From Hemiscyllium ocellatum (taxonomy: Eukaryota), in contig NC_083409.1 of NCBI RefSeq assembly GCF_020745735.1, positions 19,364,341 to 19,428,340 on the forward strand: DNA of 64,000 nucleotides, given 5' to 3'. A program made the position numbers and the translations under genes. Shown here piece by piece: positions 1 to 64,000 of this stretch. Under the pieces are notes generated by a model, which did not search any database, was not told where the DNA came from, and saw only the letters and a list, made by a program, of their open reading frames with translations. Numbering within the stretch: position 1 is the stretch's first letter; each line of letters starts with the position of its first letter.

Positions 1-1165
1 GGTCAAGAACGTAGTCTTCTTCTGTATGTAATCCCTAACCTGGAAATATCAGAAAAGATCCCAATTAGGGATTTCGTATTTCTGACCTAATTGGCGAAAA
101 GACATCAAGACCCCTCCCTCAAATAAATCTCCCAGACAGGGTATTCGATTACGCTCCTATGCTCTGAAGCTGGAGTCCTTTGATCCCAGTCTAAATCCTG
201 GGGCTCCCACTAACGGGGTGAACTACAAATAGCCTCCACCCTGCCGCATTATCCTCCATGCTTTACTGTATTTATGATAATCAGACTTTCACAATGCGCA
301 CCTACCGATCTCATCTTACCCATGAACAGTAAGTTTCTAAAGGGACATCTCACCTGCGAGGCCTCTGCATCAAGCCACATCGACTTTGAGTCATTACGTA
401 CCCATTCACCTACATATAGCAACAGGGTGCTGCTTTGATACTTTTCAGATCTGGGAGGTCCACCGCCCACCCTCCATATCCTGCGGAAGTTTCAATTTGG
501 TAAATTTAATTAAATTGCGCCGACAGCACCAAATAAATGACCCAAGCCGTCCCACAAACCTCCGCAGCACCTGGTTGGGTAATAACAAAGGGAGCACCCT
601 CACAGGATAGAACCCCCAAGGAACAACATTCACTTTAATCAAGGCTATACGGCTGAGCCATGATCTGGGTATTCCCTCCCATCACTGCAAGTCCTGCTTT
701 ACGCTCTCAAACAGCGACACACGGTTAGCTCCATACAGTTGCGGGAAGTGAGGGGTAATAAAAATTCCCAGATAGGGAAAACCTTTCTGTGACCATCTAA
801 AAGGAAACTCCATTCCGTCCTCCAGCTTCAGTACCTGCACCAATCTCCCACAGGCAGGACTTCCGATTTTGGAAAATTTATTCTGTATCCTGAAAAGTTG
901 ACGAATAGTTTATTTTTTTTTATTAGCCAGTGTATGGACTTTTCAGAGTTAGCTAAAAACAGGAGGACGTTGTCCGTATAGAGAGTGATTTTGTATTCCC
1001 CAACTCCCACCTTCGGTGCCGTTATTTCAGGGTCTTTTCAGACAGTCCCTGCCAGTGGTTCAAGTACCAAGGTAAACAGTAGGGGCAACAGGGAACATCC
1101 CTGTCAGCTGCCCCTCCCCACACCAAAATTACTCAATTTCATATTATTCGCGATAATGCCATCCA
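1..1165 (-). mobile_element. Decayed L1/Tx1-clade LINE ORF2 (reverse transcriptase) fragment
   Basis: Minus-strand translation gives KITLYTDNVLLFL...FSGYRINFPKSEVL (YADD-box region) and GRGS*QGCSLLPL (RGTRQGCPLSPL motif); multiple stops. Confidence 0.75.
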
Positions 1166-1989
1166 GATTCATCTCTCCCATCAACCAATCAGGTCATACT
1201 CTCTACCTTTCTCAACCTATCCCCACCTGACCACACAGCTCCCCCAATACCCACCCTGAGTCCTGAAGAAGGGTTACACCTGAAATGTTGACCCCTGAAG
1301 AGGTTAGACAGAGAAGGTTGGATTGCAACAAGAGTCACAGGTACTTCATATCTCATCTCATTGAATCAAACCATTGAGCCCATCAATCCTGAAAACAGAT
1401 TCCAACATTGAAGTCCCATTTTCTGGTTGCACATGTAAAGTCTCTCTCAGGCTGAAGAAAGGAAGCTCTCGACTGAGAAATTAGTGAGCTTAACCTAGAT
1501 CCTGAACAATAGCACAACAGAATGGAGTGATATAAACCAGAAACAGTCTAAATACAGGGCAGCCTTAATACTGCAGCTAGCACAGAGGGGAATGCTGGGA
1601 AGTTTGGTCAGTGTGGAAGTTCGGAGAACTCGGAGACGGAGCCTACCTTTGCTTTTCCAAACGGATTTGGAACTGTCACTTCAGCTGCTGGGAGGCTGCA
1701 CATGCACTTGGTTTGAATGAAATAAAATGATAAACAAGAGAATAGGAGTCTGGTAAGCAGATCAGCTGGGAATTGTTAAGTATGAGGGACTGTCTAAATA
1801 GATTGCTTCAGGACATGTCCATTAGGGAAGGTTTATAAATTGAAAGTACTGAAACTCCAAAACAGAGATTGAAGACAATTACTGGTCCAATGAAGGAATG
1901 GATATTTTTCATTTGTAAGTGAGTTCAATATATTTATTTAATTGAAATGATTCAGCATAAATACATGTGTAGTGAATGTATATAACTTC

Positions 1990-2160
1990 CGGAACTCCCA
2001 CTTGGAGGCTGAGTTGAAAAAAATGACACATTCGGGAGGGGCGGAGATACCTGGAGACTTTGTTCCAGAAGGAAGTTATAGGCCTCAGGACAGCACAGTT
2101 CAATAAGATATGACCCATGAGGGAGGCAGATAGGGAGTTGGAGAATACTATGGGACAGGA
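1990..2160 (-). mobile_element. L1-type C-terminal Cys/His fragment; counterpart at ~52160-52370 (+)
   Basis: ORF 1909-2118 reads HILLNCAVLRPITSFWNKV, resembling the H-x4-C...FW motif at the L1 ORF2 C-terminus. Confidence 0.45.
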
Positions 2161-4363
2161 AAACCCTTCACTCTTCTAAACTCCACTGAGAACAAGGCCA
2201 GTCTTTCCACCCTTTCCTCATCACACAGCCCACTCATTCCAGGGATCAATCAAGTAAAACTCCTCTGAAACACCTCCAATGCATTTATATTCTTCCTTCA
2301 ATAAGGAGATCAAACTACCCTCAGTATTTGAGATGTGGTCACACCAATGTTCAGGAAAAACTGAAACATCACAGTCTCACTTTCTGGTCCTTACTTTTCC
2401 CAGCCTTTTTACTGTCCATATCTAATTGCCCTGGACAAGGCGGTGATTAGCTGCCTTCTTGAACCCCTGCAGTCCGTGTGCTGTAGGTAGATCCACAATG
2501 CATTTAGGAAGGAAATTCCAGGATTCTGACCCAGTGACAATGTAGGAACAGTGTTATAATTCCAAGTCAATCTTGTGAATGGCTTGGAGGGGAACTTGCT
2601 GGGGTGATGATGATCTGCTGCCTTTGTCCTTGATTTAAGTAATCATGATTTTGGAAGATGTTGTCTCAGGATTTTTGGTGAATCTCTGCAGTGCATTTTG
2701 TAAATAATACACAGAGCCGTTACTGAGCGTCGGTGTGGAGGGAATGGATTTGTGTGGATGTGGTGCCAATCAAGCGGGCTAATTTTTTTCAACGAGAGTT
2801 AAATAAAATAATGTAAGACAACATAAAATAAAATAAAATGAAAATGTGCTGCCTTTTTGATAAAACAAAAAATTAACTCCTCCTCTCCCCACAGAGGCTG
2901 CACCTGTTCCCTTTCTCCAGCATCGAGCTTCTATTTGAGATTTGCAGTATTTTGTTTATGTATCTGTTTTAATGCCATTGGTTATAAGAGAAGCATTGGC
3001 CAGCACACTGGGGAGAGTTTCCCTGAGATGGTCACAAAGCCCTTATATTCACATCGACCTGAGAGGGCAGTGGTTTAACCGATCATCCAGCAGATGGCAT
3101 CTTTGCCTTTGCCAGCCTCAGGATAGTGTTCCAGTGTCTGGAGTGGGGCTTGAAACCTGCAGGTTCAGGTGACGGTGTTATCACTGAACCCATCTATTCT
3201 TTTCTGGGATGAGGGTGCCACTGGCAAGACCAGCATTTGTTCTCCATCCCTAACTGCCCTGAAACTGAATAGCTTGCTGGGCCTTTCAAATGGCAGGTAA
3301 GTGTCAGCCATTGCTGGAGTCCTGGCAGAGTCAGACATCTACAACAGGTCTACAAGAACAGCCCTCTTCAGCCCAATGAGCCAAAGCCAGTCAAAACAAC
3401 CACCTCACTTTTCTAATTCCATGTTCCAGCACTTGGCCCGTAGCCCTGTATACCTTGGCATCACAGTTTCACATCAAAATACTTCAATGTTATGGGAGAG
3501 CTTCTGCCCCAACCACCCTTACAGGGAGTGAGTCCCAACAGCCACCACCCTCCGGGTCAAAACGTTTTCCTTATCTTCCCTCTTAACCTTTGGCCATTTA
3601 TCTTTAATCTGTACCCCTCCAATCATTGATTATAATATAACCCCATGTCACCAAGTCTCCCTTAATTGACACATGAACAGTCCTTGACTGTAATGCCTCA
3701 GAGAGAGTCAGGCACCGGAGGCTCAGGGTCTCTGACTCTCAGCCTGTTTATGTCAGTGAGAATTTTCCCTGTTATATCCTGGTAACGATTTGAGCTTTTC
3801 TTGTGAAACCCAGTTGGGATTTCTTTAATGGCATTGAATCTCCCACACGCTCCCACCTCTCTTGATGCTCACCCTTGTCTGGTTAATTCTTCCCATTTCC
3901 TTCTCTTCTTTCAGTTCATTCCATTTCAGGAAAGTCTGTGATATTTCCAGGGAGGATGTGCTCTGGAAACCGCTATTGACAAACTCACTGCCCTTCAATA
4001 GAAGGAAGGCCAATGTTTGCAGCAAGCCTGGACTGTGCCCTTGTGTACCTTGTCTGAAGGATTCCATATGATCTGTCAGTCTCCATCCCAGCCTGATAAC
4101 CATCTCGGACATTGGAAGGAAAGGCCCAGCGTGCAGGTTAACATGGTGCAATAAGCCTTTCAGCTGAAGCTTTGGTGTTTGCGCTCAATGTGTATTATCA
4201 CTTGCTCATTGCTCCCCTTTCACATGATCATGGAGAGAGAACTCTTGTTGGTGCAGTCTTTTAATCATCTCAGGATATTGAAAGCTGTGAGCACAGTGCA
4301 GTCACTTTCACGGACAAGATGGTGATTCCCACAGACAGGAAACAAATGACGAGACTAATCTAT

Positions 4364-4983
4364 TCATAGAGTCATGGAGATGTACAGCACGGAAACAGAC
4401 AGTTCAGTCCAACCAGATATCCCAAAACCCAATCAATCCCACCTGCCAGCACCCGGCCCATATCCCTCCAAACCCTTCCTATTTATATACCCATCCAAAT
4501 GCCTCTTAAATGTTGCAATTGTACCAGCCTCCACTACTTCCTCTGGCAGCTCATTCCATACACATACCACCCTATATGTGAAAGATTTGTCCCTTAGGTC
4601 TCTTTTATAGCTTTCCCCTCTCACCCTAAACGTATGCCCACTCGTTCTGGATTCCACGACCCCAGGGAAAAGACTTTGCCTATTTATCCTATCCATACCC
4701 CTCATAACTTTGTAAACCTCTATAAGGTCACCCCTCAGCACCAGGGAAAACAGCCCCAGCCTGTCCAGCCTCTCCCTGTAGCTCAAATCCTCCAACCTTG
4801 GCAACATTCTTGAAAATCTTTCCTGAACCCTTTCAAGTTTCACAACATCTTTCCAATAGGAAGAGACGAGAATTGCACACAATATTCCAACAATGGCCTA
4901 ACCAATGACCTGTACAACTGCTACGTGACCTCCCAACTACTGTACTCAATACTCTGACCAATGAAAGAAAGCATGCCAAACAC
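4364..4983 (-). mobile_element. Young 5'-truncated CR1/HER1-type LINE 3' end, present in arm A only
   Basis: ORF 4433-4882 (KLERVQERFSRMLPRLEDLSYRERLDRLGLFSL...WNELPEEVVEAG) plus CTATGA-type tail; absent at the matching arm-B position (~49590-49630). Confidence 0.9.
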
Positions 4984-6697
4984 TTTTGAGCAGGATACCT
5001 GAGGGAATCTCTTCAGAATGGGATCTTGTCAAGCCCCCTGAGGTGGGGGTGGTGGTGGTCGGGGTGTGGTGGTGGTGGAGCCTCAAATGATGGTGCCAGA
5101 GACTGTGCAACTTTCAGCAGTGCACCAAAGTCTCAGCCTGGATTCTGCGCTCTCATTTCTGAGGTGGCTTTCAATCCGATGACCATTTTGACTATGAGGC
5201 AGGAACATTGCCCATGGAGCCACGGTCAATGACAATGTAAACTGTGTGGCTCTGAAGGCCTGAGTTTGCATCTCAGCTCGGGAATATATTAGCTCATTCA
5301 TCAAATCTGTTTCTGCCCCTCTGCAGGCTGACCAGGCTGCCGGTGCCTTTCCAACACTCCCACGTTTCCTCTTGTGTCACAGCTCATTCTCTTGAGGGAT
5401 CATTGTGCTCAGAGTCAAAACGTGTGGCACTGGAAAAGCACAGCAGGTCAGACAGTTGTGCTCAGGCCAAGGACATGACCTTGTCCCTCTGTCAGATCCT
5501 CTTCGAGAAATTCATGGCTCACCACTGCCCTCTCCAGGACAGTTAGGGAAGGGCAACAAGCAAGGATAGAGATGGGGACGCGAAGCCGAAAGTGCTGTTC
5601 TCTGCAGTTTGGGACACGCTTTTATAGCCATTTGTTAGATCTTTGAGTGTAATTCAGTTTTTGCTGATCCCAGTGTCAATCTGAAGGACACGCCACCTTT
5701 CAGTCTGACAAACCAGGTTCACCCATGTCATGGCTCTATTTCTGGCCAAGACTCCAATCTTTCAAAGAGATGAATTCAAGCCTCACCAGTTTGATCATTT
5801 GAATTATACGCCATTTATTTTGATTTCTCCTGAGATGGGGGGTGAAAGGGGGGGGGCATTGATGTGTCAGTCCTTCCCTAATTGCCCTGGAGAGAGTGGT
5901 GGTGAATCAAATTATACCTAGGAAGCAACTGACAGGTCATTCCTACTGAAATCCAATGGAGTGACTATAGATTTGTTCATGGCCAATGGATGGAGTAATT
6001 ACCCATAATCCTCAGTTGCAGTACAAGTACTCTATAGTTATGCGAAGGCAGCTGTTTCACTCTGCCCGAACAATAAAAAGACAGAAGTCACACAACACCA
6101 GGTTTTAGCCCAACAGGTTCATTTGAAATCACAAGTTTTCGAAGCGCTGCTCCTTCATCAGGATAACCCCAGCCCCCCATCGGTATCCCCACATTAGCGA
6201 ACAGTACAAATAAACTGGGGCTCTGTGAGGATCTTTGGATCATGATATTGATCATACCACAAGAAAAAAGTTTTGCATGCTATGTTTTTTCAAAAAAAGA
6301 AGCACTTTGATAAGACTTTTGATTGTCTTCACGGTGTGCTGTTTTGTTCATTCTGTGATATGGATGGACTATGTCAGTATTGGGTATCACAAAGAATGGA
6401 TCCTCCATCAAACACTTTCCAGCACACTCTCTCCATCTTGCTTTACTCCTTATTGACTTTTTGACATTGTCCCTGTTCCCTCACTCCAACACGGTCCCAG
6501 TGGAATTGATGGCTGGAGTTCATGACCTCACTCTGTGTGAAGGTTGGTGTGAAGTGAGGCCAGTGTGTTGGAGCTTGGGCTCCTGCCTCAGGCCCAGGTG
6601 TTGGGGCCAGTTCTCCAATCTGCACATTGTCCTTTTCCTCTTTCTGAATGAACTGGATCAAGTTGCAGTAAGGATCTGGCAAAAGGTGTCTTGTCTA

Positions 6698-7826
6698 AAA
6701 TGTTCCCAGCATTGGATACAGAACTGGCTGAGTCAGAGGAGACAGAGGGCAGTGATGGGAGGATGGTTTTCCGAATGGAGGGCTGTGATTCCTAGTGTCC
6801 TACAGGGATCAGTGGTGGGAACTCTGCTGTATGTGGTCTACATAAATGATTTAGAGGAAAGTGTAGCTGGTCTAATTAAATGTTTACAGTTGATACAAAG
6901 ATTGGTAGAGTTACAGATAATGAGAAGGATTGTCAGAGGGCACAGCAGGATATAGATCATTTGGATGCATGGACAGAAAAATGGCAGATGTAGTTTAATC
7001 CAGACAAATGTAAGGTGATGCATTTTGAAAGGTGATGTACGGGTGGGAATTATACAGTGAATGGCAGAATCCTTTGGAGTATTGATATGCAGAGGGATCT
7101 GGGTGTGTATGTTCACAGATCACTGAAGGTGGCAGCACAGGGAGGTAAGGCAGTAAAAAAGGCTTATGGCCTGCTTGCCTTCATTGGAAGGGGCATTGAG
7201 TATAAGGATAGACACGTCATGCTGCAACTTATTGACCATTAGTTAGGCCACACTTGGAATATTGTATACAGTTCTGGTTGCCACACCATCAGAAGGATGT
7301 GGATGTTTTGAAGATGGTGCAGAAAATGTTTACCAGGATATTGTCTGGTATGGGGGATTTTAGTTCTGAAGAAATGTTGGAGAGACTGGATTTGTTTTCA
7401 CCAGAATGAGGGAAAATGAGGTGTAACCTCAAAGAAGTTTATTAAGTTTTGAATGGCATAGGTAGAGTGGAAAATATGAAGCTTTTTCCCAGGATGGGGG
7501 GGTCACTTACTCGGGGACAGAGGTTCAAGGTGCGGGGGGGGGGGTGGGGGGGTGGGGGGAAGGGGGAATTTAATAGAGATGGGCGAGGCTACTATTTCAC
7601 ACAAGGGAGTTGAGTACCTGGAACACACTACCAGAGGAGGGGGTGGAAGCAGACACAATAGAAGTATTCAAGAAATACCTGCACTAATGCATGAATAGGT
7701 AGGGAATAGGGGGATATGAATCCTGTAGGTGAAGATAGTTTCAGTATGGAAGGGTACAATGTGTCAGGACAGGCTGGGAAGGTCGAATGGCCTGTTCCTA
7801 TGCTGTGTTGTTCCTTGTTCTTTGGT
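6698..7826 (+). mobile_element. Decayed CR1 LINE, RT to 3' tail; shared with arm B (~45716-47745, -)
   Basis: WIQNWLSQRRQRAVMGG...SVLQGSVVG..LYINDLE, QRDLGVYVHRSLK and AFIGRGIEYKD motifs. Confidence 0.9.
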
Positions 7827-8304
7827 CCCTGCTGTTGAATTGGATTCTCGGGAGCCAGCTCCGTATGAAGAGCCTGTTCTCATTCTTTTGTTGGAGTTCA
7901 TGGGGCAGCTGCTGCTTCCTTGCTACGTCACTGATCAAACCAACAATGGGGAAAGCCTCTTGATATTTTAACTACACTGTCTGCAGGAAAATATTTGGCC
8001 GAGGTTTTAATATTATTTAATAAGATAATGAAGTCAATACACCAGTGTTGTTTGCGGCTGGGAACATTTAACATCATGATCCAAGTTTTAAATGGACACT
8101 CACTCGTGATCATACAGTTTTCAATTATTATCTCCCCTTACGTGTTGTGAAGAGGTTGGCAAACATGTTTTGATGAGGACAGTGCATCTCCAACACCAAA
8201 AGACGGAGTGGGCGGCTGTTTGAATTCTCACTTGTGATAATACAGATTTTAATGAATTAGTGTTACTTTCCCCACTCTCTGGGGGTTGGGGGGTGTCGCT
8301 GTCG

Positions 8305-8668
8305 AGTTCAGGTTCCTTCAGTTTCCTCATTTCCCCTTCCCCCACCTTGTCTCAGTTGAATCCCTCGAACTCAGCACTGCCTTCCTAACCTGCGATCTTC
8401 TTCCTGACCTCTCCGCCCCCACCCCACTCTGGCCTATCAGCCTCACCTTGACCTCCTTCCACCTATCACATCTCCGTTGCCCCTCCCCCAAGTCTCTCCT
8501 CCCTACCTTTTATCTTAGCCTGCTGGACACACTTTGCTCATTCCTGATGAAGGGCTTATGCCCGAAACGTCGAATTTCCTGTTCCTTGGATGCTGCCTGA
8601 CCTGCTGTGCTTTTCCAGCAACACATTTTCAGCTCTGATCTCCAGCATCTGCAGACCTCACTTTCTCT
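8305..8668 (+). mobile_element. Penelope-like element terminal remnant (pyrimidine-rich tract, hammerhead motif, GATGCTGCCTGACCTGCTG tail)
   Basis: Same short family recurs at 48085-48225 (-), 53175-53415 (+), 1165-1295 (+), 57960-58078 (-); hammerhead cores at PLE termini are established knowledge. No RT/GIY-YIG coding sequence seen, so PLE origin is inferred. Confidence 0.6.
8540..8575 (+). ncRNA. Minimal type I hammerhead ribozyme motif
   Basis: ATTC-CTGATGA-A-GGGC(TTAT)GCCC-GAAAC-GTC-GAAT: 4-bp helix I, complete core, 4-bp helix II with tetraloop, loopless palindromic helix III (ACGT), GUC cleavage triplet. Confidence 0.75.
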
Positions 8669-8671
8669 TCA

Positions 8672-10118
8672 ACTTCTTTAGTAAACCATGGCTCCCTCTC
8701 TCGACAACTACCTCCCTACCTGATAGGTATATACTTCTCAAAGACACGCAGTAGCTGTTCCTTGAATAAGCTCCAATTTTCAAGTATGTCCATCCCCTGC
8801 AGTTTCCTTCCCCATCCAATGTATCATACATCTTGCCTAATCACATCATAATTGCCTTTCCCTCAGTTATACATCTTGCCCTGCAATATACACCTATCCC
8901 TGCCCATTGGCATTTTAAACATAGCTGAAATGTGATCACTATCGCCAAAGTGCTCCCTTACCTCCAAACCTAACACCTGGCTGGGTTCATTCCCTAGTAC
9001 CAAATCCAATATGGCATCACCCCTTATTAGCCTGTCTATATATTGTGTCAGAAAACCCTCCTCCACACATTGAACAAAAATTGACCCATCTAAACTACTT
9101 GAATTATAGTATTCCTAGTCAATGTTGGGGAAGTTAAAGTCCCCCATAACAACTACCCTGTTACACTCACTCCTATCGAGAATCATCTTTGCCATCCTTT
9201 CTTCTACATACGTGGAACAATTTGGAGGTCGATGGAAAACTCTCAACAGGGTGACCTCTCCTTTCTTGTTTATAACCTCAGCCCAAACTACCTCAGTGGA
9301 TGAGTCCTCACATGTTATCTCAGCTGCTGTAATACAACCCATGATTAACAGTGCCACACCCCTCCCTCTGTTACCATCATCTCTGTTCTGGTTGAAACAT
9401 CTAAATCCCGGAACTTGCAACAAAGTCCTCTAACCATGTCTCTGAAATGGCCACAATATCAAAATCCCAGGTACCAATCCATGCTGCAAGTTCACACACC
9501 TTATTCTGGATGCTCTTGGCGTTGAAGTACACACATTTCAAACCAACATCCTGATTGCTGGTGTCCTCTCGCAAACTTGTAAACCTATCCCTGACCTCAC
9601 TACGCTCAACCTCCTGTACACTGGGACTACAAGTCAGGTTCCCATCCCCCTGCAACATTAGTTTAAACTCCCCCTGAAGAGCAATATCAAATTCTACCCC
9701 CCAGGATATTAGCACCCCTCTCGTTCAGGTGAAGACCATCCTGTTTGTAGAGTTCCCACCTTCCCCAGAAAGAGCTCCAATTATCCAAGAATCCATAACC
9801 TTTCCTCCTGCACCATCCCTGCAGCCACATGATCAGCTCTGCTATCTCCCTGTTTCTCACTTCACTAGCACGTGACACGGGCAAGAAACCAGAGATAACA
9901 ACTCTGTTTGTTCTAGCTCTAAGTTTCCACCCTAGTTCCCTGAATTTCTGCCTTAAATCCCCACCTTTCTTCCTACCTATGTGGTTGGTGCCTATATGGA
10001 CCATGACTTGGGGCTGCTCCTACTTCTCCCTCAAGGATCCCAAAAACATGATCAGAGACACCACAAACCCTGATACTTGGGAGGCAACACAACAACTGTG
10101 AGTTTCTCTTGTTCCCAC
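8672..10118 (-). mobile_element. CR1 LINE 5' part: ORF1 SGNH esterase plus ORF2 APE endonuclease
   Basis: VHIGTNHIG...DGLHLN (SGNH blocks), IVAISETWL, VVVMGDFNFPNID, ILDLVLGN, GDSDH. Confidence 0.9.
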
Positions 10119-10124
10119 AAAATG

Positions 10125-10705
10125 AGAGTGTTCCGGCTGCCATATTCTGGCTGTCCACCAAAGTGGCCATTGGTGAGGACACCTTGAGAATACAGGGCTC
10201 CGTTCTGGTCTTCCTGCTACAGGAACAATGTTTTTCAACTTGAAAGGAGTCAAAAAAGATTTGCAACAATGTAGCTGGGGTTGGAGGGTTTGAGCTGTAG
10301 AGAGAGGCTGACTACACTGGGGCTATTTTTCCCTGGAGCGGTGGAGGCTGAGGGGTGAAGTTACAGAGGTTTATAACATCATGAGGGGCATGGATAAGGT
10401 CAATAGCCAAGGTCTTTTTCCCAGGGTATGTGAGTCCAAAACTAGAGGGCATAGGTTTAAGGTGAGAGAGGAAGCAAATGGTAGGGATCTAAGGAGCAAC
10501 TTTTTCATGCAGAGGGTGCTGCCAGAGGAAATGGTGGAGGCTGGTACACTTACAGCATTTAAAAGGCATCTGGATGGCTATACAAATAGAAAGGATTCAG
10601 AGGGATATGAGCCAATTACTGGCACATGGGACTCGATTAATTTAGAATATCTGGTTGGCATGGATGAGTTGAACCAAAGGGTCTATTGCTGTGCCGAAAG
10701 ATTCT
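10125..10705 (+). mobile_element. CR1 3' end shared by both arms (arm B ~38765-39345, -)
   Basis: MRGMDKVNSQGLFP..SKTRGHRFKVR ORF and reverse-complement match between arms. Confidence 0.85.
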
Positions 10706-11029
10706 CTGACTAAGTCTCTGGTTTAAATAGACAAAGCTTCTGAGACAGAGGTGACAGTGCTCCCACTGACCAGGTTCCAGTTTGTACAGGGCTCCGCTCT
10801 CAGCTGGATGGTTGGGAGTTGGAGCTGAGTTTAACCTGTATATTGGAGAGGAGTAAGCAACCTTTTTGCTCAAAGCCTCCAGAAATGAGAAGGTGACATT
10901 TATGAGCAATTCAGAGCAATGATCTACTCAGTTATTTTGACTCCTGGGGCCTGCTGAGTACTAAAACTCAGCATTTAGGGATTGCTGAGAAATATCTTCA
11001 TTGACTTGGACATTAATTGTACTTTTCAG

Positions 11030-11150
11030 GTTCCACAGTTTAATGAAGAGTCCAGAAGATTATAGCTTTTGGTTATTTCCTGATCTCATTGTTGCTGTCT
11101 ACAAGGCTGTGAAGGACACAGAGTGGAAGAAGTACTTTCCAAAAGAATAG
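11030..11150 (+). pseudogene. RNASEL: RNase L-like terminal coding exon, arm A copy (ORF intact; preceding KEN exon deleted)
   Basis: Acceptor acttttcag|G, phase 2, then [39 protein letters not shown], colinear with recalled human RNase L C-terminus [37 protein letters not shown]. Confidence 0.85.
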
Positions 11151-11269
11151 AGGCTGCTGCTGTCTTCAAAGGGCTGCCATCTCTTGAGCGGAAATGAGAC
11201 AGAACCACATGCTTCAGGGCTAGAATGGAAAGAAGGAACTTACATTTGTATCACAGAATCCCTATAGTG

Positions 11270-12170
11270 TGGAAGTAGGCTATTCAGCCCATCAAGTCCA
11301 CATTGCCCCTCTGAAGAGCACTCCACCCAGCCCCCTGCTCTATCCTTGTATTTTTCAATGGCTAATCCACCTAGTCTGCAAATCCCTGGACACTATGGGC
11401 AAATTTAGAACGGCCAATTTACTGAGGCTGCAGATCTTTGGACTGTGGGAGGAAACCAGAGCACCCGGGGGAAGCCCACACAGGCACAGGGAGAATGTGC
11501 AGACTCCACACAGACCTGCCTGAGGTGGGTCCCTGGTGCGGTGAGGCAGCAGTGCCAACCACTGAGCCATCGTGTACCCACATGTATTGCACTTTTTATC
11601 ACCTGAGGATGTTCCAAAGCAGCTTACTACCAGAGATGTGGGCTTGGAACACGAATAAGGTTACATTTGTGGCACACAACTACCAGCCAATGACTGTCTC
11701 CAACAAGAGAGAATGTAACTATCACCTCTTGATGTTCAGTGGCTGTGTGGTGTGTGAACATATTGACTTTGAGAAAATTCACCCCTATGAGTGTACTCCA
11801 CCTATCAGTTAATCATCTGTGAGCCTGCAAGCTGCACAGACTGAGATCAATTCACAGAATCCCAACAGGTCCACACCGAATCTCCAAAGAGCATCCCATT
11901 CCCCCACCCTATTACTCAACATTTTCCCTGACAACTGCACCTACCCACACATCCGCGAACACCATGACCAATTTAGCATGGCCAATTCACCTGACTTGCA
12001 CATCTTTGGATTGTGGGAGGAAACCGGAGCACCCAGAGGACACCCACACAGACCCGGGGAGAAGGTGCAAACTCCACGTACAGTCACCTGAGGGTGGAAT
12101 CGAACCCTGGTCCCGTGTGCTGTGAGGCAGTAGTGCTAACCATTGAGGCTCTGTGCTGCCCATTATTGCT
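11270..12170 (-). mobile_element. Two HE1-type tRNA-derived SINEs (about 11270-11580 and 11850-12170); counterparts about 37880-38210 and 37300-37620 (+)
   Basis: TGGTTAGCACTG A-box, GGTTCGATTCC B-box, GGGTTTCCTCCGGGTGCTCCGGTTTCCTCCCACAGTCCAAAGA body. Confidence 0.85.
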
Positions 12171-12769
12171 TGTTGTAGTGTCTGCTTCATGCCTTGTAAT
12201 GTGTTTTATTGTTTAAATAAACCAACTCCGAGTTAATGGATTGTTTGTGGGGGCAGAATCTTTCACATATCATTGTGAAAGGCTGGAGAAAACACTGTGC
12301 AGATGAGGCCTATTGCACATGCAGCTTAATCTGCAGGTAGAAAATATAAGCGACAGCCTTCGATGGTTGATCTGATTTTAACCTCAACTCTGCATTCTCC
12401 AAAAACGTTCCATCCCTTCAGTCATCAAGAATCTATTTCTCTCGGCCTTAAAAAATCTAAAGATTCTGCATCTACTGCCTTTTAAGGAAGGGAATTCCAA
12501 AGACTGACAACTCTGAGAGGAAAAACATGTTTCTGAATCTCTGTTTTGAATGGACTCTCCCTTAATTTTAAACAGTGATCCCTAGTTCTGGATTCTCCCA
12601 CAAGAGGAAACATCCTTTCCACATCCACCCGGTCAAGGCCCCTCAGGATCTTGCATGTTGCAATGGAGCCTTGCATTCAGTTTCCCCTCACAACACACCA
12701 TAATGTTCTATGAGCTTTCGTGATGACTTGATGTAACTACACACTAACCTTCTGTGATTAATGCACAGA

Positions 12770-13085
12770 GACCCAGATGTGATTCTGGGGTCACAGGCTC
12801 AAATCCCACTGTGGCAGATGGGGGAATTTGAAATCAATTTTAAAAATCTGCAATTAGGAGCCTAACGATGACCATGCATCCATGTCGATTGTCGGGAAAA
12901 CCCATCTGGTTCACTCATGTCCTTTAGGGAAGGGATCTGCCATCCTGACCTGGTCTGGCCAACATGGGAATCCAATCCTACAGCAATGTGGATGACTGTT
13001 AACTGCCCTCTGGGGCAATTAGGGGTGGGTAATAAATGCTGTCCGAGGCAGTGATGCCCTCATCCCGTGAATGAATTAAAAAGAA
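12770..13085 (+). mobile_element. SacSINE1/DeuSINE-like elasmobranch SINE; counterpart ~36395-36700 (-), others ~40270-40510 and 42975-43530
   Basis: Recurrent CCCATCTGGTTCACT...TCCTTTAGGGAAGG...CACAGCAATGTGG...GGGCAATTAGGG...AATAAATGCTG sequence; family name is from recollection only. Confidence 0.55.
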
Positions 13086-23882: not shown

Positions 23883-26800
23883 AACAGATGAACAACACCT
23901 TTGCTCATCAACACTCCACAGGGCCCTACAATTCAATGTATGGGTTCTCCCTGGTTTGGCTTTCAAAAATGCAGCATCTCACTTTCTCTATATCGAACAC
24001 ATCTGCCACTCCTCCACCCATTGCCTTATCTGATCAAGGTCCTGCTGTACTCTGAAATAATCTTCTTTACTATATACTGCATCGTATAATATACACTGTT
24101 TTTAGATTAGGTTAGATTAGATTACTTACAGTGTGGAGACAGGCCCTTTGGCCCAACAAGTCCACACCGATCCGCCGAAGCGCAACCCACCCATATCCCT
24201 ACATTTACCCCTTACCTAATACTACGGGCAATTTCACATGGCCAATTCACCTGACCCGCACATCTTTGGACTGTGGGAAGAAACCGGAGCACCCGGAGGA
24301 AACCCACGCAGACACGTGCAAACTCCACACAGTCAGTCGCCTGAGCCGCGAATTGAACCCGGGTCTCAGGCGCTGTGAGACAGCAGTGCTAACCACTGTG
24401 CTACCGTACCGCCCACATTAAACTCACTAACTGTACCACCAACATTCACATCCAAATCATGCTTTCAAATTATAAAAGTCAGCATCAATCCTTGTGGCAT
24501 ACCACTGGTCACAGACCCCCAGTCTGAAAAGTAGCTCTCTGCCAACATTCTTTGTTTCCTATCTTCAAGCCAATTTTATATCCAAATGGATCCCCTGTGA
24601 CCTAACCTTTCTAACCTGTGTACCATGTGGAATCTTGTGAAATACTTTGCTGAAGTCCATGTTGAATATGTCTGCCTTTATCAATCTTCTTTGCCACTAC
24701 TTCAAAAAACCTCCATCCCTCAGAATCCCTTCAAAAAATACGTACCCACCACTGACATCAGGCTCACCGGTCTATAGTTCCCTGGCTTTTCCTTACAGCC
24801 TGTCTGAAATAATGGTGCAGCATTAGCCAACCTCTCCAGTACTCTGGCTCCTCACCCATGGCTGTTAATGACACAAATATCTCAGCAAGGGGCCCAGCAA
24901 TCTCTTCCCTAGATTCCCACAGTATTCTGGGATACACCTGATCAGGTTCCAGGGATTTTTCCAAGTTCCGTGGCTTCCATGCCGTTCTCCATTGTAAACA
25001 CAGCTGCAAAATATTCATTTAAGATCTCAACCATCTCCTCTGTCTTACCAAAAAGCAGCACCTTGCATTTATCTGAATTAAACTCCATCTGCCATTCCTC
25101 GGCCCAATGGCCCAGTTGATCAAGATCCCTTTGTGCTCTCAGATAACCTTCTTCAGCGTCCACTATGCCACCAGTTTTGGTGTTCCACAAATGTACTAAT
25201 GATTCATCCTTTCTTCACATCCAAATCATTTATATAAATAGTGAACAACAATAGCACAAGTTTCCACAAAAAAAACCCATGATGACGATCCCAAATCAGT
25301 CCTTGCCTTTCCAAATGCATGTAGATGCTGTCCCTCAGAATTCCTTCCAACAACTTACACACCACTGGTGTTAGACTCACTGGCCTATAGTTCCTTGGCT
25401 TTTCCTCGCAGCTTTTCCTCAATAATGGCACAACATTAGCCACCCTCGAATCAGACAGCACCTCACCCGTGGCTGTTGATAATACAAATATCTCAGCAAG
25501 GGACACAGCAATCTCTTCTCTAGCTTCTCACAATGTCCTGGGATACACTTAGAGTCATAAATCAGATTTATCAAATTTATGCATTTTAAGAACTCCTCTT
25601 CTGTAATGAGGATTCTTGTCAAGACATCGTTATCTATTTCCCTGAGTTCCCAAGCTTTCATGTCTTTCTCCCCAGTATATAGATTCATGAAATATCCCTT
25701 TAGAATGTCACCTGTCTTCTCTGGGCCCACACATATGTGACCTCATTTATCCTTAAGGGGTGCTATTCTGCCCCCAGCTAATCTTTTGTCCTTTTATTAT
25801 TCAAAGAACACAGAACATAGAACATTATGGCACAGTACAGGCCCTTCAGCCTACTCTGAAGCCTATCTATCCCACATTATTCCATTTTCATTCCACTCGT
25901 TTATCCAATAACCATTTCAATGCCCTTAAAGGTGGCAGTGCATTCCACTCCCCTAATCCTCTATGAATAAAAAAGCTACTCCTGACATATGTCAAAAATC
26001 TATCACCGCTCAATTTGAAGCAATATCCCCTCATGCTATCCATCACCATCTGGGGAAAAAGGCTCTCACTGTCCACCCTTTCTAATCCTCTGATTATCTT
26101 GTATGTCTCAATTAAGTCATCTCTCAACCTTCTTCTCTCTAATGAAAACAGTCTCAAGTCCCTTAGCCTTTCCTCATAAGACCGTGCCTCCATACCAGGT
26201 AACATCCTAGTCAATCTCCTCTGAACCCTTTCCAAAGCTTCCACATCCTCCTGATAATGCTGTGACCAGAATTGTACGCAATACCCCAAGTGCGGCTGCA
26301 CCAGAGTTTTGTACAGCTGAAACATGACCTCATGGCTCCAAAACTCAATCGCTCTGCCAATAAAAGCTAACATACACACCTTACGCCTTCTTAACAACCC
26401 TATCAACGTGGGTGGCAACTTTCAGGAATCTATGTAGACGAACACTGAGATCTCTCTGCTCACCTTTACTACCAAGAATCTTACGATTAGCCCAGTACTC
26501 TTTATTCCTGTTGCACCTTCCAAAATGAATCATCTCACACTTCTCCACATAAAATACCATTTGTCACCTCTCAGACCGCCTCTGCAGCTTATCTATATAC
26601 CTGTGTAATCTACAATATCCTTTGGCACTATCCACAACTACACTGACCTCAGTGTCATTCGCAAAATTACTAACCCATCCTTCAGCACCCTCATCAAGCT
26701 CATTTATAAAAATGACAATCAACAATGACCCCAAAACAGATCCTCGTGGTACACCACTAGTAACTGAACTGCAGGATGAACATTTCCCATCAACCATCAC

Positions 26801-28810
26801 CCTCTGTCCTCTTTCAGCAAGCCAATTTCTGATCCAAACCGCTAAGTCACCCTCAATCCTATGCCTCTGTACTTTGTGCAATACCCTACCGTGGGGAACC
26901 TTATCAAATGCCTTACTGAAATTCATATACATCACATCAACCACTTTACCTTCATCCCCCTGTTTGGTCACCATCTCAAAGAACTTAATCAGGTTTGTGA
27001 GACATGACCTACCCTTCATAAAACCATGTTGAGTGTCCCAAATCAACTTATTTCTCTCTGGATGATTATAAATCCTATCTCTTAGAAATTTTTCGAACAC
27101 TTACCCGAAGTAAGGCTCACTGGTCAGGGTTGTCTTGACTCCCCTTCTTAAAATCTCCTTTTTATTCACTTTAATTCTTCCACTTCTGCCCTCAAAAGGG
27201 CTCAGGAATTGCTTGCCCTCCCTTAAGTATACTTCGACTGTTCCTGATCTACACCCCATATTATTCACCTCAGGAAATTTTTGCCAGCCTTTGACCTTAG
27301 TTTATTCAGAGCTGATGTGTCCTTACTCCATGGAAGTTGGTGATTTCCCCATTTGGTCATTTTGACCCCCGAATGGCCTTTGTTCTTTTCCACTGTCTCC
27401 CTAAACTTTGTGATGCAATGATCACTCTTCCCTAAATGTCCTCTCACTGACACTTGATCTACTTGAGCCTCCTCATTCCCAAAGTCCAGGCTGAGCAGAG
27501 CCTCCTTTCTCATTGGATTGGAAACACACAACTGGAGAAAATTCACCTGAACATACTCCCACAATGCTGGCCAAGCTCTGCCTGTGACACTGCTCCAATC
27601 ACAGGCTAAATTCAGATAATTAAAGTCCCCCATTATAATAACTCAGTAATGTTTCCACTTCTCTGTAGGTTCCTTGGAGATTTATTCCTCTGCATCCAGC
27701 CCACTGGTTGGTGAAACACAGACTGCACTGAGGATTCTGTGGTCATAGATTCAGAGAGTCATAGAGATGAACAGCATGAAAACAGACTCTTCGGTCCAAC
27801 CCATCCATGCCGACCAAATATCCCAACCCAATCTAGTCCCACCTGCCAGCACCCGGCCCATATCCCTCTAAATCCTTCCTATTCTTATACCCATCCAAAT
27901 GCCTCTTAAATGTTGCAATTGTACCAGCCTCCACCACATCCTCTGGCAGCTCATTCCATGCATGTACCACCCTCTGCATGAAAAAGTTTCCCCTTTTATA
28001 TCTTTCCCCTCTCACCCTAAACCTATGCCCTCTAGTTCTGGACTCCCCTACCCCAGGGAAAAGACTTTGCCTATTTATCCTATCCATGCCCCTCATAATT
28101 TTGTAAACCTCTATAAGGTCACCCCTCAGCCTCCAATGCTCCAGGGAAAACAGCCCCAGCCTGTTCAGCCTCTCCCTGAAGCTCAGATCCTCCAACCCTG
28201 GCAACATCCTTGTAAATCTTTTCTGAACCCTTTCAAATTTTACAACATCTTTCCGATAGGAAGGAGACCAGAATTGCACGCAATATTCCAACAGTGGCCT
28301 AACCAATGTCCTATACAGCCGCAACATGACCTCCCAGTCCTTGGTGTTCCTCTCTGATGTTGCATCCTGGTTTCCATAACCCTGCAAAGTTAGTTTAAAT
28401 CCTCTCCAATAACACTAACAAATTACCCCACAAAGAAATCTGTCCCAGCTCTGATCAGGAGCAATCCATCTGTCCTCTTCAAGTCCCGTCTCCCCCAGAC
28501 CCAGTCCTTGTGTCCCAAGAATCAAAAATCCTCCCTTCTGGATTCTCTCTCCATCCCCACAGTCACCTGACTTATCCTCCAGTTCCTGTACTCACTTGCA
28601 TGGAGCACTGGAAATAATCTGGAGATTCCTACTTTTTAGTTCCTGTTGCTAATTCCTTCCCAAGCTCCCTAAATTCTGACTGCAGGACCACATCCCTTTT
28701 CTCCCTCAGTCACTGGGACCACGACTGCTGCCTGTTCCCCCTTTCCCCTCAGTGTGCTCTGCAGTCGCTCAGTGACATCCTTGACCCTGGCACCAGGGAG
28801 ACAACACACC
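23883..28810 (-). mobile_element. Stack of CR1/HER1 fragments, including younger inserts (~25800-27110, ~27750-28330) and ORF1 esterase (28340-28810)
   Basis: ORFs 25888-26418, 26564-27100 and 27833-28387 with RT domains (DFSKAFDKVPH, SGVPRGSVLG, YCVQFWSP); part is collinear with 60740-61900. Confidence 0.88.
24102..24414 (-). mobile_element. HE1 SINE, near full length with (ATCTA)n tail
   Basis: A/B boxes, HE1 body and ttagattaggttagattag tail. Confidence 0.9.
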
Positions 28811-31800
28811 ATCCTGGATTCCCATCTGCAGCTGCAGAAACACCTATTGATTGTCCTCACTATTGAATCTCCTCTCACTATCACTCTTCCAGTCTTCCTT
28901 GTGACCCCCTGGACAGCCGAGCCCCCGTGGTGCCCTAGACTTGGCTATGGCTGCACTCCCGAGATGAACCATCATTCTCATCAGGATTCTGAACTGAATC
29001 CTGTTTGGAGAGTGGGATGCACTCAGAGGATTCCTGTACTAGCAGCTTGGTCCTTTTGGACTGTCTGCTGCTTCCCCATTCCCTCTCTCAATGACATGGC
29101 CTCCATATCTTTCTGCAGCAGTGAGTTCTACAGATTCACAAACCTATGGCAGAAGGAATTCCTCCTTATCTCACTTCAAAAGGGTCTTCCCTTCACTCTG
29201 AGGCTGTGCCGCCATGTCCCAGTCTCTTCCCCTGTTGGAAACATCTTCTCCGTGTCCACTCTAGATAGGTCTCTCAGCATTCTGTAAGTTTCAATGAGAT
29301 TCCCCTCATCCTTCTGAACTCCATTGAGTCCTCAACTGTTCCTCATATGATAAGCCCTTCATCCCTAAGATCATTCTTGTAAAACTCTTCTGTACACCCT
29401 CCAATGCCTGCACATTCTTCCTTATATACAGGGCCCAAAACTGCTCAGAATACATGAAGCCTTATACAGCTTCATCAGTACATCCCTGTTCTTGTGTTCT
29501 AGCCTTCTTGAAATGAATGCTGACATTGCATTTGCCCTCCTAACTGCCAAATGAACCAAGATGCTAATGTTAAGAAAATCCTAATTATGACTCCTCAATC
29601 CCTTTGTGATTCAGATTTCTGAATCCTTTCCTCATTTAGAAAACAGTCTATGCCTTTATCCTTCCTACTAAAGCGCATAAGCTCACACTTTCCCACATTG
29701 TATTCCATCTGCCACTTCTTTGTCCACTCTCTGAGCTGGATCAACTTCTTCTTCAGATTCTCCACTTCCTCAACACAACCTGTCCCTCCACTTATCTTTG
29801 TGTTGCCTGCAGATTTGACAGCAATGCCATCAGATCCTTTATTCAGATCATTAATTAATAATTCAATCATAGCTGTAGTCCCAGCATGGACCTGAGCAGA
29901 ACCACATTAGTCACCGGTTGCCATCCTGAAAAAGATCTTTTTATCCTACTCTCTGCCTTCTGCCAGGCGGCTAATCTTCTACCCGTGCCAAGAACTTGCC
30001 CCTAACACCATGGGCTCTTCTCTTCTTCGGTAGCCTCCTATATGGCACTTTGTCAAATGCTGTCTGTATATCCAAATAGATCACGTCCACTGGTTCTCAT
30101 TTATCTAACTTGTTCATTCCTTCCTCCAAGAATTCGAACAGGTTTGTCAGGCCTCCCCTTGATGAAGCCATGCTGGCACAGCCCGACTTGACCATACCCT
30201 TCCAACTCCCCTGCAATCTCATCCTTAAACTGAAGTCTACAATCTTACTCATGACTGAGTTCAGACTAACCAGCCTATAATTTCCTGTCTTCTGCTCCCC
30301 TCTTTTCCTAAACAGGGGCGTTACATTAACCATTTTACAGTTCTCTTGGACTCTCCCTGACTCCAGTGATTCCTGAAAGATCACCGTCAATGCTTCCACA
30401 ATCTGCTCAGCTATCTCCTTCAAACTCTGGGGTGTAGTCTATCCAGTCCGGCTGATTTATCCATCTCAGAATATTCAGCTTCCCCAGCACCTTCTCCTCA
30501 GTGATAACCATTACTCTCATCTCTGCCCCTGAATCTCTTTAAGTTCTGGTATACTACTGGTGTCTTCCACCATGAAGACTGATGTAAAGTCACTATTCAG
30601 ATCCTCTGCCATTTCCTTGTTCCCCGTTAGTACTTCTCCAGCCTCATTTTCCAACAGTCCAACATCCAGTCTTGCCTTTCTCTTAGCTTTTATATTTCGA
30701 CAAAAAAAAGTCTTGCAATCTTCTTTTATATTACCAGCTGGCTTACACTCGTATTTCATCTTCTATCCCCTTCTTACATTATTAGTGATAAGCTTACAGG
30801 ATCTGTGGGTTTTAAAATAGAGAATAAAGTATAAAAGCAATGAACTGATGCTCCACCTCTATAAATCACTGATTAGACCATATTTGGAGGATTGTGTTCA
30901 GTTCTGAGCACCTTATTTAATGAACAATATTAAAACCCTGGAGAGAGTTCAAAGGAGTTTTATTGGAATGATACCAGGAATGAGTGGTTTTCGATACAAG
31001 GAAAGCTTAGAGAGATTGGGCTTATTCTGCTCTGAGCAGAGAAGATTAAGAGGTGATCTTATAGAGTTGTTCACGCTTTTGAACAATTTTTGACAGGGTT
31101 AAGAAGGATATTCTGTTTCCATGAGTTGGTATCTCTGTAACTATGGGTAACAATTTCAAGATGGTCAGCAAGACAGCTAGGAGTGAGATGAGGAGGAATG
31201 CCTTGACAAAGGGAGTTGTTAGGATTTGGAAAATGCTGCCTGACAGGATGGTGGAGGTGGATTCTGTTGGAGGTTTCAACGTGTATATTTGAAATTAATG
31301 AAGATAGAGGGCAACAGAGATCAGACTGGAGAGTGGGGCTGGCTGGACAGCTCTTTCTAGAACCAGCACAGACATGATGGGTTGAATAGCCTCCTTTTGT
31401 ACTGGAAATTCTATTATTCCATTTCATCCTGTCAACTCTTTGCTTTCCTCAGGTCTTGTTCAATTTCACTCCTGCATTTTCTATCCTTCTCTCAGCTTTC
31501 TGCAGGATTGAACACTAGATAACCAACATCACCTTCCCTGTTTGGTCTGACCTACTCTGCCTGCTTTGACACATCCCGGACTGAGAGTCTAGATTTGTAC
31601 ATCCCCACCCTTACTCATTGTGGGAACAGATTCTGAATGATCTCTGTCTCGTCCTTCAAGGCCTCCCACTGCCCTGACACTGAGTTCCCGTCCAGTCGCT
31701 GTTTCCAGTCCACTTGTACCAAATCACCGCACAATTTAGTAAAATGGTTCATTTCCAAATGAAAACTTTTACCCAGGCTCCATGGTTCACCATTTCCATC

Positions 31801-32154
31801 CCTAATCTCAATCTCACTGAGTTCTGATCACTGTCACTGAAATGCTCCCCCATTGATAGCCCTTCCAGCTGTCCACATTCATTCCCTACACAATGGTCTA
31901 AAACTGTCCCTTCTCTCTCTGCTGCGTCACCATCACCTTCTCAGGGGCAATTAGGGATGGGTAATAAACGCTGGCCCTGCCAGTGACACTCACATCCCAA
32001 GAAGCAATTTGAACAATGTCTGTTCTTTTGTCGGGTTTGTTCGGTATTGATTACAAATGTTCAAATGGATTGTTTTGCCAGTTAATGTTCGAAGAGGTGA
32101 AACCCCTTTGAATTAAAATTCGAAGGGATTAAAATTGTTTCTCTTGTCTTTCAG

Positions 32155-32265
32155 ACCGTGACAACTCTCAGCCGAAGCTGACCCTGCTGCACCCCTCCCG
32201 GGAGCAGATAAATGCCAAGGGCACTGCCACCCTGGTGTGCCTTGCCAATCACTTCTATCCCGATG
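32155..32265 (+). pseudogene. IGKC: Ig kappa constant exon C2, 5' third only
   Basis: tctttcag|AC CGT GAC...: RDNSQPKLTLLHPSREQINAKGTATLVCLANHFYPD, then fused to sequence lying ~1 kb downstream in the C1 copy (reads on as AIGQ*). Confidence 0.93.
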
Positions 32266-32784
32266 CAATTGGCCAGTGACAAGCAGTGTCCTTCTTGGAG
32301 AGCAATGCTACATGATCAAACAGTGAAGGGGAAGGTTGTGCACAGTGGAAATAGACTGCTGCCCTGAGCTGATTGGCTGCATTTCAGCAGGTCATTGTCA
32401 CAATTGGCTACTTTGCCTGTCAATCCATTACATGTCTGTTGTAGGTGATATTGACAGCCAATCAGCAATCACTTTTAAATGATCCATTTGATCTGGATTC
32501 TGTCAAGGTTGCAAAGAGTACAGAAACTGAAGGCTGTTAGGACTCAATAATTACAATCTGAAGCATTCCCTCCTCACTCTGTTGGTCCAGACGCAGCTGG
32601 TGGGATCGCACTGTGCACTCTCTGTTGTATGCCTGGTAGCACCTGAAATGATGTTCGGCCTATCACAGATACTGCAGGCTGTGTGTTTCTGTAAGTGTGA
32701 GTGTATTACTTAATGCTGCTTGTACATGTCTCTTTGAGGTATGAGTATGAGTATGAGTGTGTGTGTGTGTAGGGGAAATTACAC

Positions 32785-33395
32785 AGACAGATACCTACAG
32801 GCAGCACTGAGTAACACACCCACATTAAGAGAGACACCTCCAGGCAGCACTGAGTAACATGCTCATGCTCAGAGCCACACCTACAGGCAGCATGGAGTGT
32901 GAGCATTTTACACAGTGCTGCCTATCTCTCTGACTGTCTGTGTTACTTAATGCAGCCTGTCGGTGTCTCTCTGAGGTATTTGTCTCTTAGCAGTGGATAC
33001 AGAATGGGCTTTGTGGTGGAGATTAAAGATTAGGCTTTAATCTTCTCAAATCATGAATGAAAAACAGTTCAGCTAATTCAGTCTGAGATGGCAGCTCATT
33101 AAGATGGCCAAATTTCCCCAGTTGCCTGAGGAGAGACACTGACTGGCGGAACTGTGTAACCTGCTCACGCTCAGGGAGACACCTACAGGCAGCATGGAGT
33201 GTGAGCATGTTACTCGGTGCTGTCTGGCTCTCATGTGTGTGTTATTCTGTTCTGATCGTCAGTATCTTACTGAGTGTGAATGTGTTACTCTGTGATGTCT
33301 GTAGGTGTCTCTCTAAATGGGTGTGTTATTCTGTTATGATCGTCAGTATCTGACTGAGTGTGAGTATGCTACTCTGTGATGCTTGTAGGTGACTC
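32785..33395. repeat. ~43-bp degenerate minisatellite (GACACCTACAGGCAGCACTGAGTAACA...) in both orientations, plus a ~425-bp-period duplication (32965-33110 and 33390-33525)
   Basis: Direct reading; three units are also present in arm A at ~14885-15005. Confidence 0.65.
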
Positions 33396-36300
33396 TGAGG
33401 TATTTGTCTCTTCGTGGTGGATAGAGAATGGGCTTTGTGATGGTACTTGAAGATAAGGCTTTAATCTTCTCAAATCTCAGATGAAAAACAATTCAGTCTG
33501 AGATGGCACCTCAGTGAGATGGTCAAAGTTAAAAATCACACAACACCAGGTTAGAGTCCAATAGGTTTATTTGGAAGTACAAGCTTTCAGAGTGCTGCTC
33601 CTTCATCTGGTCGCTAGCAGGGCAGGATCATAGTTTACAGAATTTACCGTGAAATTGAGTTGGCAGCTGAGAAAGGTGAATACTGAGAGTGTATTCTCAG
33701 TAAGGGAGGGATTTCAGAGTCAGTGCACACTGTGGTCCCTCATGTGTTACCCGATTACAAGGGGATTTTCTGGAGCCAGGGTCATTGCAGTAGTGGCTGC
33801 CTGCCCAGCTAATGCTGGTGAGCCATAGTCATATTTCAATGGTCAATTAGCCCTAAACTAAATGCAGCAATATTACCTTCCAGGGAGGGGAGGTTAAACT
33901 CTTGCAGCCCCAAGGGGCCCAATCTCACACATTCCTGAACACAATGGGCAATTTTAGCATGACCAATTCACCTAACCTGCACATGTTCGGAAACCCACAC
34001 AGACACAGCGAGAATGTGCAAACTGTACAGAAGCAGTCACCTGGGGCTGGAATCAACCTGGGTCCCTAGTGCTGTGAGGCATCAGTGCTAACCACTGAGC
34101 TACCTTGCCACCCATTAAAAAAAGCCCAAAAAGTTGAGCTTTTGTTAATCTCCGTGAGCCTGAGGTGATATAAACTATAAACACACAACCCTCTGCCAGG
34201 GAAGGTAGTGGAGGGTGGAAACCTCACAATCTTTAAATAAAATAACATTCAAGGATCTGGGACAAGTGCAGGAAGTTGGAATTAGAGTGCCTTTCATGGT
34301 AGCTATGTTGGTGCAGACTCAATGAGCCAAAGGGCCTTTTCTGCTCTGTATCCATTTATGCTCCATGCTGAGAGGACAGTGCAAGTTAATGGTGACTAGG
34401 TTAGGCTGTTCCAAATGGCGAACTCATCATCAAGGGTCAGAGGAAATGGCTCAAGCTTCAGGGAAGGCCTAAGAAGGTGCTTGGAATGAAGGTCAAGGCT
34501 AATGGAGATAAAGTCAATGGAGACTGAGCGAGGGCACAGGGTGCTGGCTGGCATCTCCAGGAGTTGTAATGAGGCATGTGGGGACAAGAGGGGAGTGTGT
34601 CGGAAGGGAGTGCAGTTTCAGATGAAATGCGACCTTTGCCGGCAGCGATATGACCTTGATGTCCCTGACTGTGTCAGGCTCACTGGCTGCTCTTCGTGTG
34701 ATTACACACAGCCACTTGTCTGGTCACCACGCAAAGCCTTGCTCATGTCTACACTACCATCTAACCACTGTCTGCACCCACTATCTACACCCAGCATCCA
34801 CAGCCACTGTCTGCACCCTTCAATTACACCTCCCATATTTCTGCTGTTGTAAGTTGTATCCAATAATTCCATTAAGATTACTGCAACAGAAACCTGAATT
34901 TCAGAATTGGCAATGATTATCTTCAAACCCTGACCTTCAAAGTCTGTGTTCCACAATGAGCTGATTAATATTAATTACTGAATCCCATTTGATTTCTGTG
35001 ATGGCAGGTCTGATGCATAAGGAGAGGTTGAGGTGGTAAGGATTGTGTTCACTGGAGTTGAGAAGAATGAAGGAAGGGAATCTTGGAGAAAGCTCTAAAA
35101 TTGGAACCAGACAAGACAAATGGAGTTTGGATGTTCCCAATGGTGCAAAGTTCAGCATCAGTGCTCATAGTTTAAGGCTGAGGGGTAAACCCTATAGGAT
35201 AGAGACGATGAAAAATGTCTTCACACAGAGAGTGGTGAGCCTGTGGAATTCTATGTCACAGAAAGTGGTTGATGCCAAAACATTATGTTTTCAAGAAGGA
35301 GGTAGAGATAGCTCTTGTGGCTAAAGAATCAAGGGATACGGGGTAGGGAGGGATTACAGTATAGTGCTCAATGATCAGCCACAATTATTTTGAATGGCAG
35401 AGCAGGCTGGAGGGGCTGAATGGCCTACTCCTGCTCCTATCCTCTATGTTTCTATGGAGCGTAAAATAGATTGCCAGATGGAGGTCACTCAGTCAGATGG
35501 GTTAGTATCCATTCACAGATTCCACCCACACCATTCCCCTTCCATTTTAATTGGACCCACTCCCTCTCTTCCTGCGTTTTTGTTATTTGACCAGTGACCA
35601 CACCTCCCCACCACCACGTCCCACCCACGTCACTCCCCCCAACCCTGGCAGGAGCTGTGCTTGTCACCCATTGCTTGTTTTAACTTACTAATTGGGTGAT
35701 GTGATGGTGAGGTTTTCAAAGGCTGGAAGAGCTGAATTCTTATCGCCTTTTGTGCTGATTTTGTTGTATGCCTCGATAAAAATATGGACGACATAACACT
35801 ACTGCCTCACAGAGCCAGGGAGCCAGATTCAAGAGTCAGACAGCACAGAAATAGGCCCTTCGGCCCACCATGTCAATGCTGACCAACAACCACTGAACTA
35901 CACTAATCCCATTTACCTGCAGTTGTGTCGAGCTGACTATGCCCTGGCGTTATAAGTGCTCATCCAAATTTTTTTAAAGGTTGTGAGATTTTTAGCCTGC
36001 ACCACCCTCTCAGGCAGCATGTTCCACATAGCTACCACACACTGGGTCAAAAAATACTTTCACCTTAATCTTATGACCCCTGGTCTTAAACAGGTCTGGG
36101 TGAGGAGCGGAGGCTGCAGAACAGTGTGAGAGGTCAGGAGTGGAGAGAGGGAGAACAGTGTGAGGGTGAGGAACGGAGGCTGGAGCAGGAAGATGCTTGT
36201 GTTCTGGAAAGTAGTGCATATAGCGAAGAGATCCAAGAGCTGGAAGGAATCGTCTCTGTGCTTCCGAACAGAAGTTTTATGGTGGGAAAGAGATTAAATC

Positions 36301-38314
36301 AGGATATAATGAGGACCAGGAACAAAGGCTGCTCATTAATTACAAATGACTTTAATCCTTATGTCGATTGTTTATAGTCAGAATTTTCTTTTTAATTTAT
36401 TCACAGGATGAGGACATCACTGACTAGGACAGCATTTATTACCCACCCCTAATTGTCCCAGAGGACAGTTAACAGTCATCCACATTGCTGTAGGATTGGA
36501 TTCCCATGTTGGCCAGACCAGGTCAGGATGGCAGATCCCTTCCCTAAAGGACATGAGTGAACCAGATGGGTTTTCCCGACAATCGACATGGATGCATGGA
36601 CATCGTTAGGCTCCTAATTACAAATTTTTAAACTTGATTTCAAATTCTCCCATCTGCCATGGTGGGATTTGAGCCTGTGACCCCAGAATCACATCTGGGT
36701 CTCTGTGCATTAATCACAGAAGGTTAGTGTGTAGGTACAGCAAGTCATCAGGAAAGCTCATAGAACGTTATGGTGTGTTGTGAGGGGAAACTGAATGCAA
36801 GGCTTCATTGCAAGATGCAAGATCCTGAGGAGCCTTGACCGGGTGGATGTGGAAAGGATGTTTCCTCTTGTGGGAGAATCCAGAACTAGGGATCACAGTT
36901 TAAAATTAAGGGAGAGTCCAATCAAAACAGAGATTCAGAAACATGTTTTTCCTCTCAGAGTTGTCAGTCTTTGGAATTCCCTTCCTTAAAAGGCAGTAGA
37001 TGCAGAATCTTTAGATATTTTTAAGGCAGAGGGAAATAGATTCTTGATGACTGAAGGGATGGAATATTATCAGAGAACGTAGAGTTGAGGTTAAAATCAG
37101 ATCAACCATCGAAGGCTGTCGCTTATATTTTCTACCTGCAGATTAAGCTGCATGTGCAATAGGCCTCATCTGCACAGTGTTTCCTCCAGCCTTTCACAAT
37201 GATATGTGAAAGATACTGGCCCCACAAACAGTCCTTTAACTCTGAGTTGTTTTATTTACACAATAAAACACATTACAAGGCATGAAGCAGACATTACAGC
37301 AAGCAATAATGGGCAGCACAGAGCCTCAAAGGTTAGCACTACTGCCTCAGTTCGGGACCTGGGTTCGATTCCACCCTCAAGTGACTGTATGTGGAGTTTG
37401 CACATTCTCCCTGGGTCTGTGTGGGTGTCCTCTGGGTGCTCCGGTTTCCTTCCACAATCCAAAAATGTGCAGGTCATGTGAATTGGCCATGCTAAATTGG
37501 CCATGGTGTTCGGGGATGTGTGGGTAGGTGCAGTTGTCAGGGAAAATGTCGAGTAATAGGGTGGGGGAATGGAATGCTCTTTGGAGATTCGGTGTGGACT
37601 TGTTGGGATTCTGTGAATTGATCTCAGTCTGTGCAGCTTGCAGACTCACAAGTGATTAACTGATAGGTGGAGTACACTCACAGGGGTGGATTGTCTCAAA
37701 GGCAATATGTTCACACACCACACAGCCACTGAACATCAAGAGGGGATAGTTACGTTCTCTCTTGTTGGAGACAGTCATTGGCTGGCAGTTGTGTGCCACA
37801 AATGTACCCTTATTGATGTTCCAAGCCCACATCTCTGGCGGTAAACTGCTTTGGAACATCCTCAGGTGATAAAAAGTGCCGTACATGTGGGTACACGATG
37901 GCTCAGTGGTTAGCACTGCTGCCTCACCGCACCAGGGACCCACCTTAGGCAGGTCTGTGTTGAGTCTGCACATTCTCCCTGTGCCTGTGTGGGCTTCCCT
38001 GGGTGCCCTGGTTTCCTCCCACAGTCCAAAGATCCGCAGCCTCAGTAAATTGGCCATGCTAAATTGCCCATAGTGTCAGGGATGTGCAGGCTAGGTGGAT
38101 TAGCCATTGGAAAATACAAGGATAGAACAGGGGGCTGGGTGGAGTGCTCTTCAGAGGGGCAATGTGGACTTGATGGGCTGAATGGCCTACTTCCACACTA
38201 TAGGGATTCTGTGATACAAATGCAAGTTCTTTCTTTCCATTCTAGCCCTGAAGCATGTGGTTCTGTCTCATTTCCACTCAAGAGATGGCAGCCCTTCGAA
38301 GACAGCAGCAGCCT

Positions 38315-38435
38315 CTATTCTTTTGGAAAGTACTTCTTCCACTCTGTGTCCTTCACAGCCTTGTAGACAGCAACAATGAGATTGGGAAATAACCCAAAGC
38401 TATAATCTTCTGGACTCTTCATTAAACTGTGGAAC
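38315..38435 (-). pseudogene. RNASEL: RNase L-like terminal coding exon, arm B copy
   Basis: Same acceptor and phase; [39 protein letters not shown]; 3 differences in 121 nt from the arm A copy. Confidence 0.85.
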
Positions 38436-41400
38436 CTGAAAAGTACAATTAATGTCCAAGTCAATGAAGATATTTCTCAGCAATCCGCTAAATGCTGAGT
38501 TTTAGTACTCAGCAGGCCCCAGGAGTCAAAATAACTGAGTAGATAATTGCTCTGAATTGCTCATAAGTGTCGCCTTCACATTTCAGGAGGCTTTGATCAA
38601 AAAGGTTGCTTACTCCTCTCCAAAATACAGCTTAAACTCAGCTCCAACTCCCAACCAGCCAGCTGAGAGCGGAGCCCTGTGCAAACTGGAACCTGGTCAG
38701 TGGGAGCACTGTCACCTCTGTCTCAGAAGCTTTGTCTAGTTAAAACAGAGACTTAGCTAGACAATCATTTAGCACAGAAACAGACCCTTTGGTTCAACTC
38801 ATCCATGCCAACCAGATATCCGAAATTAATCTATCCCATTTTGCCAGGATTTGGCCCATATCTCTCTAAACTGTTACTATTCATAAACCCATCCAGATGC
38901 CTTTTAAATGTTATAATTGTAATAGCCTCTGGCAGCTAATTCCATACACGCACCACCCTCTGCATGAAAACGTTGCCCCTTAGATCCCCTAAAAGTCTTT
39001 CCTCTCTCACCTTAAACATATGGCCTCTAGTTTTGGACTCACATACTCTGGGGAAAAATACCTTGGCTGTTTACCTTATCAATGCTCTTCATGATTTTAT
39101 AAACCTCTATGAGGTCACCCCTCAGCCTCCATTGCTTCAGTGGAAATAGCCCTCTCCCGATAGCTCAAAACCTCCAACCCCAGCAACATGCTTACAAATC
39201 ATTTTTCCACCCTTTCAAATTTAACAACATTGTTCCTATAGCATGAAGACCAGAACTGAGCCCTGTATTCTCAAGGTGTCCTCAACAATGGCTACTTTGG
39301 GGGACAGCTAGAACATGACAACCCAATTCCTATACTCATTTCACAGACCAATAAAGGCAAGTGTATCAATCCCCAACTTCACTCCTGTGTTTACCCATGG
39401 CTTCGCTTTCAAGGAACTGTGAATCTGCACTCCAAGGTCTCTTTGCTCAGCAGCACTCCCCAGGACTTTGTCCTTATTTGCCTTACCAAAATACAACACC
39501 TTACATTTATCTACGTTATCTCCATCCGCCACTCCTTATCCAATGGCCGATCTGAACAAGCATTGATCATATATTATAAATTTGCGCATATAGAAAGCAT
39601 TGGGGAGGCCACATCTGAAGTATTGTGTCCAATTTTGGTCTGCTTATTTGAGGTTGGATGTGGTGACACTGGAGGATGTTCTGAGGATGTTCCCCAGACT
39701 GATTCCAGGGATGAAAGGGCTGTCCTATGAGGTGCAGTTAAATAGATTGGGCTTGTATCGCTGGAGTTCAAAAGAATGAGGAAGGATCTGATTGAGCGAT
39801 AGAAAATGTGAAAGGGGATTGATAAGGTGGATGTTGAATAGATGCTCCCCCTTGCAGGATAGTTTCGAACAAGAGGTCATCAATATAGAGTGAGGGGTGG
39901 TAGGTTCAAAACTGAGATGAGAAGAAACTACTTCTCCCAGAGGGTTGTGAATCTGTGAAACTCAATGTCCCAGAGTGCAGTGGAGGCAGAATCAATCAAC
40001 AGATTCAAGAACGATGTGTTTCTGATGAAAAGCAAGATAAAGAGCGATGGGGAGCAGGCAGGAGAGTGGAGTTGAGACCAGGATAAGATCTGCCATGGTC
40101 ATGTTAAATGGCGGAGTGGGCTCGAAGGGCTGACTTGCCTCCTCCCGCTCCTAATTCCTATGTTGAGCACACAGTCAAGGCTGACACTGCAAAACTGAAG
40201 GAGCTGTTGTCTTTCAGGTGAGATACAAAACAGAGGTCCTGCCACAATCTATCGAACTGTACTATCTCCCCCAGTGACAAATGCTGGAATTTAAATTCAA
40301 ATCACAAAGCAAGCCTCATTAATGCTGACCATGATAATGATCCCTGAATGCTGTCCAGCCTCAGCCTTACCCAGTCTGGACTTCATGTGACTCCAGCCCC
40401 ACAGCAATCTGGTTAACTCTTAGGTGCCTTGAGAGGTCACAGCAAGGCCAGCAGTTCAAGGGCAATTAGGCTTGGGTAACAAATGCTGATCTATGCCAGT
40501 GACACCCACCTCCCAGAAAACAGAATGCAATAGAGATTGATGTCAGCCAAAATTGTCAGATCAGACTCCCAATGAGATGGGGAGATGGTTAAAGATGTAT
40601 TCAGCTCATTACGGAACAGGTCTCCACTTGTTTATACATCGTCGCTGACAAAATAAGGGGAAAAAATAGAGAACAAAAGGTCAGAACACTCAAATGTGGG
40701 AATATCAGTGAGAATTCAGGCAACTGAAGAAAGATACGAAGAACTGCAAAGGAAGACAAAAAGAAAGCAAGAGTTACAGAAAGTGATGGAGAAAGAGACC
40801 TGCAAAGGGTCACAAGAATAACACAAATGTTTTACACAAAAATTAGAAAATCAAGAGGGCTCCAGTGCAATGTGAGCCCTTTAAAAACAAACTGGGAATA
40901 CCACAAATTAGACGAAGGGAATGGCCGATGTGTACAATAATTAGTTGTGTCAGTCTTCACAGTCAAGGAACGGGATAATGCAGCCTCCATCGTGGTTAGT
41001 AACGATTTGAAGACTGGAATTCATGAAACTTGATACGTGCCAAAAAACAGCATTGGAGAGTGAGCAGCTCTAAAGGCTGACAGATCTCCAGGACCTCAGG
41101 GGCTTAAAGGAAGGGTGGGGGGGGGGGTGGAGGAGGTGGGGGGCAGTGTGCGGAAGAAGTTTCAGAAGCTTTTCCCATCAGGTTCCAAAGCAGCAACCAT
41201 TCCTTTAGTTTGGAAAATGTCCTGCTGTCACTCCACGGGTTCAAGAAAGATGAGAGAGGGAACCGAGGAAATTATATCCTGGTCAATCTAACATCTCTTT
41301 TGGGGGTTTCATTGGAATCAATAATTAATAACTGAGAGAATGAATACGTAGAGAATTAAAATAGCCCACATAGATTTGTGATGGGTAGGTTCTGACAAAT

Positions 41401-43061
41401 GAACCAAATGCATGAACTAAATTAGTTGAATGGGCATATAGTCTTATCAACTTTCAGAAGTACTTAATAATTTTCCACTAAACAGTCTGTTGACTAAAGT
41501 TAAAACCCATGGGATTGAAGATGAATGTTTGACTTGGTTCGGAGGTTGGTTTATTGACAAATAACAGAGAAAGAAAATGACGAGTGGTGTTCCACAAGGA
41601 TTCTGTGGTGAGGCCTTAACTACTTACTGTATGTATTAATGAGAATCATAGTTCCACATTGACACGAAGACTGATGGAATAGTAAGCAGTGCAGATGGTC
41701 TTTTTGTTTAAAACTCACTCTGAGGACATGGGTATTGCTATCTAGGCCAACATTTACAACACATTCTGTGTTGCCCTTGTGACTCATGGAATCATCACAC
41801 AGTGTAGAAGCAGGCCATTCAGCCCATCCAATTCATACCAACCCAACGAACAGCATCCCATCTGGACTTACCCCTTTCCTGTACTGCTGCATCTCTCACG
41901 GCCAATCCACCCGGCCAACACATCCCTCGACACTATGTGCAATTTGGCATGGCTAATCCACCTAACCAACACATCTATGAACTGTATGGAAGAAGCCCAC
42001 ACAGACATGGGGAAAATGTGCAACCTCCACACAGACAGTCGTCCCAGCGTGAAATTGAACCCAGGTCCCTGGTGCTGTGAGGTAGCAGCACTGACCATTG
42101 AGCCACAATTCTGCCTTTTGCAAGGTGGTGGTGAGCTGTCTTCTTGAACCACTGCAGTCCATGTGCTGTAGGTAAACCCACAATGTCGTTTGGGAGGGAA
42201 TTCCAAGATTTTCATCCAGCGACTCTGGAGGAACAGTAATATATTTTCAAATCAAGCTTCTATGTGGATTGGAGGGGAACTTGTTTTTGGTAGTGTTCTG
42301 TGTCCTTCTACATGGAAATGATGTGGGTTTGGAAGGTGCTGTCTTAAGAGACTTGGTGTGAATTCCCGCAGTGCATCTTGTAGATGGTGCACACGGCTGT
42401 TACTGAGCATCAGTGGTGGAGGGAGTGGATGTTTATCGATGTGGTGCCAATCAAGCAGGCTGCTTTGTACTGGAAGATATCAAGCTTCTTGATTGTTTTT
42501 GGGGCTGCATCCATCCAGGCAAGTGGAGAGTAACCCATCACAGTCCTATCCAGAACTTAACTGATCTTTTCTTAATTCATTTACTGGATCGGGCATCACT
42601 TGCTATGTCAGCATTTATTGCCCAGAATCAAGTGGGGTGGCACAGCACTGGGACCAAGGTTTAGTTCCCCCCTCAAGCAACTGACTGTGTGGAGTTTGCA
42701 CGTTCTCCCTGCGTCTGCCTGGGTTCCCTCCCGGTGATCTGGTTTCCTCCCACAGTCCACAAACGCGCGGGTTGGGTGGAATGGTCATGGGAAATGCAAG
42801 GTTATAGGGGAGTGGGTCTGGGTGAGATGTTCTTTGGAGAAGCGGTTTGGGTTGATTGGCCTATTTCCACATTGTAGTGATGCTATGAATTTCTTCACTC
42901 AGAGGGTTTTGAATCTTTGGGATATTCATCGATACTTAGGCGTTTGAATAAATTCATGATAGAGATAATACATATGTGGGGAGGCAATGAGTTAATGGTA
43001 TCATCACTAGATTCTTAATCACAAGAGCCAAGTAATGTTCTGGGGGATCTGGGATCACCGT

Positions 43062-43373
43062 GGGGCAGCATGGTGGTACAGTGGTTAGCACTGCTGCCTC
43101 ACAGCACCAGAATCCCAGGTTCGACTTTAGCCTCGGGTGACTGCCTTTTATGGAGTTTGCACATTCTCCCTGTGTCTGCATGGGTTTCCTCCGGGTGCTC
43201 TGGTCTCCTCCCACAATCCAAAGATGTGCAGGTTAGGTGAATTGGTCACGCTAAATTGCCCATAGTCAGGGGTGAATATGGGGAATGAGTCTGGGTGGGT
43301 TACTCTTCAGAGGGTCGCTGTGGACTTGTTGGACCGAAGGGCCTGTTTACATACTGGAGGGAATCTAATCTAA
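43062..43373 (+). mobile_element. HE1 SINE nested inside a SacSINE1-like element; further HE1 copies at ~33930-34110, 41790-42110, 42630-42880, 43540-43820, 57100-57340
   Basis: A/B boxes and HE1 body; host SINE resumes at ~43374. Confidence 0.8.
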
Positions 43374-44179
43374 ATCCTGGCAATGCATGGAGTGGAATTT
43401 TAAATCCAAAAAGACTCTGGAGTTAAGAGTCAAATGATGACCATTGTTGGGGGAGAACCCCATCGGGCCCACTAATATCCATCAGATTGCTGTCCTTGCC
43501 CATACTGACTGACATATGACTCCAGACGCACAGCAACACAGAATCATAGAATCCCTACTGTGTGGAAGAAGGCCATTCAGCCCATCAAGTACAAGCAGCA
43601 TTTCACCCAGAACCAGCCCTCTCTCCTAACCTTACACTTCCATGGCCAATCCAACTAATCTGCACATCTCTGGACTGAGAGAGGAAACTGATGCACCCGG
43701 AGGAAACCTATTCAGACACAGGGAGAACATACACATTCAACACAGACAGTTGCCTGAAGGTGGAATCAAACCCAGGACCCTGGTGCTGTGAGGTAGTGAC
43801 GCCAGCCACTGTGCCACCCATTCCTCATCTCTGATCAAAATGTCTAACCCCTTATTCCCAGGCTGGGGCTCTGCTTTAGAATCCCCAGGTAGGGGCACAT
43901 CCTTCCAAAATCTACCCTGTCAGGGCCCTGGAGAATTTTAAATGTTTCAGTGAAATCTCATCCCAGCCTTCTGAATTCTAGGGAATCCTGACCCAGTTCC
44001 CTCTCTCAACCATTAGACAATCCCTCAGCCCGTCACATGAAATGTTGCTGGGTTTGATCATCTCAGTAAGAGTTTCAAGGAGGGAAGGAGAAAGAAAGAC
44101 TCTTTCTGCTTTGAATCGATGCTAAAAACTGAAAAAAACAGGAAAATATTGTCACTAAGTATTGTTCACATATTCTTAC

Positions 44180-44299
44180 TTTTCATCAAAGTGCTGGGTG
44201 AGGTTTCTTATGAATTTCAGGAGGTCACTGGTGGTGTTCTTATATTCTTTATTCTTGCCTTGTCTCTTGTTCATGTCCATTGAGGAGAATGGAGTCAAC
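44180..44299 (-). pseudogene. RNASEL: RNase L-like KEN/ribonuclease-domain exon with mutated acceptor and +1 frameshift
   Basis: VDSILLN[+G][34 protein letters not shown]|gtaaga versus recalled human [40 protein letters not shown]. Phase-2 donor matches the phase-2 acceptor of the terminal exon; acceptor reads ttctcg rather than ttctcag. Confidence 0.85.
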
Positions 44300-46089
44300 C
44301 GAGAAGGAAATGAGCAGCAGAGTTTGTTTTCTGTGTTGATTAAATTCACCTTGCTTGCTCCTCTGATCACCTGAAGAAAGGGCGAGACTCTGAAAGATTA
44401 TGTTTTCTAATAAACCTGTTGTTCTAATAAATCTGTTGTCGCATGATTTTTGACCTTGTCCTCTGATCACATTCAGGTTATTCCCACGAGCACTGCATGT
44501 TCTTGCTTCTCCAGGTCAGCAGGTGGCGATTTTGACAATGGATTTGACAATGGTCTCCATCAGAGAGGACCCACGAATCAGGGACAGAGACCAGAGATTA
44601 TAGGCCCCGCTCTTGCTCCTCAGTCCCAGACCCGAGCACAACGGGCCCCCTGGCATCCCAGGTCCCGGTTATTACGTCCCAGACCCTGTCCATAATGCAA
44701 ATGGTGCAACTGATCCTTCTGATTTTTCCCAACCTTGCCAGGTCTCCACAAACATTGGGATTCGTTACATTCAGTCTTTGCCATGAAGGACCCTGACTGA
44801 TGGGAAACAGACTGAAATGGGTCAATAATACAGTATTGGGGAGTTACAGATGCAGATTGCCAAGTGGAAATCTGATGCTGTGGCTCTCACAGAGAACGGG
44901 CGGGACTGGGAATTCCTGGATACAAGGTGTTCAGTAAAGATAGGAAAGAGGGAAAACTGCGGGAAGTGGTGAGATTGTTCTGGAGCCAGACAATGCTGAC
45001 CAACCCTTGGCCCTGAGATATGATGGAGATGAAGGGTGAACTGTGCCAGGCTTTAACTCACTGTTACCAGGGTAAAACAGGAATTATCCATTTCACAAGA
45101 GAGTGAATGGAACTAACAAATAGATGCATGTGAAACACCCACCCAATTCCTGAGAGAGGGGGGACAAGAACAGGGACATTCTCAGACAGAAATGATGCTA
45201 AAAATGGTATCACCCCGAGAGAGATGGGTGGGATGGGGAAAGTGACAGCGACAACCCCCAGAGAGTGGGGAAAGTAACACTGACACATTTAAAACTGTAT
45301 TATCACAAGTGAGAATTCAAACAGACACCCATTCCGTCACACGGTGTTGAAGATGCACTGTCCTCATCAAAACATGTTTGAAAACTTCTTCATAACATGT
45401 AAGGGGAGAGAAACATTGATAACTGTATTATCACGAGTGAGGGTCCATTTAAATCTTGGACCATAATGTGAAATGTTCCCAGCCATAAACAACACTGGTG
45501 TATTGACATCATTATCTTATTAAACAATATTAAAACCTTGGTCAACCATGTTCCTGCAGACAGTGCATTTAAAATATCAAGAGTCTTTCCCCATTGTTGG
45601 TTTGATCAGTGACGTAACAAGGAAGCAGCAGCTGCCCCATGAACTCCAACAAAAGAATGAGAACAGGCACTTCATACAGAGCTGGCTCCCGAGAATCCAA
45701 TTCAACAACAATGATCAAAGAACAAGGAACAATACAGCACAGGAACAGGCCCTTCGGCCCTTCAGGCCTGTGCTGACACATTGTGATCTTCCTCACTGAC
45801 ACTGTCTTCACTTAGAGGATTCATATCCCCCTATTCCCTTCCTATTCATGCATTAGTGCAGGTATTTCTTGAATATTTCTATTATGTCTGCTTCCACCCC
45901 TTCCTCTGGCAGTGTGTTCCAGGCACTCAACTCCCTTTGTGTGAAATACTTGCCTCCCACATCTCTTTTAAATTCCCCCGCCCCTTGAACCTCTGTTCCC
46001 CAATCAGTGACCCCTACACCCTGGGGGAAAAAAAAGCCTCGTATTCTCCACTCTACATATCCCATTCACAACTTTATAAACTTCGATCA

Positions 46090-47028
46090 GGACATAGAAC
46101 ATAGAATATCGAACAATACAGTACAGAACAGACCCTTCTGCCAACGATGTTGTGCTGAACACTTGTCCTGGCTTAAGCACCTATCCATGTACCTATCCAA
46201 TTGTCGCTTAAATGTCACCAATGATTCTGACTCTGCCACTCGCACAGGCAGCGCATTCCATGCCATCACCACTCTCTGGGTAAAGAACCTACCCCTGACA
46301 TGCCCCCTATACTTTCCACTCTTCATCTTAAATTTATGTCCTCTTGTAACACTCTGTTGTACCCAGGGAAAAAAGTCTCTGACTGTCTACTCTATCTATT
46401 CTCCTGATCATCTTATAAACCTCTATCAAGTCACCCCTCATCCTTCGCCGTTCCATTGAGAAAAGGCCTAGCACTCTCAACCTTTCCTCGTACGACTTAT
46501 TCTCCAGTCCAGGCAACATCCTCGTAAATCTCCTCTGCACCCTCTCCAAAGCTTCCACATCTTTCCTTAAGTGAGACGACCAAAACTGCACACAGTACTC
46601 CAAATGTGGCCTAACCAAGGTCCTGTACAGCTGAAACATCACCTCATGGCTCTTGAATTCAATCCCTCTGCTAATGAACGCTTGGGCCTTCTTACAAGCT
46701 CTATCCACCTGAGTGGCAACTTTCAAAGAGCTATGAACATAGACCCCAATATCCCTCTGCTCCTCCACCTTACTAAGAACCCTATTGTTAACCCTGTATT
46801 CAGCATTCTTATTTGTCCTTCCAAAATGGACAACCTCACACTTGACAGGGTTGAATTCCATCTGCCACTCCTCAGCCCAGCTCTGCATCATATCTAAGTC
46901 CCTTTGCAGCTGACAACACCCCTCCTCACTATCCACAACTCCACCTATCTTCATATCGTCTGCAAATTTACTGACCCACCCTTCAACTCCCTCTTCCAAA
47001 TCATTAATAAAAATTACAAACAGCAGAG
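46090..47028 (-). mobile_element. Young CR1 3' insertion nested in an older CR1, arm B only; 233-aa RT C-terminal ORF still open
   Basis: ORF 46334-47035 (INDLEEG...KFADDMKIGG...WQMEFNPVKC...); AGGAC flanks both ends; absent in arm A at ~7425. Confidence 0.9.
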
Positions 47029-50000
47029 GACACACCTCATTTTTCCGAATTCCAGTAAAAACAAACCCAGTCTATCCAACCTTTCTTCAGGACTACTATT
47101 CATCATACTTGATAATATCCTGATAAACATTTTCTGTATCGTCTTCAAAACATCCACATCCTTCTGGTAGTGTGGTGACCAGAACTGTATGCAATATTCC
47201 AAGTGTGGCCTAACTAATGTTCAATAAAGCTGCAGCATGACTTGTCTATCCTTATACGCAATGCCCCTTCCAATGAAGGCAAGCAGGCCATAAGCCTTTT
47301 TTACTGCCTTACCTCCCCGTGCTGCCACCTTCAGTGATCTATGAATATAAACACTCAGATCCCTCTGCATATCAATACTCCAAAGGATTCTGCCATTCAC
47401 TGTATAATTCCCACCTTTCAAAATGCATCACCTTACATTTGTCTGGATTAAACTACATCTGCCATTTTTCTGTCCATGCATCCAACTGATCTAATATCCT
47501 GCTCTATCCTCTGACAATCCTTCTCATTATCTGCAACTCTACCAATCTTTGTATCAACCATAAACTTACTCATTGGACCAGCTACGCTTTGCTCCAAATC
47601 ATTTATGGAGATCATGAACAGGAGAGTTCCCACCACTGATCCCTGTGCAACATCACTAGTCACAGCCCTCAATTCTGAAAACCGTTCTTTCATCGCTACC
47701 CTTTGTCTCCTGTGACTAACCTAGTTCTGTGTCCAATGCTGGGAACATTGTAGACAAGACACCTTGTTGCCAGCTCGTGACTGCAACTTGATCTAGTTCA
47801 TTCAGAAAGAGAAAAAGGACAATGTGCAGATTGTTGAACAGGCTCCTACACCTGGGCCTGAGGCAGGAGCCCAAGCTCCAACACACTGGCCTCACTTCAC
47901 ACCAACCTTCACACAGTGCGGGGTCATGAACTCCGGCCATCAATCCCTCTGGGACCGGGATGGAGTGAGGGAACAGGGACAATTGTAGAAGAGGCAATCA
48001 GGAATAAAGCAAGACAGACAGGGTGTGTTGGAAAGAGTTTAATGGAGGAAACATACTTTGTGATACTCAATATTGACATAGTCTACGTGTAGGAGGAGAA
48101 AGTGAAGACTGCAGATGCTGGAGATCAGAGCTGAAAATGTGTTGCTGGAAAAGCGCAGCAGGTCAGGCAGCATCCAAGGAGTAGGAGAATCGATGTTTCG
48201 GGCACGAGTCCTTCTTCAGGAATCTACATGCATCACAGAATGAAAAAAAAGCACAATCTGAAGACAATCTAAAGTCACATCAATGTATTTCTTTTTGATA
48301 TATCATAGCATGCAAGGCATTTTCATTGTGGCATCCTGAGCTGTACTCTCTAAGATTGAGCCAGTTGGATCCTCGCAGAGCCCCAGTTATTTGAACTGTT
48401 CAGTAATGTGGGGATACTGATAGTGGATTGGGGAACACCTGATGAAAGAGCAATGCTTTGAAAACTTGTGATTTCAAATGAACCTCTTGAGTTAGAGCCT
48501 GGTGTTGTGTGCCTTCTGACTTTGTATTGTGCGGGCACAGTGAAACAGCTGCCTTCCAGTAACTATAGAGTACTTGCAATGCAGCTGAGGAGTATGGGTA
48601 ACGACTCCCTCCATTAGCCGTGAACAAACCCGCAGTCATTCCAGTGGATTCCAGTAGGAATGATCTGTCAGTTGATTCCCAGATTTACATGGTTCACCAT
48701 CGACATCTCCAGGACAATTTGGGAAGGGCAACAAATAACCGACACGTCAACGCCCGCCCCATCCCAGGGAAAATCAAAATAAATGGCATACAATTCAAAT
48801 GATCAAACTGGTGAGGCTTGAATTCATCTCTTTAAAAGACTGGAGCCTTGCCCAGAAACAGAGCCTTGAAATGGGTGAATCTGGTTTGCCAGACTGCAAG
48901 GTGGAGTGTCCTTCGGATTAGCAGTGGGATCAGCAAAAAAAATCGTACGCAAAGATCTAACAAACAGCCATCAAAGCGTGCCCCCAAAGTGCAAAGATCA
49001 GTATTTGAAGCTCCACGTCTCCATCTCTATCCTTGCTTGTTGCTCTTCCCTAATTGTTCTGGAGAGAGCGGTAATGAGCCATGAGTGTCTCGAAGAGGAT
49101 CTGACAGAGGGACAAGGTCATGTCCGCGGCCTGAGCACAACTGCCTGACCTGCTGTGCTTTTCCAGCACCACACTTTTCGACTCCGAGCACAACGATCCC
49201 TCAGCAGAATGAGCTGTGGCACAAGAGGAAACGTGGGAGTGTTGGAAAGGCACCGGCAGCCTGGTCAGCCTGCAGAGGGGCAGAAACAGATTTGATGAAT
49301 GAGCTGATATCATCCCGAGCTGAGATGCAGACTCAGGCTTCAGAGCCACACCGTTTACATTGTTACTGACCGTGGCTCCATGGACAATGCTCCTGCCCCA
49401 TCGTCAAAATGGTCATCGGATTGAAAGCCACTTCAGAAATTAGAACACAGAATCCAGACTGAGACCGCGGTACACTGCTGAAAGTTGCACAGTCTCTGGC
49501 ACCATCATTTGAGGCTCCACCACCACCACACCCTGACCACCCCCACCCCACCTCAGGGGGCTCGACAAGATCCCATTCTGAAGAGATTCACTCGGGTGTC
49601 CTGTTCAATATTCAACTATTGCCACCAAATCAGATTTGCCTTGTCATTCGTTTACTGTCTGTGGGACCTCACCATCTTGTCCGTGAATGTGACTGCTCTA
49701 TGCTCACAGCTTTGAATATCCTGAGATGATTTTAAAAAACTGCACCAACAAGAGTTCTTTCCTCATTATCATGTAAAAGGAGAGCAATTAGCAAGAGAAA
49801 ATGCACACTGAGCGTAAACACTGAAGCTTCAGCTGAAAGGCTTTTTGCACCATGTTAACCTGCTCCCTGGGCATTTCCTTCCAATGTCCGAGATGGTTAT
49901 CAGGCTGGGATGGAGGCTGACAGATCACATGGAGTCCTTCAGGCAAGGTACACAAGGGCACAGTCTAGGCTTGCTGCAAACCTTGAAGGGCTGGGGGATT

Positions 50001-50194
50001 TTCTGTGGCAGTTTCTCGTGCACATCCTCCATGGAATTATCACAGATTTTACTGAAATGGAATTAACTCAGAGAGGAGAAGGAAATGGGAAGAATTAACT
50101 AGACAAGGGTGAGCATCAAGAGAGGTGGGAGTGTGTGGAAAATTCAGTGCCATTAAAATTTCCAACTGGGTTTCACAAGGAAAACTCAGCAACT

Positions 50195-50505
50195 GGGTGG
50201 CATGGTGGCACAGTGGTTAGCACTGTTGCCTCACAGCACCAGGGACCTTGGTTCAATTCCCGCCTCAGGCGACTGACTGTGTGGAGTTTGCACGTTGTCT
50301 GCGTGGGTTTCCTCCGGGTGCTCCGGTTTCCTCCTACAGTCCAAAGATGTGCGAGTCAGGTGAATTGGCCATGCTAAATTACACTGTAGTGTTAGGTAAG
50401 GGGTATATGTAGGGGTATGGGTGGGTTGCGCTTCGGCGGGTCGGTGTGGACTTGTTGGGCCGAAGGGCCTGTTTCCACACTGTAAGTAATCTAATCTAAT
50501 CTAAT
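50195..50505 (+). mobile_element. HE1 SINE, arm B only
   Basis: Full head to ctaatctaatctaat tail; empty site in arm A at ~3790-3800. Confidence 0.9.
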
Positions 50506-53500
50506 TTTCAAATCGTTACCAGGATATAACAGGGAGAATCCTCACTGACATAAACAGGCTGAGTGTCAGAGACCCTAAGCCTCCGGTGCCCGACTCTCTA
50601 TGAGGCATTACAGTTATGTTCAACAGACACTGTTCATGTGTCAATAAGGGAGACTTGGTGACATGGGGTTATATTATAATCAATGATCAGAGAGGTACAG
50701 ATTAAAGATAAATGGCCAAATGTTAAGAGGGAACATAAGGAAACACATTTTCACCCAAAGGGTGGTAGCAGTCTGGGACTCACTCCCTGTAAGGGTGGTT
50801 TAAGCAGAAACTCTCCCATAACATTGAATTATTTCGATGTGCAACTGTGATGCCAAGGTATACAGGGCTACAGGCCGAATGCTGGAAAATGGAATTAGAA
50901 TGGTGAGATGGTTGTTTTGACTGGCTTTGGCTCATTGGACTGAAGGGCCTTGTTCTTGTAGACCTGTGACAGATGTCTGACTCTGCCAGGACTCCAGCAA
51001 TGTGGCTGACCCTTACCTGCCATTTGAAAGGCCGAGCAAGCCACTCAGTTTCAGGGCAGGTAGGGATGGAGAACAAATACAGTGACACCCACATCCCAGG
51101 AAAGAATAAACAGCCTCAGTAACACAGTCACCTGAACCTGCAGGTTTTCATGTCCCACTCCAGAGACTGGAGCACTATCCTGAGGCTGGCAAAGGCAAAG
51201 ATGCCATCTGCTGGATGATCGGTTAAACCACTGCCCTCTCAGGTCAATGTGAATGTAAGGGTTTTCTGATCATCTCAGACAAAATCCCTTCACCACCACC
51301 CCCCCCCCCCCCCCACCCCACAGTGTGCTGACCAATACTTCTCTTATAACCAATGGCATCAACACAAATACAAAAACAAAATACTGCAAATCTCAAATAG
51401 AAGCGCGATGTTGGAAAAATGGAACGGTGCAGCCTCTGTGGGGAGAGGAGGAATTAACTTTTTGAGGTTCAGTGATGTTTTATCAAAAAAGCAGCACCAT
51501 TTTATTTTATTCCATTTTAAGTTGTTTTATTTATTTTATTTAAATTTTGTTTATCAAATTTTAGCCCGTTTGATTGGCACCACTTCTACACACATCCATT
51601 CCCTCCACACCAACACTCACTAACATCTGTGTGTTCTATTTACAAGATGCACTCCAATAAATTCATTAAAAGTCCTGAGGCAACACCTTCTAAACCCATG
51701 ATTACTTGAATCAAGATGGACAAGGGCTGAAGATACAATGGGAACATCACCCCAGCAAGTTCCCTCTCAGCTATTCATCAGTTTAACTTGGAAATACCAT
51801 CACTGGGTCAGAATTCTGGAATTCCCTTCCTCAGGACATTGTGGGTCTACCTACAGCTCAGGACAAGTAAAGATGGACAGTAAAAAGGCTGGTAAAAGTA
51901 AGAGTAGGTGTGATTTGGGACCAGAAAGTGAGACTGTGATGTTTCAGTTATTCCTGGGCATTAGTGTGATCACATCTCAAATACCGTATTGTGTGTAGTT
52001 GTGGTCTCCTTATTGAAGGAAGAATATAAATGCATTGGAGGTGGTTCACAGGAGTTTTACCCAATTGATCCCTGGTATGAGTGGGCTGTGTGATGAGGAA
52101 GGATTGGAAAGGCTGGCCTTGTTCGCAGTGGGGTTTAGAAGAGTGAGGGGTTTTCCTGTCCCACTATATTCTCCAACCCCCATCTGCCTCCCTTGTGTGT
52201 CATACCCTCCTGCCCCTTACTACACGAGGAATTGAACTGTTTAGTCTTGAGGCCTATAACTTCCTTCTGGAACTAATCCTCCCGGTATCTCCGGCACTCC
52301 CTGATGTATCACTGCTTTTTCAATTCAGCCTTCATTCCAAACTCCCTGAGTGGGAGTTCCTGTAGTTTTATACATTCACTGCAGATGTATTTACCCTGAA
52401 TCATTTCAATGCAATAAAGAAATGTTGATCTCACTTACAAATGAAAAATATCCATTCCTTCGTTAGAGCAGTAATTGTCTTCGGTCTGTTTTGAAGTTTC
52501 AGTACTTTCCATTTATTAAACTTCCCGAATGGACATGTCCTGAAGCAGTCTATTTATACAGCCCCTCAAACTAAACAAATCCCAGATTATATTTTCTTGT
52601 TCATCATTTTGTTTCATTCAAACCAAGTGCATGTGCAGGCTCCCAGCAGCTGAAGTGACAGTTCCAAATCAGTTTGGAAAAGCAAAGGTAGACTCCTTCC
52701 CTGAGTTCACCAAACTACCACACTGACCAAACTTCCCAGCATTCCCCTCTGTGCTGGCTGCACTTAGTGCGAGCTGCAGCATGTAGGCCACCCTAAATTT
52801 ATACTGTTTCTGATTTATATCACTCCATTCTGTTGTGCTGTTGTTTAGGATATGGGTTAAGCTCACTTATTTCTCAATCAAAAGCTTCCTTCTTTCAGCC
52901 TGAGAGAGACTTTACATTTGCAAACAGGAAATATGACTTCAATGTTGGAATCTGTTCTCAGGATTGATGGGCTCGATGATTTGATTCAGTGAAATAACCT
53001 CGTCTAATCTCTTCAGGGGCCGACATTTTAGGTGTGACTCTTCTTCAGGAAGGGGGGATAGGTGTGAGGGGAGCTGCAGATAAAGGGGTGGTTTGGAGCA
53101 AGATGGTGAGGTGGAGATAGGTTGAGAAAGATAAAGAGTATGACCTGATTGGTCGATGGGAGAGATGAATCCAGTATCATCCCACCCCTCAACCAACCAG
53201 GTCCTATCCTCTACCTGTCTGCACCTATCCCCACTGAACCACTCTGCCCCCACCACTCCCTTTATTTGCAGCTCCCCAAACACCCACCCACCCCACTTCC
53301 TGAAGAAAGGTTACACCCAAAACGTCAACTTCTGCACCTCCTGATGCTTCCTCGCTTACTGTGTTCTACCAGCCTCCTACTTGTCAACCTTGGATTCCAG
53401 CATTTACAGTTTTTTTTTGTCTCTAATCTCTTCAAAGCCCAGGATGAGTGTGAGGAGATTGGGCTTTGATGGAACTACCCACAGAATGAAGTCAAAAGAA

Positions 53501-54602
53501 GCAAAGCAAGAAAGGCACGTGGATCAAATACAAGAGAGCAAATTGTGAGGGAAAACCAATTATTACCAGTTTAGCAATTGCAAAGGAGAGAGTGACAACA
53601 TTGAATTGCCTCTGGTGTCATCCTCTGTGCCCTAACATTCCACAGAGCCAGCTCCACATCCTTCCATTGGCTTTGTCATTGAGAGTCAACAGTTCCCTTC
53701 CCACAGCCCTTTTTAAAATGTCCTGTACCAGAGAGGCAGAGAATACTTTACCTTTTCTGGGAAAGATAGATAAATATAGGATTCAAGGAGCAGTTTCTCT
53801 GTCCGACAGAAGGATGTGTACCGTCTGTGGATTCTGGAGACAGATCACTGAGATATTCCTCACTCCCATCAACACCTGACTTTATTCTAACAACAGTTTC
53901 TATTCTTCATTATAAAGTACCCCCACCAGTTTCAGACTAGACATTTCACACCCAGCCCCCATTTCCTCACATTGGAATCAAGAACCAAACTTGCCCCATC
54001 TCTGGATTGCCCTCTGAATGTGGTGTCAGTGTGCTAATGCTGTGTTTGATGAAAGGGCCACAGTGGAATCTGGGACTGAATCCAAGGGGTTTCTGAGCCA
54101 CCAGCAGACTCCCCGCTGTGTGAGATTCTGTTTGGATAAGATTTTAGCCCCATGGTTCCCACTGACACTAGAGCCATAGAGTGAGATTGCTGGAGCCACG
54201 TGTGGACTGAGGAACACAACAGTCAGGACAATGAGCTGCTCTGGAATCTACCCTGAGCCCTGGATGATCCCCGCTGAGGTGGCCCAGGGGCTACAGAATA
54301 TGACAGCAGAAGGTTTATCATTGATGGTCCTCCCCAGCCGTGACTCCCAGATGCCCCCGGATTGAACATTCTCAATCTAACCCCATGGACATACGGGACA
54401 ATTCCATCCCATTTGAAGAGGAAAGAAAACCCAGGTCTAATTTATGGAATATTTATTTCTCAAACCCTGTAGAATTGTTATTCTGAGGAACAAGAGCCTG
54501 CTGGTCATATTCATAAATGCAGGGTTCCCAATGGCACTGGTTCACAAACAATTGAGTTGAATTTCTTGGCCTAGGATCTTGTTGTGCCTAAGGGATAGGT
54601 GA

Positions 54603-54612
54603 GGGAATTTCC
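54603..54612 (+). promoter_or_regulatory. Consensus NF-kB site GGGAATTTCC in the unique 3' flank of the intact C3
   Basis: Exact fit to GGGRNWYYCC; function not shown. Confidence 0.35.
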
Positions 54613-54896
54613 ATCAGATTATTGTGTTCCCCAGTGTCCCTTCCTGCCTTCCTTCTTTTCTCCATTTATTGGGAAAGAATTCCTTGGAGCCCTGCATTAA
54701 TTCTTAAAGAACCCCTTCTGGACGCAGTTGTAGAATTGCCCTCCTGCTCCAGGGACGTCATTACCCCCCTCGATTCTCCCCGTCTTGTTCCAGGCCTTGA
54801 AGTTGGAAGTTAACACTTCACACACCCTTTCCCTGAGGTTTCAGCTCTGGCCATTCCTAAAGCACACACAGAGACAGAGACTGAATCTTCTTCATC

Positions 54897-54902
54897 TTTA
54901 TT
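54897..54902 (-). terminator. Poly(A) signal AATAAA of kappa C3
   Basis: Plus-strand tttatt ~530 nt after the C3 stop; GT-rich downstream element; homologous to the C1 site. Confidence 0.7.
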
Positions 54903-55427
54903 CCCTTTTCCAGATTGACATTGACAGAAAACAGTCAGCAATTAACAGCCCAGACAGAGGAAGCTGCACAAATTCACAGACACAATGGAGCTTGAGGAAA
55001 AAACTTGTGGAGTTTTTCTCAATAACATAAGAATCCTGTCCCTTTAAAGAGTGACAGAAGCTTAAATTGGAACTGGTAGCTGAGCAGGAAGGAGATCTGG
55101 TTTACTGAAGCAGAGACTTCAGAGGTTCACATTATTTTGTACAGCTGACAGTTTTCAGCATCTTCGAGAGGTTTTACTTGGCATCACTAGTCTTCACTGT
55201 CCAACCAAACACTCCTAGAACAGGGTCAGCAAGGGGTTTGATACAGAGTAAAGCTTGTTTTTGATGATCCCAATGGCCTGCTTTAACCCTTCAACCTCAG
55301 ACATGTCTCTGAGCCAGTCCCAAGAAGGAAGAGATTTGACATTCGGTGCTGACAATGACCTTTGTCCTGCCAGCTCAGCCCTGTTCTAGTTAAAGTTGTG
55401 GCTCCTCTGTGGACTGTCTCCAACACT

Positions 55428-55756
55428 CTACACACATTCTGATCTCCTGATGCTCTTGCTGAGGGGAGAGGGGAGGGTCACATGGGTGAGGGCACAGGAG
55501 AAGCGAGCGTTGGACTCCCAGTCAGACCCAGAGAGGGTCAGCATGCTGCTGACACTGTAGGTGCTGTCCGAAGCTCGCAGGTAGTTGCTGGTCTGAACCC
55601 CGTCCGAAATGACTGCACCATCCTTCTTCCACTGCACCTCCAGCTCATCGGGATAGAAGTGATTGGCAAGGCACACCAGGGTTGCAGTGCCCTTGGCATT
55701 GATCTGCTCCAGGGAGGGGGGCAGCAGGGTCAGCTTGGGCTGAGAGTTGTCACGGC
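55428..55756 (-). CDS. IGKC: Intact Ig kappa (type III/NS4-like) constant exon C3
   Basis: gtgtttcag acceptor, phase 1; RDNSQPKLTLLPPSLEQINAKGTATLVCLANHFYPDELEVQWKKDGAVISDGVQTSNYLRASDSTYSVSSMLTLSGSDWESNARFSCALTHVTLPSPLSKSIRRSECV*; both intradomain Cys, core Trp and penultimate interchain Cys present. Confidence 0.97.
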
Positions 55757-56199
55757 CTGAAACACAAGAGAAATTGTTTTAATCCCTGTCATTCAAAGGG
55801 ATTTCAACTCTGAAGGTTCACTGGCAAAACAATCCATTTGCACATTTATATTCAATATCTAACAAACCCCATAAAAGGACAGGGCCTTTTAAATTGCTTC
55901 TTGGGATGTGAGTGTCACTGGCAGGACCAGCATTTATTACCCATCCCTAATCGCCGCTGAGAAAGTGATGGTGAAATAGGAGGGATAGTTTTGGACCATC
56001 ATTTATGAAATGAATGTGGGCAGCTGGAAAGGCTATCAGAGGGGGGAGCATTTCAGTGACAATGATCAGAACTCAGTGAGATTGAGAGTAGGGATGGGAA
56101 TGGAGAACCACGGAACAAGTGTAACAGTTTTTATTTGGGAACAAAACCATTTTACTAAACAGGGCAGGGATTGGGTAAAAGTGGGCTGAAAGACAAAAT

Positions 56200-59100
56200 A
56201 CAGGGGTGAAATTTACCAGGACCTGAGGAAAGCAAAGAGCTGACAGGATGAAATGTGTCCAAATGAAGTCAGGGAAATCCCAGTGATGTTGATAATCACA
56301 GAAAGAACAAGAGAATGAAGGAATGTGTGAGGCTCATTCGAGAGCAGGAAGGGAACTTGTGTGCGGTGGTGGAAGATGGAGTTATGGTTCATTACGAAAA
56401 CTTCCAGTCTTTTTTCACAAAAGAGAGGGACAAAGCAGGAACTGTAGTTCAGGAGGAGGACTGTGCAATATTGGAATGGCATCTTTCACATCTGAAAGAC
56501 TCCCAGTTCATCCAAATAAAAGAAAGACCTATGCTGTCCCCAAGACTTTTGCAGACAGTGTGGGACTTGTTTGAAATGTGGTCACCGTTGTAATGTAGGA
56601 AATGTGGAAGCCAGATTATACACAGTAAGATCCCACAAGTAACATTGAGCCAAGGAACATTTTGAGTGATGTTTGTTCAGGGATAAATATCAGCCTGAAT
56701 ATGATTCAAAGAGAAAGTAACTGGAACAGTTGGATGGAAATGAGAAAATGAAAGTTAGAGGAGAAGGGAGCATTACTGAGTAGTGATGGGATTGATTGTT
56801 ACCAGGAAATAAAAGGAAAGGGACAGAATATTGTGAATGTCATATTGTACTGAGGGAACTTAAAAGTGCAGGGAAGCTCAATATGGAACAAGCTTAAAGG
56901 CTTTGTCTCTGAACGCATGACCCATTCAGAGTAAGGTAGATAAAGTGGTACCACACAAGCCAAGTTAAATCAAGCTTCGAGGAATTTAAACTAATTAAAG
57001 AAGATAGGGGCTCAGGACACTTTGTTAAAGCATTCGGACCAAGTACTAGGATCGAGAGTATGGAAAGGATCAGGAATTGAACTTGAGGTCCCACAGGGTG
57101 GAATGTTCGATCAGTGGTTAGCACTGCTGTCTCACAGCTCCGGAGACATAGACCCAATTGCAACTGACTGTCTGTGTGGAGTTAACACATTCGCCCCGTG
57201 TCTACTTGGGTTTCCTCCCATTGTCACAAAGATGTGTAGGTTAGGAGGATTATCTATGGGAATTATAGGGTGGGTGGGATGCTTTTTCGAGGGTCAGTCT
57301 GGGCTGAATGGCCTGCCTCCACACTGTAGGGATTCTATGAAATCTAAAGGAGATAACTATGAGAAGGAGACAGTCAACGCACCACTGCAGGTGTTGTACT
57401 TCGATGCATCAAGTATATGAAACAAGGTAAATGAGCCTGTAGCTCAGGGACGTGGCTGCAAGGGGATCAGGGCTGGGAACTAAATATCCAAGGATGCACA
57501 TCTTATTGAAAGGAAATGCAAGGGGATAAAGGGTCAAGTGTGAAGGAGGAACTGAAGGTAATCCTTGTAAGTCAGGAAATGGTCTTGGAGAAGCTGATGC
57601 TGTCAAAACTTGATAAGTCCCCAGGGCCTGATACTCTGCAGCTCAAAGTCCTTAAGAAAATGGGTCTAGAAATAGTGGACACATTGGTGATCATTTTCCA
57701 ACATTCTGTAGACTCTGACAGAGTTCCAATGGATTAGACAATATCCAATATAACCCCACTTTTTAATAAAAGGAATGAGAGTGAAAATGAGGAATTACAC
57801 ATGAGGAAAATGCTGGAGTCAGTTATTAAAGATACAATAACCGAGCATTTGGAAAGCAGTGACAGGATCGGTCCAAGTCAGCATGGATTTACTAAAGGAA
57901 AATTAGGCCTGACACATCTCCTGGAAGTTTTTGAAGATATGATCAGTAGAGAGTGAACAAGGCTGAATCAGTGGACAACAAAAACAAAAATTGATGAAAA
58001 AGTTCAGCAGGTCTGGCAGCATCTGTGGAGAGCAATCGAAGTTAGCGTTTCGAATTGAGTGACCCTACTTCAGAACTCAGTGGACAGTGTGTATTTGGAC
58101 TTTCAAAAGGCTTTTGACAAGTTCCCATACAAGAGATTAGTGAGTTACATTAAACCTCATGGTGTTGGATGTAATGTATTGACATGGAGAGAGAGCTCGT
58201 TGCCAGATAGAAAGCAGAGAGTTGGAATAAATGGGTCCCTTTTGGAGTGGCAGGCAGTGATGAGTGGGGTACCACAGAGTTCAGTGCTGGGACCCCAGCT
58301 GTTCACAATATACATAAATGATATGGACAAAGGAATTGAATGCGATCCCTACAAACTTGCAGATGACATGAAGCTGGGTGGCAATGTATGTTGTGAGGAG
58401 GATGCTAAGAGGCTGCAGGGTGACTTGGACAGGCTGGCTGAGTGGGCATATACTTGGCAAGTGCAACATAATGTGGATAAATGTGGGATGATCCACTCTC
58501 ATGGTAAACAGATTATGAATGAATGGTGGACGTTTAGGAAAAGGTGAGGTGCAATGAGAGCTGGGTGTCATTGAAAGGGGGCATGCAGGTGCAGCAGGCA
58601 GTGAGGAAAGCTAATGGTATGTTGGCCTTCACAGTGAGAGGATTTGTGTACTGGAGTAAGGATGTCTTGCAGATTTATACAGGGCCTTGGTGAGGCCTCA
58701 CCTTGAGTATTGTGAGCAGGTTTGGTCTCCTAGTCTGAGGAAGGATATTCTTGCTATTGAGGGAATCCAGCGAAGGTTCACCAGACTGATTCCCGGGACA
58801 GCAGGACTGACATATGAGGAAAGACAGGATCGACTGGGCTTGTACTCACTGTGATTTAGAAGAATGAGAGGAATCTCACTGAAACATATAAAATCCTGAT
58901 GGGATTTGACAGGGTCGAAGCTGGAAGAATGTTCCCAACATTAGGAAGGCCCAGAACCAGGGGTCACTGTCTAAGATTAAGGGGTAAGTTATTCAGATGT
59001 TGTGAACCAGTGGAATTCTCTACCACAGAAAGCTGGTGGGGCCAGTTTGTTAGATATATATCAAGAGGGACGTGGTCCTTGAGGATGAAGGGATTTATGG

Positions 59101-62100
59101 GTATAGGGTGAAGGTGGGAATGGGAAACTGAGGTTGCATAATCAGCCATGATCATATTGAACGGTGGTGCATGCTCGAAGGGCTGAATAGCCTGTTCCTG
59201 CAGCTATTTTCTATGTTTCTATGTTTCTAATGATAGGTAGATATGTGAGGGGTGTGGGGGTGGGGTGTGGGAGGAGAAGGTTTATCCTGTCAGGAACAAC
59301 TGAAATTCATCGACAGCAAGAGGAAATATCGAGTGGGAATGCATAGAATCTGTGTGAGTCAACTTAAGAAACCACAAAGGAACAAAGCCCCTGATGGGAG
59401 TTATGTACCAGCCTCCTCGCAGTAGTCAGGATGTGGGTCAGAAAATAAATCAGGAGATAGAAGAGGCATGTAAGAAAGGGATTATTACAGTAATCATGGG
59501 GACTGCAATATGCAGGTGGACTGGGAAAGTCAGGTTGGGAATGGATCTCAAGGAAAAAAATTCATGGAATGTCTGTGAGAGGTTTTTTTTTGGAGCAGCT
59601 TGTGGTAGAGCCACTAGGAAACAGGTAATTCTGGATTTGTTAATGTGTAATGAGGTAGCACTGATTGGGGAGCTGAAGGTGAGTGAATCCTGAGGGGGCA
59701 GTGACCACGATATGATAGAATTCACCCTGCAGTTCGAGAGGGAGAAGCTGGAATACTATGTAATAAGAGGAGTTAATGAGCAAGTTAGACAAAGGAGAGC
59801 CAATGGTCATGATCTATTTGGATTTCCAGAAGGCCTTTGACAGGTTGCCACACTGGAGGCTGCCAAATAACATAAGAGCCCATGGAGTTTGGGGCCCAGT
59901 ACTGACATGGATAGAGAGTGGAAATAAATGGATCTTTTGCAGGATGGCAGCTGGTGCCTCATGCAGTTCAGCAGAGGGCAGTGTTGGGACCTCATGTAAC
60001 AATTAATTATATATTAACAATCTGGAAAAAGGAACTGAGGGCATTGTTCTTAAATTTGCTGATAACACAAAGATGAGGTGAAGGACAGGGAGAGTTGAGG
60101 AAGTAGGGAGGCTGCAGAAGGACATGGAAAGGCTCAGAGAGTGGGCAAAGGAGTGGCAGATGGAATACAATATGGGAATGTGTGAGGTTATACACCTTGG
60201 TTGGAAGAATAGGGGCTCATTTGCCAAGAGATAACCAAAGAGTGGAGAGAGTGTGCATCCTGTTCCTTATGGGAACTTCAGAATGCTTCCTAGCTCATGG
60301 AATACCATGAGAGCAGGAAGTGTGGTTAGTGACAGCAGTTGGAGCTCCGGGTTTCGGAGCTTGAGCAGCAGCTGGTGTCAGTGTGGAGCGTCTGTGAGGC
60401 TGAGAGCTCCGTGAAGAGCATGTTTCTAGATGTGGTCACTCTGCAGCTTCAGAGTATGCAGGGAGAGAGGGAATGGGGGAGCCGCAGACAGTCCAAAAGG
60501 ACCAGGCAGCTAGTACTGGAATCACCTGAGTGCATCCCACTCTCCAAAAAAAATTCAGTTCAGAATCCTAATGAGAATGATGGTTCGTCTGGGGAATGCA
60601 GCCAGAGCCAAGTCCCTGGCACCAAGATGGGGCTCAGCTGTACAGGAGGACACAAGGAAGACTGGAAGAGCAATAGTGGGAGGAGATTCGAGAGTGAGGG
60701 CAATCGATAGGTGTTTCTGCAGCTGCAGATGGGAATTCAGGATGGCGTGTTGTCTCCCTGGTGCCAGGGTCAAGGATGTCACTGAGTGGCTGCAGAGCAC
60801 CCTGAGGAGAGAGGGGGAACAGGCAGCAGTCATGGTCCACATCGGTCCCAGTGACAGAAGGAGAAAAGGGATGTGGTCCTGCAGTCAGAAGTTAGGGAGT
60901 TTGGGAGGGAATTCGGAACAGAAGCTCAAAAATAGGAATCTTTGGATTACTCCCATGACAAATGCAAGTGAAGATAGGAACAGAAGGATAAGACAGGTGT
61001 ATGTGGGGCTGGAAAGGTGGTCCAGGAGGGAGGGCTTTAGATCCTTGGGACTTTGGGAATGACTTGGTGGAAGATCCGACCTCTATAGACTGGATGGGTT
61101 GCTCCTGAACAGAGCAGGAGTTGAGCTCCTCGTGGGGTGATTTGCTGGTGCTGTTGGAGAGGGTTTAAATTAATATTAAAGGGCCGTGGGAACCAGGAGG
61201 CTAATATCAGGAAGGAAAACCAAGGAACACAGAATATAGGAAAAATATGTTCGCATCAGAGTGAGGAATAGTAACTTCTTAGGTAGGGTCAGAGTGAGAG
61301 AGAGCCAGCAATAAATTCTAAATCTGGCTGGCTGTGCATGTATGGGACTGCACGGAGTGTGGGAATAAGACTGGAGAGTTACAGACACAGATTGTCAAGT
61401 GGAAAAATAATGTTGTTGCTCTAACAGATGAGGATCAAATGAGGACAGGACTGGTTGTTAAATAATCCTGGATACAAGGTTTTCAGGAAAGATAGGAAAG
61501 TGGGGAAAGGGTGAGAGGTGTGTGATTGATTATGGAGATCAGTGCAGAGCTGGAGAAAGAAGGTGTCTCAAAGGTGTCAAGGACAGAATCGATTTGGTTC
61601 GAGATAAGGAACAAAAAGGTGCAATCAGGTTGTTCAGTGCAGTCTGTAGGTCACTGACTAGTGGGAAGGATGGAGGGGAGCAAACCTGCAAGGGATTTAC
61701 AGAGAGGTGCAAACATTACAGGATTTTAATTGTCACAATATTAACTGAGACAGCAACTGGATCTTGGGAATGAGGAATTCCAAGTAGATCAAGTGTCAGT
61801 GAGAGGACATTTAGGGAAGAGTAATCATTGTATCATAAGGTTTAGGGGGACAGTGGAAAAGGACAATGGACAATCCAGCATAAAGTTACGATCATGGATC
61901 GTATCCCATGGATCACCTCCAATGTTTCGCTCTTAGCATTTTTCATAATTTATTTTAATATAGAATATGAATGAGTTACAAATATAATATTTTGCCTCAG
62001 TATTTACAGTTGAGAAGGACGTGGAAGTGAAGGAAATTTGGGAAATAAATGTTGATGTCTTGAGAAGTGTCCATATTACAGAAGAAGAGGTGCGGTAATC

Positions 62101-64000
62101 TGTTCTGTAAACTCATAAAAATAGATAAATCCCCAGGACCTGATCAGCTCCATCCCAATACTTTGTGGGAAGCTTGGGAAGAGACAGTGATGCCCCTTGT
62201 GGAGATGTTTGTATCATCAACAGCCACGGGTGATGTGCTGGAAGACTGGGGTGTGTCTAATGTTGAGCTGTTATTTAATAAGGTCTGCAAGGAATACCCA
62301 GGGAATTATAGAGCAGTGAGTCTGATTGTGGTAAGTTGTTGGAGGGGAATTTGACAGACAGGATCTAAATGCATTTGGAAAGACAAGAATTGATTAGAGA
62401 TAGTCCACATGGCTTTGTCAGTGGGAAAATGTGCCTTACAAAGTTTTTTGAGGACATGACCAATAAGATAGCTGAGGGAAGAGTGGTAGATATTGTCTAC
62501 ATGGACTTTAGCAAGGCCTTTGACAATTTCCTGCATGGACATCTGGTTAGTAAGTTAGATCAAATGGGATCCAGGGACAGCAAGTTCATTAATACAAAAT
62601 TGGCTTGATGGTTGGAGACAGAGTGTGGTGGTAGAGGGTTGCTGTTCAGACTGGAAGCCTGTGACAAGCGAAAGGATTGCTTCTGGGTTCATCATTGTTC
62701 ATCATTTATAGAAACAAATTGAATGAGAATATAGGAAGCATAGTTTGTGAGTTTGAAGATGACACCAAAATTGACGGTTTCATGGTCAGTGAAGAAGGCT
62801 ATTTGAGAGTACATTTACATTATGCATTGAGATAATAGCAAGCTGTTGCATTTTGATACAAAAACCAGGCCAGGGCTTACACAGTTAATTGTGGGGCCAT
62901 GGGGAGTGTTGTCAAACAGGGAGACCAAGGGGTGGACGCACATAGAGGATTGAAACTGGTGTCACGTGTAGACAGGGTGGTGAAGAAAGTATTTGGTACA
63001 CTTGCCTTCATCGGGTATGGGAGTTGGGACATTATGTTACCGCTCCCCAAGATGTTGGTCTGGTCATGTTTCCAATCACCCTGCTATTGGAAGAATAGCA
63101 TTCAACTGGAAAGTGTGTAAAAAGGATGACAAGGATGCCACCAAGACTGGAGGGTTTGAGTTATAAGGAGAGGCTGGTTAGGCAGGGCTACTTTCCTTGG
63201 AAGCTCAGAAGCTGCAGGGTGACATTTTAGAGATTTATAAAATCATAATGGGTATGAATAAGGAGACTAGCTCAGGTCTTTTCCCCAAGGGAGGTTAGTG
63301 CAAACCTAGTGGGCAGAGGTTTAAAGTGAGAGAGGAAAGATTCAAAAGGGACCTGAGGTATTCCTCTTTCAGGCAGAGAGTGGTATTGAATGAACTGCCA
63401 GAGGAAGTCAGAGAGGCGAGTATGATTAAAACATTTAAAAGACATTTGAACAGGTACATGGGAAGAGAAAAGGGATAGGAAATGAGCCAAATGCAGGCAA
63501 ATGGGACTACGGGGAAATAGAAAAGATATATATTTCACAAAGGAAGTGAATATGTTGCAGATGGCGTGAAAGAAAATTCCCATGGAAGGTTCAGGGATGA
63601 GGAACGTCAGTTATGAAAATATATTGGAGAAGTTCAGACTGTCTTCCTTGGAGAAGAGAAGGCTGAGAGGAGATTTGTTTGAGGAATTCAACATCAGGAG
63701 GGGTCTGGACAGAGTAAACAGGGAGAAAATGTTCCCTCTCATCAAAGGATTGAGAGCGAGAGCCATAGATTGAAAGTAATTGTTAGAAGAAGCAGAAGTG
63801 AGACAAGGAAAAACATTTTCATGAAGCAAGTGGCTAAGGTGTGGAATGCACTGCCTGAGAGTGTGGTGGAGGCAGCTTCAATTGAAACATTCCGAAGGGA
63901 ATGAGAATGTTATTTGAAAAGGAACAATGTGCAGGGTGACAGGGAGAAGGCAGGAGAATGACACTCCGTGAATTGCTCATTCAGAGAGCTGTTCCAGACA
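56200..64000 (+). mobile_element. CR1-dominated upstream (J-C intron-like) region of cluster 3
   Basis: RT ORFs 58059-58547 and 62369-62608, ORF1 60339-61062; collinear with ~18.3-20.2 kb and (inverted) ~27.3-30.4 kb. Confidence 0.85.

Follow-up and report, generated by a model that had tools for sequence, protein, structure and literature searches.

The window analysed here, a 64,000-nucleotide stretch of Hemiscyllium ocellatum DNA, carries broken kappa light-chain gene parts set in a large inverted repeat, and one intact kappa constant (C) exon beside it. A palindrome of about 52 kb, with arms of about 19 and 24 kb around an 8.6 kb spacer, had been the original prediction for this locus, and self-BLAST together with a chained inverted alignment bore it out: the two arms form a single collinear inverted chain, with left-arm positions 1166-20183 aligned to right-arm positions 28809-53171.

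1166..20183: left arm, 19.0 kb
28809..53171: right arm, 24.4 kb
20184..28808: spacer, 8.6 kb, rich in transposable elements (TEs) and carrying the only V remnant of the window

The chain comprises nine collinear blocks (15,604 aligned columns, mean identity 88.6%, E-values 0), listed with left-arm (L) and right-arm (R) coordinates:

Arm block 1, inverted: L1166-3793 / R53171-50508
Arm block 2, inverted: L3791-4361 / R50188-49632
Arm block 3, inverted: L4986-6359 / R49608-48232
Arm block 4, inverted: L6367-7430 / R48083-47026
Arm block 5, inverted: L7434-8288 / R46084-45252
Arm block 6, inverted: L10135-14827 / R39323-34634
Arm block 7, inverted: L14826-15513 / R32968-32267
Arm block 8, inverted: L16500-19694 / R32265-29087
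Arm block 9, inverted: L19894-20183 / R29089-28809

Collinearity extends over the C exon with its intron and flanking DNA and over common TE insertions at corresponding positions. The spacer is non-duplicated, as in other large palindromes: its counterparts in the arms are TE-family matches only. The self-comparison, proposed beforehand as a check, found collinear unique sequence beyond family-level repeat similarity. The palindrome is a real but old inverted segmental duplication within the shark kappa (type III) light-chain region.

Both the divergence of the arms and the presence of insertions specific to one of them, likewise anticipated, were seen in the arm alignment. The elements that distinguish the arms are the following:

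8289..10134, minus strand: heterology block of the left arm, a 3′-truncated LINE of which the 5′ part remains (esterase-type ORF1 and endonuclease)
39324..45251: right-arm heterology block, 5.9 kb of SINE and LINE pieces with a KEN-domain exon remnant
44179-44397, minus strand: RNase L-type KEN-domain exon remnant, single-copy (PF06479, E = 9.3e-5)
4362..4985, minus strand: left-arm-only LINE tail
50189..50507: right-arm-only SINE with clean edges (91% identity to the one at 24106-24415)
46085..47025, minus strand: right-arm-only LINE reverse-transcriptase fragment (RVT_1)
32969..34633: right-arm-only stretch of 1.67 kb, including an expanded 43/84-bp minisatellite

The two heterology blocks have nothing in common, and the KEN-exon remnant (23.0 bits, below the PF06479 cutoff of 23.3) survives in the right arm only. 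Two further stretches, of 986 bp and 199 bp, are gone from the right arm while being kept in the left arm and in the unit of a third C exon (C3, see below), which makes them later deletions in the right arm. Pfam returned no match for several short LINE ORF pieces, and BLASTP to the RVT_1-positive and esterase-positive ORFs of the window identified these as LINE; the window gave no RNA-family match in Rfam at gathering thresholds.

Long-read assemblies are known to produce erroneous inverted duplications, and the palindrome might be an artefact of this kind or of haplotigs joined wrongly. On indirect evidence, such an artefact is very unlikely here: in a window that has neither gaps nor a single N, the arms are set apart by a SINE, two LINE pieces, and two deletions, all with clean edges, and by heterology blocks of 5.9 kb versus 1.8 kb. 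Moreover, the arms lie 5-12% apart in substitutions—far past the level of haplotypes or sequencing error—and fall into two tiers of unlike age, as described below.

The immunoglobulin (Ig) parts of the window are few:

23456..23504, plus strand: V leader exon, from ATG to splice donor (82-94% identity to shark kappa leaders by tblastn)
23691..23884, plus strand: V exon remnant, from FR1 to the start of FR3 (V-set, E = 1.6e-8)
16285..16610, minus strand: C1, a kappa C exon pseudogene with an in-frame TAG at 16461-16459 (codon 50)
32155..32265, plus strand: C2, a 111-nt stump of a kappa C exon
55431..55756, minus strand: C3, an intact kappa C exon (C1-set, E = 1.7e-22), outside the palindrome

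C1 points left (minus strand, 16610-16285) and C2 right (plus strand, from 32155), as had been proposed; a single V-like sequence occurs in the window, within the spacer (23456-23884, plus strand). Judged by sequence similarity, the V and C parts are assignable to the kappa isotype: their best named relatives are chains annotated as 'immunoglobulin kappa light chain' from Heterodontus, Chiloscyllium, Hemiscyllium, Cetorhinus, and Scyliorhinus (up to 89% identity for V; 96-97% for C3 against Chiloscyllium/Hemiscyllium kappa C), whereas in the same search lambda-named chains reached only 47-61% identity to the kappa query P0001. A PDB sequence search with C3 gave no isotype assignment, the ranking being filled by multi-domain chains.

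The description of these parts as kappa clusters, on the other hand, did not hold, as what the palindrome contains are remnants. Against all 19 full-length kappa chains searched, V homology stops at 23884-23902 in FR3, after RFTGVS; the end of FR3, CDR3, and the recombination signal sequence (RSS) are all missing from the V exon, and 3′ of it lies LINE-like sequence followed by the SINE at 24106-24415. We found no J segment anywhere in the window, be it as FGxGT in any frame, as a stretch matching at least six of the nine residues of the degenerate motif FGKGTKLRL, or as a tblastn match to any of 23 shark kappa proteins. An RSS scan of the window yielded only one weak heptamer-spacer-nonamer match (3004-3042), which we take as chance. 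A short match between the region upstream of V (23208-23275) and 50748-50815 was considered as a second V promoter and rejected, being a LINE-tail motif only. Inside the palindrome there is no intact C1-set constant exon, with C1 interrupted by its stop codon and C2 cut after 111 nt, where the 986 bp that follow are cleanly deleted (counterpart kept at 15514-16499 in the left arm and in the C3 unit). By its sequence, then, every Ig part inside the palindrome is broken, and the locus represents neither a working nor a newborn antibody gene pair.

A V on the plus strand between C1 (minus) and C2 (plus) could suggest a functional layout, in which a central V faces J-C on both sides and joins by deletion or inversion. 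In the IgL clusters of teleosts such as zebrafish and catfish, V segments in opposite orientation indeed undergo inversional joining (PMC5192425), and V and C1 are oppositely transcribed here as well. Unlike in those clusters, however, inversional joining is impossible at this locus because no J and no credible RSS are present. V is cut in FR3, C1 carries a stop, and C2 is a stump. The sequence 5′ of V lacks an octamer, and a LINE tail reaches to about 130 bp from the ATG. We give this layout practically no chance, and for the present sequence it is refuted.

C3, the sole intact C exon of the window, adjoins the right arm at a distance of 2.3 kb and served as the outgroup for comparing C1 with C2. 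Among these three copies, C1 and C2 are sisters (105 informative sites, versus 32 and 17 for the other two pairings), with a K2P of 0.047 between them and of 0.13-0.14 from either to C3. Between C1 and C3, K2P is as low as 0.035 in the exon and 0.17 in the flanks, and nine of the eleven exon differences alter the residue (eight residue differences in addition to the TAG). This combination fits an exon that was under constraint until the last copying event and drifted neutrally later.

The ends of the arms involve two further features:

53039..53306: local inverted repeat, 2 x 130 nt with an 8-nt gap, 71% complementary
18307..20183, plus strand: innermost segment of the left arm, with a LINE reverse-transcriptase fragment up to 19694, followed at 19735-20183 by the 5′ part (ORF1) of a second LINE

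The right arm has its outer end at the centre of the local inverted repeat (about 53172), and homology of the left arm begins within about 10 bp of that centre. At the inner end, both LINE pieces are common to the right arm (30440-28809), and the ORF1 part is also common to the DNA upstream of C3 (60304-60746). That upstream DNA is collinear with the right arm and with a further 470 bp of the spacer (28338-28808), but collinearity on the left halts at 20184, which marks the left inner end as a derived breakpoint. The junction itself (20183/20184) falls within the LINE ORF1 and shows no readable microhomology. Against this call, the ORF1 pieces behind it are unevenly diverged (K2P 0.10, 0.20, and 0.08) and could in principle be separate insertions of a single young subfamily.

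Could the arms simply be a pair of ordinary kappa units that lie next to each other head to head and are alike through family-level paralogy? C3 does have 1.3 kb and LINE parts in common with C1 and C2 at 84-89% identity, near the level of the older parts of the arms. That similarity is limited to the surroundings of the C exon, though, whereas the arms are collinear over 19-24 kb, far past a kappa unit and through common TE insertions and an RNase L-like remnant. In addition, C1 and C2 are clear sisters, and the left arm is devoid of V and J, and the derived breakpoint at which it ends falls within a LINE. We therefore regard two neighbouring units as an improbable account and favour an inverted duplication.

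New here is that arm divergence comes in two sharp tiers, which switch at the 3′ end of a LINE common to both arms. A likelihood change-point analysis separated an outer tier with 12.3% mismatches (K2P about 0.13) from an inner tier with 5.1% (K2P about 0.05; 2dLL = 250), each internally homogeneous. The change point, L10728/R38738 with a support interval of 10705-10753, matches the 3′ end of the common LINE tail (L10135-~10711, R39323-~38755); an alignment of five LINE-tail copies placed the 3′ end of this family at about 10711. LINE 3′ transduction was rejected as the origin of the inner tier, since the LINE tail falls in the older tier and the DNA downstream of it in the younger. The longest exact inverted match between the arms measures 138 bp (0.29 runs of at least this length are expected by chance at 5.1% divergence), just six matches reach 100 bp or more, and nowhere do the arms show a patch of recent near-identity. 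From the sequence pattern, the two tiers are best read as one later event of arm-to-arm recopying, with none since. The same tiers could also stem from a palindrome that was older and at first shorter, with arms that grew inward at a later time, which would be an event of the same class with another history.

With one later recopying as our best reading, the suggestion that the structure promotes arm-to-arm conversion stands for a single past copying event, to which the sharp switch from 12.3% to 5.1% points, and is not supported for the present, the homogeneous tiers and the 138-bp maximum arguing against arms that are prone to recombine today. The human Y palindromes P1-P8 maintain arm identity above 99.9% by ongoing conversion and carry expressed genes. 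Our locus resembles such sex-chromosome ampliconic palindromes in its long inverted arms, unique spacer, and arm-to-arm copying as a homogeniser; it differs in that one past recopying was followed by drift to 5% divergence—5.1% and 12.3% mismatches in the two tiers—and its genes are dead.

Taken together, the locus is probably a fossil: an inverted segmental duplication within a shark kappa array, built in at least two rounds and inert since. V and C2, both on the plus strand (23456-23884 and from 32155), span 8.7 kb, compared with 7.3, 9.1, and about 10 kb for intact kappa genes modelled in related sharks; gene spans came from Scyliorhinus torazame, Hemiscyllium ocellatum, and Chiloscyllium punctatum. 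V and C2 would accordingly constitute one kappa unit of ordinary size, which makes the left arm an inverted partial copy, set upstream of V, of the 3′ part of that unit. The part copied would be the C exon with 3.6 kb of J-C intron before it and about 15 kb of DNA after it, the RNase L-like remnant among the latter; what is preserved of the left copy has neither V nor J. The elements of shark and ray IgL clusters lie in one orientation, with V and J 250-500 bp apart (PMC5192425). V and C2 conform to such kappa (type III) V-J-C miniclusters in their common orientation and usual unit length; in contrast to them, J and RSS are missing, V is truncated, both C exons are broken, and one C lies inverted upstream of V.

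The sequence itself shows the palindrome geometry, both divergence tiers, C1 and C2 as sisters, and the lesions; which way the copying ran, by what kind of repair, and in what order the parts decayed we infer as follows. A first round, represented by the outer tier, would have made the inverted repeat, with the outer breakpoint of the left arm at the centre of the short hairpin-type repeat. In a second round, the inner 9.5 kb may have been recopied from the right arm onto the left, by a long gene-conversion tract or break-induced replication that would have started at the 3′ end of the common LINE and ended at 20183/20184. The C exon was probably still constrained at that time. Neutral drift would have followed, bringing the TAG in C1, the 986-bp deletion in C2, and the loss of the 3′ end of V, the RSS, and J. 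Inverted duplication had been put forward as a route by which shark Ig clusters are born. It did copy kappa-cluster DNA, as the sister relationship of C1 and C2 attests; yet no cluster was born of it, the left copy having neither V nor J and all Ig parts being broken.

To our knowledge, the multiplication, homogenisation, and death of the hundreds of Ig miniclusters in cartilaginous fish are poorly documented at the sequence level. Taken alone, the locus is an unremarkable segmental duplication, decayed and functionless today; it records reshuffling of the kappa array and offers a dated example with resolved breakpoints, in which the C end alone would have been copied, 9.5 kb reset once, and both copies decayed. 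It also shows that clusters are not necessarily born in palindromes of this kind, which can be by-products of clusters and may possibly kill them, and it provides two concrete breakpoint associations, with a LINE 3′ end and with a hairpin centre. Tentatively, and with the odds against it, one may extend this to a general scheme in which inverted copying and arm-to-arm recopying repeatedly drive turnover and concerted evolution across the shark kappa array, the breaks arising from LINE 3′ junctions or short hairpins. Our locus would then be a fossil of two rounds, in which the inverted copy upstream of V may have silenced and doomed the parent cluster.

In human IGK, the proximal and distal IGKV clusters constitute a large inverted duplication with oppositely oriented copies (bioRxiv 10.1101/2025.09.25.678462). 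Both cases are inverted segmental duplications inside a kappa light-chain locus. The human copies, however, are highly similar, with many functional V and one common J-C, while in the shark the C end of a minicluster was copied, the arms are 5-12% diverged, and nothing is functional. Replication-based inverted duplications of the fold-back/MMBIR or DUP-TRP/INV-DUP type place an inverted copy beside its source. The present locus is similar in this respect, and one of its breakpoints falls midway in a short inverted repeat; it departs from that type in its 8.6-kb spacer and in junction microhomology that is unreadable after divergence, and a fold-back origin is putative here. The hairpin arms are about as diverged from each other as are the arm ends (71-78%), so that by age the hairpin may either have preceded the event or have arisen from it.

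Self-comparison of the window and chained inverted alignment of its halves recovered nine blocks on one collinear antidiagonal, from L1166/R53171 to L20183/R28809 (L and R marking left- and right-arm positions). This confirms the predicted palindrome as a single inverted chain, with identical sizes for the left arm (19.0 kb), right arm (24.4 kb) and spacer (8.6 kb; 20184–28808). The chain comprises 15,604 aligned columns averaging 88.6% identity (E = 0 for all large blocks), and the window contains no N. The difference in arm length is accounted for block by block by insertions, deletions and a heterology block:

50189–50507, right arm only: SINE, 319 bp
4362–4985, left arm only: LINE tail, 624 bp
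46085–47025, right arm only: LINE RT fragment (RVT_1), 941 bp
32969–34633, right arm only: 1.67-kb stretch with expanded 43/84-bp minisatellite
Right arm: two clean deletions, 986 and 199 bp
L8289–10134 versus R39324–45251: heterology block, the two versions having nothing in common

Arm divergence and arm-specific insertions had been put forward beforehand as arguments against an assembly artefact. Differences this large and of these types cannot be due to chance, and they would leave misassembly or a haplotig as a very unlikely explanation.

The right-arm-only block carries a remnant, single-copy in the window, of an RNase L/IRE1-type KEN-domain exon (44179–44397, minus strand; motif DLLKFIRNLTQH), whose match to PF06479 (E = 9.3e-5) lies, at 23.0 bits, slightly below the gathering cutoff of 23.3; at this stretch the left arm has a 3′-truncated LINE 5′ fragment instead. 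LINE ORF1 of esterase type (GDSL/SGNH; PF13472, E = 2.6e-8), typical of CR1/L2-like elements, occurs at 9690–10019 (minus strand) and 60514–61059 (plus strand), and several nested, internally deleted LINE copies fill the spacer and the 56–64 kb region. The 43/84-bp minisatellite lies downstream of the C exons (14898–15004, 32793–32892 and 33197–33396) and is expanded in the right arm only. At Rfam gathering thresholds no family was found in the whole window; a candidate minimal hammerhead ribozyme at 8540–8575 (36 nt) might fall short of threshold.

A tblastn search with 23 shark light chains matched three kappa C copies and one V in the window, and nothing further:

23456–23504, plus strand: V leader, good, followed by an intron
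From 23691, plus strand: V exon, kappa homology ending at 23884–23902, where FR3 begins, directly past RFTGVS
16610–16285, minus strand: C1 (left arm), TAG at codon 50 (16461–16459); differs from C3 at eight further residues
From 32155, plus strand: C2 (right arm), cut after 111 nt
55756–55431, minus strand: C3, intact (C1-set, E = 1.7e-22), outside the palindrome, 2.3 kb beyond the right arm

The V exon loses homology to every kappa chain compared at the same point, with LINE-like sequence and a SINE downstream, and a LINE tail terminates ~130 bp ahead of the V ATG. There is no octamer upstream of V, no RSS was found in the window, and J is absent in all its frames, even at 6/9 matches to the shark J core. 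Judged by sequence, every Ig part inside the palindrome is a pseudogene, a status missed by the original prediction of head-to-head kappa clusters around one central V: the geometry holds, but with lesions in V, C1 and C2 and neither J nor RSS, all three parts are wrecks rather than clusters. At 23588–23690, within the leader–V intron, two kappa gene models of Chiloscyllium punctatum (P0008, P0010) align collinearly; their N-termini thus seem to be mis-predicted read-through of this intron.

A further point beyond the first reading is that V can be assigned to the C2 unit. The V leader lies 8.7 kb from C2 on the same strand, and intact kappa gene models span 7.3 kb (H. ocellatum), 9.1 kb (C. 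punctatum) and about 10 kb (S. torazame), which argues that V and C2 belong to one ordinary unit. The 986 bp missing after C2 are retained in the left arm (15514–16499) and in the C3 unit, which points to their subsequent loss from the right arm. The left arm extends just 3.6 kb upstream of C1; its inner end, 20183, lies within a LINE, in the 5′ portion that carries ORF1. Since the LINE piece upstream of C3 (60304–61226) is collinear into the right arm and 470 bp of the spacer (29089–28338), whereas this collinearity halts at 20184 on the left, the left inner end would be a derived breakpoint and the parental order preserved in the right arm and spacer. We read the left arm as an inverted partial copy comprising the C end of the unit and ~15 kb downstream, without V or J. 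The outer breakpoint of this arm maps to within ~10 bp of the midpoint of a local inverted repeat of 2 × 130 nt (53039–53306), as would be expected had a hairpin been the site of breakage or template switching; its divergence matches that of the arm ends, though, so the repeat may have arisen from the event rather than caused it.

Neither this hairpin-centred breakpoint nor the history below was part of the original prediction. Counting substitutions only, per-block K2P between arms is 0.12–0.16 from 1166 to ~10.7 kb (outer tier) and 0.05–0.07 from ~10.7 to 19.7 kb (inner tier). Likelihood change-point analysis placed a single sharp switch at L10728/R38738 (support interval 10705–10753, 2dLL = 250), with 12.3% mismatches outside versus 5.1% inside; further change points within either tier are weak (2dLL 12.7 and 7.5). 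Aligning five copies of a LINE tail common to both arms put the family's 3′ end at ~10711, at the switch. The outer tier carries four arm-specific TE insertions, the inner tier one. C1 and C2 are sisters with C3 as outgroup (105 informative sites versus 32 and 17; K2P 0.047 between C1 and C2, 0.13–0.14 from either to C3). Between C1 and C3 the exon differs by only 3.5% and the flanks by 17%, yet 9 of 11 exon differences alter a residue, a pattern that fits constraint on the C exon until the last copying event, then neutral decay of both palindrome copies.

Most likely, these tiers reflect two rounds. An older inverted duplication would be recorded as the outer tier; one arm-to-arm copying event, by break-induced replication or a long tract of gene conversion, would then have replaced 9.5 kb on the inner side of the left arm with right-arm sequence, starting close to or right at the LINE 3′ junction and ending at 20183/20184. 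Equally possible is a variant in which an event of this type extended the arms of an older, shorter palindrome towards the centre.

The longest exact inverted match between the arms is 138 bp (0.29 runs of this length expected by chance at 5.1% divergence), and only six matches reach at least 100 bp; the arms thus appear not to have exchanged sequence since the last copying event. Efficient homologous exchange usually requires longer identity, so spacer inversion or arm conversion is unlikely at present. The proposal that the palindrome could promote either process is therefore supported in part: one past arm-to-arm copying is the best reading of the two-tier divergence, but the arms do not look prone to recombination today.

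In sharks and rays, Ig cluster elements have a single orientation with V and J 250–500 bp apart, and the nurse shark's kappa genes number about 60; teleost IgL V segments are often inverted, making joining by inversion possible (PMC5192425). Ig genes of cartilaginous fish are organized as miniclusters, each isotype having up to about 100 loci (PMC12227049). The human IGK locus likewise consists of inverted duplicated copies, there two large, highly similar V clusters (bioRxiv 10.1101/2025.09.25.678462). None of the literature searched describes a palindrome in a shark kappa array. By its sequence features, the structure belongs to a known kind, inverted segmental duplications within multigene families, here in decayed form; it involves no new mechanism and appears to have no present function.

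C3 is 96–97% identical to C. punctatum and H. ocellatum 'immunoglobulin kappa light chain-like' and 79% to Heterodontus francisci kappa, matches that assign the DNA to a hemiscylliid-like shark and identify the isotype as kappa (type III). The 8.2 kb of upstream DNA contained in the window hold neither J nor V for C3; collinearity with the spacer suggests that its V would fall just past 64 kb. Two proteins filed under Aeromonas veronii and Salmonella enterica (P0001, P0002) are shark kappa light-chain fragments (FR3-J-C) 76–82% identical to C3, almost certainly from shark or fish DNA contaminating bacterial assemblies. In P0003, a EukProt gene model from another shark, a 66-residue piece fused to a kappa C exon is 68% identical to 59613–59810 (minus strand), a stretch of LINE origin that runs antisense to the LINE ORFs; a similar LINE piece thus probably precedes a C exon at another place, where it was mis-called as coding.

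Follow-up and report, generated by a model that had tools for sequence, protein, structure and literature searches.

A probable truncated RNase L pseudogene fragment beside light-chain C exons in the shark Hemiscyllium ocellatum

Does a gene for the antiviral effector RNase L lie hidden in a shark immunoglobulin light-chain locus? A preliminary description of a 64,000-nucleotide stretch of Hemiscyllium ocellatum DNA (contig NC_083409.1, positions 19,364,341 to 19,428,340; hereafter the window) had placed such a gene, as a remnant of two minus-strand exons, about 6 kb from a light-chain C exon. The exons agree with that description in sequence, strand, frame and peptide, and the distance is indeed 6.0 kb, but what lies there is no gene. 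Only its last two coding exons are present and the penultimate one is disabled, so the word remnant was well chosen. We consider this to be a truncated, unprocessed RNase L pseudogene fragment, copied by DNA duplication, with a probability of about 0.9.

Each of the two exons alone matches the KEN ribonuclease domain of RNase L, and they stand in the correct order. The penultimate exon (exon A) matches Pfam PF06479 at profile positions 49–78 with E 1.2e-4 and PDB 4oau at chain positions 622–655, and the last exon (exon B) matches them at 96–125 with E 0.014 and at 668–698, respectively. The spliced peptide of 73 residues scores 40.5 bits against PF06479 (gathering score 23.3, E 3.6e-10) and covers profile positions 51–125 of 127. 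Its top match among 1.84 billion proteins is a Mustelus asterias ‘2-5A-dependent ribonuclease-like’ protein (E 5.4e-24, 75% identity), and this match stops exactly at the C-terminus of the Mustelus protein. The C-terminus of Chiloscyllium punctatum RNase L shares 93% amino-acid identity with the peptide over its 73 residues.

The catalytic Rx4H motif, whose role has been described (PMC3710099), is kept together with the upstream D and Y in the pattern Y..D.....R....H, as aligned to 4oau and 4o1o. As named in the preliminary description, these residues are equivalents of human Y655, D661, R667 and H672, a numbering that we infer from chain 4oau, which is offset by 20 residues. The position and phase of the last intron agree with those in the working RNase L genes of sharks and in a bat ortholog, the latter used as a stand-in for human.

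The penultimate exon is decayed. It encodes the KEN segment with the D...R....H catalytic motif and is 126 nt long versus 125 nt in the working genes of C. punctatum (XP_072429488), C. plagiosum (XP_043555869), H. ocellatum (XP_060686052) and M. asterias (XP_078074076). Against these four genes, and as read from one assembly, it carries four disabling changes in total (Table 1). Because of the inserted base, the initial seven codons (VDSILLN) are in a different frame from the remainder of the exon, and the in-frame ORF runs ...TPFSSMDMNK where ...VDSVLLNDMNK is expected.

The A-to-T change that makes the premature stop also makes a GT (44179–44178), 6 nt upstream of the ancestral donor, and it is this new GT that had been taken as the donor before. 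Its use would drop two residues (K-E) at the exon junction. The phase-2 splice compatibility described earlier is only apparent, as it depends on a donor made by mutation, and neither the ancestral acceptor nor the ancestral donor survives. Since the new donor keeps the frame, a transcript begun elsewhere could in principle join exon A to exon B. An open frame with working splice sites is not found in the fragment.

Table 1. Positions of the RNase L fragment, its lesions and the surrounding features in the window
Feature	Position	Strand	Basis or remark
Last RNase L coding exon (exon B), intact	38315..38435	-	Acceptor, open frame and stop codon as in working genes
Retained last intron, with SINE/LINE fragments inside	38436..44173	-	blastn collinearity 83–91%; divergence profiles
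Ancestral donor lost, AT vs GT (GA/GTATGT to GAATATGT)	44172..44173	-	Exon alignment
In-frame TAA vs AAA in working genes	44176..44178	-	Exon alignment
Penultimate RNase L coding exon (exon A), decayed	44174..44299	-	Alignment to the same exon in four working genes; Pfam, PDB
One-base insertion, GG vs single G in working genes	44277..44278	-	Exon alignment
Lost splice acceptor, CG vs AG in four of four working genes	44300..44301	-	Exon alignment
Remainder of the preceding intron, ~690 bp	44300..44985	-	No homology to working genes past ~44985
Additional copy of exon B, intact	11030..11150	+	Opposite arm of the inverted duplication
Light-chain C exon remnant, truncated after 46 codons	32133..32270	+	Tail-to-tail with the RNase L fragment, 6.0 kb apart
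Light-chain C exon in the left arm	16285..16632	-	TCG-to-TAG nonsense codon at 16459–16461
Separate light-chain C exon	55431–55778		Between the fragment and the window-edge piece resembling intron 2
Left arm of the large inverted duplication	1358..19694		self-blastn
Right arm of the large inverted duplication, containing the fragment	29087..52992		Pairs with 1358–19694; self-blastn 80–94%

Full-length shark RNase L, with its six or seven coding exons, matches the window at the last two exons only. Of the 811-residue Mustelus protein, residues 728–811 alone match, and the 13 other homologs used match over the corresponding part only. A tblastn search of the whole 64 kb with all 14 homologs at E up to 1 gave no match in the window to the ankyrin-repeat 2-5A sensor domain or the pseudokinase domain, and the 19.7 kb upstream of the fragment contained none of the exons for the ankyrin, kinase and N-terminal KEN parts. 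The first 50 positions of the PF06479 profile are also absent from the window. In the working genes, the next exon upstream of the penultimate one sits 1.7–7.5 kb off.

At the nucleotide level, window positions 37730–44977 are collinear with 28892–35843 of the working locus L002 and likewise with two others, L003 and L004. This collinearity begins ~690 bp before the penultimate exon, takes in the last exon and the intergenic DNA, and extends past the C exon. The last intron is part of it, and its retention means that the fragment is not a retrocopy. Near 44985, within an old repeat-like piece, the collinearity breaks abruptly, and with it ends the DNA homology to the working genes of Chiloscyllium and Hemiscyllium.

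In a sensitive blastn of 44900–64000 against the three working loci, only repeat-like pieces, the third C-exon region (~54865–56188) and a 172-bp piece (63808–63979) were found. The last of these, at the window edge, resembles intron 2 of the working genes in the same orientation, and the DNA outside the window may hold further parts of a rearranged RNase L copy. The stretch 61466–61716 was considered as a continuation of the intron across the breakpoint and rejected, as it has 80% identity and overlaps the part already present at 44914–44985. It is a repeat with a third copy in the LINE region 27649–27731.

The last exon has one D-to-N change within its FPDL motif, while its copy in the left arm keeps FPDL and has 95% amino-acid identity. 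The left arm holds no penultimate RNase L exon. In both arms, the last exon is intact and only 1–3% diverged from the working genes, and the flanks reach 9–16%. In the tree, the two window copies cluster together outside the three hemiscylliid working genes with a support of 0.92–1.0. Around exon B, the branch between the window copies and the working genes measures 0.007, compared with 0.054 in both flanks, and the terminal branches are not shortened.

Selection on the last exon was set aside, as the low divergence spills into the non-coding flanks and the tree fits conversion better; the substitutions in the exon are too few for a selection test. Its intact look probably reflects its shortness of ~120 nt and possibly gene conversion. 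The mismatch between the arms, about 5% in their inner part, is minimal around exon B at 1.5–2.5% versus a mean near 5%, and comparably low 200-bp bins occur elsewhere in the arms, such as one of 2.0% at 14324–14521.

No complete V-J-C cluster was found in the window, which has a single V fragment (23702–23881) and no J motif. J motifs were absent also from the examined flanks of the working RNase L loci, and an Rfam scan of the window gave no matches.

The adjacency to a C exon is not special to the window copy, which has inherited it from the working RNase L locus present in sharks. Working RNase L of Mustelus, Chiloscyllium and Hemiscyllium stands tail-to-tail with a light-chain C exon 7–9.5 kb downstream, a neighbourhood seen in two shark orders. 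Annotations of RNase L exist for many elasmobranchs, and a literature search of limited coverage found no paper on its linkage with light-chain C. For the protein of the chimaera Callorhinchus, and not for the window fragment, RNA cleavage activated by 2-5A has been demonstrated (PMC10400998).

Could the two exons belong to the 3′ end of an RNase L paralog that is intact or expressed, with the upstream exons missed or located beyond the window? The kept catalytic motif, the intact last exon and the intron-2 match in the same orientation would suit such a paralog, but it is made highly improbable by the CG acceptor, the +1 frameshift and the TAA in the ancestral frame, by the lack of any match at E up to 1 to coding exons 3–5 in the 19.7 kb upstream, by the broken collinearity and by the separate C exon that intervenes. 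That the peptide resembles RNase L by chance, or came from IRE1 or a retroelement, is barely conceivable given its best protein match. In the PDB, human RNase L is clearly ahead with E 5.8e-11 versus 0.23 for the best IRE1 chain, and the nucleotide collinearity with RNase L genes extends over 7 kb, intron included.

Another reading is that the fragment, chiefly the 500 bp around its last exon, has been retained as a regulatory element that lies downstream of C and serves the adjacent light-chain unit, or as an exon in a transcript that is chimeric or non-coding. The short branch and the lowest mismatch between the arms lie just there, the unit has been duplicated along with C on at least two occasions in the window, and the low divergence of the last exon could hint at constraint instead of conversion. 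However, the unshortened terminal branches favour gene conversion over constraint, other bins are equally low and the neighbouring C exons are themselves dead. Judged from the sequence, such a role seems unlikely.

We therefore return to the pseudogene fragment made by DNA duplication. Since working RNase L stands tail-to-tail with the C exon, duplication of the light-chain unit probably took the RNase L tail along. In this segmental duplication, the far breakpoint probably fell within the RNase L intron before the penultimate exon, so that the last two exons, their intervening intron and the intergenic DNA alone were copied. A later, second duplication of the block in inverted orientation would have produced the two arms of the window. 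The fragment, which has no promoter, ankyrin sensor or pseudokinase domain, has decayed, its penultimate exon losing its acceptor and donor and gaining a frameshift and a stop, and the left arm has lost this exon entirely. By its sequence, it should yield no RNase L protein and have no antiviral function, and close relatives possess working RNase L genes.

As a gene, the fragment is of no importance, while it is of modest worth as a marker. It indicates that the duplication of light-chain units dragged the RNase L tail along, and such tail fragments provide a simple tracer for the descent of light-chain clusters. A broader proposal, for which we see roughly even odds, is that the RNase L tail is part of the repeat unit by which the kappa-like light-chain clusters of this shark multiplied, that all remnant-bearing clusters descend from the one abutting the working RNase L gene, and that the unusually low divergence around the last exon marks either continuing conversion by that gene or, downstream of C, an element under conservation. 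If so, RNase L remnants would serve as dated fossils for reconstructing the growth of the cluster array. Annotators should be cautious with KEN-domain matches in the light-chain loci of sharks, as these are likely to be pseudo-exons that have hitchhiked there.

Among known systems, the KEN domain of IRE1 belongs to the same HEPN/KEN fold family (PF06479) as the fragment, but it is a far weaker match and the gene structure and flanks here are of the RNase L type. The RNase L of cartilaginous fishes shares with the fragment the acceptor position (phase 0), the last-intron position (phase 2), the stop codon and the Rx4H motif, whereas the fragment is without the ankyrin, pseudokinase and N-terminal KEN exons and its penultimate exon has destroyed splice sites, a frameshift and a stop. 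The fragment also resembles unprocessed partial pseudogenes from segmental duplication of a neighbouring gene family, as it shows their truncation at a sharp intronic breakpoint, retained intron, flanks collinear with the parent locus and disabling mutations. Unlike in typical ones, the driver appears to be the unit duplication of shark light-chain clusters, followed by re-copying in an inverted repeat.

The minus strand of 38000–44600 contains two open stretches, as the preliminary description had reported, the upstream one with a stop codon at 44176–44178 and the downstream one with a good acceptor (ttttcag/G at 38436/38435) and a stop at 38315–38317. Each exon separately matches both Pfam PF06479 (Ribonuc_2-5A) and the PDB structures 4oau and 4o1o of RNase L, and the two exons fall at consecutive positions in these matches. 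The joined 73-residue peptide scores 40.5 bits against PF06479 (gathering score 23.3) and is 93% identical to the C-terminus of Chiloscyllium punctatum RNase L. Its top match among 1.84 billion proteins is the 811-aa Mustelus asterias '2-5A-dependent ribonuclease-like' protein (E 5.4e-24), and the match extends to the very C-terminus of that protein. The assignment of both exons to the RNase L KEN domain is thus borne out by the Pfam, PDB and protein-database matches.

Chance, IRE1 and retroelement origins are all refuted, since in the PDB the peptide matches RNase L with E 5.8e-11 versus 0.23 for the top IRE1 chain and the top protein match is a shark RNase L. The catalytic residues are kept as claimed; alignment to the RNase L structures shows the Rx4H motif, which is catalytic in the KEN/HEPN nucleases (PMC3710099), and the upstream D and Y.

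Only the tail of RNase L is present. The Mustelus protein has the complete ankyrin, pseudokinase and KEN architecture; for this protein, as for 13 further homologs, matches to the 64-kb window are confined to the last ~84 residues. The working gene has six coding exons across 29.5 kb in Mustelus (L001) and six or seven in C. punctatum (L002), H. ocellatum (L003) and C. plagiosum (L004), and the two exons here are the last two of these genes. At the DNA level, window 37730–44977 (minus) is collinear with L002 28892–35843 and with the corresponding regions of L003 and L004; the collinear stretch starts ~690 bp before the penultimate exon and reaches ~600 bp beyond the stop. In the multiple alignment, homology to the working genes ends near 44985, and the window sequence farther out is unrelated to the working intron. 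The next upstream exon lies 1.7–7.5 kb away in the working genes, and no upstream RNase L exon was found in the window's 19.7 kb upstream of the fragment.

A 172-bp piece at 63808–63979 matches intron 2 of three species' working RNase L genes at 91–94% identity; it shares the orientation of the fragment and heads toward the window end. From this piece, a rearranged RNase L copy may continue past 64000.

The penultimate exon differs from all four working genes by four disabling changes (see the table). The A-to-T change behind its TAA stop also makes a new GT at 44179–44178, which the preliminary description took as the donor. This lies 6 nt upstream of the ancestral donor, so phase 2 is kept, and its use explains why the described peptide misses the K-E residues present at the exon junction in every working shark protein. 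Hence, the proposed compatible phase-2 splice sites hold as to the phase and the good last-exon acceptor, but the donor is mutation-made and the ancestral one is lost. Acceptor, reading frame and stop codon are all preserved in the last exon, where the conserved FPDL motif has a single substitution, D to N. In the bat ortholog (L005), the penultimate exon also starts in phase 0 and the phase-2 last intron falls at the aligned codon. By this sequence comparison, the intron position is truly that of RNase L.

Features of the window and of the C exons beside working RNase L genes (window positions unless a locus is named)
Feature	Position	Strand	Remark
Penultimate RNase L exon	44299-44174	-	right arm
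Acceptor lost	44301	-	AG to CG
Extra G	44277/44278	-	codons 1-7 and remainder in different frames
In-frame stop	44176-44178	-	AAA to TAA
Ancestral donor lost	44173	-	GA/GTATGT to GAATATGT
Last RNase L exon	38435-38315	-	right arm
Second last-exon copy	11030-11150	+	left arm; intact
Light-chain C exon, left arm	16285-16632	-	TCG-to-TAG stop
Light-chain C exon, right arm	32133-32270	+	ends after 46 codons
Third light-chain C exon	55431-55778	-	open frame intact
LINE reverse-transcriptase ORF fragments	46334-47035, 25888-28387, 4433-4882	-	Pfam RVT_1 for 46337-47035
C exon, Mustelus	L001 46485-46832		intact
C exon, C. plagiosum	L004 42957-43304		intact
C exon, H. ocellatum	L003 38740-39074		frameshift or deletion in second half

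Structurally, the window forms a large inverted duplication, in which 1358–19694 pairs with 52992–29087 at 80–94% identity. It is palindrome-like, the identity peaking near the centre (94%) and dropping outward (80%), and LINE-type repeats are located at or near the duplication breakpoints. The 9.4-kb spacer between the arms holds LINE pieces and the single light-chain V fragment found in the window (23702–23881); no J motif was found there.

In both arms, a light-chain C exon stands tail-to-tail with the RNase L tail. The third C exon encodes a C1-set Ig domain whose top solved match is a light chain, and beside it neither V, J nor RNase L exons were detected. Its DNA is 85–87% identical to the C region adjoining the working RNase L genes.

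Downstream of working RNase L, the C-exon region is likewise tail-to-tail, 7–9.5 kb from the RNase L stop, while in C. punctatum it runs off the end of the locus sequence examined. The arms are collinear with the working loci from the RNase L intron through to beyond the C exon. The simplest reading would be that a light-chain unit abutting RNase L was duplicated with one breakpoint inside RNase L, carrying along its last two exons, and that the two arms arose through a subsequent inverted duplication.

Nothing in the left arm matches 39317–45252, and therefore it has no penultimate exon. The arm-to-arm mismatch jumps sharply from ~5% to 17–19% at 10733/38733, within a LINE fragment, which points to a repeat-mediated deletion or replacement. 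This step is where the left arm lost the penultimate-exon segment.

In trees of the shared DNA, the two copies from the window pair up and fall outside the working genes of the three hemiscylliids, with support of 0.92–1.0. The mismatch is about 5% between the arms, 9–12% between the window and the working genes in the unique flanks and 4–6% among the working genes of three species. The divergence is mosaic, being 1–4% between the window copies and the working genes around the last exon (38750–38250), where the internal branch is 0.007 versus 0.054 on both sides with normal terminal branches. The low-divergence 500 bp has its counterpart at 10720–11230. We suspect gene conversion, which at these few sites fits better than purifying selection.

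Many sharks and rays have an annotated RNase L, and the enzyme of a chimaera was shown to work with OAS (PMC10400998). Our literature search found no paper on RNase L/light-chain linkage in sharks. The proposed innate antiviral effector gene is not here, since only the last two exons are present with broken splice sites and frame; calling it a remnant was right, as it is a tail-only copy with disabling changes. The fragment amounts to an ordinary pair of hitchhiking pseudo-exons, of some value as a marker of the light-chain cluster duplication. Unlike working RNase L, it has neither sensor domain nor pseudokinase, whereas by the tests for an unprocessed partial pseudogene it belongs to that class.
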